The notes beneath the pieces are model-generated. The model saw only the letters and a list, made by a program, of their open reading frames with translations. It was not told where the DNA came from and did no database searches. 64,000 bases of DNA from Anaerolineae bacterium (GTDB lineage: Bacteria > Chloroflexota > Anaerolineae > UBA4142), in assembly GCA_034435055.1 (NCBI GenBank), contig DAOTXS010000024.1:342-64341 (forward strand), given 5' to 3'. A program made the position numbers and the translations under genes. Of this stretch, positions 1-64,000 are shown one piece after another; position 1 is the first letter of the stretch; each line of letters begins with the position of its first letter.

Positions 1-1
1 C

Positions 2-397
2 GCGCGCACTGTGTTTGGCGAGATTCGCCGCATTCAAAATATGCGCCCCGATGAGTTGATGCACGTTGCCAAAGAAATGGGCGCGCCGTTCGACTTGGTG
101 AAAGAGGTTGCGAAACTGGGACGTTTGCCGGTCGTGAACTTTGCGGCGGGCGGCATCGCTACGCCGGCGGATGCCGCGTTGATGATGCAACTCGGCGTCG
201 ATGGTGTGTTTGTCGGCTCGGGGATTTTCAAATCCAGCAACCCGGCAAAACGCGCGAAAGCGATTGTCGAAGCAACGACGCATTTCAACGACCCGGCGAT
301 TATCGCCAAAGTGTCGCGCGGGTTGGGCGATCCAATGTCCGGGCTTGCCGCGCGCGCGATTCCAGAAAAAGAGCAACTCGCGGTGCGTGGGTGGTAA
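2..397 (+). CDS. pdxS: Pyridoxal 5'-phosphate synthase lyase subunit (5'-truncated by window edge)
   Basis: [35 protein letters not shown] is the PdxS C-terminal signature; directly upstream of pdxT. Confidence 0.97.
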
Positions 398-433
398 TCG
401 TTGGAACGTTCAAATGTTTGAACGATGAAGCAA

Positions 434-1021
434 ATGAAAATTGGGGTCCTCGCGCTTCAAGGCGCGTTCATCGAACATATCAAGATTCTGGAATCGCTCG
501 GTGTACAAGCGGTCGAGGTGCGCAAAGCGGAACAGTTGCGCGACCTGGATGGCTTGATTATTCCCGGCGGTGAAAGCACCACCTTCGGCAAACTTGCCGC
601 CGAATTTGATTTGATCGAGCCGTTGCGAAAATTCTGCAAGACCGGCAAACCGGTGTGGGGCACGTGCGCCGGGATGATTTTTTTGGCAAAAGATGTCGGA
701 CGCAAACAGCCGGTCATCGGCTTGATGGATGTGCGCGTCAAGCGTAACGCGTTTGGTCGGCAAGTCGATAGTTTTGAAACTGATCTCGACATCCCGGTAT
801 TGGGTAAACAACCCTTTCACGCGATTTTTATTCGCGCGCCGTTGATCGAAAGCGTCGGCAGAAATGTCGAGGTGTTGGCGAAGTTGGCTGACGGAACGAT
901 TGTCGCCGCGCGGCAAGAGAATTTGCTTGCGACTTCGTTTCACCCGGAACTGACGAACGACAGCCGGTTTCATCGATACGTGATCGAACACTTGGGGAAA
1001 AAAGGAAGAGGGTATCCATGA
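434..1021 (+). CDS. pdxT: PLP synthase glutaminase subunit
   Basis: [23 protein letters not shown] (catalytic Cys), FHPE (His-Glu); alternative start 425. Confidence 0.97.
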
Positions 1022-1377
1022 ATATCGAGCTCACGCAAGAAATCGCCCGCGCGCCGGTGACGGTGATGCGGATGAACGGGCGCATCAATTTGAGCAACGC
1101 CGAGGAAATACAAAAGGCGGCGCAAACCGCGTATGCAAAAGGTGCGCGCAATCTGCTCATCGATTTGGCGCAAGTCGAATCGATCACGAGCGCTGGCTTG
1201 CGCGCGATTCTGGCTACGGTCAAGTTGTTCGGCGGCGAAACGACCGGCGGCAAGCAATCGCCGCACGTCAAACTTTTGCAACCGAACGAATCGGTGCGGC
1301 AGGTGCTCAAGATTGCCGGCCTTGTCGATTTCATAGAGATTTACGACGACCGCGCGCGCGCCATAGCGTCGTTTTGA
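1018..1377 (+). CDS. STAS-domain anti-sigma factor antagonist
   Basis: 119 aa; [20 protein letters not shown] motif; ATG overlaps pdxT stop. Confidence 0.88.
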
Positions 1378-1390
1378 AAATGGGGCAATA

Positions 1391-1429
1391 AAAAATTTGG
1401 CGCAGGAATCACACTCCTGCGCCAATTTT
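1391..1429. terminator. Bidirectional intrinsic terminator
   Basis: TTGGCGCAGGA (1397-1407)/TCCTGCGCCAA (1415-1425) stem flanked by A-run and T-run, between convergent genes. Confidence 0.8.
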
Positions 1430-1431
1430 GT

Positions 1432-1959
1432 TTACGGGCTGGGGATGCGGGGACCGGATTTGCCGATGTATTTGATGCGCGCCGAGTTCACCATGATCGC
1501 ATCTTGTTCGATGATGTACTTGCGATTGGATTCCAACATAACAACTGCTTTGGTGATCGGCAGAAAGGTGTGTTCAGGCACGGTTAGCACGCGCCGCAAA
1601 TCCAGATCGCCGGCGGTGTGCAGTGTGCCGCGCACTTCCATTCCCTCCATCACCAGAAAAACATCGTGCGCTTCTTTTTTGACATACCCCGAAAATCGAT
1701 GTCCGGGCGGAATAGCAGTTTGCGGTGGTTCAAAAGCCGCCACCACCCACAACTTGGGCACCACTGCCGCGGGATGTTTTTGCAAAATCTTACCCGGCTC
1801 ATCCAACCGCGCGACGGAAGCATCGAGCAAACTTACCGCGGTCTCGCGCCGATCATTCAGAAAATCGGACAAGCGTTGCCCGCGAAATAACAATTCACCG
1901 GCAATCGAATGATTTGCCGTCAACAGAACCACACTGTATCGAACTCGCTCTTCAGCCAT
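1432..1959 (-). CDS. Hypothetical cytoplasmic protein
   Basis: Open frame from ATG 1959 (MAEERVRYSVVLLT..); beta-rich, two loosely similar halves; divergent from sufC. Confidence 0.7.
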   Translation of the reverse strand: MAEERVRYSVVLLTANHSIAGELLFRGQRLSDFLNDRRETAVSLLDASVARLDEPGKILQKHPAAVVPKLWVVAAFEPPQTAIPPGHRFSGYVKKEAHDVFLVMEGMEVRGTLHTAGDLDLRRVLTVPEHTFLPITKAVVMLESNRKYIIEQDAIMVNSARIKYIGKSGPRIPSP

Positions 1960-2087
1960 TGGGCATATTCTATGTCCACCGCGCCTGATTGTCAATTAAC
2001 CGATAGTCCTCCGCTTGTCCATCTCTGGCTTGGAATTCTAACCATTTCTTTATCGGTAATTTCGTATTCTTATACCGCTTTTACAGT

Positions 2088-2116
2088 TTGCAAATAGAAT
2101 GGTCTTGGTTTAAGAT
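2088..2116 (+). promoter_or_regulatory. Putative sigma70-type promoter of suf operon
   Basis: TTGCAA (2088-2093) - 17 nt - TAAGAT (2111-2116). Confidence 0.55.
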
Positions 2117-2129
2117 ATGTGTGCAAAAT

Positions 2130-2148
2130 ATCACGTAGCTTACGTGAT
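2130..2148. promoter_or_regulatory. Putative operator palindrome
   Basis: ATCACGTA-GCT-TACGTGAT, perfect 8-bp inverted repeat between promoter and sufC RBS. Confidence 0.55.
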
Positions 2149-2178
2149 TGACAATTCTTTTAGGAGAAGCAGAACGAC

Positions 2179-2946
2179 ATGACGGCTCATCTTGAAATCC
2201 GCGACCTCCACGTTTCCGTTGAAGGCAAAGAAATTATCAAGGGCATCGATCTGAAAATCAATCGAGGCGAAATTCACGCGATTATGGGACCGAACGGTTC
2301 TGGCAAATCAACACTCGCCAACACGATTGCCGGGCATCCCAAGTACGAAATCACGCAGGGCGATATTCTGTACAAAGGTGAAAGTATTCTAGAGTGGGGA
2401 GCCGACGAACGCGCGCAAAAAGGAATTTTTCTCGCGTTCCAGTATCCAATGGCGATTCCTGGCGTAACGGTTGCCAACTTTCTCCGCACGGCACTCAACT
2501 CCAAACGCAAAGCGACCGGCACGAACGGCGATTCTAAAGCGATCAGTATTCCAGAATTCCGCAAATTGATGCGCGAAAAAATGGCGTTGTTGAAACTCGA
2601 AGATGCTTTTGCAACCCGCTACATCAACGATGGTTTTTCTGGCGGCGAGAAAAAACGCGTCGAGATTTTGCAAATGGCGGTCTTGAATCCGGAACTCGCT
2701 GTGCTCGATGAAACCGATTCCGGGCTCGACATCGACGCCTTGCGCATCGTCTCCGAAGGCGTGAATGCGATTGCCGGACCCAACATCGGCGTCTTGATGA
2801 TCACGCACTATCAACGGATTCTGAATTATATCAAACCACAGTTTATCCACGTTTTGGTAAATGGTCAGGTAGCCATGTCCGGCGGGCCGGAACTGGCGTT
2901 GCAATTGGAAGAAAAAGGGTACGATTGGCTCAAAGAGACAGTTTGA
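2179..2946 (+). CDS. sufC: Fe-S cluster assembly ATPase
   Basis: GPNGSGKST Walker [29 protein letters not shown]. Confidence 0.97.
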
Positions 2947-2978
2947 CGTTTCAACGTTAAACGGTGACAGGAGTTAGC

Positions 2979-4403
2979 ATGGCTGAATTCGATAAAAAAT
3001 CATTCGACATCGGCTCGTCGAGTTCGTTCTACAAAGAGAAATACGGATTTTACGATCCGGAAAAATACGTGTTCAAAGCGAAAAAGGGTTTGAACCGCGA
3101 AATCGTCGAAGAGATTTCGTGGATGAAAAACGAGCCGGATTGGATGCGGCAATTCCGTCTCCGCTCGCTCGAACTGTTCGAGAAAAAACCGATGCCGCAG
3201 TGGGGCGCGAATCTCAACGACATTGACTTTGACGACATTTACTATTTCTTGCGCGCAACCGATAAATCGGAACGCTCGTGGGATGAGGTCCCGGAAGACA
3301 TCAAGAACACGTTTGATCGGCTCGGTATTCCAGAAGCGGAAAAGAAATTCCTCGCCGGCGTTGGCGCGCAGTACGAATCCGAAGTCGTCTATCACAACAT
3401 CCAAGAGCATCTCAAGAAGCAAGGCGTCATCTTCCTGGGAATGGATCAAGCGCTCGCCGAACATCCCGACTTGGTCAAAAAATATTTCGGCACAGTGATT
3501 CCACCCGCCGACAACAAATTCGCGTCGTTGAACAGCGCGGTGTGGTCGGGTGGCTCGTTCATTTACGTCCCGCCGGGCATCCACGTCGAGATGCCGTTGC
3601 AAGCATATTTCCGTATCAACGCGCGTAACATGGGACAGTTTGAGCGCACGTTGATTATTGCGGATGAAGGATCGTATGTGCACTATGTCGAAGGATGCAC
3701 CGCGCCCACTTACTCTAGCGATTCACTTCACAGCGCGGTTGTCGAAATCATCGTCAATAAAGGTGCGCGCGTGCGTTATACCACAATTCAAAATTGGTCG
3801 TCGAATGTGTACAACCTGGTAACCAAGCGCGCGGTTGCGTACGAAGATGCCACAATGGAATGGGTCGATTGCAACCTGGGTTCCAAGACGACGATGAAAT
3901 ATCCGGCGGTGTATATGATGGGCAAAGGCGCGCACGGCGAAATCTTGTCCGTCGCGTTTGCCGGCAAAGGTCAGCACCAAGACGCCGGCGGCAAAGTCGT
4001 TCACGCCGCGCCGTACACTTCGTCGCTTGTCACATCGAAATCGATTAGCAAGGACGGCGGGCGCACCTCGTATCGTGGTTTGCTCAAAGTGTACCCGGGA
4101 TGCGAAGGGGTGAAATCGAATGTGCGTTGCGACGCGCTCTTGCTCGATGAAGATTCGCGCTCGGACACGTACCCGTACATCGAAGTGGATGAAGACAACG
4201 TGCAAATCGGGCATGAAGCAAGCGTGTCGAAAATCGGCGAAGAGCAACTCTTCTATTTGATGTCGCGCGGCTTGAGCGAAGCGGAAGCCGCGACGATGAT
4301 CGTCAGCGGTTTCATCGAACCCATCGTCAAGGAATTACCAATGGAATTCGCGGTCGAGATGAATCGGTTGATTCAATTGCAAATGGAAGGTTCAGTCGGC
4401 TAA
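2979..4403 (+). CDS. sufB: Fe-S cluster assembly protein SufB
   Basis: [36 protein letters not shown]; AGGAG RBS before ATG 2979. Confidence 0.97.
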
Positions 4404-4426
4404 AACGTTTGGAGTACAACAACACA

Positions 4427-5845
4427 ATGGCAAACAATGTGGCAACCTTGAAATTGGAAACCGGGTTTTCAAAGAACGCCATCGAAGCATTATCGAAATT
4501 CAAGCACGAACCGGATTGGGTGCGCGCGCGGCGGTTGGAAGCGTGGCACTTGTACGAAGAGACGCCAATGCCGGCGTCGAACGACGAATTGTGGCGGCGC
4601 ACGTCGGTCAAGGATTTGAAATTTGACAACGTGGTTCCATTTGCGCCGAACGAAAGCGTAAACGCGCTCGAGGTTTTGCCGGCGAAATTCAAACAAATTG
4701 CCAACGATGCAAATGCCGGCGGCGTGTTGGTGCAATACAATTCTGCCGGCGCGCACACGCGTCTCGCCGAGTCGCTCAAAAAGCGTGGTGTGATCTTTTG
4801 TGACCTGGATACTGCGATCCGCGAGCACCCGGAATTGGTCAAGCAATATTTCATGACCCAAGCAGTTACCTACACGGAAAATCGGTACGCCAGCGCCAAG
4901 CCATCCACAAGTTCCAGCGGGAAACACGAAGGCGGCGGGTACGGCGATACGATTGGCGATTTGAAATTCGCGGCGCTGCACGGCGCATTTTTTAGCGGCG
5001 GGACATTTTTGTACGTGCCGCGCGGCGTGATGATTGACGTGCCCTTGCAATCGCTCACGTATTTTAATTCGCCGGACTTGGCGATGTTCACGCACACGCT
5101 CGTCGTCGTGGAAGAAGGCGCGGCGGTCACGCTGATCGAGAATTACGCGTCGAAGGAAAACGTTGCGCGCCGATTCTCGAGCGGCGCGGTGGAATTGATT
5201 CTCAAGCCGGGCGCGCAGCTGCAATATTTTCATTTGCAAGATTTCGCGCGCGACGTGTGGCACTTTACTTCGCAGACGGCGTTGCTCGAACGCGATGCGT
5301 CGCTCACGTGGCTCAACGGCACCCTCGGCAGTCAATCGACCAAAGCATTTCTCGATTGCAAGTTTTTAGGCGCGGGCGCAAATGCAAAACTGCTCGGCTT
5401 TTTCTTCGGCGATGACAAACAGCATTTCGATCAGCACACGTTCCAAAATCACATCGTCGGTCACACCGAAAGCGATTTGCTCTACAAAGGTGCGTTGAAA
5501 GACACGGCCTATTCCGCGTTTCGTGGTTTGATTCGCGTCAACCCGGCGGCGCAACGTTCCGATGCGTACCAAGCCAATCGGAATATTTTACTCAGTCCCA
5601 AAGCGCACGCGGATTCGATTCCGGAATTGGAAATCGAAGCGAACGACGTGCGCTGCACGCACGGCGCGACGGTTGGGCCCATAGATCCCGAGCAAATCTT
5701 TTATTTGCAGACGCGCGGCATTCCCAAAGTTGAAGCGGAAAAAGTCATCGTCGAAGGATTCTTTGATCCGCTCATGCAAAAAATTCCGCTTGAATCGATT
5801 CGCGACGAATTGGCGCAAGCGATTCAAAGCAAAATTGGCGTCTAG
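4427..5845 (+). CDS. sufD: Fe-S cluster assembly protein SufD
   Basis: SufB paralog; PELEIEANDVRCTHGATVGPID..FYLQTRGI; follows sufB. Confidence 0.93.
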   Translation: MANNVATLKLETGFSKNAIEALSKFKHEPDWVRARRLEAWHLYEETPMPASNDELWRRTSVKDLKFDNVVPFAPNESVNALEVLPAKFKQIANDANAGGVLVQYNSAGAHTRLAESLKKRGVIFCDLDTAIREHPELVKQYFMTQAVTYTENRYASAKPSTSSSGKHEGGGYGDTIGDLKFAALHGAFFSGGTFLYVPRGVMIDVPLQSLTYFNSPDLAMFTHTLVVVEEGAAVTLIENYASKENVARRFSSGAVELILKPGAQLQYFHLQDFARDVWHFTSQTALLERDASLTWLNGTLGSQSTKAFLDCKFLGAGANAKLLGFFFGDDKQHFDQHTFQNHIVGHTESDLLYKGALKDTAYSAFRGLIRVNPAAQRSDAYQANRNILLSPKAHADSIPELEIEANDVRCTHGATVGPIDPEQIFYLQTRGIPKVEAEKVIVEGFFDPLMQKIPLESIRDELAQAIQSKIGV

Positions 5846-5927
5846 TGTTTTTGAGGAGGAGCGCGAGGGGTAGGAAATTTTCGCCTCCTCTCTTTGTCTC
5901 CTCCCGTTTTAGAAAGGATGGCTCGCG

Positions 5928-6770
5928 ATGAGTCAATATGCACATCCCGAAGTGTTGGTCGAAACCGACTGGGTCGCCCAACACTTGAACGATAAACATC
6001 TCCGGATTGTGGAATCGGACGAAGACATTTTGCTGTACGAGGTTGGACACATTCCCGGTGCGGTCAAGATCGATTGGCACGTCGATTTGCAGGACACGCT
6101 CGTGCGCGATTACATCAACAAACGTGGTTTTGAAACATTGCTCTCGAATCACGGCATTGCGAACGACACGACGGTTGTGTTCTACGGCGATAAAAATAAC
6201 TGGTGGGCGTGTTATGCGTTTTGGGTCTTTAAATTGTTCGGTCACGAAAAATGCTTGATTATGAACGGCGGTCGCCAAAAGTGGATTGCGGAAAATCGGC
6301 CGATGTCAAAAGATGTGCCAAGTTACCCGCGCACAAATTATGTGGCGAAAGAGCGCGACGACAAAAAGATTCGCGCGTTCCGCGACGATGTGATGAAACA
6401 CATCGGCAGCCGTAACCCGCTCGTCGATGTGCGGTCACCGCAAGAATACAGCGGCGAATTGTTGCATATGCCGGGTTATCCGCAGGAAGGCGCGTTGCGC
6501 GGCGGTCACATTCCCGGCGCCAAGAGCATTCCTTGGGCAAAAGCGGTGCGCGAAGACGGCACGTTCAAACCGGCAGACGAGTTGAAAGCGCTGTACGAAC
6601 CGCAAGGCATCACCGCCGATAAAGATGTGATTGCGTACTGCCGCATCGGCGAACGGTCGAGCCACACGTGGTTCGTGCTGACGTACTTGCTGGGCTATCC
6701 TCAAGTGCGCAATTACGATGGCTCGTGGACGGAGTGGGGCAATCTTGTCGGCGCGCCAATCGAGAAATAA
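5928..6770 (+). CDS. Tandem-domain rhodanese / thiosulfate sulfurtransferase
   Basis: GHIPGA in both domains, active-site [10 protein letters not shown]-terminal YDGSWTEWG. Confidence 0.95.
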
Positions 6771-6805
6771 TAAAGTTCAAAAATCACAACCTGAAACCTG
6801 CAACG

Positions 6806-7246
6806 ATGAATCGAAACGAATATATCGAATTCATTCTCGATCACTTTAACAATCCGCGCCATCAAGGCGTAATCGATGATCCCGATATTTTGGTGAACGG
6901 GGGCAACCCGGGCTGCGGTGATGTCGTCACGATGTACGTCAAAGTCGATAGCGAGAATCGCGTGGTCGATGTAAAATTCGAGGGGAGGGGTTGCACGATC
7001 AGCATGGCTGGCGCATCGCTCATTACGGAAATGGTTATCGGCAAAACGCTCAAAGAAATCGAAGAAATGCCGTACGCGCCGTTAATTGACCAAATGGGCG
7101 AAGATGTGGTAAAATCGCGACTGCGATGCGCGACACTGGGGATCGATACGCTCAAAGGCGGCGCGCGGGAATATCCTAGCCGCCAAGCCCTGGGGCAAAA
7201 ATTGATCCAGCCCATCGTGCTCGCGCACACGCTACCAACCGATTAA
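6806..7246 (+). CDS. sufU: SufU/IscU-family (NifU_N) scaffold or sulfur acceptor
   Basis: ILDHFNNPR, NPGCGD, GCTIS, RLRCATL (three Cys). Confidence 0.9.
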   Translation: MNRNEYIEFILDHFNNPRHQGVIDDPDILVNGGNPGCGDVVTMYVKVDSENRVVDVKFEGRGCTISMAGASLITEMVIGKTLKEIEEMPYAPLIDQMGEDVVKSRLRCATLGIDTLKGGAREYPSRQALGQKLIQPIVLAHTLPTD

Positions 7247-7280
7247 GCAATCCCAAAATTTTCCTCGAAAGGAGAACACA

Positions 7281-7586
7281 ATGGCGTACGTGATTGCTGA
7301 GCCGTGCATCGGTACCAAAGACACCGCGTGCGTGAACGTCTGTCCCGTGGACTGCATTCACCCGAAGAAAGACGAAAACTTCGAACCGGTGCAACAGCTG
7401 TATATCGATCCAGACACTTGCATCGATTGCGGCGCGTGTGTGCCCGAATGCCCCGTGAGTGCGATCTTCCCCGAACCCGATTTGAAGGACGAGTGGAAGT
7501 TCTTCACGGAGAAGAATGCCGATTATTACAAACTCTCAGCCGCCGATTTCGAAGCCAAGTGGAAATCGCCGGGCAAGACCCAGTAA
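7281..7586 (+). CDS. Ferredoxin (7Fe-type, [3Fe-4S]/[4Fe-4S])
   Basis: AYVIAEPCIGTKDTACVNVCPVDCI..CIDCGACVPECPV; GGAG RBS. Confidence 0.93.
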   Translation: MAYVIAEPCIGTKDTACVNVCPVDCIHPKKDENFEPVQQLYIDPDTCIDCGACVPECPVSAIFPEPDLKDEWKFFTEKNADYYKLSAADFEAKWKSPGKTQ

Positions 7587-7610
7587 CGGTATTCGCCTTG
7601 ATGGCATTTT

Positions 7611-7650
7611 GCAACCCCCGTCGGGAATCGTGGACGGGGGTTTGCCTTTT
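7611..7650 (+). terminator. Intrinsic terminator
   Basis: CCCCCGTC/GACGGGGG stem with GCAA/TTGC extension followed by CTTTT. Confidence 0.75.
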
Positions 7651-7685
7651 GCGTGTGGTACGGATAGAATAAGGAAAAGAATAAT

Positions 7686-7746
7686 TCCACGAAGAACTTT
7701 AAGGAACTCTAAAAAATCTTTTGTGATCCTGCGTGTTCTTGGTGGA
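7686..7746. repeat. Intergenic hairpin repeat
   Basis: TCCACGAAGAAC ... GTTCTTGGTGGA (1 mismatch). Confidence 0.6.
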
Positions 7747-7761
7747 TGATATGAGGTTACA

Positions 7762-8100
7762 ATGACCGAATCGAATCTGGCGGGACACAAGCCCGCGCCC
7801 GAATATCCGGAAAATAGTCCGGAAGCGATCATCAAACAAGCACTCCGCACCGTCAAAGACCCGGAGATTGGTTTGGATGTAATTCAACTGGGTCTGATCC
7901 GTGAAATCAATCTCGGTCTCGACGAGCCAGAAATCAAGATGATGTTGACGACGCCGTTCTGCCCGTACGGCGGTTGGCTCATTCAAAGCGTCCGGGATGC
8001 GGCGGAACACGTCGCCGGCAAGAAGATGAAGGTTACCGTGATGCCGGATCTCTGGGATCCCAATTATATGGAAGACCCCGGGTTGCTGATGGGTTGGTAA
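7762..8100 (+). CDS. DUF59 metal-sulfur cluster assembly factor (SufT/PaaD-like)
   Basis: LRTVKDPEIGLDVIQLGLIR, MMLTTPFCP, PDLWDP. Confidence 0.92.
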   Translation: MTESNLAGHKPAPEYPENSPEAIIKQALRTVKDPEIGLDVIQLGLIREINLGLDEPEIKMMLTTPFCPYGGWLIQSVRDAAEHVAGKKMKVTVMPDLWDPNYMEDPGLLMGW

Positions 8101-8991
8101 GTGAATCAATTCGTCAAGCCGATGCAGGCATTTCCCGGCTTGGAATCTTTTGCCCGCACGATCCGTTTGCCCCACGCCGGATTGACGCTTTACATTTACG
8201 ATGCCGGCGACAAGCACGCGTCGCCCATTCTGCTCATTCACGGACTCGGCGATGAGGCGGATACGTGGCGGCATTTGATTCTGCCGCTTGCCGCAACTCA
8301 TCGCGTCATCGCACTCGATTTGCCGGGATTTGGTCGCAGCGACAAGCCGAACGTCGCGTACACGATTCCATTTTTCCAAAACACGCTAATCGAATTGCTC
8401 GACACGCTGGCAATTCAATCTGCGATGCTCGTCGGTCATTCGCTTGGCGCAATTATGGCGCACGCTATCGCATTGAATCACCCGGCACGCGTGAATCGAT
8501 TGGTGTTGGTGGGTGGCGCGCTGGTTGCATCGGTGCAAAAAATCAACCTTGTCGCGTTGTTGTTTCTAATTCCCGGCTTGGGCGAATGGCTCTACAATCG
8601 ATTGCGCAACGATCCGCAAGCCGCGTATCGCACTCTCGCGCCGTACTATCATCGCATCGATGATTTGCCCGAAGCGGATCGTACATTCTTGTTCCAACGC
8701 GTCAACGAACGTGTGTGGAGTGATGAACAGCGCCGCGCGTTTCTCTCGACCTTACGCAATCTCGTGCGTTGGATTCCCGGTCAGCAACGTGATTTACAAT
8801 CGCGCTTGGCATGCTCGTCTGTGCCAACGCTCGCGATCTGGGGGGAGGATGACCAAATCAACGATGCCGAGAATGGTAAAGCGTTGGTCAAACTCCAACC
8901 GACTGCGCGATTGGTGATTGTGCCAAACGCCGGACACAATGTCCACCAAGAAAATCCGGGCGCGGTGTTGGACGCGTTACACACTGAATAG
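8101..8991 (+). CDS. Alpha/beta hydrolase
   Basis: LIHGLG, DLPGFGRS, GHSLG nucleophile elbow, GEDD, AGHNVH. Confidence 0.92.
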   Translation: MNQFVKPMQAFPGLESFARTIRLPHAGLTLYIYDAGDKHASPILLIHGLGDEADTWRHLILPLAATHRVIALDLPGFGRSDKPNVAYTIPFFQNTLIELLDTLAIQSAMLVGHSLGAIMAHAIALNHPARVNRLVLVGGALVASVQKINLVALLFLIPGLGEWLYNRLRNDPQAAYRTLAPYYHRIDDLPEADRTFLFQRVNERVWSDEQRRAFLSTLRNLVRWIPGQQRDLQSRLACSSVPTLAIWGEDDQINDAENGKALVKLQPTARLVIVPNAGHNVHQENPGAVLDALHTE

Positions 8992-8993
8992 TT

Positions 8994-9030
8994 ACAGAGG
9001 TCATAGAGAAAAACTTTCTATGTCCTCGGT
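8994..9030. repeat. Intergenic hairpin repeat
   Basis: ACAGAGGTCATAGA ... TCTATGTCCTCGGT (2 mismatches). Confidence 0.5.
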
Positions 9031-9044
9031 GGCAAAAAATAACC

Positions 9045-9977
9045 ATGTCCAAACGCCGCATCTTGCTCCTTGTATTGTTTATTCTCGCCGCGCTAGTTGT
9101 GATCCCCAACACGCGTTCACTGTACGAGGGCATCTGGTTTTATTTGCGCGATGCCGTGACGTACAATCCGTACGCAAGTATTCCGGTCAACCGCGATGGT
9201 CGTCACGGTTCGCTCTACGATCTCAGCCGGCTTCGCAATGTTGAGCGTTTGCAGTATCTCCACCGTACACTCGATTCGCTAAATCTCTCCGTCACGCCAA
9301 TTGCAATTCCGAATTCATCTTTGCCCAACCTCTTCGTTCGATTTGATAGCGCGGCGCAACCGCTCGTCATTTTTTCCGCGCACTACGACAAACTTTTCGA
9401 CGAGGCAGAATATCAGGGTGCATCGGACAACACGGCAGCGGTGAGTGTTCTGCTCGCGGCAATTGATGAACTGGCGCGGCGCGGCGATGCCGGCAATCGC
9501 GCGTTCCTCTTTACCGGCGAAGAAGAAACCGGTTTGCGCGGCGCGGCGGCGTTCGTCGAGTACGCGCGCGCGAATAAAATAGCGATCCGCGAGATCATCA
9601 GCTTGGACAACCTCGGGCGCGACAAACTGGCCATTCGTCCGTCCGCGCCGATTCCCGGTTTTGTGTTCAACATTCCTTGGCTCGGCGACTTGGTGTTCGA
9701 TGGACGCGAGATTCGTCCCAGTCCGGCGTTTCCGTTGGCAAATTCCCGGCTCACGCAAGCACTCTTGCGCGTGCAACCGGAGATTATCGTCTACGAACGT
9801 TTTACCGCGCTCGGCGATTCGAACGTGTTTCAAGCGAACGGCATCGATACCGTCATGATCAGCGCGAGCAATATGTATTATCTCGAACAAACCTGGCACA
9901 CCTACGCCGACCGCTGGGAATTGATCGACGAGCGCAATCTTGAACGCGCACTCGATTTGATTTTAAATTACCGGTAG
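9045..9977 (+). CDS. M28-family metallopeptidase with N-terminal membrane anchor
   Basis: SAHYD, GASDNTAAV, FTGEEETGLRGA, GDSNVF, WHTYAD. Confidence 0.9.
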   Translation: MSKRRILLLVLFILAALVVIPNTRSLYEGIWFYLRDAVTYNPYASIPVNRDGRHGSLYDLSRLRNVERLQYLHRTLDSLNLSVTPIAIPNSSLPNLFVRFDSAAQPLVIFSAHYDKLFDEAEYQGASDNTAAVSVLLAAIDELARRGDAGNRAFLFTGEEETGLRGAAAFVEYARANKIAIREIISLDNLGRDKLAIRPSAPIPGFVFNIPWLGDLVFDGREIRPSPAFPLANSRLTQALLRVQPEIIVYERFTALGDSNVFQANGIDTVMISASNMYYLEQTWHTYADRWELIDERNLERALDLILNYR

Positions 9978-9979
9978 CT

Positions 9980-10819
9980 ATGACCCTTCGCATCATCACC
10001 GACAGCACGAGCGATTTACCACCCGACCTTGCCGCGCAACTCGGCATCGTCATCGTGCCGTGCTTCATCAACATCGGCGAACAAAGTTTTCTCGACGGCA
10101 TCGACCTATCGCGCCAAGAATTTTACGCGCGACTCCCCACGTACACGCCATTTCCCAAGACCGCCGCGCCCGGCATCGAATTATTCCAGCAAGCGTATCG
10201 GCAAGTGATCCGTGAGGGTGCCACTGAAATTTTATCGATTCACGTTGCATCGAGTTTGAGTGCGGTGTACAATGTTGCGATGATTGCCGCACAAGAAATG
10301 AACGATGCGCCCATCACCGTTTTCGATTCGCGGCAATTATCGCTGGGCACCGGTTTCCAAGCGATGATCGCCGCGCAACTTGCCGCCGCCGGATTTTCAA
10401 TCGCTGAAATCGTCCGGCGACTCGACGAAAAAATCTTGCACATCCACGCTATGGCGGTTCTTGACACACTCGAATTTTTGCGGCGCGGCGGACGAGTCTC
10501 GCGGTTGGTGTCCAGTCTGGGCTCGCTTTTGCACATCAAGCCGGTGATGCACGTCTACAACGGCGAAGTGAACGCCGAACGAGTTCGCTCGCGCAAAACC
10601 GCGGTGGCACGAATGCTCGACATTGCGCAAGCGTCCGCGCCGTTCGAACAACTTGCTATCGTGCATACGCATGCGCCCGCGCTTGCTGAAGAATTGCGTC
10701 AACACGTGCAAACTGTTTTCCCATCGACCGATATTTCACTTTGTGTCGAAGTTACGCCGGTGATCGGCGCGCATTTGGGACCTGATGCCGTTGGTTTGAT
10801 TTACATCGGCGCAAAATAG
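9980..10819 (+). CDS. DegV family fatty-acid-binding protein
   Basis: IITDSTSDL, PKTAAP, SSLSAVY, FDSRQLS, LRRGGR, VIGAHLGP. Confidence 0.95.
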   Translation: MTLRIITDSTSDLPPDLAAQLGIVIVPCFINIGEQSFLDGIDLSRQEFYARLPTYTPFPKTAAPGIELFQQAYRQVIREGATEILSIHVASSLSAVYNVAMIAAQEMNDAPITVFDSRQLSLGTGFQAMIAAQLAAAGFSIAEIVRRLDEKILHIHAMAVLDTLEFLRRGGRVSRLVSSLGSLLHIKPVMHVYNGEVNAERVRSRKTAVARMLDIAQASAPFEQLAIVHTHAPALAEELRQHVQTVFPSTDISLCVEVTPVIGAHLGPDAVGLIYIGAK

Positions 10820-10833
10820 CGGAGGAATTTTTT

Positions 10834-11766
10834 GTGGAAAAAATTCGATTAGGTGCGACGGATCTCGTAATCACTGAAATGGGCATCGGCGCGTGGCAAT
10901 GGGGCGACACCCGCTTTTGGGGTTATGGTCGCGGTTACGGCGAAGATGATGTGCGCGCCGCAATGGAATTAACGATTACATCGCCCATCAATTTTCTCGA
11001 CACCGCCGAAGTGTACGGGTTTGGTACATCGGAACGATTGATTGGTAAATTTCTCGATGGTCACCGTTCGTCGCTTGTCATCGCCTCGAAATTTTTTCCG
11101 TTCCCGTGGCGAGTGCGCCGCGCGCAACTCCTCGATGCGTTGCGTGGAACGCTGAAACGATTGGCCATCGCGCAACTTGATCTGTACCAAATCCACTGGG
11201 CATTTCCGCCGGTGTCAATTGAAACGTGGATGTCGGCGATGGCGGACGCCATTGATGCTGGGTTGATTCGCGCGGTTGGCGTGTCAAATTACAATGCCGA
11301 GCAAACGCGCCGCGCGTACGATGCGCTTGCCAAACGTAACATTCCGCTCGCGTCGAATCAAGTGCCGTACAGTTTGCTCAATCGGAACATCGAGTTTGGC
11401 GGAACGCTGCAGACGTGCCGAGAATTGAACGTAACGATTATTGCGTACAGTCCGATTGCGCAAGGAATTCTTTCCGGCAAATATACGCCGGCAAATTTGC
11501 CGCCTGGGTTGCGGCGCGGACGATACAACCGAAAAGTAGTCGCCCAAGTGCAACCGCTGATTGGTTTGATGCGCGAAATTGGTCAAGCACACGGCGGCAA
11601 GACGTCGGCGCAAGTCGCAATCAACTGGACGATCTGTAAAGGTACCGTGCCGATTCCGGGCGTCAAGAATGTCCGGCAGGCGCAGGAAAATATCGGCGCG
11701 GCGGGGTGGCGGTTGACGGCAGATGAGGTTGCGGCGTTGGATCAAGCGAGTGCGAGGGTAAAATGA
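10834..11766 (+). CDS. Aldo/keto reductase
   Basis: FLDTAEVYG, IASKF, DLYQIHW, VGVSNY, AYSPIAQG, IPG. Confidence 0.95.
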   Translation: MEKIRLGATDLVITEMGIGAWQWGDTRFWGYGRGYGEDDVRAAMELTITSPINFLDTAEVYGFGTSERLIGKFLDGHRSSLVIASKFFPFPWRVRRAQLLDALRGTLKRLAIAQLDLYQIHWAFPPVSIETWMSAMADAIDAGLIRAVGVSNYNAEQTRRAYDALAKRNIPLASNQVPYSLLNRNIEFGGTLQTCRELNVTIIAYSPIAQGILSGKYTPANLPPGLRRGRYNRKVVAQVQPLIGLMREIGQAHGGKTSAQVAINWTICKGTVPIPGVKNVRQAQENIGAAGWRLTADEVAALDQASARVK

Positions 11767-12734
11767 AACGAATGCTCAAAATCATTTTGATCGTGCTTGG
11801 CGTTGTGATTGTCTTGTTGGCGATTGTTCCGTTTCTCATTCCGGTGCCACCGCTCGAAAACGTTGTGCCGCCGGAAAAGCTGGCGGATGCGGATAGCCGG
11901 TTCATCAACATCCACGGCATCAACGTGCATTACAAAATGTTTGGGCAAGGCAAGCCGGTTTTCATTCTCTTGCATGGTTTCGCCGCGAGTGAATTTTCGT
12001 GGCGCGAGGTGATGCAACCGCTTGCACAAGAATACAACGCAACCGTGATCGCGTACGACCGCCCGGCGTTTGGCTTGACCGCGCGTCCGTTGCCCGGCGA
12101 ATGGACAGGCGACTCGCCGTACGGACCGGACGCGCAAGTGAATATGCTAATCGGTTTGATGGACGCGCTGAAAATCGAACGCGCGATTTGGGTGGGCAAT
12201 TCAGCCGGCGGCGGCATTGCCGCGCTCGCCGCGCTTCGTCATCCCAGCCGGGTGGATGCGCTGATTCTCGTCGATGCGGCAATCGGCGGGGGTAGCAACG
12301 CGCCGTGGTATCAGCCGTTGATGACGACGCCGCAAGGACGACGGATCGGACCCTTGATCGCGCGGCAGATCAAAGAGTGGGGCATTGATTTTGGCAAATC
12401 GGCGTGGCACGCTCCATCCAAGATTACGCCGGAGATTTGGCAAGGGTATTTGAAACCACTTCAGGTCGAAAACTGGGATCGCGCGTTGTGGGAGTTTACG
12501 GCGTCGTCCCGCCCCACCGAACTGGCGAGTCAAATCAAAAATATCACGCTGCCGACGCTTGTCATCACCGGCGATGATGACAAAATCGTACCCAAGGAAC
12601 GAAGCATTCGGTTGGCAAATGAGTTACCGAACGCCAAGTTGGTAGTGATTCCAAATTGTGGTCACGTGCCTCACGAGGAATGTCCCGCCGAGTTTCTGAG
12701 CGCGGTGAAAAATTTTATGGGGACGATGCGATGA
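11763..12734 (+). CDS. Alpha/beta hydrolase with N-terminal TM
   Basis: LHGFAAS, YDRPAFG, GNSAGG, GDDD, CGHVPHEE. Confidence 0.92.
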   Translation: MKRMLKIILIVLGVVIVLLAIVPFLIPVPPLENVVPPEKLADADSRFINIHGINVHYKMFGQGKPVFILLHGFAASEFSWREVMQPLAQEYNATVIAYDRPAFGLTARPLPGEWTGDSPYGPDAQVNMLIGLMDALKIERAIWVGNSAGGGIAALAALRHPSRVDALILVDAAIGGGSNAPWYQPLMTTPQGRRIGPLIARQIKEWGIDFGKSAWHAPSKITPEIWQGYLKPLQVENWDRALWEFTASSRPTELASQIKNITLPTLVITGDDDKIVPKERSIRLANELPNAKLVVIPNCGHVPHEECPAEFLSAVKNFMGTMR

Positions 12735-12741
12735 GAAAAGC

Positions 12742-12775
12742 AAAACCGGGTTTCAAGGAGAAACCCGGTTTCTTA
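12742..12775. terminator. Hairpin (bidirectional terminator / REP-like)
   Basis: AAACCGGGTTTC-AAGGA-GAAACCCGGTTT between convergent genes. Confidence 0.7.
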
Positions 12776-12776
12776 T

Positions 12777-13109
12777 TTATGCCGCTTCGGCGAGCGCGCG
12801 ATGTTCTTTGAAATACGCATCGACCTCGCTGCGTGCTTTTTGAAACTGTTTGATCAGTGCTTCGTCATTCCCTTTATACGAAGCCAGTGTTCGCTTGGCG
12901 CACGCCGAGCAACCCATCAACGCTTTGTAGCGATCCGGGTTGCAATCGAGGCAACTGCATTGGCGGATCATCATCAGCGAGAAGGCAAGACTATCGGGGT
13001 GATCCTCGGGCAGGTTGGCGACACGCTTGGTCAAGTCGCGCCACTTGCCGTTGCGTATCGTCATCAACGATGCGATGCTCTTGTGCGGGAACAAAATCTC
13101 GGCACGCAT
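12777..13109 (-). CDS. Cys-rich hypothetical protein (putative Zn-binding)
   Basis: 110 aa; CSCLDC..CSAC; AGAAAGGA RBS; directly downstream of rnpB. Confidence 0.75.
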   Translation of the reverse strand: MRAEILFPHKSIASLMTIRNGKWRDLTKRVANLPEDHPDSLAFSLMMIRQCSCLDCNPDRYKALMGCSACAKRTLASYKGNDEALIKQFQKARSEVDAYFKEHRALAEAA

Positions 13110-13178
13110 AGTTAATCGACTTCCTTTCTATGGACGCGGATAACGCATCCGCATTGGTTTTTCAATCGGCGATGAAAG

Positions 13179-13582
13179 CGGCAAGCAGCCGTACCCCCGA
13201 TTCTGTTCTGTCCGTCATCTGTCTCACGGCTGGCGCCGTGGTCACGCTTGCGTTGCCGAGTGTTGTTCGGCTTTCACAGCGAAACTGCGACGGGAATCCA
13301 CCGGCTTGCGCCAGCCGATCCCACCCGCCTTGCTCCCAGTTGGACATTCACCTAGCCGCCGATATTGCTATCGACGCTGGTGGGCTTTTACCCCACCGTT
13401 GCACTCCTGACTCGCTTACGCGAGCGGATATGTTCTCTGTTGCAGTTGTCGTCACGCGCCGATTACTCGGCGTGTGCCCTCACTTGTCGTTTCGTGAGGC
13501 AACCGCGTTTCTTGCCGCGGCAAGAAACCGGGAGTCGGGAAGTTCCTCTCGTTGATACGAGCGACGGATCACTTGCTTGCCG
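13179..13582 (-). ncRNA. rnpB: RNase P RNA
   Basis: P1 CGGCAAGCA/UGCUUGCCG, P2 UCCGUC/GACGGA, P4 GAGGAACUUCCCGAC/ACAGAAUCGGGGGUA, UGCAACAGAGAAC, P13 GGUGGG-GUAAAAG-CCCACC, P14 with GCAA loop, GGGAGCAAGG. Confidence 0.95.
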
Positions 13583-13625
13583 AAAATGAGGCGGCAGGGA
13601 ATCGAACCCTGAACCCACAGCTTAA

Positions 13626-14319
13626 CCTACCACACTAGCTTTCGCTAGCCGCGCTTGCGCGCGTTGTAGTCTGGATCATCTCTTTACCCTCGGCTTTGTC
13701 CGGTCGGGTAGATTGCGTATGATCTCTGAGGGCTTGCTTGAAATCGAGATAGGTTTCAAACCAATGAACACCTTTGCGTTGATTGTTCTTTGGTTTATCT
13801 ACTCGAATGACGGTGGTGCCTTTGGCTTCAAGTATTTGATCTACACTCAAAAAGAGAATGATATCTCTTTGCGGAATGTAAACCGCAAACACATCCACGT
13901 CTTTTGATTTGTAGCGATAGCGATATCCCCCGGACCACTCTTCCGAGAATCCACGCTAATTTTGCCTTCTTTGAGATTCCTCGTCTTGACTTGGATTTTG
14001 ATTGGTTGGTCATCAACCAAAACAATCAAATCCACTCGCGCCAAGTCTCCCATTTCGGCAAAGACGCTCAAACCTTTGGACATGAGATGCGCCGCGACAC
14101 GCAGTACGCCAATGGCTCCCAACTGTTTACTATGTAGTTTCATCTATGCCGCTCTCCTGCATAGGGTATCAAACTTTGAGAGCCAATTCAAGGTTGCCTG
14201 CTGATTGCCCACATATCCCTGACATTTTCACGCGGAGTAACGTAGTCAGGGCTTGAGGGTGTTCCAGCATACAGCAATCTGCACTGTCCCAAATTACTTT
14301 GGGCAGGCTCCATTCATTA
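13626..14319 (-). mobile_element. Group I intron (694 nt) in tRNA anticodon, with ORF
   Basis: 5' exon ends in U, intron ends in G; P2 CUGCCCAAA/UUUGGGACAG, P3 AGAUUGC/GCAAUCU, P4 UGCUGG/UCAGCA, P7 G(A)GAUCA (13726-13720)/UGAUCC (13678-13673), P8 UACCC/GGGUA, two GNRA-capped P9 hairpins. Confidence 0.95.
13635..14143 (-). pseudogene. Intron-encoded PD-(D/E)XK homing endonuclease (I-Ssp6803I-like), frameshifted at about 13927-13931
   Basis: AGGAG RBS, ATG 14143; GAIG..VDLIV..KIQVKT motif in frame 1; ..GYRYRYKSKDVDVFAVY.. continues in a second frame to TAG 13637-13635. Confidence 0.85.
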
Positions 14320-14381
14320 AAGGCTGTTGCTCTGCCAATTGAGCTACCGCCCCCTATAAGATTTTAACGTGCGTCAGGCAC

Positions 14382-14408
14382 AAAAATCGGCGTGAGTTCA
14401 TCACGCCG
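14382..14408 (-). terminator. Intrinsic terminator downstream of GAF gene
   Basis: CGGCGTGA/TCACGCCG stem followed by ATTTTT on minus strand. Confidence 0.65.
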
Positions 14409-14518
14409 CAACAGGCGTTTCCCCGTTTGCTTGGGCAGTTTACCACAACTATTTATTGCTTGTCAAGCGTTTTGCCAAGCTCAAATTATGTTAATTGGCG
14501 GCGAAGTAAAGTCGATGT

Positions 14519-14959
14519 TCAAAAGCGAATTGCCAATAATCTAGCAATCTCCTCCAAAAATATCCGATCCGATTCGGTGAACGCCGCCGGCACATCGCTG
14601 TCAATATCGATTTCGCCGAACACACGATTGTCGCGCATAATCGGCACGACGATTTCGCTCCGCGTTTCCAAACTGCACGCGATGTACTCGGCATCGCTGT
14701 TCACATCGTCCACGATCACCGTGTCTTTAATGCGCGCGGCGCGCCCACAGATGCCTGCGCCAATCGGAATGCGTGTGTGTTCGGTGGGGCGACCGCGAAA
14801 CGAATGCAACACCAATGTCTCGCCATCGAGCAAGTAAAGATAAACGCCGGTGTAATGTGGAAAATTTTCTTTGAGCGTTGCGGCAACCAAGTCAAGGAGA
14901 TTAGAGATTGGGGATTCGAGATTTTGTTTGACCAGTTCAATTACTTTTTGTTGATTCAT
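14519..14959 (-). CDS. Stand-alone GAF protein (fRMsr/MsrC-like)
   Basis: RIPIGAGICG, VDDV, YIACS, SEIVVPI, GEIDIDS. Confidence 0.88.
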   Translation of the reverse strand: MNQQKVIELVKQNLESPISNLLDLVAATLKENFPHYTGVYLYLLDGETLVLHSFRGRPTEHTRIPIGAGICGRAARIKDTVIVDDVNSDAEYIACSLETRSEIVVPIMRDNRVFGEIDIDSDVPAAFTESDRIFLEEIARLLAIRF

Positions 14960-15034
14960 TTTTCATTCCTCCATAAGAACAAAACCTGTCGGATCCGAGC
15001 ATCGACAGGTCTATCAATCTCTTGTCTCTAATCT

Positions 15035-16471
15035 CTACCTAAACAACCCGCCCACCGCAAGCGCCAGCGCCGGTGCAGGGAACACGCCCAGCGCAATCAC
15101 GCCAACCACGGCGATGATCAACGCAATCGTTACAAACACATCCACGCGCAGCTTGTCCCAACCCGGCTTGGCTTCGTTCATATACATTTGCACGAGGGGA
15201 CGCAAATAGAAATACGCTGAGACGAGACTGTTCAATACGCCGATGACCGCCAGCCACGTCCAACCATTTTCGACTGCCGCGCTGAAAATCAAAAATTTTC
15301 CAACAAACCCGGCGAACGGTGGAAAGCCGGCAAGCGACAGCATGAAAATCGTTAGTGCCGCCGCGACGAGCGGTTGCTTTTGCGCCGCGCCAGCATAATC
15401 TCCAATTTCTAATCTCTCTCGCGCGCCATCGCTTAACGCAATCACTGCGCCAAACGCACCCAGGTTCGTTAGCGTGTACGCCAGCAAATAAAACAACGCC
15501 GATGACGTACCATTCGATCCCATCGCGACGAGTGCAATCAAAATGTACCCCGCGTGCGCGATACTCGAGTACGCGAGCATGCGTTTGATATTCGATTGCA
15601 AGAGCGCGGCGACGTTGCCGAGTGTCATTGTCAGCACGGCGACAATTGCCAGCACCATTTGCCAATCGACAGAAATGCCGGGCAAGGCAACAAGGAACGC
15701 GCGGAAGAATGCGCCGAACGCCGCCGCTTTGACCGCGACGCTCATAAAGCCGGTCACGGCAGTTGGCGCGCCTTCGTAAACATCGGGTGTCCACCAATGA
15801 AACGGGACGAGCGCAACTTTGAATCCAAAGCCAACCAGTAACAATCCCGCACCGACGAGCAACAAATCGTTGCCTTGCTTCGCCGCGAGCGCGATGCGCA
15901 TCAAGTTGGTCGTGCCGGTCGCGCCAAAAATGAACGCGATGCCGTACAAAAAGAATGCCGACGAAAACGCGCCGAGCAAAAAGTATTTCATCCCGGCTTC
16001 CAGCGAATGACCATCTTCACGTTTGAACGCGGCGAGGATATACAGCGGCAACGAAAGTAATTCCAGCGCGAGAAAGATGACGATGAGATCGGTCGCGGTC
16101 GTCATCAGAATCATGCCGACAACAGCGAACAACACGAGCGCGTAATACTCGCCTTGGTCAACGCGATGCGTGCGTACGAAATCAATCGCCAACAAAATAC
16201 TCAACGCTGCGCCGATAAGAATAACAAGCGTGAGAAACAAACCAAAATTGTCGGCGACGATCATTCCGCCGAAGGCCGTTGTGTTCGCACTCCACAAACC
16301 GATCGTTGCACCCGCCGCCATGAGCAAGCCCACCAGACTAAGAAAACCCAGCCAGCGTTTGCGCGCCGGCGATGTGAACAATTCGCCGAGCAAGACGAGC
16401 AAGGCGGTGATCGTAACGATGAGCGCGGGAGCGAGGATGCTTAGATTCAAGTCAGGAATGATTATAGGCAT
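15035..16471 (-). CDS. nuoN: NADH-quinone oxidoreductase subunit N
   Basis: LELLSLPLY, EAGMKYF, FKVALVPFHWWTPDVYEG, KRMLAYSSIAHAGY, SLAGFPP. Confidence 0.96.
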   Translation of the reverse strand: MPIIIPDLNLSILAPALIVTITALLVLLGELFTSPARKRWLGFLSLVGLLMAAGATIGLWSANTTAFGGMIVADNFGLFLTLVILIGAALSILLAIDFVRTHRVDQGEYYALVLFAVVGMILMTTATDLIVIFLALELLSLPLYILAAFKREDGHSLEAGMKYFLLGAFSSAFFLYGIAFIFGATGTTNLMRIALAAKQGNDLLLVGAGLLLVGFGFKVALVPFHWWTPDVYEGAPTAVTGFMSVAVKAAAFGAFFRAFLVALPGISVDWQMVLAIVAVLTMTLGNVAALLQSNIKRMLAYSSIAHAGYILIALVAMGSNGTSSALFYLLAYTLTNLGAFGAVIALSDGARERLEIGDYAGAAQKQPLVAAALTIFMLSLAGFPPFAGFVGKFLIFSAAVENGWTWLAVIGVLNSLVSAYFYLRPLVQMYMNEAKPGWDKLRVDVFVTIALIIAVVGVIALGVFPAPALALAVGGLFR

Positions 16472-16485
16472 TTTCGATTTTCGAT

Positions 16486-16591
16486 TTGTCATTGCGAGGA
16501 GCGTCCCGAGCGAAGCGAGGGATCAGCGACAAAGCAATCTCCTAATTTAGATTTGGGGATTGCTTCGCCCCATCGGGGCTCGCAATGACAA
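16486..16591. repeat. REP-like palindromic element (GTCATTGCGAG family) copy 1
   Basis: TTGTCATTGCGAG..AAGCAATC..GATTGCTT..CTCGCAATGACAA. Confidence 0.85.
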
Positions 16592-16594
16592 GGA

Positions 16595-18067
16595 CTATTT
16601 GATCACATGTAACAACTGCATCACACTCGCCTGAATCGGATCCAAGAACGTGCGCGGGTACACGCCGATCCAAACGATGAACACGACCAACGCAACCAGC
16701 AATGCAATTTCGCGCACGGATAAATCGGAGAGCGATTTATTTTCTTCGTGCGTAATGGGTCCATTCATCACGCGTTGATACATCCACAACAAATAAACGG
16801 CAGAGAGGACAACGCCGGTGGCAGCAAACGCCGCGTACCACACATTCGCCTGAAACGCGCCGACGAGAATCAAAAATTCACCAACAAAGCCGTTCAAGCC
16901 GGGCAAGCCCACTGACGAGAACATCACAATCAGCATGAACGCGGCGTAAATCGGCATCACTTTGGCGATGCCACCAAAATCGGCGATGAGGCGTGTGTGC
17001 CGGCGTTCGTACAACATCCCCACCAGCAAAAACAGTGCGCCGGTCGAAAGACCGTGATTGATCATTTGCAAAATACCACCGCTCATCCCTTGCGCGTTGA
17101 AGGCAAACAAACCCAGCATTACAAAACCAAGGTGTGAGACACTCGAGAACGCCACCAGCGATTTCACATCGCGTTGCACGATAGACACGATGGCGCCGTA
17201 GATGATACCAATGATCGCCAGCACAATCATCCATGGCGCAAACGATTTTGCGGCCTCCGGGAACAGTGGCAAGCAGAATCGAAGGAAACCGTACGTACCC
17301 ATTTTGAGCAAGACGCCGGCAAGGATCACACTGCCCGCCGTCGGCGCTTCCACGTGCGCATCGGGTAGCCACGTGTGAAAGGGAAACATTGGTACTTTGA
17401 TCGCAAACGCCAGCGCGAACGCGAGGAACAAGATCGGTTGCAAGCCCAGCGGCACCGGCGTTCTCAAAACATCCGTGAGCGCGAACGAGAGCGTGCCAGT
17501 TACATCGCGTTGCACAAACACCAGCGCCAGCATCGCCACCAACATCAGCGTCGAGCCGAACATCGTGAACAGGATAAATTTGATGGCGGCGTACACTTTG
17601 CGCCCGTGCCCCCAAATGCCGATCAGGAACGCCATCGGGATGAGCGTAAATTCCCAAAAGATGTAGAATAGAAATAGATCGAAAGATACGAAAACGCCGA
17701 TCATTGCGGATTCGAGCAAGAGGAAAAAGATGTGATACTCTTTGACGCGCTCAATGATGCCAACCCAGGAGCCGCCAATCGCGATGATCATCAAGAACGT
17801 GGTGAGCAACACGAGCAAAATGCTCAAGCCATCCACGGCGAGATACCACGAGATACCCAGTTGCGGAATCCACGCAACGCGCTCGACGAATTGCAAATCG
17901 GCAGTGGCGCGGAAATTCAAGAACAATACAACACTGACGACGAACTCGATAATTGTCGTGGCGAGCGCGAGCCATCGAACTGCTTTTTCGGATTGGTGCG
18001 GAATGAACAATAGAATGAGCGCGCCAACCAGCGGGAGAACAATGAGAAGAGAAAGTAGATTAGTCAT
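16595..18067 (-). CDS. nuoM: NADH-quinone oxidoreductase subunit M
   Basis: [59 protein letters not shown]. Confidence 0.97.
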
Positions 18068-18707
18068 TCTTCAAGTTTCGTTGTGAAAACCAGATTTTTT
18101 CATCCGCAAGCCAACCGTCTTGGGTGGGTTGACCGATAAGATTCTCGCGGTCAAATTTCCATCGAAATGGATTCGACACAATGTACTCACGGATGCGGTT
18201 CAGTTCATTTTCATTGCGGATGATATGTTCGTAATAGTTGCGTTGCCAAAATTTTCCGACAACGTTGAGATTATTTTGTTTGATGTAGTTGAGCCACATT
18301 ATCGTGCACAATGATTTGAATGCACCAACCACATTGCCCAAGGTTGGTCTCGTAGGGGCAGGGCTCGCCCCTGCCCTGCCTTGGACGACCCTCGCCCCAT
18401 TCTGGGCGACCACAAGGGTCGCCCCAACGTCATCCGCCAACACCAGGATGCCGTGAATGTGATTAGGCATGACCACGAATGCATCCAACGCGACCGATGG
18501 AAAACGATTCGGAATATCATTCCAAGACCGATTTACAATTTCGCCTAACGCTGATAATGCGATCCCGCTGTCGCGAATTTCCGATAAGATGCACGCGCGG
18601 TCTCGAACCGTTGCTGTAATAAAGTACGCCCCTGCGCTTGAATAGTCGTACCCTTTCAAGCGGATTGACCGACGATGATGTTTCGTTGGGTTGTATCGTG
18701 ATCTCAT
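18060..18707 (-). mobile_element. REP-associated tyrosine transposase (RAYT, IS200-like Y1 HUH)
   Basis: SIRLKGYDYS, YFITA, FVVMPNHIHGI (HUH), FWQRNYYEHIIR..IREYIVSNP. Confidence 0.93.
18352..18428. repeat. REP doublet (REPIN) inside RAYT coding sequence
   Basis: GTAG-GGGCAGGG..CCCTGCCC and inverted GTTG-GGGCGACC..GGTCGCCC. Confidence 0.8.
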
Positions 18708-18721
18708 TTTGCGATTCTACA

Positions 18722-20671
18722 TTACCGCAACATCAACCACCCCAGCACCATCACCGTGCCGATAAGCATCAACAACGCGTACGCGCGCGCGTAACCGGTT
18801 TGCCATCCGCGCAGAACGCGGCTGACCGACGCCGTGGCTTGTCCCAGCCCATTCGCAAAACCATCAATGATTTTCACATCCACGGTTTGCCACAAGAACA
18901 TGGCGAGCTTGCCACCCTGTTTGACGAAAATCCAAGCATAGATTTCGTCCACATAGTACTTGTGCCACAGCAAGTTATAGATACTGCTAAATCGCTTTGC
19001 CAAGTTCTTTGGAATTTCCGGACGCAGTTGGTAGAACCAGAACGCCGTTGCAATGCCAAGCAAGCCAACTGCAACCGATGCACCGATTAACATCCATTCC
19101 ATTGATGGCGTGAGATGCAAATCGTGTGGCTTGAACACCGGCTCAAAATATCCTTCAAGGAAATTCGGTCCGATTACTTTGGGCATTCCAACAAAGCCGG
19201 CAATGATCGAGAAGAATGCGAGGATGGCAAGCGGAATCGTCATCACCGCCGGCGATTCGTGGGGATGAAGCGACCGATGGCCGACGACCGATGACAGATG
19301 ATGCTCTGCTTCGGTCTTCGGTCCTCCGTCCTCCGTCCAGCGTGCTTGCGTGCGGAAGGTCAAGAAGAACGCACGGAAAATGTAGAACGCGGTAAGTAAC
19401 GCCGTGAGCAAACCGATTGCCCACAAAATCGTATGACCGGAGCCGAACGCGGCGGCAAGAATTTCGTCTTTGCTGAAAAAGCCGGACAGGAGCGGAAAGC
19501 CGGCAATCGCCAGCGCACCCACACCAAAGGTCGTGTACGTCCACGGCATCACCTTGGACAAGCCCCCCAGTTTCCGCATATCAATGATGCCGTTCATCGC
19601 GTGCATCACACTCCCCGCCGCGAGGAAGAGCAACGCTTTGAAAAAGGCGTGCGTCATCAAATGAAAGATGCCAGCGCCGTACGCCATCACGCCAACCCCT
19701 AGGAACATATAACCGAGTTGCGAAATCGTGGAGTACGCGAGGACGCGCTTCAAATCCATTTGCACGAGCGCAATCGTCGCGGCGAAGAGCGCGGTGAGTC
19801 CACCCGTCCACGCAACGACTTCGGATGAGAACGGCGCGAGTTCGAACAAGACGTGCGAACGCGCCACCATATACACGCCCGCCGTAACCATCGTGGCGGC
19901 GTGGATGAGCGCGCTGACCGGCGTGGGACCCTCCATCGCGTCGGGCAACCAGACGTAGAGCGGGAGTTGCGCCGATTTGCCCACCGCGCCGGCAAAAAGC
20001 AACAGCGTGATGATCGTGATGATTGGTGCGCCGGGCTGGAACCATTCGTGCGCGCTCTCAAACACGTGCACAAAATCGAGCGTGCCGAACGTAACGAAAA
20101 TCAAAATCACACCCAGCCCAAAACCAAAATCGCCGACGCGCGTGGTGATGAAGGCTTTTTTGCCTGCCGCCGCCGCTTCCGGCTTGTGAAACCAGAACGC
20201 GATCAGCAAATACGAGCACAAGCCGACGAGTTCCCAGCCGACGTACATCAGCAAATAGTTATTGCCAAGCACGAGCATCAGCATCGAGAACACAAAGAGG
20301 TTGAGGTACGTAAAGAAGCGACCGTAGCCGTCGTCGTGTTCCATATAGCCGATAGAGTACACGTGGATGAGAAAGCCGACGCCGGTAACAACGAGGAGCA
20401 TCAGCGCGGAGAGCGGATCGAGCAGGAAAGCAACGTCAACTTTGAAGTCGCCGACCGGAACCCACGAATACAACGATACGTTGATGACGCGATGATGCTC
20501 GTCTTGCGCTTGCATTGCCAAGAACATCAAAAGCGACACGATGAATGAAAGCCCAACGGTGCCGCACGCGATTGCGCTGACGAGCCAGCGCGGCATCTTG
20601 CGACTAAAAATTGCGTTGATGGTTGCGCCGGCAAGCGGTAACACCGGCACGAGCCAGAGTAAGTTGGTCAA
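18722..20671 (-). CDS. nuoL: NADH-quinone oxidoreductase subunit L
   Basis: TTG start with AAGGA RBS; GWELVGLCSYLLI, GKSAQLPL..WLPDAMEGPTPVSALIHAATMV, HLMTHAFFKALLF. Confidence 0.97.
   Translation of the reverse strand: MTNLLWLVPVLPLAGATINAIFSRKMPRWLVSAIACGTVGLSFIVSLLMFLAMQAQDEHHRVINVSLYSWVPVGDFKVDVAFLLDPLSALMLLVVTGVGFLIHVYSIGYMEHDDGYGRFFTYLNLFVFSMLMLVLGNNYLLMYVGWELVGLCSYLLIAFWFHKPEAAAAGKKAFITTRVGDFGFGLGVILIFVTFGTLDFVHVFESAHEWFQPGAPIITIITLLLFAGAVGKSAQLPLYVWLPDAMEGPTPVSALIHAATMVTAGVYMVARSHVLFELAPFSSEVVAWTGGLTALFAATIALVQMDLKRVLAYSTISQLGYMFLGVGVMAYGAGIFHLMTHAFFKALLFLAAGSVMHAMNGIIDMRKLGGLSKVMPWTYTTFGVGALAIAGFPLLSGFFSKDEILAAAFGSGHTILWAIGLLTALLTAFYIFRAFFLTFRTQARWTEDGGPKTEAEHHLSSVVGHRSLHPHESPAVMTIPLAILAFFSIIAGFVGMPKVIGPNFLEGYFEPVFKPHDLHLTPSMEWMLIGASVAVGLLGIATAFWFYQLRPEIPKNLAKRFSSIYNLLWHKYYVDEIYAWIFVKQGGKLAMFLWQTVDVKIIDGFANGLGQATASVSRVLRGWQTGYARAYALLMLIGTVMVLGWLMLR
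19272..19338. repeat. Inverted heptamer array in frame within nuoL
   Basis: GACCGAT GGCCGAC GACCGAT GACAGAT - spacer - TCGGTCT TCGGTCC TCCGTCC TCCGTCC. Confidence 0.75.
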
Positions 20672-20710
20672 GTGTTAGTTCCTTGATGATATCAATTACA
20701 TCGAAATATG

Positions 20711-21361
20711 TTATAAGCTGAGAATACTTTTTATGGAGCAATATTTGATTGCTTCAGGAACTTGAATCACAATGGGTGTGATCTCCGCGCTTCCTATTGG
20801 TTGCCAAACTCCTCTTACCTCTTTCTGATTTCCAAAATTCTTCCATTGTTTCAGAACTGCAGGATGTGTGTTAGCTAAAGGAGAGTTAATATCTATGCCA
20901 TCATCGGACTCGTAATAATTGACCGCCCCAAATCCCAAGAATATCGCTTGTTTAGATAGTACCCTCGTAATCGCAGCGAAGAATAATTCGGCCGCTGTTA
21001 TTTTATAGCATGCATCATAGTGTTCTTGATTGAACCAAGCTTTATGAAGATCCTTGCTATATTCGACAGATGCGCAAAACACATACAAATTTGGGCACTC
21101 TATTCGAATGTCTTCAAAACTGCAATCAGTGATCGTAACATTACCTTGGAATAATGAGCTTAACACGCTATTTCTTCGCACGTCTTCAGGGCCTGCGTGC
21201 TTTACATGCCCATGCGCTTTCTTGATTCCTTCCATATCATCTGATACCATCCGCCCAAGACTGGAATCGTCGCGGTAACTGTAAAGCGTTCCAATCCGAA
21301 GCGACCCATCGGCAAAGAAATTATCAAGATATTTCTTCTCGGTGTACTTGTATAGCCTCAT
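20711..21361 (-). CDS. AT-rich hypothetical protein (possible DUF2971/ART-like)
   Basis: MRLYKY..LRIGTL..YVFCAS..KQWKNFGNQKEVR; visibly AT-richer than neighbours; alternative start 21382. Confidence 0.7.
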   Translation of the reverse strand: MRLYKYTEKKYLDNFFADGSLRIGTLYSYRDDSSLGRMVSDDMEGIKKAHGHVKHAGPEDVRRNSVLSSLFQGNVTITDCSFEDIRIECPNLYVFCASVEYSKDLHKAWFNQEHYDACYKITAAELFFAAITRVLSKQAIFLGFGAVNYYESDDGIDINSPLANTHPAVLKQWKNFGNQKEVRGVWQPIGSAEITPIVIQVPEAIKYCSIKSILSL

Positions 21362-21465
21362 CTGCTCACCCATGCACACCATTCGTTCAAACGAACTACT
21401 TTCAATCTTAAAACCAGCGGGGGGCTTGCCGGTTAATAGTCGGCGGATTTTTCCGGTGGCGTCAC

Positions 21466-21843
21466 CTACCTTCTCGCCCCAATCTGCAAAAACATCGGGC
21501 TAAAGTACGGAATCAACCAGATGAACCAAACGACCACACTAAATTTGTGAAAGTTCTTGATCCACTTTTCGTCTTGGCGCACCAACACAATCGTCGCCCA
21601 AACGGCGTGGATGAACATCAAAAGAATTGCAATCACGCCGGTGATGCCGTGAATATCAAAAGTCAACCCGCCCGCCATCTCCATCATCAAGCCAGTACCC
21701 CAGGTATCGCAGACAAGTCCGAGCCAAAAGAAAACCAGATGCCACGTCTTGAGCCGACCCTGGAATCGCTCGCTCCACACGCCAATCGAGTAAAAGATCA
21801 ACGCCGAGGTGATGATGATAAATGGTGCAGTTGCGCCGGTCAT
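21466..21843 (-). CDS. HsmA-family small membrane protein
   Basis: ALIFYSIGVW, CDTWGT, HGITG..AILLM..HAVWA; four TM helices. Confidence 0.75.
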   Translation of the reverse strand: MTGATAPFIIITSALIFYSIGVWSERFQGRLKTWHLVFFWLGLVCDTWGTGLMMEMAGGLTFDIHGITGVIAILLMFIHAVWATIVLVRQDEKWIKNFHKFSVVVWFIWLIPYFSPMFLQIGARR

Positions 21844-21856
21844 TCAATCGACTCTA

Positions 21857-22402
21857 TCAAACCCGGACAATCTCGCTGATCTGCACGGGCGTCGTGAGAA
21901 TCTGGCCGTTCGTGGGCAACTGCTGAATCTGGCGCACAACATCCATCCCGCTGATCACTTGACCAAACGCCGCAAATCCTTGCCCATCCGGATTCCGCTT
22001 GCCGCCAAAATCCAATTCCGGCTGATCTTCGATGCAAATAAAAAATTCCGACGACGCGCTGCCGGGCTTGAGCCGCGCCATCGAGACCGTTCCATCTTTG
22101 TGCCGAATGCCGGTCTTGTCATTTGTTTCGTGTGCGATGGGCGGCAACCGGTTTGCCGGCTCGCGCATTCCCAGTTCGACCATACCTAGCCCGCCCTGAA
22201 TCACCTGAATCTTCACCGCATCATTCGGCTGATTATCCAAACGCACGACGCGATAGAACGATGAACTTGCATAGCGATTCTCGTCGACATATCGCAGAAA
22301 ATTCGCGGCGGTGATCGGCGCGCGATCGTTATACACTTGAACGGTAATATCGCCATATTCAGTTCGAATCAAGACCATCGGATTCTGCGCCACCAAATTC
22401 AC
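21857..22402 (-). CDS. Cyclophilin-type peptidyl-prolyl isomerase
   Basis: APITAANFLRYV, FYRVV, IQGG, GTVSMAR, SEFFI, AAFGQVISGMDVV. Confidence 0.93.
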   Translation of the reverse strand: MNLVAQNPMVLIRTEYGDITVQVYNDRAPITAANFLRYVDENRYASSSFYRVVRLDNQPNDAVKIQVIQGGLGMVELGMREPANRLPPIAHETNDKTGIRHKDGTVSMARLKPGSASSEFFICIEDQPELDFGGKRNPDGQGFAAFGQVISGMDVVRQIQQLPTNGQILTTPVQISEIVRV

Positions 22403-22416
22403 CTTTTCAAACGATA

Positions 22417-23034
22417 CTATTCCGCATGCAACGCGATGCGATATTTACACACGGCGTCGCCTTTGGCACAACACGCGATTTCTTCGACAGCAAAATTATC
22501 ATCGTCCAGCGCCCACGCGATCATCCCGCCGATGAAACCAACCGTCGTGTGGCACACCGGCTTGTCACTCTGCCAATCGATGCAGTTACCGCAATGCGGG
22601 TCTTCCCAATAAAAGTACTCACCTTCTTCAGAAAATTTAATCTGCGTGTTCAATTGGTGGCTGTACTCGCGCGCGACCGTATCCATTCCCAGTTTCACTT
22701 TGGCGCGGCGCGGCAAGAATTTCATCGCGATGCGCGTTGCAGTGGCGAGCGCGGCGTTTTCTTCCAACGCATTCAACGCGCGTTGTTTGCCGGCGCGCCG
22801 TAAAATCGCTTTCGCGCCGCGCGCGCCGTACACCTCGAACAAGGCGTGATTGACCTGGCTCATATAGCGCAGTTTGTGACCGCCGTGTTCGGTGTTGCTT
22901 GGCGGAAAATTGTTGATGTATTGAGGCAAGCCGGCTTGCCGGAGAATCGCGTCCGTGCCGTGTTTGCCCACAACATCTTCAACCGCGAGGAGAATGACGC
23001 GAAACGCTTTGTTGACCAGTTCCGCTTCGCTCAT
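22417..23034 (-). CDS. Stand-alone V4R-domain protein
   Basis: C-terminal CGNC..VCH..GFI..VEEIACCAKGDAVCKY. Confidence 0.8.
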   Translation of the reverse strand: MSEAELVNKAFRVILLAVEDVVGKHGTDAILRQAGLPQYINNFPPSNTEHGGHKLRYMSQVNHALFEVYGARGAKAILRRAGKQRALNALEENAALATATRIAMKFLPRRAKVKLGMDTVAREYSHQLNTQIKFSEEGEYFYWEDPHCGNCIDWQSDKPVCHTTVGFIGGMIAWALDDDNFAVEEIACCAKGDAVCKYRIALHAE

Positions 23035-23037
23035 CGC

Positions 23038-23337
23038 TTAGCCCTTCAACCCGCTGATTTCATCGACATCGACAGTTTCGCGCGCGCGGAAAATCGCGAC
23101 GATGATTGCCAGCCCGACGGTAACTTCGGCGGCGGCGACGGCGAGAATCAAAAAGACAAACACTTGCCCGTCGAGAACCTGAAGGAAACGCGAAAACGCG
23201 ACGAACGCGAGATTAACCGCATTCAGCATCAACTCAATACTTATGAACATGATGAGTGGATTGCGACGCACCAGCATCCCAACCGTACCGATGCTGAACA
23301 GAATTGCGCTGAGAATGATAAAGTGATTAACGCCCAT
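23038..23337 (-). CDS. nuoK: NADH-quinone oxidoreductase subunit K
   Basis: [28 protein letters not shown]. Confidence 0.96.
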
Positions 23338-23343
23338 AAACGA

Positions 23344-23401
23344 GTTCCAAGTTCAAGGTTCAAGGTTTGACCTTGAACCTGAAACTTTGAACCTTTAACC
23401 T
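23344..23401. repeat. Inverted heptamer array (CAAGGTT/TGAACCT) between nuoJ and nuoK
   Basis: CCAAGTT CAAGGTT CAAGGTT TGACCT TGAACCT GAAACTT TGAACCT TTAACCT. Confidence 0.8.
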
Positions 23402-23907
23402 TTCTTCGGTTTCTTTGCCAGCACGATTACGCCGACCATCGCCACGAGTAGCAAGAGCGAGGTGATTTCAAATGGCAGCAAGAAATCGGTGAAGAGCAAC
23501 GCGCCGACCGCTTGCGTACTGCCAATCTCGGCGATGGTTTCCGGCGAGAACATCCCACGTGCCGGCGGCAGAACTGCAATCGCCAACACGGCAACCAACT
23601 CGGTGACGAGTGCCAGTCCGAAAATGATCGCCAGCGGTCGTTGGCGTTTCAACGCGCCCGCGCCTTGATCGATGCCAGGACTGAGCATCATAATCACGAA
23701 CACGAACAGGATCAGGATCGCGCCAGCATAAATCATCACTTGCGCCACGGCGATGAATGGCGCGCTCAAAAGTACGTACAACGCCGCGAGCGAAACGAAT
23801 ACGACGGCGAGACACAGTGCGGAGTACACCGCGCTGCGCACCGCCACCACGCCAAGCGCGGCGATTATTGCCAAGCCAGCAAAAACGTAAAAGACGATAA
23901 GGTCCAT
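23395..23907 (-). CDS. nuoJ: NADH-quinone oxidoreductase subunit J
   Basis: AVYSALCL, QVMIYAGAILILFVFVIMML, LPFEITSLLLLVAMVG. Confidence 0.95.
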   Translation of the reverse strand: MDLIVFYVFAGLAIIAALGVVAVRSAVYSALCLAVVFVSLAALYVLLSAPFIAVAQVMIYAGAILILFVFVIMMLSPGIDQGAGALKRQRPLAIIFGLALVTELVAVLAIAVLPPARGMFSPETIAEIGSTQAVGALLFTDFLLPFEITSLLLLVAMVGVIVLAKKPKKG

Positions 23908-23927
23908 TGAGAATCCAAATAATGATC

Positions 23928-24009
23928 TGTCATTGCGAGGAGGCGGTTTGCGCCGACGAAGCAATCTTTAAGTAACTTGAGAGATTGCTTCGCTCCGCTC
24001 GCAATGACA
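23928..24009. repeat. REP-like palindromic element (GTCATTGCGAG family) copy 2
   Basis: TGTCATTGCGAG..GAAGCAATCT..AGATTGCTTC..CTCGCAATGACA. Confidence 0.85.
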
Positions 24010-24053
24010 AAGCGGATTTGGCACGTTCCTCATTGCGACAGGCTTGATGCCTG

Positions 24054-24539
24054 TCATTTCTTCAACTCACGAATCTTTTCGTTGATTTCCTTACAATGCG
24101 ACGTCTCGTGATTGTAAATCACCACCAGCAAATCCTTGAGCGGAATTTCGCCGGCAATTGGATGTTCGCCGCGCAGATCAAGTTGTTGCAAGGTAACGCT
24201 GTCCAAGAACGCAATCAACTCCTGGTGCGCCGCATCGAGTTCTTTGCGCACGTCCGCAAACGACATCGTTTTGCGTTTGGCAACCTGCCGCGCGTTATAG
24301 ACATCGTTGTTATAATCGTCGGGCAGTTGCGGGTCTTCGCCCGTGGCAAAACGTTGTGCCATCCGTGTCATCCCGCGCTTGGCGCCGACGAGGTGCGCGA
24401 TCTGATCTTTGATCGACCATTCCGGCGTAATCATCAGCGTTGTGGCTTGGTCTTCGCTCAATTGATCGAGCGTCCGCGTCATCATCGCGCACGCTTCATT
24501 CAATTTCGCCGCAATTGGTTCGAGTTCTTTGAGCATCAT
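24054..24539 (-). CDS. DinB/YfiT-family protein
   Basis: WSIKDQIAHL and HETSH His ligands. Confidence 0.85.
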   Translation of the reverse strand: MMLKELEPIAAKLNEACAMMTRTLDQLSEDQATTLMITPEWSIKDQIAHLVGAKRGMTRMAQRFATGEDPQLPDDYNNDVYNARQVAKRKTMSFADVRKELDAAHQELIAFLDSVTLQQLDLRGEHPIAGEIPLKDLLVVIYNHETSHCKEINEKIRELKK

Positions 24540-24548
24540 CACCCTCTT

Positions 24549-24600
24549 GTAGGGGCGACGCTGCGTGGTCGCCCGGGCGACCACGCAGGGTCGCCTCTAC
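24549..24600. repeat. REP doublet (REPIN), RAYT-type
   Basis: GTAG-GGGCGACGCTGCGTGGTCGCCC followed by its inverted copy ending CTAC; supplies the nuoH TAG. Confidence 0.85.
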
Positions 24601-25613
24601 CGATTCAACACCACCATCACAATTGCCGTGATAAAAATGTTAGCCAGCGCGAGCGGCAATATCACCTTCCAACCCAAACGCATCAATTGATCGTAACGAA
24701 ACCGCGGGAGCGTACTCCGCACCCACATCAAAATGAAAATGAAAAACGCAATCTTGAGCAAGAGCCACCACACGCCGGGGAACAATCCAAACGGTCCTTG
24801 ATAGCCGCCCAGGAACAGCGTCGCCGCAATCGCGCTGACGGTGATCATGTTGATGTACTCTGCCATATAAAATAACGCGAACTTGAGCGACGAATATTCC
24901 GTCTGATACCCGGCGACGAGTTCCGTCTCCGCTTCCGGCAAATCGAACGGCAGACGATTGATTTCCGCGGTTGCCGCAACGATGTACAGAATAAAGCCAA
25001 GGGGTTGCCACACGACGTTCCACATCGTCGATTGCTTGGCAGTAATATCGACGAGACTCAGCGAGCCAGTGATCATCAACACGCCGACGAGCGACAGTCC
25101 CAACGAGACTTCGTACGAAATCATTTGCGCGGTCGAACGCAACGCGCCGAACATCGAGTACTTGTTGTTCGACCCCCAGCCGCCCAGCACAATGCCGTAC
25201 ACGCCGAGCGAACCCATCGCTAACAAATAGAGCAGCGCAATGTTGACATCGGCGATGTAGAAATCGATTTTGTAATCAAAGAGCGTCGTCGTTGGGTGAA
25301 GCGGAATCACCGCCCACGCGAGCAACGCCGTGGCGACCGCGATGCCGGGCGCAATCGTGTACGTGATCTTGTCGGCGGCGGAGGGCCAAATATCTTCCTT
25401 GAAAATCATCTTAATCGCGTCGGCAATCGGTTGCAGCCACGCGATCCCGCCGAATGCGCCAACGCGATTCGGTCCCACGCGCGCTTGGATGCGCGCGGCG
25501 ACGTACCGTTCCACGAGCGTGAGGTACGCAAACGCGCCCAACAACGCGACGATGACGATAATCGATTTGATGCCCGCGTCGAGAATGGTGATGACTAATG
25601 GATCGAGATTCAC
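24597..25613 (-). CDS. nuoH: NADH-quinone oxidoreductase subunit H
   Basis: ERYVAARIQARVGPN, QPIADAIK, SYEV, RLPFDLPEAETELVAGY, RFRYDQLM. Confidence 0.97.
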   Translation of the reverse strand: MNLDPLVITILDAGIKSIIVIVALLGAFAYLTLVERYVAARIQARVGPNRVGAFGGIAWLQPIADAIKMIFKEDIWPSAADKITYTIAPGIAVATALLAWAVIPLHPTTTLFDYKIDFYIADVNIALLYLLAMGSLGVYGIVLGGWGSNNKYSMFGALRSTAQMISYEVSLGLSLVGVLMITGSLSLVDITAKQSTMWNVVWQPLGFILYIVAATAEINRLPFDLPEAETELVAGYQTEYSSLKFALFYMAEYINMITVSAIAATLFLGGYQGPFGLFPGVWWLLLKIAFFIFILMWVRSTLPRFRYDQLMRLGWKVILPLALANIFITAIVMVVLNR

Positions 25614-25618
25614 CCCGC

Positions 25619-26092
25619 CTAGTCCTTTTGCAACTGTTCGATGATTTCATCCAACTTGGCGTTCGTCAAGTCCTGCGCGTGCTTTTCGCCGTCGATCAAC
25701 ATCACCGGCGCATGATCGCATCCGCCGAGACATTCGGCGGCTTGCAGCGTGACGGCACCATCGGCGGAAGTTTGCCCGGCTTGGCAGCCCAGTTTCTGCT
25801 CGAGATGTTCTAGCATTTCATCTGCGCCGCGCAACGCGCACGGCAAATCGGTGCAGAACATGATCGTGTGCTTGCCCGGTTTCTCACGCGCGTACATCGT
25901 ATAAAACGTTGCCACGCCGTTCACTTCGGTTTTCGACAAGCCGAGCAAATCGCCGATTTCTTGGATGGCTTCGTCCGGCAACCACCCCACCTCGCGTTGG
26001 ACAAGATGCAACGCCGGCATCACTGCCGAGCGTTTGTCCGGGTACTTGGTGGTGAGTTTTTGAATTTCAGTCTTTACGTCTTTGGAAAGCAC
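25619..26092 (-). CDS. nuoE: NADH-quinone oxidoreductase subunit E ([2Fe-2S])
   Basis: SAVMPALHLVQ, VATFYTMY, CTDLPC and CLGGC; GTG start with G-rich RBS. Confidence 0.9.
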   Translation of the reverse strand: MLSKDVKTEIQKLTTKYPDKRSAVMPALHLVQREVGWLPDEAIQEIGDLLGLSKTEVNGVATFYTMYAREKPGKHTIMFCTDLPCALRGADEMLEHLEQKLGCQAGQTSADGAVTLQAAECLGGCDHAPVMLIDGEKHAQDLTNAKLDEIIEQLQKD

Positions 26093-26143
26093 TGTTCCCC
26101 CCAGTGGAAAAGTCGAACATCGGAAATTCCTCAAAATCTATTT

Positions 26144-26613
26144 GCCGCAGAATCACGCAGAAAATTTATCACTTGGATTTGGCAAGTCGCTTGAATTCGC
26201 ATTTCTGCTCACCAAAGTTCAACAATAACCCCACCTGAATTCCAGTTGCCTTCAAATAGTTCAACAATTGTGCTTCGTGTTTGGAATTGTATTCCTTTTC
26301 TGCTTTGAGTTCGACGATTACCTTGCCGTCGACGAACAAATCAGCAGTGTAGTGTCCAACCAGCGTGCCTTTGTAACGAACGGAAATATCAGGTTGTCGC
26401 TCGACGGCAATACCTCGAGATTTCAGTTCGACCAACAGCGCATTCTCATAAACTTTTTCCAGAAATCCATAACCTAATACTTTCCAAACTTCAAATGCCG
26501 CGCCGATGATTTCTTTGGTTAACTCTCCATACAAAAAATCATTCATGTATTTTCCTGCAGATTTTGCCCGGCGGGTTACTTTTCTTCTGCGTTTTTCTGC
26601 GTGAATCTGCGGC
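26144..26613. mobile_element. Putative GxxExxY mini-element bounded by 21-bp inverted repeats
   Basis: GCCGCAGAATCACGCAGAAAA (26144-26164) and TTTTCTGCGTGAATCTGCGGC (26593-26613), 1 mismatch. Confidence 0.65.
26169..26546 (-). CDS. GxxExxY protein (PD-(D/E)XK nuclease fold)
   Basis: GYGFLEKVY motif, ADLFVDGKVIVELKA, AQLLNYL, GLLLNFG. Confidence 0.94.
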   Translation of the reverse strand: MNDFLYGELTKEIIGAAFEVWKVLGYGFLEKVYENALLVELKSRGIAVERQPDISVRYKGTLVGHYTADLFVDGKVIVELKAEKEYNSKHEAQLLNYLKATGIQVGLLLNFGEQKCEFKRLAKSK

Positions 26614-26620
26614 TAATTGT

Positions 26621-26977
26621 CTAATCCCAGTCGAAACCGCCTTTGCGCCAGATGTAGACATAGCCCACCAAAAGAATCGCGATGAAAATTGCCATCTCGA
26701 TCAACCCGAACAGTCCCAGTTGATTGAACAAGACTGCCCAGGGGTAAAAGAAAATGATCTCGATGTCGAAGAGGATAAAGAGAACGGCGGTCAAATAGTA
26801 CTTGATGGAAATTCTGCGGCGCGCGGAACCAAACGGCGGCATGCCCGATTCGTAGGGCGATAACTTGGCGGAATTGGGTTTGCGAGGACCAGTGATGAAG
26901 GAGAAAACCAACGCGATTGCCGCAAACGCTACGGCAATGATGATCATCACGAGGATGGGTAAATAGTCTATCGGCAT
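26621..26977 (-). CDS. nuoA: NADH-quinone oxidoreductase subunit A
   Basis: PYESG, FILFDIE..FFYPWA, WRKGGFDW. Confidence 0.97.
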   Translation of the reverse strand: MPIDYLPILVMIIIAVAFAAIALVFSFITGPRKPNSAKLSPYESGMPPFGSARRRISIKYYLTAVLFILFDIEIIFFYPWAVLFNQLGLFGLIEMAIFIAILLVGYVYIWRKGGFDWD

Positions 26978-27016
26978 TGAAGACCTGATGAGAACGGGAT
27001 CGAAATAACTTTATGA

Positions 27017-27045
27017 ATCATATTACATTTCGCGCAACTTGTCAA
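27017..27045 (-). promoter_or_regulatory. sigma70-type promoter of nuoA
   Basis: TTGACA (27045-27040) - 17 nt - TATGAT (27022-27017). Confidence 0.75.
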
Positions 27046-27076
27046 AAAAAAGACGCGCAGTTCCTCACCGCGCGTC
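27044..27076 (-). terminator. Intrinsic terminator of copper operon
   Basis: GACGCGC/GCGCGTC stem plus 8 T on minus strand; T-run overlaps the nuoA -35. Confidence 0.75.
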
Positions 27077-27084
27077 GAGCAGTG

Positions 27085-27273
27085 CTAATGATCGTGTCCG
27101 TGATCGGGCATATGCATCATCGGTCCGTTTTTCAAAAACTTTTCCGGGTCTTTTTGAAACGCGACCTGACAGCCCTTGGCGCAGAAATAGTACGTGGTGC
27201 CTTGATAGTCCCACTTCCATTTGGCAGTACTTTCCTCCACCATCATCCCGCACACCGGGTCTTTGTGTTGCAT
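27085..27273 (-). CDS. YHS-domain protein
   Basis: KDPVCGM..YQGTTYYFCAKGC..FQKDPEKF, His-rich tail; AAGGAGG RBS. Confidence 0.92.
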   Translation of the reverse strand: MQHKDPVCGMMVEESTAKWKWDYQGTTYYFCAKGCQVAFQKDPEKFLKNGPMMHMPDHGHDH

Positions 27274-27295
27274 CTGCAATCCTCCTTTTGGATTT

Positions 27296-27877
27296 TTATT
27301 TGTTCGCATCGATTCCAATAAATAAACCGCCGATCAACCGATTCACTTGGCGCACGTGAAAGCCGGCGCGCTCCACCGCCCCTAACGTGTCGCGATTCAG
27401 ATGGCAATTGCCGGCAATTTGCTTCCACAGCGGCGTGAGCGCGTCTTGCATCCCGGCAATCAGGCGATTGCGCGTTCGCACGTGTTCGACCAATCGAAAC
27501 GTGCCGCCGGGTTTCAATACGCGATGCACTTCACTCAACGCGCGCGCCGGCTCGCCGATACTGCAAAACGTCAGCGTGCTGACCACCGCATCGAACGAAG
27601 CATCCACGAACGGCAACTCTTCCGCGCGTGCTTGCTGCAAAACGGTCGATGTGCCATTCCGTCGTGCCAACGCTCGCTGCAACGATTCGCCGTTCGGATC
27701 GATGGCGGCAATCGATTGGGCGGCGCGATAGTGTTGCAAGTTGAGTCCGGTGCCCACGCCGATTTCGAGTACGCGTCCGCGCGCGGTACTGACAGCCCAC
27801 CGCCGCCACTGCCGCACGCCAAACGAATCGAACGGCGCGATGATTGTATCGTACGAGGATGCAATGCGTTTATCCAC
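27296..27877 (-). CDS. Class I SAM-dependent methyltransferase
   Basis: VLEIGVGTG, AEELPF, FDAVVS, VLKPGG, LVEH. Confidence 0.92.
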   Translation of the reverse strand: MDKRIASSYDTIIAPFDSFGVRQWRRWAVSTARGRVLEIGVGTGLNLQHYRAAQSIAAIDPNGESLQRALARRNGTSTVLQQARAEELPFVDASFDAVVSTLTFCSIGEPARALSEVHRVLKPGGTFRLVEHVRTRNRLIAGMQDALTPLWKQIAGNCHLNRDTLGAVERAGFHVRQVNRLIGGLFIGIDANK

Positions 27878-28094
27878 TTTGGTTCATCCATCGCGAAACA
27901 ACCGTCCGCAACTTGACCGCGTCTGCCCAAATAATCGGTTGTCCATTCACCGACGCAACCGGCGTATAATGACACTGATCGAGGCAATCGACCAGCTCGA
28001 CTGTAATTTGCGCGCCGTACTGTTTTTTCAAACTCAGCGCAGCAGCGATCACCGGTTTGCTTCGTTCGCAATTGCGACAGACTTTGATGATCAT
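27870..28094 (-). CDS. Small thioredoxin-like (2Fe-2S ferredoxin/DUF1450-like) protein
   Basis: 74 aa, VCRNC..CLDQC..VNG; stop overlaps next ATG. Confidence 0.65.
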   Translation of the reverse strand: MIIKVCRNCERSKPVIAAALSLKKQYGAQITVELVDCLDQCHYTPVASVNGQPIIWADAVKLRTVVSRWMNQSG

Positions 28095-28123
28095 TTTTCC
28101 ATTTTGTCATTGCGCTTGAGAGG

Positions 28124-30631
28124 TTACAACACCGGCGCTTTGAATCCACGCAAGCGCAAAGAATTCGTTACAACAAATACCGACGAAAACGCCATCGCCG
28201 CCGCTGCGATAATTGGATTCAAGAGCAACGCAAAGAACGGATACAACACGCCCGCCGCAATCGGGATGCCGGCGACGTTGTAGAAAAACGCCCAAAACAA
28301 ATTGCCTTTGATCGTGCGAATCGTTTGCTTCGACAACGCAATCGCTGTGGCGACGCCGCGCAAATCGCCGGAGATGAGCGTGATTTCTGCCGCTTGCATC
28401 GCCACGTCGGTTCCTGTTCCAATCGCAATGCCGATGTTTGCTTGTGCGAGCGCGGGCGCATCGTTGATGCCATCGCCCACCATTGCGACGATCTCGCCTT
28501 GCGCTTGCAATTCTTTCACCTTGTCTGCTTTTTGATGCGGCAAAACTTCCGCAAAGAAATTATCGATGCCGACCTGTTGGGCAATCGCGGCGGCAGTGCG
28601 CGGATTGTCGCCGGTCAACATATAGACCTTGACCCCCAGTTTCTTCAACGCCTCGACCGCCGCTTTGGAATTGGGTTTCAATGTGTCGGCGACGGCGATC
28701 AACCCGGCGGGCTTGCCATCGATTGCCGCGAACATCGCCGTTTTGCCTTCGTCCGCCAATTCACTGGCTTGCGATTCCAAACCATCGAGCGCGATATTTT
28801 GATCGAGCATCAATTTGCTGTTGCCGATCAACACCTCGCGTCCGTCGATGCGTGCGCGGATGCCGTGCCCGGCAACCGCGCCAAATTCCGATGGCTCGGT
28901 CAAACTCAATCCGATTTCTTGCGCGTGTTTGACGATGGCTTGACCGAGCGGATGCTCGGAATTTTTTTCCGCGCTCGCAACCAATTGCAACAAACGTTCA
29001 ACGTTCAACGTTTCAGGTTTAAGGTTTGAACTTTGAACCTCAAACTTTGAACTTGTAACTACATCTGTCACGGCAGGTTTTCCTTGCGTCAGCGTCCCGG
29101 TTTTGTCGAGAATAATCGCCGTAACCTTGTGCGCGGTTTCCAACGCGCCGCCGCTCCGTATCAACACACCATTCTCCGCGCCTTTGCCAGTGCCAACCAT
29201 AATCGCGGTCGGCGTGGCGAGACCGAGCGCGCACGGACACGCGATGATCAACACGGCGACGAAATTGACGAACGCCATATTGAACGATGGTTGCGGTCCA
29301 AAAATCAGCCACACCAAAAATGTTGCCATTGCGATAGCGACGACAATCGGCACGAACACCGCCGAGATTTGATCGGCGAGGCGTTGAATCGGCGCTTTCG
29401 ATCCTTGTGCGTCTTCGACGAGTTTGATGATTTGCGCGAGCGCAGTTTCGCGTCCGACTTTCCGCGCCTCGAATTTGAACGCACCCATTTTGTTGATCGT
29501 CGCGCCAATAACGTTATCGCCGACATTTTTCTCGACGGGCAAACTTTCGCCGGTGATCATCGATTCGTCAATCGATGAATAGCCGGAAAGAATCACGCCA
29601 TCGACCGGGATTTTTTCGCCGGGGCGCACGCTAACAATGTCGCCCACGCGCACGTCGTTCACCGGAATTTCGATTTCCTGTCCGTTGCGTTCGATACGCG
29701 CGGTCTTTGCTTGCAACTGCATCAAATTCTTGATCGCTTCGGACGTTTGTCCTTTGGCGCGCGCTTCCAAGTATTTTCCAACTTTGATGAGCGTGATGAT
29801 GACCGCCGCGCTTTCAAAGTACACGTGCGAATCGATTTTGACACCGAACAACCCGGCGACTAGAACGATGACACTGAACCAATACGCCGCGTTCGTGCCA
29901 AGCGAAATGAGCAAATCCATATTCGGCGCGCCGGCGCGCAACGATTTCCACGCGCCGCGATGATACCCACGACCAACGTAGAATTGGACCGGCGTCGCGA
30001 GTGCAAACAACAACCATTTGAAACCGTCCCACCAAAAGAGCCACGGCATAAAATCGTGCATCTTGAGTGCGTGCACAATATCGTGCGTCATCGAGAGGAC
30101 AAAGAGCGGGGCGGTGAATGCAATGCCGATCATCAAGTCGCGCCACTCGCGTTGGCGTTCTTCCTCGCGCAATGCGCGTTCCCGATCGACGAGTTCTTCC
30201 TGTTTGTTGCCGAGTTCAAGTACTTCATACCCGGCATCTTCGACGGCGCGTTTCAGATCCGCAAGTGTTGCCGCGCCGGGAATCATTTCGACCGTTGCGC
30301 GTTCGGTCGCCAGATTAACCGCGACGTTTAGTACGCCGGGAACCTCTTTGAGTCCATTCTCAACGTGCATCACGCAACTGGCGCAGGTCATTCCGCCAAT
30401 TGGCAACGTGATTTTATCGACAACAACATCGTAACCCACATCGCGTACTGCCGTGACCATTTTATCAATAGTGGTTTGTTCTGGATCGAACTGCACTGTC
30501 GCGCGTTCGTTGGCGAGATTGACCACCGCGGTTTGCACACCCGCGACCTCTTTCAATCCGCCTTCGACGTGCATCACGCACGCGGCGCAGGTCATGCCGC
30601 TGATTGGCAATGTTATTTGTTGGGTAGACAT
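28124..30631 (-). CDS. copA: Cu(I)-exporting P1B-type ATPase
   Basis: Two GMTCxxC HMA domains, TGES, CPC, DKTGT, SEHP, GDGIND, YN and MAFSS; csoR upstream. Confidence 0.96.
28992..29054. repeat. Nine-unit inverted heptamer array in frame within copA
   Basis: AAACGTT CAACGTT CAACGTT TCAGGTT TAAGGTT TGAACTT TGAACCT CAAACTT TGAACTT = 63 nt. Confidence 0.85.
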
Positions 30632-30663
30632 CTCTATCCTGTCAGTCAACCAGTGCCTAGTTG

Positions 30664-30945
30664 CTAGATTTTTGAAGCGGTTTCAAACACATCGAGCAAT
30701 TCTTTGATGACGCGCTCGCGTTCTTTGGGTTTGTTGCCGCGAATCGCCGTTGTGACGCAGTGGTTCATGTGGCGTTCGAGCAAAAGCGCGTTCAATTTGT
30801 CCAACGCTTTTTCAATCGCCTGAGTTTGTTTGATGATGTCAATGCAATAGGCGTCTTCGTCGATCATACGCGCCACTGCGCCCATATGTCCCTGAATGCT
30901 CAAAGCACGGTTTTTGAGTTGCTGTTTGTGATCGTCCATTGCCAT
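30664..30945 (-). CDS. csoR: CsoR/RcnR-family metal-sensing repressor
   Basis: [22 protein letters not shown]; precedes copA. Confidence 0.9.
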
Positions 30946-30951
30946 ACCTTT

Positions 30952-30981
30952 TACCCATCCCACCCCCCACCGGAGGGGGTA
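30952..30981. promoter_or_regulatory. Putative CsoR operator
   Basis: Minus strand TACCCCCTCCGGTGGGGGGT: C-tract/G-tract pseudo-palindrome just downstream of the -10. Confidence 0.65.
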
Positions 30982-30991
30982 ATCTAAAGCC

Positions 30992-31020
30992 ATTGTATCG
31001 CGCGCGCGGGAGTTTGTCAA
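30992..31020 (-). promoter_or_regulatory. sigma70-type promoter of csoR-copA
   Basis: TTGACA (31020-31015) - 17 nt - TACAAT (30997-30992). Confidence 0.85.
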
Positions 31021-31055
31021 ATCAAAAACCCGCCAGCGCACCGGCGGATTTCGGG

Positions 31056-32171
31056 TTAGTCGATGTGCGCCTGCGCGTTGGCGTCTGCGGCGCGCTGGCG
31101 TTGCCAGCGTTCAAAAAAGAACGTGACCATCGCCCACAAGACACCGGCAACCGGAATCCCAAAGAACGCGCCCCAAAACCCGGCAATGCGAACGCTGATC
31201 AGAATGGCGGCAAAAACCAGCAATGGGTGCAGACCTAGCGAATCGCTCAGCACGCGTGGCATGAGAACGTTGACGATTACAAATTGGTACACAAATAAAA
31301 AGATAAACAGCCACAAGGCGACATCGGGTGTCTGGAAGAGCGCGACCAACACTGGTGGAATCAGCGCCAGAAAAGGTCCAACCAGTGGAATGAGCATAAA
31401 CAAGCCGGCAAACAGCGCGGCGATCAGGACAAAATTCAATGCCAACACCGTCATGGCAATTCCTGTGCCAACGCCAACGAGCAATGCTTGCATCAATTGG
31501 CTGCGCAAGAAACCACCGAATGTACGGTCGACATTTTGGGAAAAGACATCGACTTCATCGTGAAATGCTTTTGGCACGCGCGACAAAATCTTATCCCACA
31601 TGCGTGGCCCATCCATCGTCATAATGAATCCGATGATGACGACGAAAAATAAATTTGCCAAGACGCCGAGCACGCCCGTGAAAATACCCAGCGCATTTTG
31701 AATGATCGTGCTGGCATAGTTCTGCAAACTGTTCAGTCCGCTGTCGATGGCTTGCTGAACGTTGACTCGAATGCCCACGCGCGCCAATTCCACTTGGGCG
31801 GTTTTACTCAGTTGGGGAACTTGATCCATATATTCTGGCAGATGACTTGCTAACAGCGTCAATTGTGTGATTGCCGTTGGCGCAAACAAGCCGACGGCAA
31901 TAATGATCACCAACACTAGCGCCAGATAAACGAATATCACCGCCTGCTCGCGTGAAAAACGCGCTGGCGCACCGGCGGCTGATGGACGGCTCAAGGATGC
32001 AACCGCCGGATTCAAGATGAAGGATACAAGCCAGCCCAGAACAAACAACAACAACAAATCGGCATAGTTGCTGAGAATCTGCCACACCATTTGCGCCAGC
32101 GCGAGCGTGGCAAGAATGATTAGCAGAATTAAAAGTGTATTGATGAGTTTGTCGCGCAATGTTTTGTCCAT
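31056..32171 (-). CDS. AI-2E family transporter
   Basis: SFILNPAV, GGFLRSQL, IPLVGP, LMPRVLSDSLGLHPL, GAFFGIP. Confidence 0.92.
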   Translation of the reverse strand: MDKTLRDKLINTLLILLIILATLALAQMVWQILSNYADLLLLFVLGWLVSFILNPAVASLSRPSAAGAPARFSREQAVIFVYLALVLVIIIAVGLFAPTAITQLTLLASHLPEYMDQVPQLSKTAQVELARVGIRVNVQQAIDSGLNSLQNYASTIIQNALGIFTGVLGVLANLFFVVIIGFIMTMDGPRMWDKILSRVPKAFHDEVDVFSQNVDRTFGGFLRSQLMQALLVGVGTGIAMTVLALNFVLIAALFAGLFMLIPLVGPFLALIPPVLVALFQTPDVALWLFIFLFVYQFVIVNVLMPRVLSDSLGLHPLLVFAAILISVRIAGFWGAFFGIPVAGVLWAMVTFFFERWQRQRAADANAQAHID

Positions 32172-32182
32172 CGCTTCAATCC

Positions 32183-33859
32183 TCACGCCGATTTAGCGCG
32201 CCGCCAACTCCAAACCAATAATCCACTCGCGCCGATAAACAAAATACCAAAGAGACTTGCCAGCAGCCACGGAAAAGCCGGATGACTATCGGCGTAAATT
32301 TCCAGACCGTCTAACGCAACTTCGCCATTCTGCCCCACCACAATTTCGACCGAGTGCGTCGTGCGTGGCAGGTCGCGGACAATCGACACGCGAACTTGCC
32401 ACTCGTCGTTTGGCGATGCCAGATCGATGTAACTATTGTTGTTCGCGTCAAGTGGCAGACCCGGCACGCGCTGACCATCAACTGTAATCCACGCGCGCCC
32501 AAGTGTGGGCGACCGTTGCACGATCAAGTCCAAACCATCGCCCCAGAATTTGAAATTGACGCGCGCGCCCGGTTGGCGCGTCATCAGCAAACTTCCCCCG
32601 CTGGCGCGTGGATTGAGTAACGGTTGCCAGTTGCCGGTCATTTGAATGGCAATGTTTGTTTCTTGATGCAAGCCCGGCTGGGCAACTTGCGGAAACGTCG
32701 CAACTTCTTTCAGGCGTTGATAAACCAGCCGTGGCGTAAAATCGACGTCGACCATCCGGAAGTAATAATCGGCGCGGTCAGGAGTGATGTCGCCCACTTG
32801 CCGGAAATACCACAGGTTGAACACACCAACCCAGTTCCAATTCGCGCGCGCGTACTCAATGCCGCGCAACGTGTAATCGGCTTGCTGTTGTTCCGGCACG
32901 CGCCCCCACAATAATTTCTCGGCGGGAAAATCCGGCGGCGCGGCGTTCCAACCGTACTCGTTGATCCAAATGGCTTTGTTCGCGTCGCCGTATTTTTCCA
33001 TGATCTGCCGCGCCAGCACGACGCGTTGGAAATTCAATTGCTTGGGGTCGGGCGGATCCGTGGGCGTGGATTTCAAACCAAACGCGTTCGCGGAAAGAAT
33101 GTCGAAATAGTCTTTGGCGCCGGCTTTGTACAACGCTTCAAGATAATCGAGGTCGTTCATATGTCGCCAGAAATCGGAATTGGGTTCCCAGCCTTCGCCA
33201 AGCGTGATGGCGAGCGGCGCGGATAATACGCGAATGTTCGGGTCAGCGCCTTTGGCGCGTCGATATGCAATTTCCAAAAGCGCGGCGTACCCGGCAGGAT
33301 CAACGGGGCGATTGCCCCATTCTGGAAAAATGTTTGGCTCGTTCCAAATTTGGATGTACCGCACGCGCCCTTTGTACCGCCGCACAAACGCATCGATAAA
33401 ATTTCCGTAATCGTTCAGATCGTCCGGCGGCGCTTGTGGAATCGATTTGTCTTTGTGTGTCCACGCGGGCGGTCGATCCAAGCGCGCGATGATTTGCAAA
33501 CCGTACTTTTCAAACGTCGCAATGATTTGATCCGATTTTTCCCAATCGTATTGGTTCTGGCGTTTTTCGATTTCTTCCCACGAGAATTGTTGTTTTGCCC
33601 ACACAATGCCGGCTTCGCGTGCCATCCGCACCGTGCGATCGCGTTTCCAATCTTCCACTTCGCGGTCGAGAAAAAAATTGGCGCCGTACGGATTTACGTC
33701 CGTGTCCGGAATCAAGCGCGGCGGCAGCGGTGATGGTGCGGGACTATCGGCTTCTACCCACGTGGCAACGCTCCACGACAAACCGACGAGCGCGGCGAGC
33801 GCGACGAGCGTGAGGAAAAATCGAACGAGACGGGATTTCAAGCACAACTCCTTGACCAA
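32183..33859 (-). CDS. Membrane-anchored GH-A clan glycoside hydrolase (GH5/GH39-like)
   Basis: WAKQQFSWEEIE, YIQIWNEPN (acid/base), WINEYGW (nucleophile); N- and C-terminal hydrophobic segments. Confidence 0.8.
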   Translation of the reverse strand: MVKELCLKSRLVRFFLTLVALAALVGLSWSVATWVEADSPAPSPLPPRLIPDTDVNPYGANFFLDREVEDWKRDRTVRMAREAGIVWAKQQFSWEEIEKRQNQYDWEKSDQIIATFEKYGLQIIARLDRPPAWTHKDKSIPQAPPDDLNDYGNFIDAFVRRYKGRVRYIQIWNEPNIFPEWGNRPVDPAGYAALLEIAYRRAKGADPNIRVLSAPLAITLGEGWEPNSDFWRHMNDLDYLEALYKAGAKDYFDILSANAFGLKSTPTDPPDPKQLNFQRVVLARQIMEKYGDANKAIWINEYGWNAAPPDFPAEKLLWGRVPEQQQADYTLRGIEYARANWNWVGVFNLWYFRQVGDITPDRADYYFRMVDVDFTPRLVYQRLKEVATFPQVAQPGLHQETNIAIQMTGNWQPLLNPRASGGSLLMTRQPGARVNFKFWGDGLDLIVQRSPTLGRAWITVDGQRVPGLPLDANNNSYIDLASPNDEWQVRVSIVRDLPRTTHSVEIVVGQNGEVALDGLEIYADSHPAFPWLLASLFGILFIGASGLLVWSWRRAKSA

Positions 33860-33971
33860 AAGTCGGCGGGGACGTTGGGGGCGAATTTGTTCTAATCATA
33901 TCACAACGTAGCGCGAGCGTCAAAAAATAAAAAACCTTGCGAAGGTTTTCTGCGCAAGGTTTTGGGGATTT

Positions 33972-34892
33972 CTATTGCACACCCGACCACGAACGTTCGT
34001 AGATGAGGACTTTCCAAATCTCGTCTTCTTTGAGTGTGCCTTTCCACGGTGGCATACCGGTATTCTTGACGCCTTCCATCACCAGATAAAAATGGCAATC
34101 GACCGGCATTCCTTGCATAAACGCCTTGTCCGCTAGATTTGCTGGTTTGGGGTTGAGCGCGCCTGCGACAACCCCATCGCCCTTGCCGGCGGTGCCGTGG
34201 CACGACGCGCAATTAGTATCGTAAATCGTTTTGCCTTGTGCTAGAATCGCGCGGTCGCTAAACGGATATGGGGCTTTTTTGCCGGCGTACTCCGCCGGGA
34301 TATTTTGGCACAATGGAATCAAGCCGGCAGCCCCCGGTTGCGGGGTTGGCGTGGGACCGCGCGTGGGGGTGGGACCGGGCGGGCCGGCGGGAGGCCAGGC
34401 ATTTACTTCCGGCGCTTGTTTTTCCCAGTTCGATACAAAAGCCACGAGCGCATCGATTTGGTCGGGGCGCATCGGTCCGCCGTACTGTTGCGCCCACGTT
34501 GGCATTTTTGCCGCGTACAAATCAGGACGCGATTGCACCGGTCGGCCGGCGGCAATCGTGTTCTTTAAAAAGGCTTGATTACTGCCAACCCATCCGATTT
34601 CTTTAGCGCGTCGACCATCGAACATATCTTTGCGCGCGATTGCCGGCGCCACGCCCGGCAGACCTTCGCCAAGTTTGCCGTGACACGAATAGCAGTATTG
34701 CCCGTACAGGTCTGCACCGACTTCGATCTCGCGTCCTTTGAGCGCCATTCCGCGTCGTTCCATTTCGGTGGGCTCGTCCGGCGGAATCAGCCCCAAATCG
34801 CGCCCCAAATCATTCACGGCGATGGATGCCAGCGGGATGCACGTGAGCAAAGTAAAAATCAAACCGACGAGAATTTTGAGTTGAATGGACAT
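33972..34892 (-). CDS. Di-heme cytochrome c, membrane-anchored
   Basis: CYSCH and CASCH, MPTW and MPPW axial Met motifs. Confidence 0.92.
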   Translation of the reverse strand: MSIQLKILVGLIFTLLTCIPLASIAVNDLGRDLGLIPPDEPTEMERRGMALKGREIEVGADLYGQYCYSCHGKLGEGLPGVAPAIARKDMFDGRRAKEIGWVGSNQAFLKNTIAAGRPVQSRPDLYAAKMPTWAQQYGGPMRPDQIDALVAFVSNWEKQAPEVNAWPPAGPPGPTPTRGPTPTPQPGAAGLIPLCQNIPAEYAGKKAPYPFSDRAILAQGKTIYDTNCASCHGTAGKGDGVVAGALNPKPANLADKAFMQGMPVDCHFYLVMEGVKNTGMPPWKGTLKEDEIWKVLIYERSWSGVQ

Positions 34893-34922
34893 GGTAACTA
34901 CTCGCTGTTGAGAATCGACGAG

Positions 34923-36749
34923 TTACTCGTACGCCGAGTCTTTATGGAGATAGATGATTTTTTCGAACGTGCCGGTATCGCCGATTTCGCGTGGCGTCCA
35001 CGTGATGCGCAAGGTTACTTTTTTCAAGTCGGTTTGCCAATCTTCGACGATGAAAAAGCCGAGTGCGTCTTGCAATCCTTGCTTGTCCGAGTGTTTTGCC
35101 AGTTCGGCTTGATGCGCGACTGCCTTTTGCATATTCGCAAGTAGTGCTTCGAAATGACCGGCGTTGGCAGGCGGATTGGCAAACTGTGCCAATTCGTACG
35201 TGCCCGTGGGTAATCCTTCGTACCCGAGCTGGCGCACCTCGCCGCAGTTATCCGGCAAGAGCGGAATCGGCGGCAAGACACATTCTTCCGGGATAAATTC
35301 CTGTCCTAATTCAACGGCGGGCGGTGCGCTGACACCAAAATACGGTGTGCCCAAGTAGGTTAGAACAAGAAGTAACGCGGTAAAGCCCAAGCCCATCGTG
35401 ATACCCAGTTTGCGATTTTTGCCCAAGCGGCTGGACGAACGTCCCCAGAATTTGTCCCACCATTCATCGATGTACGGAATCACCAGTGCGATCAACGCCA
35501 TGCCGGTGGGCAAAATAATGCCTTGCCACGCTGGGCTATCGTAAAATTGCACAAGGTCGATGCCAAGAAAATCGCGCATTGCCCGCAACATCGGCAAGAG
35601 AACCGGGTCTTTGAGCATTCCTTGGAGCCAGAGGAAATACCACGGCGCGGTGGTGTGTAACGGCGTGCGGTATGGATCGGCGTGATGTTCCAGCGGCGCG
35701 TGGAAAGCGTACGCGGCAAACGCCGTCATCGCAAATACGGCGATGGCAACCCACATCAACTCTTTTGTCAAAATGTCGGGGAGATAATCGAGTCGTTCCT
35801 TCGCCGCTTTGCGCACTTCGGGATCGGGTGATTCTTCTTCGCTGGCTGGCAGACTGATGCCGTGCAAGCGCGAGACGCGATAGTAATGCACCGAGATGAG
35901 GAGCGCGGTGATGGCGGGAGCCAGAATAACATGCACGAGATAAAATCGCAACAGACCATTCTGACCGATGGTGTCGCCGCCGCGCATAATCAGGTTGGAA
36001 ATATAACCCATGATCTCTTTGGGTGGGGCGGATTTTGCCATACTTGTGCCAATCGTGACCGCCCAGTATGCCAATTGATCCCAGGGGAGTAAATAGCCGG
36101 AGAAGGAAAGTGCGAGCGTGAGAATGAGCAGAATCACGCCGGTCACCCACGTGAACTGACGCGGATGTTTGTACGAACCGGTCAGGTACACACGCAACAT
36201 ATGCAACCCGACGAACAACACCATCAACTCCGCGCCGATGCGATGAATGTCGCGCATCAATTGACCAAACGGAACCTCGCTGATGATCTTGATCATCGAT
36301 TGGTACGCCTGATCTTGCGCCGGAATGTAGAACACCATCAGAATAATGCCCGTGATGCTTTCGACGATGAAGGTCAATGCGCTCATAAAGCCCAAGCCAA
36401 ACGTGTGGGTGAACTTGGTGGATGAGCGTTCGTAATAGCGTGGGCGGATGTGTGCCAGAAAAGCGTTCGTAAAAACTTTATAGCGTGGATTCGGTTTTTC
36501 CACCGGCGGATCGCCGCGGAACAACGCGCGCACATCGGCGATACCCATCCCCGCCGAAACCGCGCGCATCGTATCGTCTGCAACTTTCCACGATGTATCG
36601 CGCGTCTGTTGCGCAATCTGCTTGCGCCCATCGGGTGAACGCAGGTTGCTCAAAACCGTAAATAGATTTTTTAAACCGACTGGCAATCGCTCGGATAACT
36701 TGCTGAAGAAACCGGCAATGAAATGAGTGCGCCCTTTTCGTTCGAACAT
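34923..36749 (-). CDS. Cytochrome b (fused b6 + subunit IV type) of Rieske/cyt b complex
   Basis: RDIHR, GLHMLRV, SGYLLPWDQLAYWA, RFYLVH..SVHYY, APWYF. Confidence 0.93.
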   Translation of the reverse strand: MFERKGRTHFIAGFFSKLSERLPVGLKNLFTVLSNLRSPDGRKQIAQQTRDTSWKVADDTMRAVSAGMGIADVRALFRGDPPVEKPNPRYKVFTNAFLAHIRPRYYERSSTKFTHTFGLGFMSALTFIVESITGIILMVFYIPAQDQAYQSMIKIISEVPFGQLMRDIHRIGAELMVLFVGLHMLRVYLTGSYKHPRQFTWVTGVILLILTLALSFSGYLLPWDQLAYWAVTIGTSMAKSAPPKEIMGYISNLIMRGGDTIGQNGLLRFYLVHVILAPAITALLISVHYYRVSRLHGISLPASEEESPDPEVRKAAKERLDYLPDILTKELMWVAIAVFAMTAFAAYAFHAPLEHHADPYRTPLHTTAPWYFLWLQGMLKDPVLLPMLRAMRDFLGIDLVQFYDSPAWQGIILPTGMALIALVIPYIDEWWDKFWGRSSSRLGKNRKLGITMGLGFTALLLVLTYLGTPYFGVSAPPAVELGQEFIPEECVLPPIPLLPDNCGEVRQLGYEGLPTGTYELAQFANPPANAGHFEALLANMQKAVAHQAELAKHSDKQGLQDALGFFIVEDWQTDLKKVTLRITWTPREIGDTGTFEKIIYLHKDSAYE

Positions 36750-36785
36750 AATATATCCTCTTGGATGATGAATCGCGTGAAAGGA

Positions 36786-37355
36786 CTAGCCGTGCGGCTC
36801 GCCTTCGACTACTTTGCCTGTATCGATGATGACTTCGAGATTTGGATCCGCCGGCGGGGTAATGGGTTTGGCTTTGGCGTCGGTCTGCGCCACAACTTGA
36901 TTATTCGCGCCAACAAAACGCACTTGCATCCGATCCAAACTGCGCGGCGCGGGACCTTCGATGTACGTCCCGTCGCGGGTGTACTTGGAACCGTGACACG
37001 GACATTCAAAGCGACCGCTCACCGGTTGCCATTCGTACAAACAGCCGAGGTGGACACAGACATCGTACAACGCGACAATCGCGCCGTTGACGTTAGATAG
37101 CCAGAACTTGCCAATCGTATCGTGTTTGGGCGGATCGGTGGGGCCGGGCAAGATATCGCCGGCTTTGCCGAGGGGGAAGAGACCGCCAAATTCGCCGGTC
37201 TTGAAACGGGGAAATGCAAAAAAATACGTCGCGCCGCCAAAGCCCACCAAAAAAACAAACCCCAGACTGGACAGCCACGCGTAATTGAGAAACTCGCGGC
37301 GCGTCAGGGGGGGCATTTGAGGCGCAGGATTTGCGCTGGCTTTGGCTTCCGCCAT
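36786..37355 (-). CDS. Rieske [2Fe-2S] subunit
   Basis: TRREFL Tat-like motif plus TM; CVHLGC and CPCHGS. Confidence 0.95.
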   Translation of the reverse strand: MAEAKASANPAPQMPPLTRREFLNYAWLSSLGFVFLVGFGGATYFFAFPRFKTGEFGGLFPLGKAGDILPGPTDPPKHDTIGKFWLSNVNGAIVALYDVCVHLGCLYEWQPVSGRFECPCHGSKYTRDGTYIEGPAPRSLDRMQVRFVGANNQVVAQTDAKAKPITPPADPNLEVIIDTGKVVEGEPHG

Positions 37356-37577
37356 ATTGTTCCAACTCCTTACAAAGATGTCGAGAAAATCAAAATGCTC
37401 TCGCAAGAGCGGTGCGATTATAGCATAATCAAAAACAAATATCAAGTGCATTTTCAGAAATCCGCGCGCCGACGATGAACTCACAATGAATTCGATCCTT
37501 TGACGGACGAAACACGGTCGATAAAAAATAGCGCTGAGATTTTTCAGCGCTATTTTTTATCGAGGGGAGTTGTGCGA

Positions 37578-38477
37578 TTATTCTGCCACCACCGGTTTCT
37601 TGCGGCGACGGAATACGGTGCGTAAAATCCACGCCAGGACGATGAACGGCAAGAGCAAGATGATCAAAATCGGCAGGAAGAATAACACAAACCAGATGGC
37701 AAGATCGGCGATGCCTTGTAACGCTTGCACCAACGCCTTCAACGCTTGCGCGACGGTTTTGTTCGGCATCCACGTGTCCGGTTCGAGAATTTGCACATCC
37801 TCATACGGGACAAGATCGATGGTCATCGTCGCGAGCGTGCTGGTTTTTTCGAGCACGTTGATCTGACCTTTGGTCTGTTCGATCTGTTGACGAATCTCGG
37901 TCAATCGATTGTACACCGCGAGAATATCCTCGGCTCTGCCGGTGCGCTCGCGCACGGTCGCTAGTAACTTGGTCAATTCGACTTCGGTGGCTTCGAGATT
38001 TTTCAAACGCGCGTCGAGATTAACATACTGATCGGTTACATCTTTCGAATCTTTGTTGCGGCTCAACGTCTTGAGCGCGACGGCTTCGATTTTCTTTTGG
38101 GCATCGTCCAGCGATTCTGCCGGAATTCGCAAAGTAATCGTCCCGCGCATTCGTCCTTTGTTATCGCGCGACAAGTTGGAACCGGCAATGTAACCTTTGT
38201 ACGCTGTTGCAATTGTCGCAATCTCGTTTGCTGCCTTGTCTGCATCTTGAACTTGAAGCGATAAACGCACAGTATAGACAATCATGCGCTCTGCGTTCTG
38301 CGTTTCTGGCGCGTTCGTCGTTACCGCGTCGGTGGATCGCTTGACGGCATCGGCGGCAGGCGCGGGCGGTTGCGCGGGAAGTCCGCTGGTCTCAATCGAC
38401 GAGCGCGAGACGGGCGCGGCACAGCCGGCAATCGTGAAAAGAGAAATCAAAGCAAAGGTTAGCCAAAAGCGTTTCAT
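37578..38477 (-). CDS. DUF4349 lipoprotein
   Basis: Lipobox IAGC; ERMIVYT, DVTDQYVNLDARLKNL, C-terminal TM. Confidence 0.88.
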   Translation of the reverse strand: MKRFWLTFALISLFTIAGCAAPVSRSSIETSGLPAQPPAPAADAVKRSTDAVTTNAPETQNAERMIVYTVRLSLQVQDADKAANEIATIATAYKGYIAGSNLSRDNKGRMRGTITLRIPAESLDDAQKKIEAVALKTLSRNKDSKDVTDQYVNLDARLKNLEATEVELTKLLATVRERTGRAEDILAVYNRLTEIRQQIEQTKGQINVLEKTSTLATMTIDLVPYEDVQILEPDTWMPNKTVAQALKALVQALQGIADLAIWFVLFFLPILIILLLPFIVLAWILRTVFRRRKKPVVAE

Positions 38478-38575
38478 TGTATCCTCCGTCGAGAAATCGG
38501 TTTCATTCGTTAGACGCTTTCTGCCGTAAAAAGTTCCAAGACCTGACCGGCTTTTTCAATCGGTCAGATCTTCAT

Positions 38576-39310
38576 TCACCATCCATAACTCAAGCGCTGA
38601 ATCAATCGGGTGGGGAGTTTGGCTTGTTCCATTTTCGCTTGGGTTGCCACAATGTCGTACTCGATGCGATAATGCGTCAGCGTGGTCGTTTCCAGATCGA
38701 GGATGGCATACGCAGCGCGCGGGTCGCCGTCGCGCGGCTGACCGACGCTCCCCGGGTTGATCATCATTCGTTCGGGACCAAGCGCGATGGGAAATCCTTC
38801 TGGCATCGGTTCGGCGGTTGCCATTTGTTCTTCACGGTGATAACGGTACAAGACCGGCACGTGCGTATGACCCACCAAGCAAAACGGCGTGTCGAAATGT
38901 TCAAAGTTGATGCGCGCGACGGCAGGCGTCAACACGTACTCCCAAATCGGATAGCGCGGACTGCCGTGCACCAGCGTATATTTCGATTCTTGAACCGGGA
39001 TGCGTTCTGGCAGTGCGTGAAGCCAGCTCAAACTTTCGGGGTTCAATTGATTGCGCGTCCAAATCGCGGAGCGGCGCGCGTCTGGGTTGAACTCTTCCAA
39101 ATCGAGTTTGTCCAACACCGCCCAATCGTGATTGCCGGCAAGGCACGTCAAATCGTAATGTCGCAACCGATCGATGCAGGCGTTGGGTTCAGGTCCATAA
39201 CCGACGACATCGCCCAGGCACCAAACCCGGTCGAAGCGTTCGGCGTTGTTGATCACGGCGTCGAGCGCAACGAGATTGGCATGAATATCGGAGACGATGA
39301 GAATTCTCAT
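38576..39310 (-). CDS. Calcineurin-like metallophosphoesterase
   Basis: SDIHAN, GDVVGYG, GNHD, HGSP, GHTH, NPGSVGQPRD. Confidence 0.95.
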   Translation of the reverse strand: MRILIVSDIHANLVALDAVINNAERFDRVWCLGDVVGYGPEPNACIDRLRHYDLTCLAGNHDWAVLDKLDLEEFNPDARRSAIWTRNQLNPESLSWLHALPERIPVQESKYTLVHGSPRYPIWEYVLTPAVARINFEHFDTPFCLVGHTHVPVLYRYHREEQMATAEPMPEGFPIALGPERMMINPGSVGQPRDGDPRAAYAILDLETTTLTHYRIEYDIVATQAKMEQAKLPTRLIQRLSYGW

Positions 39311-39383
39311 AGGTGATTTGGCGGTATTCTACCACAGGAAAGCAAAATCGCAAACAAGGACAATAGTACTTGCCGGGTCTGCA

Positions 39384-39412
39384 TTGTCCAACCTCGTCAA
39401 TCGGAGTATAAT
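39384..39412 (+). promoter_or_regulatory. Putative promoter of tsaE operon
   Basis: TTGTCC - 17 nt - TATAAT. Confidence 0.6.
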
Positions 39413-39433
39413 GCGGTTGAAAAAGAAACGGCG

Positions 39434-39916
39434 ATGGCTTTTACTTTACACACCATTCTCACACACAGCGCAGAACAAACGCAACGAATCGGCGAACGCT
39501 TGGGCAACCGCGCGCGCGCCGGCGATCTGTTTTTTCTTGAAGGCGAATTGGGCGCGGGCAAAACGTGTTTTGCGCAAGGGCTGGGACGCGGGCTGGGGAT
39601 CGTCGAAGAGATCAATAGTCCGACGTTTATTTTGGCAAACGAACATCGCGGCGGTCGCTTGACGTTGTATCATCTTGACGTCTATCGCGTGCACAGCGCA
39701 GACGAAGCCATCGGGATTGGCTTGGACGATTACTTGTCCGGCGATGGCGTGTGCGTGATCGAATGGGCGGAGAAGATTCGCGCCGCGTTGCCAGCCGAAG
39801 GACTGTGGATTGCCTTTCGTCACGTTGACGAAAATTCGCGCGAGTTGAAATTCACGGCGACCGGTAAACGGTACGTCGATTTGTTGAACGAGTTGAAAAA
39901 TGCTACTCGCGATTGA
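39434..39916 (+). CDS. tsaE: t6A biosynthesis ATPase
   Basis: GELGAGKT, SPTF, HLDVYR, IEWAE. Confidence 0.96.
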   Translation: MAFTLHTILTHSAEQTQRIGERLGNRARAGDLFFLEGELGAGKTCFAQGLGRGLGIVEEINSPTFILANEHRGGRLTLYHLDVYRVHSADEAIGIGLDDYLSGDGVCVIEWAEKIRAALPAEGLWIAFRHVDENSRELKFTATGKRYVDLLNELKNATRD

Positions 39917-40589
39917 CACTGCCACGCGCGCCGCGAGCATCGCGCTGTACGACGAAACCGGCGTTCTCGCCGAATTGACGTGGCGCTCGCGTGAAAATCA
40001 CACCGTCGAATTGATGGCGCAAATCGTTCGCCTGCTCAATTTGGCGCACGCGCAGAAATCGGATTTGCGCGCGATTGGCGTGGCGTCGGGTCCCGGCTCG
40101 TTCACCGGCTTGCGCGTCGGGATGAGCGTTGCAAAAGGTTTGGCGTACGGTTGCGCGATTCCAATTTTCGGCGTGCCGACGCTGGACGCGGTTGCGTTGC
40201 CGCACGCGTTTCAGCCCGCGCCAATTTGGGTGATTCTCGCCGCCGGGCGTGGACGTTTTTCCGTTGCGAAATACACATCGCAGCGTGGCGCGATTTCCCG
40301 CGTGAGTGATTACGCGCTGGTCAATATCGATGGACTGGGTGAGCTTGCCGCGCGCGCGGCGGATGCATCGATGTTGTTTGGCGGCGATGTCGATGAAGCG
40401 ATGACGAATCGATTGAAAGAAAAATTTGGCGCGCGCGCGGTGATCGCGTCGCCGGCGATGAATGTGCGGCGCGCCGGCTTCATCGCGGAATTGGCGTGGG
40501 CGCGTTTCTGTCGTGGCGAGTCAGATGATGTGGCGACGCTGGCGCCAATGTATCTGCCGCACGAATCAGTCGAAGGATCGAAAGCGTAA
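39900..40589 (+). CDS. tsaB: t6A biosynthesis protein TsaB
   Basis: LAIDTAT, GPGSFTGLRVG, APMYL. Confidence 0.96.
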   Translation: MLLAIDTATRAASIALYDETGVLAELTWRSRENHTVELMAQIVRLLNLAHAQKSDLRAIGVASGPGSFTGLRVGMSVAKGLAYGCAIPIFGVPTLDAVALPHAFQPAPIWVILAAGRGRFSVAKYTSQRGAISRVSDYALVNIDGLGELAARAADASMLFGGDVDEAMTNRLKEKFGARAVIASPAMNVRRAGFIAELAWARFCRGESDDVATLAPMYLPHESVEGSKA

Positions 40590-40597
40590 TTTTGTTA

Positions 40598-40648
40598 GCC
40601 GCAGAAACACGCGGAAATCCGCAGAAATTTTCTGTGGGATTCAGTGGC
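40598..40648. repeat. Empty GCCGCAG hairpin repeat
   Basis: GCCGCAGAAACACGCGGAAATCCGCAGAAA..TTCTGTGGGATTCAGTGGC; resembles GxxExxY flanks. Confidence 0.7.
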
Positions 40649-40658
40649 AAAGATTACA

Positions 40659-41279
40659 ATGCTTGATTATTCCAACTTGCCGTATCGCGTCGAACCGATG
40701 GTGCCGCAGGATGTTGCGACGATTATGGAGATCGAAAATGTTTCGTTCTCCGCGCCGTGGTCGGCGCGCGCGTACGATTACGAGTTGCGTTACAATGAAA
40801 TGGCGCATTATTTCGTCGCGCGGTTGCAACAGCAACCAGCGGTGGCAATTCCGCCCAAGCCGGTTTTTTCGTGGCGGCGTTGGTTTGAGCGCGGCACTCG
40901 TTTGGCGGATGCGGATGCGGCGAACGTCGTCGGTTATGCCGGCTTTTGGTTGATGGTCGATGAAGCGCACATCAGCACGATTGCCACCCATCCGCAATGG
41001 CGGCGGCGCGGCATCGGCGAATTGATGTTGATCGCGATGATCGATGCGGCGGCGGCAATCGGCGCGCGGTGGATGACGTTGGAGGTTCGTGTGTCTAACA
41101 CCGGCGCGCAAGCGTTGTATCGCAAATTTGGGTTCGATGTAACTGGGATGCGGCGGCATTACTACACCGATAATAATGAAGACGCGCTGATTATGACGAC
41201 GCCGTTGATCACGACGATCGAATACCAAATGAAACTCGATGGTTTGAGAGGCGCGTTGTTCAGCCGCTTGTCGAGATAA
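40659..41279 (+). CDS. rimI: Ribosomal protein S18-alanine N-acetyltransferase
   Basis: EAHISTIA..RRRGIG, TLEVRVSN..AQALY..FGF, YYTDNNEDALIM. Confidence 0.93.
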   Translation: MLDYSNLPYRVEPMVPQDVATIMEIENVSFSAPWSARAYDYELRYNEMAHYFVARLQQQPAVAIPPKPVFSWRRWFERGTRLADADAANVVGYAGFWLMVDEAHISTIATHPQWRRRGIGELMLIAMIDAAAAIGARWMTLEVRVSNTGAQALYRKFGFDVTGMRRHYYTDNNEDALIMTTPLITTIEYQMKLDGLRGALFSRLSR

Positions 41280-41396
41280 GGTGGCTGTGGTAAAATCCAG
41301 CCGCAGGTTTCGCAAATGCTCCGCACGTAAAAAATTATACCGGTGTAATTGACGGAATCTGCGGATTGCTTTGGGATAAGGTGTCGAGGAGAAAAA

Positions 41397-41612
41397 ATGG
41401 TCAGTCCAGAGTTGCTCGAAATCTTACGTTGTCCCGCGTGCGTGCGCAACGGACCAAACGCCGGGATGCTTGATTTCATCCGCGAGACGTGGCTGGTCTG
41501 CCGCGATTGCGGCCGCAAGTATCCGGTCAAGAACGACATTCCGATTATGCTCATCGAGGAAGGCGATAAATACCGCGCCACGCCGATCGAGCAGTTGGGC
41601 GCGCCGGCATAA
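41397..41612 (+). CDS. Trm112-family small protein
   Basis: LLEILRCPAC..LVCRDCGRKYPVKNDIPIML. Confidence 0.92.
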   Translation: MVSPELLEILRCPACVRNGPNAGMLDFIRETWLVCRDCGRKYPVKNDIPIMLIEEGDKYRATPIEQLGAPA

Positions 41613-41703
41613 TCCGGCGAACGCTGAAAAACGTAGCATAAACAGGTAAAGTCAACGGGGACGACGTTACTTTGACCTGTTTATTTTTTCTGAGGGAGAA
41701 AGT

Positions 41704-43065
41704 ATGAAAAAGCCAATCCTCGTACTTGGCGCAATTTTGTTTGTGTTGAGTGTGTTCGCCGCGCCGGCGTTCGCGGCAGACCCGATTGCAATTACGTCGA
41801 ACAAGTTCGTCAACAACTTTCGACAAAATCTGCAATTCAAATTGGACGCGACGAGTACGGCCGGCAAAATCAATCAAATCGCGCTCTTTATTCAAATCGA
41901 TGGGGTGTCGTCGAGCGCGCGGCAATTGCCGGAATTCACCGCCGACAAACAGGTTGCGGCGACGTACGAATGGAATCTCACGCGCAATTATTTGCCGCCC
42001 GGCGTGACCGGTCAATTTTGGTGGATCATCGAAGATGATGCCGGGAGCAAATTGACCACCGACAAGCAATCGTTCCGGGTCGAAGACACCTCGAAACAGT
42101 GGAGGAAATTATCGAACGAGAAGCTCGCCATCTTTTGGTACAACGGCGGCGATAGTTTCGGCAAAGCGTTGTTTGAGCGCGGTGTCGAGGCGATGAAATT
42201 TTTGGAGCAGGACACCGGCGTCGTCATCGATCGGCAAATTCAAACGTACATCTACGGCAATCGCGCCGATTTTCGCAACGCGTTGTCGGTGGGCGCGCAA
42301 GAGTGGACGGGTGGACAGGCGTTCCCGGATTACAGCGTCGTTTTGATCAACGTCGAGCCGACGGCGTTGGAGTGGGGCAAAGGCGCGACGGTGCACGAGT
42401 TGACGCATCAAGTCATTCATCAAAAGATCAAGGGTCCGCTCGGCGATTTGTCGATGCCACATTGGATGGACGAAGGGCTGGCGATGTACTATGAAACGTA
42501 TCCCGACCAACTCGATTCGCAATTCAACACGCCGTTGCGCCGCGCCATTCAAAACGATACGGTCGTTGCGTTGCGAACGTTGAGCGGCGCCTTCCCCGCC
42601 GATTCCAACGCGGCGAATCTGGCGTACGCGCAAAGTTACGCCGTCGTCGATTTCATCTATCGCAAGTACGGCAAAGACAAGATGGCGACGATGCTCCAAG
42701 AATTCAAAAAGGGCGGAAACTATGACGACATTCTCAAAAAAGTGATTGGTGTCGATACCGATGGGTTGGATAATGCGTGGCGGCAGGAAGTAGGATTGAA
42801 GCCACGTGCGGTGGCAACCCGTTCGTTGCCGCAATCAAGCGCGATTCCGACCATCGGTCTCTCCACCGATTACTCGACGCCGATGCCGGGCGCGCCAGCA
42901 ACCGCGACGCCGCCGCGCGTCTCGCAGAATGTTACCCCTGCCGCGCCATCGTCGAGCGCGTCCAGCAGTTCCGGGACGACGATTCAAATCTGTAGTGCGT
43001 CGTTCTTGGTGTTTGCGGTGGGATTTTTGGGAGTCGTGCTGAGCCGGCGGAAGAAAGTTTTGTAG
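41704..43065 (+). CDS. Secreted peptidase MA-family (HEXXH) protein
   Basis: Signal peptide, VHELTH, WMDEGLA, AYAQS; S/T/P-rich linker and C-terminal hydrophobic anchor with basic tail. Confidence 0.88.
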   Translation: MKKPILVLGAILFVLSVFAAPAFAADPIAITSNKFVNNFRQNLQFKLDATSTAGKINQIALFIQIDGVSSSARQLPEFTADKQVAATYEWNLTRNYLPPGVTGQFWWIIEDDAGSKLTTDKQSFRVEDTSKQWRKLSNEKLAIFWYNGGDSFGKALFERGVEAMKFLEQDTGVVIDRQIQTYIYGNRADFRNALSVGAQEWTGGQAFPDYSVVLINVEPTALEWGKGATVHELTHQVIHQKIKGPLGDLSMPHWMDEGLAMYYETYPDQLDSQFNTPLRRAIQNDTVVALRTLSGAFPADSNAANLAYAQSYAVVDFIYRKYGKDKMATMLQEFKKGGNYDDILKKVIGVDTDGLDNAWRQEVGLKPRAVATRSLPQSSAIPTIGLSTDYSTPMPGAPATATPPRVSQNVTPAAPSSSASSSSGTTIQICSASFLVFAVGFLGVVLSRRKKVL

Positions 43066-43179
43066 TACCTCTCTCCGACCCTCTCCTAAAAGGAGAGAGC
43101 GCAAATGAAACGGGCAATGCTCATAAAGCATTGCCCGTTTTGTTGTACTCTAAAAATCAACTGCGAAGACAAAAAGGAA

Positions 43180-43266
43180 TTGTCATTCCGAGTGACCCGC
43201 GCAGCGGGGAGCGAAGAATCTCGTTCAAGTCATAACGAAACCCTTCGCTTTGCTCAGGGTGACAAA
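43180..43266. repeat. REP-like palindromic element (GTCATTCCGAG variant)
   Basis: TTGTCATTCCGAG..GCGAAGAATCTC..CTTCGCTTTGCTCAGGGTGACAA. Confidence 0.75.
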
Positions 43267-44754
43267 GGAATCGCGCCGCGCACAAAATTTGCCAACGTCT
43301 TTTTGAGTTTTGCGAGCGAGGGCAGGTGGATGTACATCATATGCCCGGCTTCGTAAAACGACAGCGACAAATTCTTTTCGAGCGACGGATCGATGCCGAG
43401 ATGGTTGAACGTGTACTGCGTGGCAAAGTACGGCGTCGCAAAATCGTAATAGCCGTTTGCCACGTGGACTTAGAAACGGATTGATCGTCATCGCCTCGCG
43501 CAACGTTTCCGCGACGTTGACGTACTGATTTTCGTGTTGTGCGTAACTCCACGGTTGCACGCGCGGCGTCAGAATTTCGTACGGCAGATCGGTTTCAAAA
43601 CGCAACTCGCCGCGCACGTAATCGTTGAACGTTGCGGTGTACGGTCCGATGATGTTGGTCAAACTGGGATCGTACTCGTGCGCCTCGCCCGCCGCATCCC
43701 GGTCGATGCCCTTGAAGCGACTGTCGAGCCGTCCAACGGTGCGACGCTCGTCGCGCAACAGTTCTTTGCAAAAGCGATGAATCTCGATGCGCAGATTCGT
43801 GCGGTCGATGTAATCGATGGATAGACCGGTGTAGCGGGATAATTTTGCGACGATGGCTTGACGTTCGTCGGCGGTGAGCGTTGCGCCTTTTGCCAACGCG
43901 AGCGTGTACTCGCCGAGCGCAAATGCTTCAACCTCACGCAGTGTCGCTTGCAAATCGTTCTGCAATTCCGGCGCGAGTCGTTGGTGATACCACGCGGTCG
44001 AAGTGTACGTCGGCAAGAATAAAATGTATGGCAAATCGTTGCCGGTGTTAAAGCGCGCGGTCGCAAAATTCAGAATCGACGAGACGAGCATAATGCCGTT
44101 CAAGTACATCCCGTGTCGATTTTGTAAATAGCCGGCCAAGCCCGCCGCGCGCGTCGTGCCGTAACTTTCGCCGATCAAAAATTTGGGCGAGGTCCAGCGT
44201 TGATAGCGCGTGGCGTACAGTCGAATGAAATCGCCGACCGACTCGATGTCCTTTTTGAAACCGTGAAACTCTTTCGCTTTTTCGCCGACGACCGGTCGTG
44301 AAAACCCGGTGCTGACCGGATCGATGAACACGAGATCGGTTACATCGAGCAGTGAGAATTCGTTGTCGGTGAGTTGGTACGGCGGCGGCGGCAAATCGCC
44401 GAGGTCGGTCATCACGACGCGGCGCGGACCCAGCACGCCGAGATGCAACCACACCGATGACGACCCAGGACCGCCGTTGAACGAAAATGTCAGCGGGCGT
44501 TTCGTTTTGTCGGTTACGTCGTCGCGCGTGTAGGCGATGAAGAAAATGGATGCTCGTGCCTTTTCGCCTTCCGACTCGCCGGCTTGGTCGCCTTTCTTTT
44601 CTGATTCCTCTTTCAGCACGATGGTGCCGCAGGTGACGGTGTATTTGATTTCCTGTCCACCCAGCGTGATGCTGTGTTTGGTCTCGACGATTTGGTCTTT
44701 GGGTTCTGGTTTTTGGTCTTCGGATTTCTTTTCGTGGGTGTCTTTATCGGACAT
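43254..44754 (-). pseudogene. S10 serine carboxypeptidase, frameshifted near 43470
   Basis: FNGGPGSSS, DPVSTGFS, GESYG in main frame; VANGYYDFATP..YEAGHMMY (catalytic Asp/His region) in second frame. Confidence 0.85.
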
Positions 44755-44779
44755 TGAAAACTCCGGTGAATTGCTATTG

Positions 44780-44866
44780 TCGCCATCGGCTCAAGCCGAC
44801 GGCGATTGGGCGTGAAACCCGCCAAGCGGGTTTGAAGATTGATAGCCGTCGAATTTATTCGATGGC
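44780..44866. repeat. Triple-hairpin REP-like element
   Basis: TCGCCATCGGC/GCCGACGGCGA, AAACCCGC/GCGGGTTT, GCCGTCGAAT/ATTCGATGGC. Confidence 0.65.
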
Positions 44867-44958
44867 GCGGTCGGTGCGCGTGTGTTTGCTGCCGTGCGTT
44901 GTCGCAATCCACTCAGACAGTCAATCTGGTACTGAAGTAATCACCAGGGATGATTGAA

Positions 44959-45399
44959 TTAGCCGTCCTTTTTCGATTCTTTCTTTTGGTCATCATTGAA
45001 ATAAACATCCAAATCTTTTAACTCAGACCAATGAGAAGCACTTGAGCCATCTTTGATTGGGCCGTACACTGGATATCCGAACTCGTCAGGCTGTCCAATC
45101 ACGTAATGATAAACATTGAGAGGTGGCTCACCTGCTCTCGGTTTATTTTCTATTCTAACCCAATCAATCCCCCCCACCAAGCTGCTCGGCGGTGGCTGAA
45201 AAGTGTGTTGCGTAGGAGCAATGCCGCTGGCAAATACAGCAAATGTATTCACACTTCCAAAATGGTCTTTGATTAGATTCCACCGTTCTTGTGGAAGGTC
45301 ATTCACCTTCCAAAACCCAGGGCCGACAAGTTCATTAAGATTCTCTCTGGTGATATAGAAATTCGGTCTTGGCGGAATTCCCGAAGGTGTTTCTGTCAT
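44959..45399 (-). CDS. AT-rich hypothetical protein
   Basis: ATG 45399 with GGGAGA RBS; about 146 aa; no motif recognised. Confidence 0.6.
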   Translation of the reverse strand: MTETPSGIPPRPNFYITRENLNELVGPGFWKVNDLPQERWNLIKDHFGSVNTFAVFASGIAPTQHTFQPPPSSLVGGIDWVRIENKPRAGEPPLNVYHYVIGQPDEFGYPVYGPIKDGSSASHWSELKDLDVYFNDDQKKESKKDG

Positions 45400-45460
45400 T
45401 GTATTCTCCCAAATAGCAACCACTTGCGCGTGTTTGCTAAATCCGTTCTGGGTCACCAGG

Positions 45461-46501
45461 TTATTTTGTGTCTAGCCAAACTCGCATCTCGTTTGGGAAT
45501 ATCGCTTGCCCATACGCGAGCAGTGGATGAGAGTCTCCCGCTGTAACTGTGAATGCTATCCAACCTTCAAGAGAACCATTGGCATATATTCTTCCCAAGA
45601 ACTGGGGGTCAGGAGGAACAACCGTCTGTCCCTTGAATGACTGAGCTTCTTTTCCATCGGATGTCACGACGACAAAGTACGCATCGCTCAGCATAACTGA
45701 TGATTCTTTACCCGCCTTGACAAGACGAGCGCGAACTTTGAACAACATGTATTCAGCACCAGACGGAGGAGGTTTGTTGTATTGATTCGCTGATTTTATT
45801 CGGTTCCAAGCGTCCTGCCCACGAAAATATTGAAGCAAGGTGAATTCAATTTGCTGATTGTCATGACCTGTCCAAATCACGCTTTTTCCGAGTGGGACTG
45901 GATTAGAACGTGTATAGCCAGGAACATTGGGCGGTGGTGTTGGTGTCGGAGCAAACAGAGCAAGCGTTGGTAGAGGACGAAGCGTCGGTATAGGAGCAAG
46001 TGTTGGCGTCGGAAGGAGCGTTGGAGTTGGTATATTTACAAACGTAGGATTATTCAGAATTGCTAACTCTGCTTTGGCTCTCTGAAAATTGTTAGCAGCA
46101 GAGGTAAGCTTTATACTGACTATCCAATCACTCTGTTGCCCCATGAAAGAAATATATGCTTCAATCGTTTCATCCATTCCCGCGACAACGTATTGGAAAT
46201 ACGCGTCAGCACAACTAGGATGTTGGAGATTTTTGTAATCGCGCCTAATCTGTTGCATCTCCCCGATGACAGGAGATAACGCAATTCTTGGTGTAGCATC
46301 AGCGCGCCTTGTGGCGTCATAGAACTTGTCAAGAGTTTCGCTTGTCGTTTTTAGGAAATCCTTTGCGTTGCATTTGGGTAATCCTATTACTGCAGGAGTA
46401 TTCGTGCTATAGAGAATTACACCACCGACGCAAAAGACTCCGATGGCTGCGAGTGTCAAAATAGCTAGAATTGTCCATTGCGTTCGAGTGAATCCCACCA
46501 T
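45461..46501 (-). CDS. Membrane-anchored protein with C-terminal Ig-like (DUF4352-like) domain
   Basis: AGGGAGGA RBS, N-terminal TM, helical domain, PTPTL linker, GAEYMLFKVR..GSLEGWIAF. Confidence 0.75.
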   Translation of the reverse strand: MVGFTRTQWTILAILTLAAIGVFCVGGVILYSTNTPAVIGLPKCNAKDFLKTTSETLDKFYDATRRADATPRIALSPVIGEMQQIRRDYKNLQHPSCADAYFQYVVAGMDETIEAYISFMGQQSDWIVSIKLTSAANNFQRAKAELAILNNPTFVNIPTPTLLPTPTLAPIPTLRPLPTLALFAPTPTPPPNVPGYTRSNPVPLGKSVIWTGHDNQQIEFTLLQYFRGQDAWNRIKSANQYNKPPPSGAEYMLFKVRARLVKAGKESSVMLSDAYFVVVTSDGKEAQSFKGQTVVPPDPQFLGRIYANGSLEGWIAFTVTAGDSHPLLAYGQAIFPNEMRVWLDTK

Positions 46502-46956
46502 ATCCTCCCTATCAAAGCTCGCTTGGGGCGCGAATGCACCTTCGTTAAAAGGGCATGTCAGCAAACTTATATTTCACGAACTACGAGTGCGGGAATCACG
46601 GAATTTCACGCTCAAGCTGTTTGGATTCCCGCATCTTTGGGTGCGGGAAACCAAACGGGGTTTTCCGCACCTGTAATGATTCTGTGTCTTTTATCCCCCC
46701 TCGCTTGACAAAACTCGCCCATCCAACCATCCCATCACCTAACCACCCAACTATCGCACTATTGCACTATCGCACCATCGCACTATCAAACTATTCAACT
46801 CTCCTCACCACCGCTTTCTCCAAATCCTTCACCACAATCAAAATTTCGTGCCGGGCACGGGTGCGCCTAAAATATAAAGCAGATTCCGCATCACGTCAAC
46901 ACAGAACCTGCTTTGGGGAGTTGAAAAGTGTGGCTGTCCACTTTGAATTAGGCAAC

Positions 46957-47259
46957 TCATGAGGAAGAACGATTTTTTAGCCAGCGTTCAAACGAGGTCA
47001 TGCTTTCGGTAGATTTTTTCCCCAATAACATTCCCTCCACGCCAATATCCTCGTCCAAATCGGGCCAATAAATTCCAAAACCCGCGCCGCTAACCTGAAA
47101 ATTCTCGCGTTCAGCGGGCGTGCCATGTGCGAGCCGTGGATACCAGCCAATCGGCACGGAAATCGTTCGACCATCTTCCAGGTCAACGGTCAATGTATCG
47201 TCGTCGATGGAAACCGCGATGATTTTAGCCAATCCGATTATTGCTTGAGCAGAAATCAT
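46957..47259 (-). CDS. DUF2442 protein (putative antitoxin partner)
   Basis: LTVDLEDGRTISVP..YPRL..AT..ER..GIYWPDLDEDI. Confidence 0.88.
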   Translation of the reverse strand: MISAQAIIGLAKIIAVSIDDDTLTVDLEDGRTISVPIGWYPRLAHGTPAERENFQVSGAGFGIYWPDLDEDIGVEGMLLGKKSTESMTSFERWLKNRSSS

Positions 47260-47479
47260 CCCACACCTTTCTCAATTTTGGCAGATTGTCTCTCGTGATT
47301 CGTTCAATGTCGCGCAATTCTTTCCTGTTGTAACCAAAATTTTCCGCCAGTGCGACGTCAGGATCAAGCCAGAACTTGGCACTTTTGTTTTCTCGATCAA
47401 CGTGCATATGTCGTGGTTCCCCACAATCATACGAGTAGAAATAAAATCGATACGGACCGATGAAAATTGCAGTTGGCAT
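47225..47479 (-). CDS. DUF4160 protein (putative toxin partner)
   Basis: MPT..IGPYRFYFYS..EPRHMHV..AKFWL. Confidence 0.9.
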   Translation of the reverse strand: MPTAIFIGPYRFYFYSYDCGEPRHMHVDRENKSAKFWLDPDVALAENFGYNRKELRDIERITRDNLPKLRKVWDDFCSSNNRIG

Positions 47480-47620
47480 TATTGTTTCGACTCTTGCTGA
47501 TTTCTTGATGAGCGGTTCATCGCATTTCTATATCCGAATATAGAACATATTCTACTTCGCGTCAAACCTCAAATGCTCAACAACCCACCCACCTAACCAC
47601 CCAACTATCGCACCATTGCA

Positions 47621-48538
47621 CTATCCAACTCGTTTGACCGTTGCTCTCTCCAAATCCTTTACCACAATCGTGTTCGGGAAAACCGCGCGCGCTTCCGCTT
47701 CAATCACCGCGCCAGAGTAGCGCCGCGAAATGTGCGTGAGATAAAGTTGCTTGACCTTCGCATCGCGCGCGCATGCGGCAGATTCCGCGGCGGTGATGTG
47801 CCCAAACTTGCGCGCTGTCTCCACGTCGTCCATTGTGTACGTCGCTTCCATCACGAGTGCATCCGCGTCGCGCGCCGGTTCCAGCACTTCGTCCGTGCGC
47901 GCAATATCGCCGACGTAAACCAATTTTGTGCCCGGCACCGGCTCGCCCAACACATCTGCCGGCTTGACGATGCGCCCGTCCGCGAGCGTGAGTGTTTCGC
48001 CCGCGACGAGGCGTTTGCGTTCGGGTCCCGCCGGCACGCCCAGTTTTTCCGCTTGCTCGACTAAAAACGGGCGCTTGGTTTTTTCCTGAAACACAAAACC
48101 GAAACAACCGCTTCCGCGATGAACGACCGGAAACGCGTAGACATCGAGATTCTTTTCCGACAGCACCAAACCATGTTTCAGTTCGATGAATTCGATCTCC
48201 ATCTCGACTTCTTTGCCGCGCAAGACGACCTTCATCAAATCGCGCACGCGGTCGATTGCCCAGCGCCCGCCGTAAATCTCGATTTTGTTGATCGCTTCCC
48301 AACGTCCAAACGTCGACACGATGCCGCCCAGTCCCAGGATGTGATCGAGGTGTCCGTGCGTCAAGAAAATTCGGCGCAGGTCTTTGAACCCCAGACCGCT
48401 CGTCAAGATTTGGCGTTGCGTGCCTTCCGCGCAATCGAGCAGGAAACGCTGACCTTCGTGAATCAGCATCGTCGAGGTCATATTGCGTTCGATACTTGGC
48501 GCGGACGCCGAGGTGCCTAAGAAACAAAGTTCAAACAT
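47621..48538 (-). CDS. rnz: Ribonuclease Z
   Basis: FLGTSASAPS, DCAEGTQRQ, THGHLDH, exosite GVPAGP, EATY, GHITA, THISRRY. Confidence 0.95.
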   Translation of the reverse strand: MFELCFLGTSASAPSIERNMTSTMLIHEGQRFLLDCAEGTQRQILTSGLGFKDLRRIFLTHGHLDHILGLGGIVSTFGRWEAINKIEIYGGRWAIDRVRDLMKVVLRGKEVEMEIEFIELKHGLVLSEKNLDVYAFPVVHRGSGCFGFVFQEKTKRPFLVEQAEKLGVPAGPERKRLVAGETLTLADGRIVKPADVLGEPVPGTKLVYVGDIARTDEVLEPARDADALVMEATYTMDDVETARKFGHITAAESAACARDAKVKQLYLTHISRRYSGAVIEAEARAVFPNTIVVKDLERATVKRVG

Positions 48539-48551
48539 GAAAATCCATTTT

Positions 48552-48602
48552 GCCGCAGAACCGCGCAGAAAAATTCTGTGTAATTCTGCGTGGTTTTGCG
48601 GC
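48552..48602. repeat. Empty GCCGCAG hairpin repeat
   Basis: GCCGCAGAACCGCGCAGAA..TTCTGCGTGGTTTTGCGGC. Confidence 0.75.
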
Positions 48603-50335
48603 TAGATATTCAATCCCTGCAATTCCCACACTTCGGTGCGCGCCTCACGTCCTTTGGCTTGGATCGACGGCAATTTCTTCGCCTTGATCAAGTGTTGAAT
48701 GTGAGCGTAGGTCTGTTTGCTGATCAAAATCTGTCCTTCCGCCGCGTTCTCTTGCAATCGCTTTGCCAGATTCACCGCGTCACCAATCGCCGTGAAATTC
48801 ATTTGTTGCGCGGTTCCAATATTTCCCACCACCGCATCGCCGGTATGAATGCCGATGCCGTAATGCAAGCGCAAACTCTTGGGCAACTCGGCATGCAACT
48901 TGACGACCGCACCTCGCATCGCGAGCGCGGCACGCGCCGCGCGCAACGCGTGATCACTCTGAAGCAACGGCGCGTTGAACAACCCCATCACCGCGTCGCC
49001 CATAAATTTATCGAGCGTGCCTTCTTCCGCCAGAATCGCGTCGGCGGCGACAGCAAGATAGTCGTTCAAAATATCGACGAGTTCTTCCGGCGGGAGTGGT
49101 TCGCTAAAGCGCGTAAAGCCGCGAATGTCTGCGAATAAAATCGTGATCTCTTGGCGATTGCCGCCGAGTTTTAGAAAATCCGGATTCGGCGGCAAGCGAT
49201 CAACGACGGCAGGCGCAACGTACCGCTTGAACATTTCGCGTGTCGCTTCCAATTGGCGCATTTCTGTCAGGTCCTCGACGACAATCGTAACGCCTTGCAT
49301 TCGACCGCTTGCGTCTTTCAACGATGAAACGCTGAAACCCAAATGCACAACGCCGCGATTCGGCAGTTCCGGCGCGATTTCCGCATCGACGCGACGTTTG
49401 CCGGCGCGTTTCACTTCGTCGACCATTTGCGGCAACCGCGTTGAACGCAACGGGGCAAGCGCGCGCCAGTACGGTTGTCCCAACGATTGCTGCGCGCCCG
49501 TCGCAAAAATAGTTTCTGCCGCGCGATTGAACGCGGTGATGCGGTCTTCCAAATCGGTGGCGACGACGCCGGATGTGATCGACGCAAAAATGTTGTCCTG
49601 AAATGTTTTGAGCGCGCTGATCTCATCGACTTTTTGGCGAATGTTTTCGTACAACCGTGCATTTTGAATGGCGACGGCAACGTGATCCGCGAACGCGCGG
49701 ACGGCATTCAAGTCGGCGGACTGGAACATGCCGGGACGCAAACGATTATCGACGTAAACCACGCCAATCACGCGGTCGCGCACTTTGAGCGGTGTGCACA
49801 TGATCGAACGGAGCGATAAACTCACCACACTGTCAGTATCGGAAAAACGCGGATCGAGCGTGGCGTTGGTGCTGAGCACCGGCTCGCCGGTTTCGGCAAC
49901 GCGCGTGATGATACTGCGGCTGACTTGAAACGCCGGGCTGGAAATAGTCGCGCGTTCAAAATTGCGCGCCACGCGGAATGTCAGATTGCCGTCGTCTTCG
50001 GCGAGCATCAAAAAGCCGCGTTCGGCGCGTGTCGTTTGGATGATAATATCCATCGCGCGGTCGAGCACTTGTTTGAGATCGAGTGTGGAGTTGACCGCGT
50101 GGCTCAATTGAAAGAGCCCGGCAAGTTGCACGCGCTCTTTTTCTTGTTGTTCCAGATCGGCGCTGAGGCGTTCCAAAAATTCGCCGAGTTTGGAAACGCG
50201 TTCGCTCAATTCGCCGGCGTGCGGAAACGTGGCTTGCCGCGAATCGAGCCAGAGAAAGAGGTCGCTCAAGCCGCGTCGCAGTTCGGCAATGTCGCGGCGC
50301 GTCCGTTCGATGGTGGAGAGGGTGAGTTCCGGCAT
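48602..50335 (-). CDS. GAF-PAS class III adenylate/guanylate cyclase
   Basis: LFADIRGFT, DKFMGDAVM, GIHTGDAVVGNIG, IGDAVNLAKRLQ; GAF (RSIMCTPL) and PAS upstream. Confidence 0.94.
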   Translation of the reverse strand: MPELTLSTIERTRRDIAELRRGLSDLFLWLDSRQATFPHAGELSERVSKLGEFLERLSADLEQQEKERVQLAGLFQLSHAVNSTLDLKQVLDRAMDIIIQTTRAERGFLMLAEDDGNLTFRVARNFERATISSPAFQVSRSIITRVAETGEPVLSTNATLDPRFSDTDSVVSLSLRSIMCTPLKVRDRVIGVVYVDNRLRPGMFQSADLNAVRAFADHVAVAIQNARLYENIRQKVDEISALKTFQDNIFASITSGVVATDLEDRITAFNRAAETIFATGAQQSLGQPYWRALAPLRSTRLPQMVDEVKRAGKRRVDAEIAPELPNRGVVHLGFSVSSLKDASGRMQGVTIVVEDLTEMRQLEATREMFKRYVAPAVVDRLPPNPDFLKLGGNRQEITILFADIRGFTRFSEPLPPEELVDILNDYLAVAADAILAEEGTLDKFMGDAVMGLFNAPLLQSDHALRAARAALAMRGAVVKLHAELPKSLRLHYGIGIHTGDAVVGNIGTAQQMNFTAIGDAVNLAKRLQENAAEGQILISKQTYAHIQHLIKAKKLPSIQAKGREARTEVWELQGLNI

Positions 50336-50338
50336 GAA

Positions 50339-52030
50339 TTATTTTCCACTCAACTGTTTGAGTTGTTTGTTCGCTTCGTCTTTCAATTCCGGCGGGGTGT
50401 TGGGATTGTTGACAACCATCTGAAATTGGCGTTTGGCTTCATCGGTTTGTCCGCGATTGAGCGCAAGCATACCCAAACCGTAATGCGCTTGCGGTAAATT
50501 GGGATCGATGGCAACCGCGCGCGTGTAATCGCGCAACGCCTCCGCGATTTTGCCTTGCGCGCGCTCGATGTCGCCCAATCGCCACAATGCCTGCGCGTTG
50601 CCAGCATCCGCCTTGAGAACCTTTTCCACTTGCGCGCGCGCCTCGTCGAATTTTTTCTGCTCAAAATACAGATCGCCAAGTCCAAGTAACAACCCGGCAT
50701 CGTCGGGCGCGATATTCAAGCCGGCTTGGAAATAACGCGTCGCGCGCTCGTAATCGTTGATGCGCGTTGCCGCTTCGCCGGCGCGCAGGTACGCTCCCGG
50801 GCTGGCGGGATTGAGTCGAATGGCTTGATCGAATTCGGCGAACGCGGCGGCGAAATCTTTCTGCCGCATCAACGCTTCCGCAAGTTGCACGTGCGCAACC
50901 GGGTCTTGGGGATTTGCGGTAACTTTGTCGCGCGCCGCGCGCACGGGATCGACTGTTTGCGACGGCGGCGGCAGATTCTTGGATGTTTGGCGCAACGGCG
51001 ATTGCGGATTGATCGTCATCACACCGCACAACAATAAAATCACAATCGTACCGATGACACCGCACGTAACAAGCCATCGATTCTTTTGGGGTTGCGGCGC
51101 GGGTTTGGGCATTCCCTCGCTGATTTTTGCCGGCGGTGGTGTCGTTCTATCGCCCAGGTCGGGCGGCGGAGCCGGCACCGGCGTAATCGTCGAACCGGTT
51201 GGCGCGGGAATGCCCGCCGCTTGATACAGTGCATTCAGTAATTCGAGTGCGTTGGTGTACCGCGCCGCCGGGTCTTTGGCAAGCGCTTTGAGCAAAACGC
51301 GTTCCACGTCTTTGGGCAAACCGGGATTGATTGACGAGGGCAACGGCAGGGGTGAATAGATGTGATCGTGGATGATGGCGTATGGGGTGTCTGCACTGAA
51401 CGGCACGCGCCCGGTCAGCATTTCGAACAGCACGACGCCGAGCGAGTAAATGTCGCTGCGTTCTGTCGCGGATACGCCGCGCGCTTGCTCCGGCGAAATG
51501 TATTGCGGCGTGCCGATCAACATATCTTGTGAGATTGTTGAGTCGCTTGCTTGGGCGATGCGCGCGAGTCCAAAATCGGTGAGGAAAATGTGTTGGTCGC
51601 TCGCAAGGATAATGTTCGACGGTTTGATGTCGCGGTGCAAAATTCCTTGCGTGTGCGCGTACGCCAACCCCTCGGCAACCGGGCGAATGATCGATAACGC
51701 GCGTCCGACCGGCATCGCACCTTGGCGCAAGATTGTCTTGAGCGTTTTGCCATCGATGTAGCGCATCACGAGGTACGGCATCCCGCGTTCTTCGTCGAAA
51801 TCGTAGATGGGGACGATGTTGGGGTGATCGAGTTTGGCAACGATGCGCGCCTCACGCTTGAAACGCGCGAGAAAGTTGGGGTCTTCTTTGAACGCCGGGT
51901 GCAATACTTTGATGGCAACGTAACGATCCAGTGCAGCGTGGTACGCTTTGTACACGGTTGCCATGCCACCTTGCCCCAGCGGTTCGATCACACGGTACGG
52001 TCCCAAATTGTCGCCCGGTGAAATGTTCAT
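50339..52030 (-). CDS. Ser/Thr protein kinase with TM and TPR repeats
   Basis: GQGGMATVY, VAIK, HRDIKPSN, DFGLA, GTPQYISPE; C-terminal TPRs. Confidence 0.96.
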   Translation of the reverse strand: MNISPGDNLGPYRVIEPLGQGGMATVYKAYHAALDRYVAIKVLHPAFKEDPNFLARFKREARIVAKLDHPNIVPIYDFDEERGMPYLVMRYIDGKTLKTILRQGAMPVGRALSIIRPVAEGLAYAHTQGILHRDIKPSNIILASDQHIFLTDFGLARIAQASDSTISQDMLIGTPQYISPEQARGVSATERSDIYSLGVVLFEMLTGRVPFSADTPYAIIHDHIYSPLPLPSSINPGLPKDVERVLLKALAKDPAARYTNALELLNALYQAAGIPAPTGSTITPVPAPPPDLGDRTTPPPAKISEGMPKPAPQPQKNRWLVTCGVIGTIVILLLCGVMTINPQSPLRQTSKNLPPPSQTVDPVRAARDKVTANPQDPVAHVQLAEALMRQKDFAAAFAEFDQAIRLNPASPGAYLRAGEAATRINDYERATRYFQAGLNIAPDDAGLLLGLGDLYFEQKKFDEARAQVEKVLKADAGNAQALWRLGDIERAQGKIAEALRDYTRAVAIDPNLPQAHYGLGMLALNRGQTDEAKRQFQMVVNNPNTPPELKDEANKQLKQLSGK

Positions 52031-52120
52031 CTGTTGCCTGCCGAGGAAAAATAAAAAAGCGCGTTCGGAAGTATTATATCCGATTTCGCGCCTTAAGCAA
52101 TAAGCGATTTCTAGAAATAT

Positions 52121-54208
52121 TTACGGTCCCGCGCTCAACGATTCCCGCGCCCACAGATTGGCGTCTGGCGCGGCTTTGGGGATGAGCAATCGTTTGTCCG
52201 TTCCGTCCGCGCGCATTAGGAAAATCGCCCATTCTTTGCCTTCTTGATCGGAACGATAAAAAATGAAATTGCCGTCACTCGACCAAGTGGGTTGACCGGT
52301 GTTGCCTTTGTTGGCGGTCAATTGTTTTTGCCCCGAGCCGTCAGGATTTACGGTGAAAATATTGACGCCGCCGCCCACGCTGGCTTGATAAACAATCTTG
52401 TCGCCGCGCGGCGACCATTGCGGACTGCCGCCGCTATCGCGCGTGATGAGCGTTGCAGCTTTGGTTCGCAAATCGTACACGAACAAACCGCATTGCGTCG
52501 TGTTGGGTTGACACCCGGCATACACGATGCGATTGCCGTCCGGCGCCCACGCCGGATTGAACCCGGTAGCGATTTCGCTAATGTTGGTGCCATCCACGTT
52601 GACGATGGTGATTTTGGTATCGCCGATGCTGAGTTTGCCGCGCACGTACATCAACCGCTTGCCGTCCGGCGACCACTGCACGCAACACGTTTCATTCTTG
52701 ACGACGACGCGCGCGCCACTGCCATCGATGTTTGCAATGTAGATGCCTTCGTCTTTGATGCGATGATACGCAATCAGTTTACCGTCCGGCGAAAGCGCGG
52801 GCCAATTGGAATTTTCGATGATCATTCGCGCGTCTGTGCCATCCGCATCGGCAATCCAAATGAAATGCTGTTCCGCCGCTTCGCCGGTGGCAATGGTGTA
52901 CACAATTTTCCCGCGTGGCACCGCCGCAACCGGCGCGGTCGATGCATCGCGCGTGGGTGTTGGCGGTACTCGCGTGGGCGAGGGCGGTGGCGGCGTCGGC
53001 GGAATTGGGGTGGCGGATGGTGTCGGCGTCGCCGTGGGCGATGGCGGAATTGCTGTTGCGGTTGGTGGAATCGTTGACGATGGCAAGACGACTAGAACGG
53101 CAGATGGCGATGGAATCGTCGTAGAAATTGCGGCGGTGATTGGCGGAGCAATCGCCACTTTGGGACTAGAAAACTGATATGTAACAAGTCCGATGCTGAC
53201 CGCGCACCCAAAGAAAAGCGCGAGCGCGACCAGGATGATAAAAATGCCGGGCACCTGCGGACGTTGCGAGCGTTGGCGTAATTTTCCACCGACGCGCTCG
53301 AGTGATCCTTGTAGAGGATTGCCGTTGACGCGTTTATATTCGATGAGTGGAAACATTACGGCGGAAGATTCGTCGTCTTGACGCGGACCTTCAATGGCGT
53401 TTTCCAGCGCGTGCATCATATCGCGGATACTGGCGTACCGGTGTTTCGGTTCTTTGGCAAGGGCTTTGAGTAAAACTTGTTCGACCGCCGGGCGAATCTT
53501 GGGATTGATCGTACGCGGTGCGGGCGGTGGTTGGTTGATCTGCGCCAGAATCGTCGCGTAGGGCGTGTCGCCCTGAAAAGGTGTGCGCCCGGTGAACATT
53601 TCGTACAGCACAACGCCGAAGGCGTAAATATCGGTGCGCGGATCGACCGGTTCGCTTTTGGCTTGTTCGGGGGAAATATATTGCGGCGAGCCAATCAACA
53701 TATCTTGCGATGATGTCGATTCACTGCTGTGTTCGATGCGCGCGAGTCCAAAGTCGGTGAGGTAAACGTGCCCCTCGTGATCGATCAGAATGTTCGAGGG
53801 TTTGACATCGCGATGCAAAACACCGCGGCTGTGCGCGTACGCCAACGCGCTGGCAACCGCGCGCGCGATGTTGAGGATTTGGCGGGTGGCGAGCTTTTGC
53901 GATTGCAAAACGGCTTTGAGCGTTGTGCCGTCGATGTATTGTAGAACAAGGAATGGGGTACTCTCAAACTCGGCGTAATCGTACACCGTAACAATGTTGG
54001 GGTGGTTGAGCTTGGCAATGATCGCGGCTTCGCGCTTGAGGCGCATTAAAAACGCTTTGTCTTCTTTGAGAATTGGATGGATGACTTTGAGCGCAACATC
54101 CCGTTCGAGCGTGGTCTGATGCGCTTTGTAGATGGTTGCCATCCCGCCTTGCCCAATGTAGGCGGTTATCTTATAGGGCCCAACACTTTCGCCGACAATA
54201 AAACCCAT
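52121..54208 (-). CDS. Ser/Thr protein kinase with TM and TolB/PD40 beta-propeller
   Basis: HRDVKPSN, DFGLA, GSPQYISPE; repeated PAWAPDG/PQWSPRG/PTWSSDG. Confidence 0.96.
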   Translation of the reverse strand: MGFIVGESVGPYKITAYIGQGGMATIYKAHQTTLERDVALKVIHPILKEDKAFLMRLKREAAIIAKLNHPNIVTVYDYAEFESTPFLVLQYIDGTTLKAVLQSQKLATRQILNIARAVASALAYAHSRGVLHRDVKPSNILIDHEGHVYLTDFGLARIEHSSESTSSQDMLIGSPQYISPEQAKSEPVDPRTDIYAFGVVLYEMFTGRTPFQGDTPYATILAQINQPPPAPRTINPKIRPAVEQVLLKALAKEPKHRYASIRDMMHALENAIEGPRQDDESSAVMFPLIEYKRVNGNPLQGSLERVGGKLRQRSQRPQVPGIFIILVALALFFGCAVSIGLVTYQFSSPKVAIAPPITAAISTTIPSPSAVLVVLPSSTIPPTATAIPPSPTATPTPSATPIPPTPPPPSPTRVPPTPTRDASTAPVAAVPRGKIVYTIATGEAAEQHFIWIADADGTDARMIIENSNWPALSPDGKLIAYHRIKDEGIYIANIDGSGARVVVKNETCCVQWSPDGKRLMYVRGKLSIGDTKITIVNVDGTNISEIATGFNPAWAPDGNRIVYAGCQPNTTQCGLFVYDLRTKAATLITRDSGGSPQWSPRGDKIVYQASVGGGVNIFTVNPDGSGQKQLTANKGNTGQPTWSSDGNFIFYRSDQEGKEWAIFLMRADGTDKRLLIPKAAPDANLWARESLSAGP

Positions 54209-54304
54209 TAGTTGAGACTCTCCGCAGAACCGCTCACATTATAGCCGAATTTGCGTGGATAGACAAACCAGAAAATGGTCATAGGGTTATGCGCTGAAAA
54301 AGTT

Positions 54305-54347
54305 ACGGACGACAGCCGTCAGAGGGTTTCCGTCGTCTGTCGTCCGT
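54305..54347. repeat. Heptamer-based hairpin
   Basis: ACGGACGACAG/CTGTCGTCCGT perfect 11-bp arms; same unit type as nuoL insert. Confidence 0.65.
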
Positions 54348-54364
54348 GTACAGATAGTTCCAAG

Positions 54365-57301
54365 TTATGGCATTGTGGTGAGTTGGAATGTAACGCGATA
54401 GTTGACGTGGCGGCGCATTGGCATAATCATCCCGCTGGCTTGATCGCTGGGATATTGATCCATCACTTTGACACTGTACCCATCGCCATACATAAAGACA
54501 CCATAGTTGCAATTGCAGATGTCATCAGCGCTTTTCTGCGGAAGACTTTCTGCCGGATAATCGCCGGAACTTTCGCCCCACGCTCTAATCTTGGCTTCGG
54601 TGCGCTTGCCGTTTTCATCCTTGATCATCACGTAGATCGTGTGATCGTTGTTCGATTCGGAAATGTCTTCAAAGACTACGCTGGTGATCCGCCAGAATTT
54701 TTGTCCGCGCGCGACGGTGGCGGGGATCAATTTGAATTGATTCACGTGCGGCAAATCTTTCCCGCTTCCCGGCACCAGACGCGGATCGATCGATGCGGGC
54801 GGCAACGCCGGCACTGGTGCGGCGGGAGCCGCGGCAACGGCCGGCGCGGCAGGAACTGGGGTCTTGGTCGGCAGAACGCGTGTGGGTTGCGGACGCGGCG
54901 TAAAGGTCGGTTGTGGTGTACGGGTCGGCACCGGCGTATTCGTCGGTAACGCGTACGCAACTTTGGAGCGACCGCCGTTGGAATTGCCATTCGACGTTTC
55001 GGCAGTCTTGTTTCCGTTTGTCGCGGCGGTATTTTCCGCGCTCGACAATTGCAAACCGCCGACAGCCGAACTCACCGTCGAGATGGTCATCCAAGGAATC
55101 GAGACGATCAAAAACCAGAAGGCGAACATCAACAGAACGAGCAAGCGCAATTTTCCGCCAACCGATAGTTTATTCAGCCAAGGTCCAAATTCTCTGCCGA
55201 ACGAATTATCGCGGCGCGCGGCGTGGGGTTGCGCTTTTGCAGCGGTCGATTTATGCGTTGGTAAATGCGGCGCGGGAAGGTGCGGCATTTGCACGTGTGG
55301 TAATTGAACGTGCGGCAAATGCGGTGTTTCGATATGCGGTAGATGCGGTTTCGAAATGTGCGGCAAATGAACATTCGGCAGATGCGGCTTGTTCGATTGT
55401 TCTGGTTTCGGCGTTTGCTTTGGCGCAATCGTTTGTCGTGCGGCGGGTGTTGCCGCCGGTTTTGGCGCGCTCGGCGCCACCGGTTTGGCTACCGTTTGCG
55501 GTTTCGGTGGAACTGCCGTCGCTCGAATGGGACGCGCGCCGGAAGGTGGTTGCTGAACGCGCGGCGGTGGCGGAACATTTGCCGGCGGACGCGCGGCAGG
55601 CGCGCGTGGCGGTACCGCCATCCCGGGACGCGGACGACTGCCGGGCGGCGGCGTTTGGGCGCGTTGAACGCGCGCCAATCGATCTGCCATCACGCGCGTA
55701 ACCGTCAACGCAAGCGCGGGATAATTTTCCATCAACGCGATGAAATCGGCTTTGCTGATCGTCCACAGCTCCGCTTCGGTCAGCGTTTGCGCGGTGGTGG
55801 CGTACAGCGTGTTCTGGACGATTTCTTGTTCGCCGAAGGAATCGCCGGCATCGAGAATATCGATGGTGATTGGTTCGCCGGCGGGACCGGTGGCAATTCG
55901 CTTGACTTCGCCTTTTTCGATAAGATACAATGTTTGGGCGGGTTGACCGGCAAGGCAAATGATTTCGCCGGGGCGGAAGCGCAAACCGCGGACGTGCTTG
56001 GAAATTTCTTTGAGTTCGCTCGTGGCGAGGTTGGAGAACAAGTGGATGCGACGCAAATGCCGGATGACAAAATCGCTTTCGCGCGAGGTGAGCCGCTGAC
56101 TGAGCGCGCGGCTGAGCGAGACGCTGATTTCCGGATACTGCACCATCAAATCGTCGAAATCGTTTTTGTACATCACCCACACAGTCGTATCTGTTGCGGC
56201 ACGCGCACATTCGGCGCGGGTGCGGCCGGTGAGCAACGCCATTTCGCCAAAGGCATCGCCGGGGCGGAGCCGTTCCAACAACATCGCGTCGGAAAACACA
56301 GAATCGGTCAAGCGGACTTCGCCGGAATCGACGATGTACATTGCATCGCCGGGCGTACCTTCGCGGTAGATCAATTCGTCGGTTGGAAAGTGACGCAAGA
56401 CCAGATGCGCGGCGAGCATCGTGAGCGTGTCGGTTGGGACATCAGCAAAGAGTTGGAGTTGACGCAAACGCTCGACCGCGTCGGCTTGGTCGCGTTGGCT
56501 CAACGATTCGGCGAGCGCGCGGCTCAACGCCAACGTGACGGCGGGGTGATCTTGAATGATGGTTTGGTAAACTTGGTGCGACAAAATCCACACGGTTACA
56601 TCGGTGATGGCGCGCGCGGTTGCCCCGTGTGCTTTGCCGGTCATTAACGCGGTATGCCCAAAGAGCGCGCCTTCTTTCAAATCCTCGAACGATTCTCCCT
56701 CGCTCGATTTGGTGACGAGCCGGACCGTGCCCTCTTCGATGAGGTACGCATTGTCGCCGGGGGAACCGGCGTCGATGATGACTTCGCCGCGCGGAATTGC
56801 GCGGAAATCGAGTTGTTGTGCGATGGCGCGCAAATCGTCTTGCGGCAGTGCGCTCAAGAGTTCGAGATTGCGTAAGCGTTGTTGCACCAAGTACTCTTCG
56901 AGGAAGGCAAGTCGGACGCCGATACTTGCGCTGAATTTCAATCCGATGCTGGGACATTCGTTGATGAGGTCTTCCAAATCGGCGCGCGCAAGTGTGAGCA
57001 ATTGAGTATTCGCGGCGGAGCGAGCGGACGTGGAATACGGTCGCCCCATCAACATATCGATTTCGCCCAGCAAACTGCCGGCGCCTAGATTAGCCAGAGT
57101 AACGGAATGATCGACCGAGCCGCCTTCCAACTTGACCCAGCCGGCGGTGATGATGAACAAGTGGTTTGCCGGCTGACCCTCGGCGATGATCAATTCGCCC
57201 GGCGCGGCTTGACGTCGCTTGAGGCGTTGGGTGACCAGTTGGCGTTCTTCTTCCGAGAGTCGTTGGAACAATGGCACCGTGTCGATGGGTTGCGGTATCA
57301 C
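54365..57301 (-). CDS. Single-pass membrane protein with four cNMP-binding domains
   Basis: Four CNB repeats, Pro-rich linker with PHL/PHV repeats, one TM, C-terminal beta-rich domain. Confidence 0.9.
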   Translation of the reverse strand: MIPQPIDTVPLFQRLSEEERQLVTQRLKRRQAAPGELIIAEGQPANHLFIITAGWVKLEGGSVDHSVTLANLGAGSLLGEIDMLMGRPYSTSARSAANTQLLTLARADLEDLINECPSIGLKFSASIGVRLAFLEEYLVQQRLRNLELLSALPQDDLRAIAQQLDFRAIPRGEVIIDAGSPGDNAYLIEEGTVRLVTKSSEGESFEDLKEGALFGHTALMTGKAHGATARAITDVTVWILSHQVYQTIIQDHPAVTLALSRALAESLSQRDQADAVERLRQLQLFADVPTDTLTMLAAHLVLRHFPTDELIYREGTPGDAMYIVDSGEVRLTDSVFSDAMLLERLRPGDAFGEMALLTGRTRAECARAATDTTVWVMYKNDFDDLMVQYPEISVSLSRALSQRLTSRESDFVIRHLRRIHLFSNLATSELKEISKHVRGLRFRPGEIICLAGQPAQTLYLIEKGEVKRIATGPAGEPITIDILDAGDSFGEQEIVQNTLYATTAQTLTEAELWTISKADFIALMENYPALALTVTRVMADRLARVQRAQTPPPGSRPRPGMAVPPRAPAARPPANVPPPPRVQQPPSGARPIRATAVPPKPQTVAKPVAPSAPKPAATPAARQTIAPKQTPKPEQSNKPHLPNVHLPHISKPHLPHIETPHLPHVQLPHVQMPHLPAPHLPTHKSTAAKAQPHAARRDNSFGREFGPWLNKLSVGGKLRLLVLLMFAFWFLIVSIPWMTISTVSSAVGGLQLSSAENTAATNGNKTAETSNGNSNGGRSKVAYALPTNTPVPTRTPQPTFTPRPQPTRVLPTKTPVPAAPAVAAAPAAPVPALPPASIDPRLVPGSGKDLPHVNQFKLIPATVARGQKFWRITSVVFEDISESNNDHTIYVMIKDENGKRTEAKIRAWGESSGDYPAESLPQKSADDICNCNYGVFMYGDGYSVKVMDQYPSDQASGMIMPMRRHVNYRVTFQLTTMP

Positions 57302-57348
57302 TAAATTCTACCTCCAATAACCGCGATGAGCCATCAGCGGTTGGGATT

Positions 57349-58101
57349 TCATTTCTGTTGAAAAGTTATTTTCCAGCCGCGCGGCGTTGCGCGTTCGTTT
57401 CGACAATTTGCCGGCGCGGGTCCAATCACCAGATCGGACACGGTTTCGGCTTCTGCGCCCAGAATCGTAATCGCGTATTTTCCCGGCGCGGCTTCGTAAT
57501 CGGCGAAACCGACGCCGCGTTCCGGCTTGAGGCCGGTGTAAATTGTTTCGAGCGTGTCCGCACTTCGAATTTCAATCCCGATGTTTGGCATATCATTGCC
57601 GGCGGCATCGCGGACGATGACGTACAAATGCGCCGTGTCTGGTTCTTCCACGCAACTCAGCAGTTTGTGTTCGACCACGCGATACATCAGCGATTGCGCG
57701 GCTGGCGTGGCGACGACGAAAACCGGCACGGGCGTTGGCGCGCCAGGCGCCGGACGCGCGGCTGTGTAGGGCAGTTTTAGTCCGAGCGCTTGTCCCAGGT
57801 GAATGAGTGCATCTTGCGTCAGTGAGTTATCGGAACCGGATTTCGCAATCAAATCATCGAAGGTTTTGGTCTCATTCGCCAGGTGCAATGCTTGGAGCCG
57901 GCGGCGCGCGGTACTTTGATCGCCGCTCAATTCATACGCCGCGCTGATCATTCGAACGTAATCGTCTTTGAGTGCTGGACGTAAATCCGCGGGATCAGCG
58001 TTTTGAAATTCGACGGGTGCCACCAGCCACGCGATACTCAAGCCCAGCGTAATGCCAATTGCCAAACCGAGTAATCCCGCGCCGATTAGCGGACCTCGCA
58101 C
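57349..58101 (-). CDS. Membrane-anchored hypothetical protein with C-terminal beta-sandwich
   Basis: N-terminal TM, helical domain, PTP linker, YVIVRDAAG..TGLKPERG. Confidence 0.75.
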   Translation of the reverse strand: MRGPLIGAGLLGLAIGITLGLSIAWLVAPVEFQNADPADLRPALKDDYVRMISAAYELSGDQSTARRRLQALHLANETKTFDDLIAKSGSDNSLTQDALIHLGQALGLKLPYTAARPAPGAPTPVPVFVVATPAAQSLMYRVVEHKLLSCVEEPDTAHLYVIVRDAAGNDMPNIGIEIRSADTLETIYTGLKPERGVGFADYEAAPGKYAITILGAEAETVSDLVIGPAPANCRNERATPRGWKITFQQK

Positions 58102-58275
58102 GAATCCCGAGTTGCTCGCAAAAATGAGATCGTCTCCGTTCGACTCCTGATGCTTGTGTTACAACACGTTCCGCCCGTTGGTTCGGAACATGGCTAAAGA
58201 TGATGAAAAACGAGGATAAAGAATTAGGTGGTCTGGATACTCAAATGATGATATAATAATTATCGTTGGCTCGTG

Positions 58276-58360
58276 TGCCGAAGGAGGGAATCGAACCCAC
58301 AAGAGCGTTTAGCTCACACGATTTTGAGTCGTGCGCGTCTGCCAGTTCCGCCACTTCGGC
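58276..58360 (-). tRNA. tRNA-Leu(CAA); CCA not encoded
   Basis: GCCGAAG/CUUCGGC acceptor, CACGA-CUCAAAA-UCGUG anticodon arm, long variable arm, UUCGAUU T-loop. Confidence 0.95.
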
Positions 58361-58465
58361 TTACGCCTCCAAGTATAGTGTAAACGGCAAGATAAGTCAA
58401 ATTAAAATAATGACCGAATGAGCCAATTTTTATGAAAAGTCGCAAGTTTTACGCATAAACTTCCA

Positions 58466-59068
58466 ATGGACGAGCAGGCATTTATTCGCGCGGCGCAAAA
58501 AGGCGATGTCGCCGCATTCAATCAATTGGTGCGCGCGTATCAAGCGCAAGTCTATCGAACCGCGTATCGCGTGATGGGCGATCAAGCGGCGGCGGAAGAC
58601 GCAACGCAAGATGCGTTCATCTCTGCGTTCAAACATATTCGCGCGTACCGCGGCGGTTCGTTCAAAGCGTGGTTACTTCGCATCGTGACGAATGCGTGTT
58701 ACGATCAGTTGCGCGTCAAGCAACGCCGCCCCACCGCTTCACTCGATGCGATGTTGATCGACCCGGATAATCCGGCGCCGGGTGCAGAGCGCGCCGCGCT
58801 GGAATCGCCACACGATGTCGCGGAACGTCACGAGCTTGGCGCGACGATTCAAGCCGGCTTGTCAACGCTTCCCGCCGATCAACGAATGACGCTCGTTTTG
58901 GTCGACATCGAAGGATTGAGTTACGACCAAGTGGCGGACGCGATGCAAACGAATGTTGGCACGGTGAAATCGCGGCTCAGCCGCGCGCGCTTGGCGATGC
59001 GCGATTTTCTGACGAAGCAAGTGGAACTTGTGCCCGCCCGCTATCGTCTAAAGAGTGAGCGAGATTAG
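58466..59068 (+). CDS. ECF sigma factor
   Basis: AEDATQDAF, SFKAWLLRIVTN, GTVKSRLSRAR. Confidence 0.95.
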   Translation: MDEQAFIRAAQKGDVAAFNQLVRAYQAQVYRTAYRVMGDQAAAEDATQDAFISAFKHIRAYRGGSFKAWLLRIVTNACYDQLRVKQRRPTASLDAMLIDPDNPAPGAERAALESPHDVAERHELGATIQAGLSTLPADQRMTLVLVDIEGLSYDQVADAMQTNVGTVKSRLSRARLAMRDFLTKQVELVPARYRLKSERD

Positions 59069-59069
59069 A

Positions 59070-59927
59070 ATGTTCGGTCAAAAAAATTCCGAATTGCATA
59101 CGTGGGTCGAAGAACGCTTGTCCGATTTCATCGACAATCAACTTGCGCTGGCGGAACGCGCGCGCGTGGAAAATCATCTTGCCGATTGCGCGCAATGCCG
59201 CGCGTCGTTGGAATCGATGCGTTGGACGATTGCGCTCATCAAGCAAGCGCCCGCGCCGGCGACGAATCGATCATTCGTGTTGCCGGTGCCGCCGCGGCGC
59301 GAGCCATCGTCATTTGCGTTTGGATTCGCCCGGTTCGCCACCGCGCTTGCAACGTTGTTGTTGTTCGCGGTGATCGGCGTCGATTTGCTCACACAATTTG
59401 GTGGGGCATCTTCATCCGCGCCGGCGGCAATGCGCGAAAGTGCGGCAACCCAATCGATTGCCTTCGCGCCGACCAAAGCGCCAGAACCAACTTCAGAACC
59501 CAAACCAGTTGGAGCAATGTCGTCCGCCGCGCCGTTGCCGCCCGCACCCGCCGCAGTTCCACCCGCCGCACCAACTGCAACCGCGGTCTTTCGTTCATCC
59601 GAAGTTTCGCCCACGCAATCCGCCGCGGATATGACGCAAAAATCAAATGCCACGCAACCGACGCAACAACCGGCAATGCGCGGTGCCGTGGCAATCACAG
59701 CAACGGTAACTGCTACCGCGACTGTTACGCCAACCCAAACCGCTACGCCCTTGCCGCCCACCGCGACACCATCGCCAACATTCACACCAACACCGATGCC
59801 AGTTGCGCCGGCTGTTGCGCCAGCCCTGCCGATGTTTTCGCCCTTGCGAGTTGCGCAACTTGCCTTCTTGTTCGCGGCAATCTTCTTCGGCACGCTGACG
59901 TTGCTTTTATGGCGACAGAAAGGTTAA
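59070..59927 (+). CDS. ZAS (zf-HC2) anti-sigma factor
   Basis: HLADCAQC, TM, long A/T/P-rich region, second C-terminal TM. Confidence 0.88.
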   Translation: MFGQKNSELHTWVEERLSDFIDNQLALAERARVENHLADCAQCRASLESMRWTIALIKQAPAPATNRSFVLPVPPRREPSSFAFGFARFATALATLLLFAVIGVDLLTQFGGASSSAPAAMRESAATQSIAFAPTKAPEPTSEPKPVGAMSSAAPLPPAPAAVPPAAPTATAVFRSSEVSPTQSAADMTQKSNATQPTQQPAMRGAVAITATVTATATVTPTQTATPLPPTATPSPTFTPTPMPVAPAVAPALPMFSPLRVAQLAFLFAAIFFGTLTLLLWRQKG

Positions 59928-59975
59928 ATCAAAATGGCGCATCCCAAGTGGATGCGCCATTTTTCTTTTTGCGGG

Positions 59976-60533
59976 TCAGTCTTGAACCGCTTGCGCGAAT
60001 TTTTCCAACACGCGCGCCCAAAACGCTTTCATCCGATTTGCCGCGCGCGCGTTCGCAAGTTTACTGTGCTGAAGCATAACCTGGCTTTTCGTTTTACCTT
60101 TGGCGTAGAAATTGAAATCGACCCGGCTCTCGCTGTTCTTCCACGCCGCGCGCAGCGATTTGTTGCGCGTCGCTTTGCTGACGCTGAGCGATTTTGCCGG
60201 CAAAAATTTCGCACGCGCTTTTTCATCCGCCCACGCGGCGAATAACTTGGATACCGGCATATTCACGGTCTTGCTCGCACCGATTTGAAATCCTTCCGGC
60301 TTTTGATGTGCTTGACGTTTGCCGCGCGCTTGTTCGTATCCGACGGTGAGCATTTGTTGCCACCAATCGCCGACATTGTGTTTGGTGCGGAGATGCGCGA
60401 CGATTTGTTGGTGCGTCATCTTTTGCGCGCCAGCTTGATCCAGCAACGTGATCCACTCTGTCCACGTTTTGCCGGTTTTCTCGCGCACAGCGGAACTGCT
60501 GATTCCACCCACGCGCTCGTATTTGGTTTTCAT
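59976..60533 (-). CDS. DUF4287-like hypothetical protein
   Basis: VREKTGKTWTEW..H..GDWWQQMLTVGYE; SRPBCC-like C-terminal half. Confidence 0.7.
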   Translation of the reverse strand: MKTKYERVGGISSSAVREKTGKTWTEWITLLDQAGAQKMTHQQIVAHLRTKHNVGDWWQQMLTVGYEQARGKRQAHQKPEGFQIGASKTVNMPVSKLFAAWADEKARAKFLPAKSLSVSKATRNKSLRAAWKNSESRVDFNFYAKGKTKSQVMLQHSKLANARAANRMKAFWARVLEKFAQAVQD

Positions 60534-60539
60534 TCTCCC

Positions 60540-60911
60540 CTATCCTTTCACGTACGATAATTTTTCGGCGATGCGTCCCTCGCGAATTGTGTACACATCC
60601 ACGCCGCGAATATGGCCACGTTCGCCGCCGGTTTCCCAGCGATACCTCCATCGCATCACGCACCGATTGCCGGTGGCGAAGATCTCCTCGATTTCAAAAT
60701 GCGGCTTGTCCGCCGCGCGGAAAAAATCCTCCCAAAATTTGCGCACGTCGCGTTGTCCCTCGTAACGCGTGCCATCGGGTGCCGGAAAGGTATTTTCAAA
60801 AACGCAATCGTCAGTCATCAATTGCATCATTGTGTCAACATCGCGTGCGTTGAGTGCATCGTTGAAATCGGTGATGAGCCGAACGATGGCTTCGGGGGTA
60901 AGTGTTGGCAT
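60540..60911 (-). CDS. SnoaL/NTF2-like protein
   Basis: FNDALNARD, DDCVFE, GVDVYTIREGRIAE. Confidence 0.9.
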   Translation of the reverse strand: MPTLTPEAIVRLITDFNDALNARDVDTMMQLMTDDCVFENTFPAPDGTRYEGQRDVRKFWEDFFRAADKPHFEIEEIFATGNRCVMRWRYRWETGGERGHIRGVDVYTIREGRIAEKLSYVKG

Positions 60912-60921
60912 GGATCGATTA

Positions 60922-61182
60922 TCACAAAACGAACATTACGTTCTCTGTGGTGCTGAGTTCGTAATACAAACCGTCCAGCTGTTCACGGCTCTGCGCGGTA
61001 AATACAGTAGTGATCGAAATATATTTCCCGTCACGACTCAAGCGGCTGGAAATGTGACGCTCTTCCAATTCGGGGACGTGCCGGCGGACGATTTCGACGA
61101 CGATATTTTCTAACACGCCGGTATTTTTGCCAATTGTCTTGAGTGGAAATTGGCAGGGAAATTCTAAACCTTTTTGCTCCAT
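60922..61182 (-). CDS. YbeD/DUF493-family protein
   Basis: LEFPCQFPLKTIG..SRDGKYISIT..LYYELS..VMFVL. Confidence 0.9.
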   Translation of the reverse strand: MEQKGLEFPCQFPLKTIGKNTGVLENIVVEIVRRHVPELEERHISSRLSRDGKYISITTVFTAQSREQLDGLYYELSTTENVMFVL

Positions 61183-61193
61183 CTTCTTCCTCG

Positions 61194-61832
61194 TTATCTC
61201 AACAGCTCCTGCACGAGCGGACGCAAACCGTTGAAGAAAAATTCAACGGCAATTGCCATCACGATCAAACCCATCAGCCGCAGAAGAATTTTATTGCCGC
61301 TGGGTCCCAACGCGTGCGTGACTTGGCGCGCGCCGATGAGAAATATAAAAGCGAGCACCAAAACGGCGGAAATCGCAATCAACAAGGCAATTTGTTTCGC
61401 GGGATCGCCGGTTGCTTCGTTCATCAACACGATGACGGTGGCAATTGCGCCCGGTCCCGCAATCAGCGGAATGCCGAGCGGCGTGATTGCGATATCCTCG
61501 ATGTACTCACTCACCGATTCCTCATCCGATTTTGCGCGCGTCAAGCGTGCTTCCAACATTTCGTACCCCATCGCAAAAAAGATCACGCCGCCGACGATGC
61601 GCAGACTGTTGACCGAGATTCCAAAGAAATCGAAAATGAATCTGCCGGTCAATGCGAACAGCATCAGCACCAGCCACGCCGTCAGCGCCGCGCGCAATGC
61701 CACGCGTCGCGATTCCGGGTGCGATAACTTGGCGGTCATCGTTGTAAAGATCGGCAATGCACCAATCGGATCGATCATCGTAAAGAGCGAGACGAAAGAA
61801 AGTAAACCAAATTGCAAAGGTTCGGTGGTCAT
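61194..61832 (-). CDS. MarC-family membrane protein
   Basis: IDPIG, IVGGVI, IAITPLGIPLIAGPGAI, RLMGLI. Confidence 0.94.
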   Translation of the reverse strand: MTTEPLQFGLLSFVSLFTMIDPIGALPIFTTMTAKLSHPESRRVALRAALTAWLVLMLFALTGRFIFDFFGISVNSLRIVGGVIFFAMGYEMLEARLTRAKSDEESVSEYIEDIAITPLGIPLIAGPGAIATVIVLMNEATGDPAKQIALLIAISAVLVLAFIFLIGARQVTHALGPSGNKILLRLMGLIVMAIAVEFFFNGLRPLVQELLR

Positions 61833-61897
61833 TGGGCGGATTATACGCAGACGCGCACGCGTGGTCAACTGTCCGACGACTAGCCCAAAAAGGTTGG

Positions 61898-61925
61898 TTG
61901 ACAAACTTGCGGGTGTGATTATACT
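61898..61925 (+). promoter_or_regulatory. sigma70-type promoter of small ORF
   Basis: TTGACA - 16 nt - TATACT. Confidence 0.7.
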
Positions 61926-61980
61926 TGAATCACTCACGACGGTGTGGTCGGGCAATTAAATTTTTGACGGAGGAAATGGA

Positions 61981-62151
61981 ATGCCCAACACGTCACGTCC
62001 CAAACGCAAAGCCGGGAACAAAAAATCAACCGAGGACGGCAGTTCGCGCACGCTCGAAGATTTGTTAGAACAATTGCTTTCGATCCTGCGACCGCGGATG
62101 CCCGCGCGTGTGCCGGTGCGCAAGCCCGCATACCCACGTCGAATCCGATAA
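61981..62151 (+). CDS. Small basic protein, 56 aa (not in ORF track)
   Basis: GGAGGA RBS 6 nt before ATG; MPNTSRPKRKAGNKKSTEDGSSRTLEDLLEQLLSILRPRMPARVPVRKPAYPRRIR; own promoter and terminator. Confidence 0.7.
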   Translation: MPNTSRPKRKAGNKKSTEDGSSRTLEDLLEQLLSILRPRMPARVPVRKPAYPRRIR

Positions 62152-62159
62152 TCGTCCAG

Positions 62160-62198
62160 ACCTGTCAGTTTTCGCCCCCGCGAGCTGACAGGTTTTTT
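62160..62198 (+). terminator. Intrinsic terminator
   Basis: ACCTGTCAG/CTGACAGGT stem then TTTTT. Confidence 0.7.
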
Positions 62199-62275
62199 AT
62201 CGATTGCAAAAAAATTTTCTGTGGGTATAATCAAAATACTCTCATTTACCAACGCCTTTGCCAAAACCATATACT

Positions 62276-62336
62276 CCGCGAATCACAAAGCGCGCAAATG
62301 CAATCAAGAATTAGCGGACATTCGTGTGATTCGCGG
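62276..62336. repeat. Intergenic hairpin repeat
   Basis: CCGCGAATCAC/GTGATTCGCGG perfect 11-bp arms. Confidence 0.6.
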
Positions 62337-62389
62337 ATGGAAAAATGCGACTAGCCAATTTGGCAAAGGGACAGACTTGGAGAAAAAAG

Positions 62390-64000
62390 ATGCCTGCTGG
62401 TTATTATCGTTTCCCAACGATTGCCGGGAATTCCGTAGTGTTTGTGTGTGAAGATGATTTGTGGACGGTTGCTACTTCGGGAGGTGTCGCGCGCCGCTTG
62501 ACATCGAACCTGGGTGAAGCCACGCGTCCGATGCTTTCGCCGGATGGGACGCAACTGGCGTTTGTCGGATTTGAAGAAGGCGCGCCGGAAATTTTTCTGA
62601 TGCCGGCGCTCGGTGGGCAAGCCCAGCGCCTAACTTTTCTCGGCGGCGGGCTATGCCAAACCGTCGGCTGGCGCGATGGCAAAATTATTTTTGCGAACAA
62701 CGCCGGGCAACCGTTCAACGCGCTCTTGCATCTTTACATGGTCGATACCAACGGCAATCCGCCGGAACGTCTCAACATCGGTCCCGCGCGGACGATTTCG
62801 TATGGCGGGCGCGGCGCGGTCATCGGACGGAATACGGCAGACCCGGCACGCTGGAAACGTTATCGCGGCGGGACGACCGGGCAAATTTGGATCGATGAAA
62901 ACGGCGATGGCAATTTTGTCCCGCTGAAACTCGAAGGCAATCTTGCCGCGCCAATGTGGATTGGCGAGCGCATTTATTTCATCTCCGATCACGAAGGCAT
63001 TGGCAATTTATATTCATGCTTGCCAAACGGCAACGATGTCCAGCGCCACACGCATCACGCCGATTTCTACGCGCGCAATCCATCGACCGACGGCAAACGC
63101 ATTGTCTATCACGCCGGCGCGGATTTGTTCGTCTTTGACCCGGCGACGAACACAACCCAAATGATCCCGGTCGAATTTCATTCGCCGCAGACGCAACGCA
63201 ATCGCAAGTTTGTGTACGCCGGCAAATATCTGGAAGACGCAATGTTGCATCCGAATGGTCAAGCGATTGCGATTTCCGCGCGCGGCAAAATTTTCACGAT
63301 GGCAAACTGGGAAGGCGCGGTATTCCAACCCGGCGACGGTGACGGCGCGCGTTATCGTTTGCCGGCGTGGTTGAACGACGGCGAGCGTTTGATCGCCGTT
63401 ACCGATGCCGGCGGTGAAGAATCGTTTGTCCTGCTCCACGCCACCGCGAATAAAGAACCGGAACGTATCGAAGGTTTAGACATCGGTCGCCCGGTCGCCT
63501 TGGCCGTCAATCCTAAAAAGGACCAAATCGTTTTTACGAATCATCGCTACGAACTGCTGTGGCTCGATTTGACCAGCCGTGAGTTAAAAGTGATCGATGC
63601 CGGCTTGGCGCATCCCATCACCGGTTTCGATTGGTCGCCGGACGGCGCGTGGCTGGCGTACAGCGTTTCGATTTCACTCCAAGTCGATGTGTTGAAATTG
63701 TGGAAGTTGGAGACCGGCGAAAAATTTCAAATCACCAACCCGGTGCTGCGCGATGTTGCGCCCGCTTTCGATCCCAATGGCAAGTATTTGTATTTCTTAT
63801 CGTACCGCTATTTCAATCCGGTGTACGACAATCTGCACTTTGACCTGAACTTTCCGCGTGGAATGAAACCGTATCTCATTACCTTACAAAAAGATACCAC
63901 ATCGCCTTTTGTGCCTAAGCCGCGCGTGGACAAGAAAAAAGAGGACGCCGAAGAGAAGAAGGAAGACCAGCGCGAAGGTGAAGAAAAGAAAGAAGCAGAA
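62390..64000 (+). CDS. Tricorn protease (S41), 3'-truncated by window edge
   Basis: GYYRFPTI..VVFVCEDDLW, ARRLT, WKRYRGGTTGQIW, DWSPDG, FDPNGKYLYFLS; frame open to window end. Confidence 0.93.
   Translation, partial: MPAGYYRFPTIAGNSVVFVCEDDLWTVATSGGVARRLTSNLGEATRPMLSPDGTQLAFVGFEEGAPEIFLMPALGGQAQRLTFLGGGLCQTVGWRDGKIIFANNAGQPFNALLHLYMVDTNGNPPERLNIGPARTISYGGRGAVIGRNTADPARWKRYRGGTTGQIWIDENGDGNFVPLKLEGNLAAPMWIGERIYFISDHEGIGNLYSCLPNGNDVQRHTHHADFYARNPSTDGKRIVYHAGADLFVFDPATNTTQMIPVEFHSPQTQRNRKFVYAGKYLEDAMLHPNGQAIAISARGKIFTMANWEGAVFQPGDGDGARYRLPAWLNDGERLIAVTDAGGEESFVLLHATANKEPERIEGLDIGRPVALAVNPKKDQIVFTNHRYELLWLDLTSRELKVIDAGLAHPITGFDWSPDGAWLAYSVSISLQVDVLKLWKLETGEKFQITNPVLRDVAPAFDPNGKYLYFLSYRYFNPVYDNLHFDLNFPRGMKPYLITLQKDTTSPFVPKPRVDKKKEDAEEKKEDQREGEEKKEAE

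Follow-up and report, generated by a model that had tools for sequence, protein, structure and literature searches.

What enzyme, if any, is made from a nuo cluster that specifies the whole membrane arm of complex I and a single subunit of its NADH module, with no gene for the quinone module? The question is raised by a stretch of 64 kb (hereafter the window), in which positions 15035-26977 carry nuoA, E, H, J, K, L, M and N on the minus strand in canonical relative order, as identified with Pfam and NCBIfam. The answer that we find most likely is that the layout of the genes is unusual but the enzyme is not new: with a probability of about 0.8, an ordinary complex I would be assembled from dispersed genes, the six missing ones (nuoB, C, D, F, G and I) lying at other loci of the genome.

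Extent and content of the cluster

The membrane subunits NuoA, H, J, K, L, M and N score above the Pfam gathering thresholds in seven cases out of seven and, with nuoE, the cluster amounts to 8 of the 14 core genes (Table 1). It is thus not a one-operon nuoA-N arrangement; such an operon is the typical gene organisation, not a defining feature of the enzyme. Searched by tblastn with Pfam-verified NuoB, NuoCD, NuoF, NuoG and NuoI references, the 64-kb window contains none of the six missing genes, which bears out the canonical order deprived of nuoB, C, D, F, G and I that an earlier note on this DNA had described. Apart from a small ferredoxin of the 2x[4Fe-4S] type, at about 7300-7540 (E = 0.001), tblastn gave no match in the window. 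The missing nuo genes are also absent from some 8 kb past the left edge of the window, and no remnants of them were found inside the cluster. There is a Rieske/cytochrome b/cytochrome c operon 7 kb from the nuo cluster, as would suit a respiratory chain based on quinones.

Table 1. Features of the nuo cluster and of the region upstream of nuoA, with positions in the window and, where available, dN/dS against the sister species.
Feature	Position	Strand	Product	dN/dS	Remarks
Terminator-like hairpin, intrinsic type	27052..27076	-			10-bp stem, T8 tail; ends upstream YHS/methyltransferase unit
Sigma-70-like promoter TTGACA-17-TATGAT	27017..27045	-			11/12 matches to consensus; ~40 nt upstream of nuoA
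nuoA	26621..26977	-	118 aa	0.061	PF00507, 131 bits; 91% aa identity to sister species
GxxExxY (PD-(D/E)XK_3) cassette	26127..26620	-			Gene 26169-26546; TIGR04256, 148 bits; 25-nt inverted repeats at 26140-26164 and 26593-26617
nuoE	25619..26092	-	157 aa	0.087	GTG start; PF01257, 176 bits; ORF extends to 26134
nuoH	24597..25613	-	338 aa	0.096	PF00146, 409 bits; NF004741 equivalog, 356 bits (cut-off 305)
REPIN-like 52-nt palindrome	24549..24600	.			Two inverted 26-nt REP arms; between nuoH stop and DinB start
DinB_2-family gene	24054..24536	-	160 aa as called	0.096	PF12867, 70 bits; ORF to 24584; usual nuoI position
Second hairpin repeat	~23965-24050				3' of DinB
nuoJ	23395..23907	-	170 aa as called	0.076	PF00499, 131 bits; ORF to 23964; gene called in L001, L083
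nuoK	23038..23337	-	99 aa	0.077	PF00420, 99 bits
V4R-domain protein	22417..23034	-	205 aa		PF02830; 64% aa identity to sister species
Cyclophilin-type PPIase	21857..22393	-	178 aa as called		PF00160, 115 bits
HsmA-family small membrane protein	21466..21843	-	125 aa	0.059	TIGR03987, 163 bits; 95% aa identity to sister species
Hypothetical gene, variable slot	20711..21382	-	223 aa		No Pfam or NCBIfam match; no exact product on record
nuoL	18722..20671	-	649-aa ORF	0.105	TTG start; PF00361, PF00662, PF01010; C-terminal lateral-helix region included
RAYT-like (REP-associated tyrosine transposase) gene	18060..18707	-			NF047646, 65 bits, below cut-off of 80; between nuoL and nuoM
nuoM	16595..18067	-	490 aa	0.070	PF00361, 257 bits
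nuoN	15035..16492	-	485-aa ORF	0.112	PF00361, 271 bits; relatives called at 478 aa, so that the start would be near 16471

Seven genes foreign to complex I are interleaved with the nuo genes, encoding the GxxExxY, DinB_2, V4R, cyclophilin, HsmA, hypothetical and RAYT-like products. The earlier note was right about the nuo content, while omitting the four genes foreign to complex I that separate nuoK from nuoL, as well as the RAYT-like gene between nuoL and nuoM. Its 5-nt gap between nuoE and nuoH is there (stop of nuoE at 25619, start of nuoH at 25613), and so is its promoter, directly downstream of the T8-tailed hairpin, as a match to the consensus only, promoter-like sites in the region being no more numerous in total than expected by chance. 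The whole is a real, conserved same-strand gene run, possibly forming one transcription unit.

A layout older than the species

The window comes from a 68.5-kb contig of a MAG, in which two of the gene junctions carry repeats. The loss of nuoBCD, FG and I might be due to a contig that was collapsed or chimeric, or to faulty binning; misassembly had been considered in the earlier note. Against this, the same layout is present in at least 10 independent contigs or assemblies of the species at 97-100% nucleotide identity, and many independent contigs from JGI, NCBI and Logan run across the junctions nuoA-(cassette)-nuoE-nuoH-DinB-nuoJ-nuoK-V4R. The same junctions come from at least nine different samples treated by several pipelines (JGI, NCBI MAGs, Logan), as well as from two MAGs of a sister species (GCA_037440625.1 and GCA_037444225.1, with contigs of 125 kb and 90 kb) that read A-E-H-DinB-J-K-V4R-HsmA-L-M-N. 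An artefact is thereby refuted at the contig level, and we give it a negligible probability. The comparison with relatives that the earlier note had called for thus yields one and the same nuo layout in both species.

Could the cluster nevertheless be a relic without function, what remains after the peripheral-arm genes were deleted, for example by repeats or by a transposase? The presence within it of a REPIN, a RAYT-like gene and a mobile GxxExxY cassette, and a nuoK-nuoL gene content that differs among strains, would suit such a history. This is, however, largely refuted by the state of the genes: all eight nuo ORFs are intact, their dN/dS between the two species lies between 0.06 and 0.11 at a dS of about 0.4-1.2, and every catalytic motif tested is conserved. 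Purifying selection, together with the intact state of all catalytic and interface motifs tested, means that the cluster is not decaying. Furthermore, the sister species, which has no mobile elements there, already displays the same nuo content, so that the loss is not due to these elements. The layout without B, C, D, F, G and I was in place before the two species diverged, and purifying selection acts on it; the recent repeat-mediated deletion proposed in the earlier note is unlikely, the mobile genes being strain-specific, and we regard a relic of any kind as very improbable.

The interleaved genes themselves fall out differently in this comparison. The GxxExxY cassette is missing from three relatives (L090, L100 and L182) and carries a nonsense mutation in L084, and what had been seen as the slot of B, C and D, between nuoA and nuoE, is a mere spacer of 21-50 nt in L100 and L090. 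Likewise, the RAYT-like gene, whose junction is backed by the Logan contig L186, is absent from L083, L100 and L182, nuoL overlapping nuoM in all three. Both genes were inserted recently, in particular strains, into short intergenic spacers, and do not substitute for lost genes. The contents that the earlier note had assigned to the slots were correctly read (GxxExxY between nuoA and nuoE; a REPIN, DinB and a hairpin repeat between nuoH and nuoJ), with the correction that the cassette, absent in relatives, replaces nothing. The REPIN-like palindrome recurs in L083, L085 and L087. The DinB_2 gene is present in L083-L085, L100 and L182, and is conserved in the sister species, where V4R and HsmA also keep their positions, V4R being the more divergent. 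The PPIase gene belongs to the window species and is not found in the sister species; the slot of the hypothetical gene is occupied by a different, 302-aa gene in L083 and by none in the sister species.

Subunits apparently fit for a canonical partner

NuoH matches T. thermophilus Nqo8 with 311 bits and E. coli NuoH with 295 bits and, when aligned to 4HE8 chain H and 7NYH chain H, it retains the loops RxQxRxGPNRVG (TM1-2), LQPxADxxK and PFDLPEAExELVxGYxTEYS (TM5-6). In solved complex I these loops line the quinone chamber with NuoB/D. NuoA has its YESG loop and the D71/E73 motif. NuoE passes TIGR01958 (173 bits for a cut-off of 142.4) and NF005722, keeps the four Cys ligands of the [2Fe-2S] cluster N1a, and has complex I NuoE/NDUFV2 as its best PDB matches, hydrogenase HydC and formate dehydrogenase FdsG scoring lower. 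No feature required for docking a canonical peripheral arm is lacking in NuoH, NuoA or NuoE; of the options raised in the earlier note, relocation of the missing genes is the one best supported, if indirectly, by this. Inspection of motifs in the antiporter-like subunits shows the charged residues of the proton channels to be kept (TM5 Glu, TM7 Lys and TM8/TM12 Lys/Glu in NuoL, M and N): NuoL has the TM5 Glu, the TM7 Lys, HAFFK and SKDE, NuoM has E/K/K/E and NuoN E/K/K/K, the residue equivalences being based on the E. coli and T. thermophilus motifs. Both membrane glutamates are present in NuoK. A Mrp antiporter or membrane-bound hydrogenase identity was discarded, since the best family and PDB matches are all to complex I, those to Mrp and MbhD being marginal.

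We may take these features as a starting point to understand how the enzyme would be put together. The cluster would provide a complete proton-pumping membrane arm (NuoA, H, J, K, L, M, N) and, from the NADH (N) module, NuoE. The quinone module (nuoB, C, D and I) and the rest of the NADH module (nuoF and G) would come from one or more other loci, either as sole copies or as copies shared with another nuo cluster, and the products of these dispersed loci would assemble into an ordinary NADH:quinone oxidoreductase. NuoE pairs with NuoF in solved complex I structures, and nuoF is therefore expected somewhere in the genome. Counting against assembly from dispersed genes, the six missing genes were found neither in the window nor in the 8 kb past its left edge, and the conserved DinB_2, V4R and HsmA genes sit unexplained inside the cluster.

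This last point leads to another way to understand the locus, in which the seven membrane subunits and NuoE, possibly with DinB_2, V4R and HsmA, would form a module that stands alone or has a different partner, and does without NuoBCDI. It would agree with the lack of B, C, D, F, G and I within 64 kb, with the positions of DinB_2, V4R and HsmA being fixed in two species (DinB_2 and HsmA under strong purifying selection), and with nuoE lying beside membrane-arm genes without adjoining nuoF or nuoG, both here and in two Acidobacteriota MAGs (L011 and L014). Yet NuoH has almost unchanged loops where it lines the quinone chamber and touches the quinone module, which is hard to explain if NuoB/D are not bound, and NuoE is of the complex I type. 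To our knowledge, no role of NuoE is independent of NuoF, and we know of no NuoH homologue that works without partners of the NuoB/D type. HsmA looks like a passenger, as its homologues in 80 other metagenome loci never adjoin membrane nuo genes, and the PPIase and hypothetical genes vary in their presence among strains. We consider such a module unlikely, while keeping in mind that several actinomycetes retain partial nuo operons limited to the membrane arm (PMC3314556, PMC6676996); a module of this sort might serve as an ion pump or antiporter, or be coupled to another redox partner, in line with speculation about the actinomycete nuoAHJKLMN.

Precedents for dispersed and partial nuo clusters

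Compared with the canonical 14-gene operon (E. coli nuoA-N, T. thermophilus nqo1-14), the cluster has the same relative order and shares all key residues; it differs in that 6 of the 14 genes (B, C, D, F, G and I) are missing from cluster and window alike, and in its interleaved unrelated genes. That subunits of one complex may be encoded at several loci is familiar from the cyanobacterial ndh genes. Comparable in gene content is the partial NDH-1 operon of Salinispora, Streptomyces and Kocuria, nuoA-(hypothetical)-H-J-K-L-M-N (PMC3314556, PMC6676996), which shares the seven membrane-arm genes, their canonical order and one extra gene between nuoA and nuoH. The gene 3' of nuoA is an unannotated hypothetical in the actinomycetes and a bona fide nuoE here; the cluster therefore departs from the 'partial 2' type, which has A, H and J-N only, by a present and conserved nuoE, the rest of its content matching. 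The actinomycete operons are extra copies, of unknown function, beside a complete nuo operon (PMC3314556), and for this reason canonical assembly is not guaranteed.

The 11-subunit complex I-like enzymes, which keep B, C, D and I and have no NuoE, F or G (PMC3144371), resemble the locus in being modular with a whole module absent. The locus is their opposite, with E kept and B, C, D, I, F and G gone. The earlier note had underlined this reversal, and rightly so for the locus, although it is not unique. A cluster from Armatimonadota (L078) reads A-E-F-H-J-K-L-M-N, one from Thermoanaerobaculia (L074) A-E-F-G-H-J-K-L-M-N, one from Methylomirabilota (L040) A-E/F-G-H-J-K-L-M-N, and two from Acidobacteriota (L011, L014) E-J-K-L-M-N; none of B, C, D and I occurs in the 12-22 kb of sequence available at each. 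As in the window, nuoE, with or without F and G, adjoins membrane-arm genes in these five loci. The nuoF gene stands beside nuoE in the first three and, as in the window, does not in the two Acidobacteriota loci; unlike in the window, DinB_2, V4R and HsmA occur in none of the five. Clusters devoid of quinone-module genes are not unique to the lineage of the window.

Precedents for a dispersal of nuo genes exist both in these clusters of other phyla and in the second complex I set of Chloroflexus aurantiacus. The latter is loosely arranged, nuoE and nuoF being 800 genes apart and nuoG missing (PMC3150298). In it, A-D remain together with H-N, whereas B, C and D are not in the window cluster, so that the split points differ. 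As to common descent, the proteins of the five loci from other phyla are 43-60% identical to those of the window and fall in different parts of the NuoH tree, which suggests that these layouts and that of the window probably arose independently; in the same tree, the NuoH of the window is placed among sequences from Chloroflexota and Armatimonadota.

Gene content and layout of the nuo cluster

A minus-strand cluster that carries nuoA, E, H, J, K, L, M and N and lacks nuoB, C, D, F, G and I had been proposed in the earlier note, and profile searches combined with tblastn over the window confirm it as an unbroken run of genes going from nuoA to nuoN. The gap of 5 nt separating the end of nuoE from the start of nuoH is borne out by the gene coordinates, and the promoter-like site noted upstream of nuoA was found. 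Five non-nuo genes located between nuoK and nuoM had been left unmentioned in that reading of the sequence alone.

Features of the nuo cluster and of its surroundings, listed in the direction of transcription (genes from nuoA to nuoN by ORF listing and profile searches of the window)
Feature	Positions	Strand	Remark
Rieske protein	36786-37484	-	
Cytochrome b	34923-36749	-	608 aa
Dihaem cytochrome c	33972-34892	-	
Strong terminator-like hairpin	27076-27052		directly before the promoter-like site, upstream of nuoA
Promoter-like site	27045-27017		TTGACA-17-TATGAT, just upstream of nuoA
nuoA	26621-26977	-	
GxxExxY cassette, ~0.5 kb	26127-26620		just after nuoA stop; 25-nt inverted repeats (92% complementary) at ends
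GxxExxY / PD-(D/E)XK_3 gene	26169-26546	-	
nuoE	25619-26092	-	GTG start
nuoH	24597-25613	-	
REPIN-like palindrome	24549-24600		52 nt; overlaps nuoH stop
DinB_2-family gene	24054-24536	-	
nuoJ	23395-23907	-	
nuoK	23038-23337	-	
V4R-domain gene	22417-23034	-	
Cyclophilin PPIase	21857-22393	-	
HsmA-family membrane protein	21466-21843	-	
Hypothetical gene	20711-21382	-	
nuoL	18722-20671	-	
RAYT-like gene	18060-18707	-	
nuoM	16595-18067	-	
nuoN	15035-16492	-	

With NuoB, NuoC-D, NuoF, NuoG and NuoI of a canonical Chloroflexota cluster (L027, checked against Pfam) as tblastn queries, the 64-kb window gave a single match, to a small ferredoxin near 7.3 kb; no remnant of the missing genes was found inside the cluster. 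Contigs carrying window proteins held no nuo gene in the ~8 kb past the left edge of the window; at the right end, just one 1.2-kb contig was recovered, for a gene ~5 kb inside the edge. In a NuoL scan of the genome collection the species of the window was absent among the matches listed (at least 600), where relatives were 47-56% identical. The genes for the Rieske protein, cytochrome b and dihaem cytochrome c make up a bc-type complex III operon (33972-37484), ~7 kb from nuoA.

Conservation of the layout and its mobile genes

Exact-product look-ups retrieved the same locus from JGI metagenomes 3300043178 (a 51-kb contig), 3300037465, 3300043243, 3300043177 and 3300038379, from the NCBI MAG GCA_964553815.1 and from Logan contigs of five runs. 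Aligned by blastn, these independent contigs match the window at 97-100% identity and run collinear with it over the nuoA-nuoE-nuoH-DinB-nuoJ-nuoK-V4R-PPIase-HsmA junctions. Two MAGs of a sister species, GCA_037440625.1 (125-kb contig) and GCA_037444225.1 (90-kb contig), at 75-88% nucleotide identity to the window, both display a compact nuoA-nuoE-nuoH-DinB-nuoJ-nuoK-V4R-HsmA-nuoL-nuoM-nuoN order. A misassembly, one of the options of the earlier note, is refuted by the recurrence of the same junctions in so many separate assemblies and in two species, and we see scarcely any chance that it accounts for the cluster.

In a strain without the GxxExxY cassette (L090) as well as in both sister MAGs, nuoA is directly followed by nuoE, with a spacer of 21-50 nt. 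The GxxExxY gene behaves as a small mobile cassette: neither that strain nor the sister species has it, and in other strains a nonsense mutation has reduced it to 97 aa. The gene for the REP-associated tyrosine transposase (RAYT) is restricted to the strain of the window, where a Logan contig spanning the junction (L186) backs its presence; in strains and species devoid of it, nuoL overlaps nuoM. The PPIase and hypothetical genes also vary between strains and species, and DinB_2, V4R and HsmA hold their positions in both species. Judged from these comparisons, the nuo set A, E, H, J, K, L, M, N is older than the mobile elements. Because the latter are absent from strains and species with the same nuo content, they neither replaced B-C-D nor caused the loss: the cassette does sit after nuoA, as had been seen, but it does not stand in for nuoB, C and D, and a recent repeat-mediated deletion is unlikely.

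Sequences of 27 nt related to the GxxExxY cassette occur at two other intergenic sites (40595-40621 and 48549-48575). The RAYT-like gene, diverged and under the NCBIfam cut-off, fits exactly between nuoL and nuoM and shares their orientation; just one REP doublet matching it is present in 64 kb, at 24549-24600. The REP arm has 2 copies in 64 kb, which together make up one REPIN, and 13-mers reach 4 copies at most, so that repeats, being too sparse, were dropped as organism-specific probes for further contigs. A second type of hairpin repeat (GTCATTGCGAGCGGAGCGAAGCAATC...CTCGCAATGAC) is found after DinB (23965-24050) and between nuoM and nuoN (16486-16594). In a conspecific metagenome contig (L083), nucleotide identity to window positions 15035-31000 falls stepwise, from 97% over nuoA-HsmA to 93% in nuoL, 90% in nuoM and 81% in nuoN, which suggests a recombination tract or a divergent allele at the 3' end of the cluster.

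Functional state and possible partners

Selection on the nuo genes was estimated by the Nei-Gojobori method between the window and the sister species (dS 0.4-1.2), giving dN/dS values of 0.061 (nuoA), 0.087 (nuoE), 0.096 (nuoH), 0.076 (nuoJ), 0.077 (nuoK), 0.105 (nuoL), 0.070 (nuoM) and 0.112 (nuoN). The best alignments of NuoE are with NuoE/NDUFV2 chains of complex I, and the ligands of cluster N1a (C-x4-C...C-x3-C) are kept. NuoH, which aligns with T. thermophilus Nqo8 at 311 bits, retains the TM1-2 loop (RIQARVGPNRVG), LQPIADAIK and the PFDLPEAETELVAGYQTEYS loop, which together with the NuoB and NuoD subunits form the quinone chamber in solved structures. Canonical acidic and basic residues are kept in NuoA, NuoK, NuoL, NuoM and NuoN. 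By every test available on sequences the cluster is functional, and the idea that it is a decaying relic, at odds with low dN/dS over all eight nuo genes and with the conservation of the catalytic and interface motifs tested, is very improbable.

We therefore favour, with a probability of about 0.8, a real, conserved and functional partial cluster whose peripheral-arm genes would lie elsewhere, a canonical complex I being made from dispersed genes. NuoH is shaped for the Q-module (NuoB, C, D and I) and NuoE needs NuoF, hence nuoB, C, D, I, F and G should be located elsewhere in the genome, where they may exist as single copies or be shared with another nuo cluster. Were this so, the importance of the observation would mainly be for annotation, as operon- or cluster-based pipelines would call such genomes 'partial' or 'incomplete' for complex I and mis-infer their respiratory capacity; a genome survey already has a Nuo-Partial category (bioRxiv 10.1101/2025.03.13.643058).

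That the genes encode a stand-alone membrane module or one with a non-canonical partner seems unlikely, and a lineage without a canonical Q-module, or a membrane arm paired with a different redox partner, is decidedly unlikely. NuoE, perhaps with DinB_2, V4R and HsmA, would then belong to an undescribed complex built on the membrane arm of complex I. In a weaker form, clusters without the Q-module but with genes of the N-module (NuoE, F and G) may constitute a recurrent, functionally meaningful class in at least four phyla, where, for instance, a single Q-module might serve two alternative membrane arms. Only a true absence of the Q-module would indicate a new type of energy-converting complex, and interest stays modest unless whole-genome searches fail to find it.

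As for the embedded genes, DinB_2 and V4R could conceivably help to assemble or protect the complex, an idea that is unsupported. The name of the HsmA family comes up in papers dealing with haem-dependent metronidazole resistance in C. difficile, and we take HsmA to be a haem-binding protein. With an HsmA alignment as query, a metagenome scan retrieved 80 homologues on unrelated contigs (L101-L180); at 64-81% identity they are unusually well conserved, and none of them adjoins membrane nuo genes. The position of HsmA in the cluster is thus lineage-specific, the idea that it partners nuo clusters in general was dropped, and the gene is probably a passenger. At one locus (L159), HsmA is followed downstream by NuoE/F/G-like genes.

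Partial clusters elsewhere and other features of the window

Partial nuo clusters are abundant in genome surveys (PMC4453560; bioRxiv 10.1101/2025.03.13.643058), and the second complex I set of Chloroflexus aurantiacus is loosely arranged (PMC3150298). The closest published precedent is the partial NDH-1 operon of Salinispora, Streptomyces and Kocuria, nuoA-(hypothetical)-H-J-K-L-M-N, which occurs in genomes that also have a complete operon and for which no function has been demonstrated (PMC3314556; PMC6676996); keeping a bona fide nuoE sets the cluster of the window apart from that type.

Among 80 NuoL-anchored genome loci, taken from the matches listed and labelled by blastp with Pfam spot-checks, we found nuoA-E-F-H-J-K-L-M-N on a 1.06-Mb contig of an Armatimonadota MAG (L078), A-E-F-G-H-J-K-L-M-N in a Thermoanaerobaculia MAG (L074), A-E/F-G-H-J-K-L-M-N straight after another ...M-N cluster in a Methylomirabilota MAG (L040), and E-J-K-L-M-N in two Acidobacteriota MAGs (L011, L014). 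A search of the literature on complex I gene clusters in Methylomirabilis found nothing relevant, and searching it by accessions of the source samples or MAGs gave no result. In a neighbour-joining tree of NuoH, the window falls among Chloroflexota and Armatimonadota sequences, mostly from complete clusters, and the partial clusters are scattered, which suggests repeated, independent fragmentation at module boundaries. Such splitting of nuo operons (at B-C-D, F-G and I) in different phyla bears on the evolution and regulation of the modules.

In the Methylomirabilota locus, nuoE and nuoF share one uninterrupted reading frame. Many Acidobacteriota clusters read A-C-D-E-F-G-H-J-K-L-M-N, B and I being absent, and lie tail to tail with a second cluster. 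Other clusters in which E sits beside membrane-arm genes, B, C, D, G and I being missing in part or entirely, include L021, L025, L032, L036 and L037; partial clusters that keep E, whether or not F and G are also present, were seen repeatedly in Armatimonadota, Acidobacteriota, Methylomirabilota and Latescibacterota.

Elsewhere in the window, units like CAACTATC/GCACTATC recur with an 8-nt period in two arrays (46716-46803 and 47570-47633) separated by ~0.8 kb, and the same 66-nt segment follows each of them. A tandem pair of paralogous Ser/Thr kinase genes (50339-54208 and 54365-57301), one with a TPR tail and the other with a PD40/WD40 tail, has in common a 203-nt repeat at 76% identity; next to the pair lies a gene whose 978-aa product carries four cyclic-nucleotide-binding domains, and positions 48602-50335 encode a GAF-PAS adenylate cyclase.

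Follow-up and report, generated by a model that had tools for sequence, protein, structure and literature searches.

A GxxExxY gene between inverted repeat arrays in an Anaerolineae nuo operon, and its gene-less counterparts: a candidate family of compact elements

Why does a gene for a small nuclease-like protein lie between nuoA and nuoE, bracketed by inverted repeats that recur elsewhere with no gene between them? We addressed this question in a stretch of 64,000 nucleotides from an Anaerolineae bacterium (hereafter, the window). An initial annotation had interpreted the gene as the filled form of a hairpin element whose empty forms are dispersed, and had proposed that the two constitute an autonomous/non-autonomous pair.

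Our preferred reading, to which we assign a probability of roughly 55%, is that the locus is a member of a widespread and undescribed family of compact elements, in which a PD-(D/E)XK gene resides between inverted arrays and gene-less derivatives are dispersed. With the same degree of confidence, we would characterize the family by repeats of 9 to 11 nt with the core CRCRGAW and an outer GCC cap, often preceded by TA.

The element and its gene-less counterparts in the window

The 21-nt arm GCCGCAGAATCACGCAGAAAA occurs exactly at 26144-26164 (+) and, with one mismatch, at 26593-26613 (-). It is found again at 40598-40618 (+) with three mismatches and at 48552-48572 (+) with two. These four matches compare with 0.02 expected in the window (100 shuffles), and confirm the earlier observation that the GxxExxY gene is bracketed by inverted repeats. 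A repeat search delimited the flanking pair as 26140-26164 and 26593-26617, each 25 nt long, 92% complementary and 428 nt apart. The arms are built of tandem 10-nt units of the form CGCAGAAnnn, with three units 5' of the gene and two 3' of it; the unit core is CRCRGAA, and GCC caps the array (Table 1).

Table 1. Features of the filled element and of the gene-less copies, in window coordinates
Feature	Position	Strand	Description
5' arm (gene orientation)	26581..26617	-	TAGCC-GCAGATTCA-CGCAGAAAAA-CGCAGAAGAA; three 10-nt units, core CGCAGAA
Leader, 5' arm to ATG	26547..26580	-	Weak ribosome-binding site AGGAAA; sequence read directly
GxxExxY gene	26169..26546	-	125 aa, predicted minimal PD-(D/E)XK nuclease; same direction as nuoA and nuoE
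3' arm (gene orientation)	26140..26164	-	TTTTCTGCGTGATTCTGCGGCAAAT; two units; begins 4 nt past the gene's stop codon
Sigma-70-like promoter upstream of nuoA	27017..27045	-	TTGACA-17-TATGAT, 11 of 12
Gene-less copy, tsaB-rimI spacer	40595..40652	+	Three units left, two decayed units right
Gene-less copy, spacer between adenylate-cyclase-type gene and RNase Z-like gene	48549..48605	-	Near-perfect palindrome

Orthologues do not retain the leader sequence. Neither a promoter-like nor a terminator-like site was found within the element at nuoA-nuoE, and the GxxExxY gene is therefore probably expressed by read-through from the nuo promoter upstream of nuoA.

The filled copy is seemingly single in the available sequence, and tblastn and HMM searches found no further GxxExxY copy in the window. 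A second candidate for a filled element, the inverted repeat 14897-14916/15397-15416, was attributed to chance, because both of its arms lie in coding regions (a GAF-domain gene and nuoN). Other weak unit pairs occur in the window at 33218, 56790, 59624, 62320 and 6369; the pair at 56790 had no inverted partner on inspection and was also treated as chance.

Both of the gene-less hairpins in the initial annotation are present, but only the copy at 48552 is a strong palindrome (DNA z = -6.5), the one at 40598 being decayed (DNA z = -1.6, RNA z = -2.3). Their arms had also been described as sharing one orientation. On the + strand this description fails, because the 40598 copy is inverted compared with the two other copies. 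It holds relative to the flanking co-directional genes, with respect to which all three copies have the polarity 5'-TAGCC...GGCAAA-3'. The reported proximity of the ends to stop codons was borne out: the 5' arm begins 3 nt past the nuoA stop, the tsaB stop is located 5 nt ahead of the TTAGCC of its gene-less copy, and the last base of the arm falls within the cyclase stop TAG (48602-48604), such that the terminal TA|G of this copy supplies the stop. At arm position 4, all three copies of the window genome, filled and gene-less, have a rare G variant, and the UBA4826 genome carries an A variant at this position in its filled and gene-less copies alike.

The protein, its relatives and their flanking arrays

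The encoded protein matches TIGR04256 (GxxExxY; E 1e-43, 148 bits, cut-off 35) and PF13366 (PDDEXK_3; E 5e-43, 146 bits, cut-off 22), which is its sole Pfam match. The GxxExxY motif, G27-F-L-E30-K-V-Y33, lies close to the N-terminus. Among 86 sequences, D69 and E79 do not vary, and K81 is retained in at least 90%. A prediction based on 13 sequences reached only pLDDT 60, and an AlphaFold model from the 86 sequences (pLDDT 93) was used instead. The best structural matches are Cas4 (4ic1, SSO0001; E 2e-4, TM 0.56), lambda exonuclease, MGME1 and Hjc (2eo0). Judged from its conserved residues and predicted structure, the protein is a member of the PD-(D/E)XK superfamily with its catalytic residues intact, in agreement with the fold assigned at the outset. 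This superfamily is defined by an alpha-beta-beta-beta-alpha-beta core that bears the catalytic residues D...(D/E)xK.

No relative was found among solved structures by sequence search. The PADLOC anti-phage defence models yielded no significant match (only marginal ones to Cas4, E 0.006-0.02), and the PHROGs phage families yielded none. Searches of TIGR/Pfam, PADLOC and PHROGs also detected no known transposase class (DDE, serine, tyrosine or HUH) in the element. The PF13366/TIGR04256 family comprises 19,079 clusters at 50% identity (E <= 1e-3), including fused two-domain members. In the only family-level survey that we found, its function is listed as unknown (PMC3424549). We found no description of GxxExxY flanking repeats in the literature; the few other papers that mention the family do so in passing.

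If the arms belong with the gene, then GxxExxY genes in general should have such flanks, as the initial annotation anticipated. We therefore examined 74 to 75 metagenomic GxxExxY loci, and classified a flanking inverted repeat as strong when it had a score of at least 14. Strong repeats flank 41 of 75 relatives, versus 1 of 73 control genes, and arrays of units lie within 200 nt of the gene in 71 of 74 relatives, compared with a background of 0.16 per kb. GxxExxY genes of this clade nearly always lie among arrays with a conserved 7-nt core. Where type-A arms are 280 to 520 nt apart, they enclose a GxxExxY gene at all loci but two (L137 and L159). Arm subtype follows protein identity, the observed difference being reached in 0 of 2000 permutations. 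The genes are commonly co-oriented with their neighbours, both upstream (50 of 59) and downstream (47 of 59).

The same arrangement recurs in distant organisms. In a Planctomycetota MAG, the gene-plus-arms unit occupies unrelated sites. A decayed paralogue carries its own arm variant. At least 10 phyla harbour gene-less hairpins (Chloroflexota, Planctomycetota, Acidobacteriota, Gemmatimonadota, Abditibacteriota, Elusimicrobiota, WOR-3, KSB1, Poribacteria and Pseudomonadota), with multiple copies in several of the genomes. For example, two megaplasmids of Gemmatirosa have hairpins in at least 18 places and also carry GxxExxY genes. In other genomes, the polarity of gene-less copies relative to transcription is mixed. 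Hairpin loops can hold other nested repeats, and TA often abuts the GCC cap, if not consistently on both sides. A relative was found in only 8 of 72,556 plasmid records, so plasmids are not the main vehicle.

Some observations fit less well, and we count them against our preferred reading. In Gemmatirosa and in a Blastocatellia MAG, the GxxExxY gene lies beside a complete hairpin (with a large loop in the latter case), not within it. On a Fusobacteria plasmid, the GxxExxY flanks are direct repeats. An arm-pattern scan of a genome collection gave at least 120 blocks among the matches listed, mostly chance matches, and no GxxExxY gene was present in the approximately 26 hairpin-bearing 8-kb blocks among them.

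Allelic states, the nature of the arms and alternative explanations

Four states occur at nuoA-nuoE. The window, L003, L007 and L008 have the filled form, L224 has an empty hairpin and L227 has no element; a remnant also occurs. At tsaB-rimI, strains with 97% TsaB identity carry the hairpin, whereas a relative at 88% lacks it. Presence/absence polymorphism at orthologous sites, another expectation of the initial annotation, therefore exists at both sites. A 64-nt insertion or deletion is placed cleanly in a 5-nt spacer. The single clean occupied/empty pair (the window versus L221) would permit a target-site duplication of ATT or TT, which is ambiguous, and from this one pair neither a target-site duplication nor an excision footprint was definable, a point that we also count against our preferred reading.

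The GxxExxY copy at nuoA-nuoE has been vertically inherited over approximately 19% protein divergence. The gene is under purifying selection. Even though its synonymous sites are saturated, orthologues at nuoA-nuoE have retained the arms, with matched G-to-A changes on the two sides (GCCGCAGAA/TTCTGCGGC versus GCCACAGAA/TTCTGTGGC). The window copy is not a recent insertion, but an old, long-term vertically inherited resident of the Anaerolineae lineage. RAYT genes are likewise vertically inherited and under purifying selection. The proposed autonomous/non-autonomous pair is supported in part: it gains from the general flanks, the allele states, the recurrence in multiple phyla and the multi-copy gene-less forms, whereas the long residence of the element at one site in this lineage counts against it.

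The empty nuoA-nuoE allele of L224 branches below the filled clade. This branching would suit a homing-type parasite, in which the hairpins are spread or kept by other means, and GxxExxY, as a free-standing gene of the homing-endonuclease kind, would cleave hairpins that lack a gene and enter their middle when a filled copy serves as the repair template. Such a parasite would also agree with the location of the gene in the loop between opposed arms in 38 to 41 of about 75 relatives, and with the other nested inserts that hairpin loops accept. Moreover, PD-(D/E)XK homing endonucleases such as I-Ssp6803I exist. We nevertheless consider this explanation unlikely, as it does not account for the arrival of hairpins at new sites, and the filled copy is apparently single, with nothing to suggest that the two gene-less copies in the window are being converted. 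The co-variation of arms and protein does not discriminate, because it fits both homing and our preferred reading.

The composition of the arms provides evidence on what they are. Complementarity at spacer position 10 is found in 0.21 of elements, compared with 0.23 expected, and co-variation is limited to the purine (R) positions of the core. Mismatches between arms on the sense strand are G.T in 35 cases and A.C in 37, such that there is no wobble bias. Because the spacer is not complementary and G.U pairs are not favoured, the arms seem to be a binding motif repeated in inverted arrays, rather than a pairing stem, and to represent protein-binding arrays on DNA. The term "hairpin" of the initial annotation was in this respect an overstatement.

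Binding arrays need not be mobile. They might serve as operator-like or architectural sites that are bound by the GxxExxY protein or a host factor, with presence and absence resulting from deletion and from lateral transfer of small segments. The conserved unit cores, helical phasing of 10 to 11 nt and non-complementary spacer would be compatible with such a role, as would the long stability of the locus, the purifying selection and the co-orientation of the gene with the host operon. However, the arrays are dispersed and multi-copy, with near-identical arms at unrelated sites in at least 10 phyla, the 64-nt indel falls cleanly in a 5-nt spacer, and repeats are nested in loops. Because these characteristics are hallmarks of mobile repeats, we regard static binding sites as improbable.

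Alternatively, the element could function at the RNA level, as a stem in the operon transcript that is an RNase III processing site or REP-like mRNA stabilizer, comparable to intervening sequences of 23S rRNA, with the gene merely in its loop. All three window copies do reside in transcription units, in one polarity and just past stop codons. Moreover, RNAfold predicts that the 521-nt region is closed by the arms, and the co-orientation of GxxExxY genes with their neighbours is also as expected for a transcribed stem. Yet the absence of wobble bias and of complementarity in the spacer argues against pairing in RNA. Also, the non-transcribed strand of the 48552 copy gives the more stable fold (-36 vs -28.7 kcal/mol), the 40598 copy barely folds, the element matches no Rfam family and no T-run follows the stems. 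We therefore rejected the RNA reading, whose probability we judge to be slight.

Finally, it is very improbable that the hairpins are mobilized by an unrelated enzyme with GxxExxY as a passenger: a RAYT-like Y1 transposase gene does reside in the same nuo operon (18060-18707), and a related one is polymorphic (L225/L226 versus L224), but neither has CRCRGAA arms at its flanks, each contains or matches another palindrome family (GGGGCGACC...GGTCGCCCC), and the arrays accompany GxxExxY at 71 of 74 loci in many lineages, with arm type following GxxExxY similarity.

A possible mechanism and its relation to known systems

A compact element with dispersed gene-less derivatives could operate as follows. 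At both ends of the element, the GxxExxY protein, probably dimeric or in a larger oligomer, would bind the core repeats in duplex DNA and would cut at or near the termini. Cutting would enable the unit to move or be copied, and the protein might mobilize or maintain gene-less copies in trans. Such a pair would work on the same principle as RAYT/REPIN or IS/MITE pairs, but through another enzyme. Elements would settle just past stop codons within operons, in sense orientation, where they would be expressed by read-through.

The most specific form of this hypothesis is that a new class of prokaryotic mobile element has GxxExxY as its only catalytic protein, which recognizes phased decamer arrays on either side of its own gene and at the ends of gene-less copies, and moves or copies both forms. 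We put this form forward tentatively and with odds that we place short of even. A single-domain protein of 125 aa would need to provide both recognition and cutting, which we count against our preferred reading, and no such transposase is known. The pairing of the protein with its own arms is nonetheless a concrete hypothesis that is cheap to test, given the arrays around the genes and the gene-less copies that resemble mobile repeats. If it is correct, it would provide a function for a family of approximately 19,000 clusters, add a new type of enzyme to those of transposases and homing enzymes, and explain a class of conserved intergenic palindromes in the ten phyla named. Repeats inside operons that sometimes supply a host stop codon are also relevant to annotation and to breaks in metagenome assemblies.

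Among known nucleases, the Cas4/RecB/lambda-exonuclease/Hjc branch is the closest, with the best structural matches, weak Cas4 HMM matches and a D...ExK motif. However, GxxExxY is a bare core of about 120 aa that lacks extra domains, its sequence similarity to this branch is marginal, and it has no CRISPR or recombination gene context.

Intervening sequences of 23S rRNA (S23p/four-helix-bundle ORF, PF05635) also consist of an ORF of approximately 120 aa within inverted repeats, and an element of this type has been described as selfish (PMC4990558). A PF05635 gene likewise resides between repeat-unit arms at one of our loci (L134). The GxxExxY site differs in being an mRNA operon spacer instead of an rRNA helix, the protein has another fold and the tests for an RNA stem were negative.

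Homing endonuclease genes, such as that for the PD-(D/E)XK enzyme I-Ssp6803I, share with GxxExxY the small nuclease gene, filled and empty alleles of one site, and a patchy phyletic distribution with close relatives in different phyla. The GxxExxY target, in contrast, would be a dispersed multi-copy repeat, conserved inverted arrays are present at both ends of the gene, and there is no intron or intein context.

IS/MITE pairs (for example, IS630-derived MITEs and Correia elements) resemble the GxxExxY element in their terminal inverted repeats, short non-autonomous derivatives, intergenic insertion and co-transcription, and here too the coding and non-coding forms have terminal inverted repeats in common. 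They differ in that the GxxExxY element has no DDE or other known transposase, and only an ambiguous ATT or TT as a candidate target-site duplication. Also, its coding part is only about 375 nt, and its termini are composed of repeated sub-sites.

In RAYT/REPIN systems, as here, a small gene is flanked by inverted short repeats that are also dispersed as many gene-less intergenic palindromes, mostly at the 3' ends of genes. In both, the gene is retained at a single site by vertical descent and under purifying selection, and the repeat variant is specific to the carrier genome. However, the enzyme is PD-(D/E)XK (PF13366) rather than an HUH/Y1 transposase (PF01797), and the arms are arrays of two to three phased units instead of a single stem. 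RAYTs act on single-stranded hairpins. The GxxExxY arms exhibit no sign of selection for pairing, with no stem kept by compensatory change, and the same arm sequence is shared across phyla. If the nuclease does act on the arms, the two would form a RAYT/REPIN-like partnership on a different fold, and would represent a second, independent case of a small gene that maintains a population of repeats.

The element and its inheritance in the nuo operon

The GxxExxY gene and its arms appear to constitute one evolutionary unit with gene-less derivatives, which has relocated from site to site and across phyla and has become a stable resident in this lineage (estimated probability, roughly 85%). The arm GCCGCAGAATCACGCAGAAAA has four matches in the window, versus 0.02 expected by chance. 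As the initial annotation had proposed, inverted repeats bracket the gene: when extended, the pair is 25 nt long, 92% complementary, and 428 nt apart. In gene orientation, the nuoA stop is followed by 5 nt, TAGCC-GCAGATTCA-CGCAGAAAAA-CGCAGAAGAA, a 34-nt leader, and ATG, and the TGA of the gene by 4 nt and then TTTTCTGCGTGATTCTGCGGCAAAT. This layout identifies the arms as arrays of 10-nt units with the core CGCAGAA and a GCC cap.

Features of the window discussed in the text
Feature	Position	Strand	Comment
Arm copy	26144	+	window sequence search
Arm copy	26593	-	window sequence search
Arm copy	40598	+	window sequence search
Arm copy	48552	+	window sequence search
GxxExxY (PF13366) ORF, 125 aa	26169-26546	-	clear family match
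Gene-less copy, tsaB-rimI spacer	40595-40652		decayed
Gene-less copy, spacer of cyclase-type and RNase Z-like genes	48549-48605		strong palindrome (48552 copy)
nuo operon	~16600-27000	-	unusual gene order
RAYT-like Y1 transposase gene	18060-18707	-	between nuoL and nuoM, same nuo operon
Second palindrome family	24549-24600		directly 3' of nuoH stop
Further palindrome	23344-23392
Further palindrome	37518-37563

The terminal TA/G of the gene-less copy beside the cyclase-type gene is the cyclase stop codon. In 21 of 86 termini, the upstream host gene ends on the TAG of a terminal TAGCC, versus 15% for any TAG (window 48602-48604, L029, L037, L086, L143, L147, L155, L169, L179, and others), and several such stops terminate ORFs of 300-950 codons.

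The gene lies within the nuo operon, on the same strand as its neighbors nuoA and nuoE. A sigma-70-like promoter (11/12 match) precedes nuoA, and no promoter-like or terminator-like sites were found inside the window element. The order nuoA-nuoE-nuoH... is also seen in the relatives' loci L003 and L008, and non-nuo genes are interleaved (DinB/DUF1706, V4R, and a peptidyl-prolyl isomerase, with a ParE toxin pair as well in L008). The nuoA-nuoE position is kept, with arms still present, in metagenomic or MAG contigs whose GxxExxY proteins are 99%, 81%, and 77% identical; the 77% relative shows parallel changes in its two arms (GCCACAGAA...CACACGGAA / TTCCGTGTG...TTCTGTGGC). Among these orthologues, pS is saturated (0.75-0.87) and pN is 0.13-0.15, which indicates purifying selection on the protein. 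Unlike neutral sites, the noncoding arms are conserved.

The view that the gene is the filled form of a dispersed hairpin was partly supported by allele states at orthologous sites, with nuoA-nuoE filled, empty, or absent and the tsaB-rimI hairpin present or absent. In a tree of NuoA, NuoE, and NuoH, the four filled loci form one clade. The next branch has a 37-nt spacer with a possible arm remnant (TTCTCCGTGTG), a further branch carries a hairpin of the family that is empty and has partly decayed (CCACAGAGAACACAGAG...CCTCTGTGG), and another has no trace of the element. The hairpin may have come first and then the gene, or the filled element may have come first and then lost its gene. Between tsaB and rimI, the hairpin is present in strains with 97% TsaB identity; the spacer is merely TAAttccaATG in an 88% relative and holds a different palindrome in a 71% relative.

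Gene-arm association and dispersal

Inverted repeats also flank GxxExxY genes at large. A pattern-plus-tblastn scan of metagenome contigs gave 80 related loci (52-75% identity). A flanking inverted repeat scoring at least 14, which 0 of 100 shuffles reach, occurs in 41 of the 75 loci with usable flanks, versus 1 of 73 for control genes of the same loci. By a looser test, at least two core units are arrayed within 200 nt of the gene in 71 of 74 loci (38/74 in a flanking, opposed arrangement), against a background of 0.16 unit arrays per kb. The relatives' arms are always phased 9-11-nt units with the core CRCRGAW. They fall into subtypes (GCCACAGAAnCACACGGAA, GCCACGGATGAAACACGGATGAAA, GGGACGCAGATAAACGCAGATAA, GGACGCGGATnnnCGCGGAT, GCCACGAAnnCACGAA), within which protein identity is higher (mean 0.580 versus 0.534; 0/2000 label permutations as extreme). 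Among cultured organisms, Treponema saccharophilum has ACACGGATTCG / CGAATCCGTGT on either side of the gene, and Gemmatirosa kalamazoonensis a complete CGCGGAT-type hairpin 24 nt 3' of it. By crude ORF calling, the gene is co-oriented with 50/59 upstream and 47/59 downstream neighbors, at median gaps of 74 and 54 nt.

On the Fusobacteria plasmid pZRK30-1 (L233, 1325-1940), the flanks are direct, not inverted, repeats (AATC(A/G)GTGAAAAT...CAGATTTAATCCGTGTACCTAT). In L159 (717-1704), a composite or rearranged element, family arms surround a different 152-aa ORF (748-1206) with a predicted membrane anchor, and directly downstream lies a GxxExxY gene that has a minus-oriented arm on each side.

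Proteins 70-73% identical to the window's occur at unrelated sites in other phyla. One Planctomycetota MAG has the gene between zinc-ribbon and HIT genes, tightly flanked by TAGCCACAGAAAAACACGGAAGCACACAGAAAA and TTCCGTGAAATTCTGTGTGATTCTGTGGCTAA; a Blastocatellia MAG has it 3' of rpoD, with both arms downstream; and the Planctomycetota contig also has a decayed paralogue with its own matched arm variant (GCCACAAAGGCACTAAGG...). An arm-pattern scan of one genome per species returned at least 120 blocks, most of those listed being noise. Among the matches listed, about 26 blocks are true hairpins, none with a GxxExxY gene, from Chloroflexota (in several MAGs, with six or more blocks in one), Burkholderiales, Steroidobacteraceae, Abditibacteriaceae, WOR-3, KSB1, Elusimicrobia, Desulfobulbia, Poribacteria, Blastocatellia, and Bacteroidota, although MAG contamination could blur individual phylum assignments. 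Against contamination, several hairpin contigs span 190-380 kb, and some MAGs carry the same nested variant on two independent contigs. The Gemmatirosa hairpin recurs on both megaplasmids of that organism, in 7 or more places on one and 11 or more on the other, and was not found in any other plasmid record.

Several family hairpins have other repeats nested in the loop (L029 6088-6243 and L092 1895-2049; L026 79-176 and L032 7226-7323; L120 5984-6115), including a GTCATGCTGAGCGGAGCAAAGCATCTC-type palindrome in L120 and one insert shared by two loci from a single genome. The loop appears to be a hot-spot for insertion.

Nature of the arms and neighboring repeats

Two tests set a stem maintained for pairing against inverted binding sites. 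An RNA stem in a transcript would favor G.U, yet sense-strand mismatches in 43 gene-oriented arm pairs comprise 35 G.T and 37 A.C. Covariation was assessed in 34 type-A elements, aligned from the GCC cap. Position 10 varies freely (T 20, C 19, A 17, G 12), the two arms agreeing in 0.21 of elements versus 0.23 expected, whereas at core purine positions 4, 14, and 16 agreement is 0.97, 0.91, and 0.74 versus 0.81, 0.77, and 0.46 expected (0/2000 shuffles). The arms thus track one core variant, and the stem is not kept paired. This pattern and the 10-11-nt phasing are consistent with arrays of putative protein-binding sites on duplex DNA. A rare G at arm position 4, restricted to the window lineage, is common to the filled and both gene-less copies; in a UBA4826 genome, filled and gene-less copies alike have A there.

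Other repeats share the window. The RAYT-like gene has no CGCAGAA arms; it shares 44% identity with the L225 Y1_Tnp ORF, and its coding region includes GGGGCGACCCTTGTGGTCGCCC. The core of the palindrome beside nuoH (GTAGGGGCGACGCTGCGTGGTCGCCC / GGGCGACCACGCAGGGTCGCCTCTAC) recurs within both RAYT-like genes and in the tsaB-rimI spacer of L222/L223, and palindrome and gene may form a classical RAYT/REP pair within one genome. A RAYT-like gene lies between nuoE and nuoH in L225/L226 (3446-4120), where L224, with an identical NuoA protein, has a short palindromic spacer instead. Of the two further palindromes, one consists of GTTCAAG units (GTTCCAAGTTCAAGGTTCAAGGT / ACCTTGAACCTGAAACTTTGAAC), and a perfect 20-nt inverted repeat (TCGATAAAAAATAGCGCTGA / TCAGCGCTATTTTTTATCGA) forms the other. 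In the sucD-nadC spacer of L134, a four-helix-bundle gene (PF05635, 23S_rRNA_IVP; 15587-15955) has inverted arms of short tandem units on either side (GTTCATAGAG..., TTTTTAGAG...), a parallel layout of a small gene between unit arms with another protein.

The protein and known systems

The family comprises 19,079 clusters at 50% identity (E <= 1e-3). Residues D69 and E79 never vary, and conservation is at least 90% at K81, at E19, and across the GxxExxY stretch (residues 27-33). A structure model from 86 sequences (pLDDT 93.4) is closest to Cas4 SSO0001, lambda exonuclease, LHK-Exo, MGME1, and the Holliday-junction resolvase Hjc; HMM searches gave only marginal Cas4 matches, and there was no PHROG match. 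About 30 of the best 150 of the 19,079 clusters have two tandem GxxExxY domains (250-390 aa; P0361-P0365, P0368, and others), a hint that the protein may work as a dimer. We found no literature description of GxxExxY-gene flanks or of any function for the family.

We give about even odds that this nuclease is the enzyme that binds and cuts the arrays, whether it would work as a transposase, as a homing enzyme, or, like a RAYT, in maintenance; a homing-endonuclease reading of the element is a live rival. The initial annotation had likened the gene and hairpins to a RAYT/REPIN or IS/MITE pair. Membership of the latter fails on transposase class. RAYT/REPIN is the closest analogue in logic, but its defining Y1 enzyme and hairpin constraint do not extend to the GxxExxY element.
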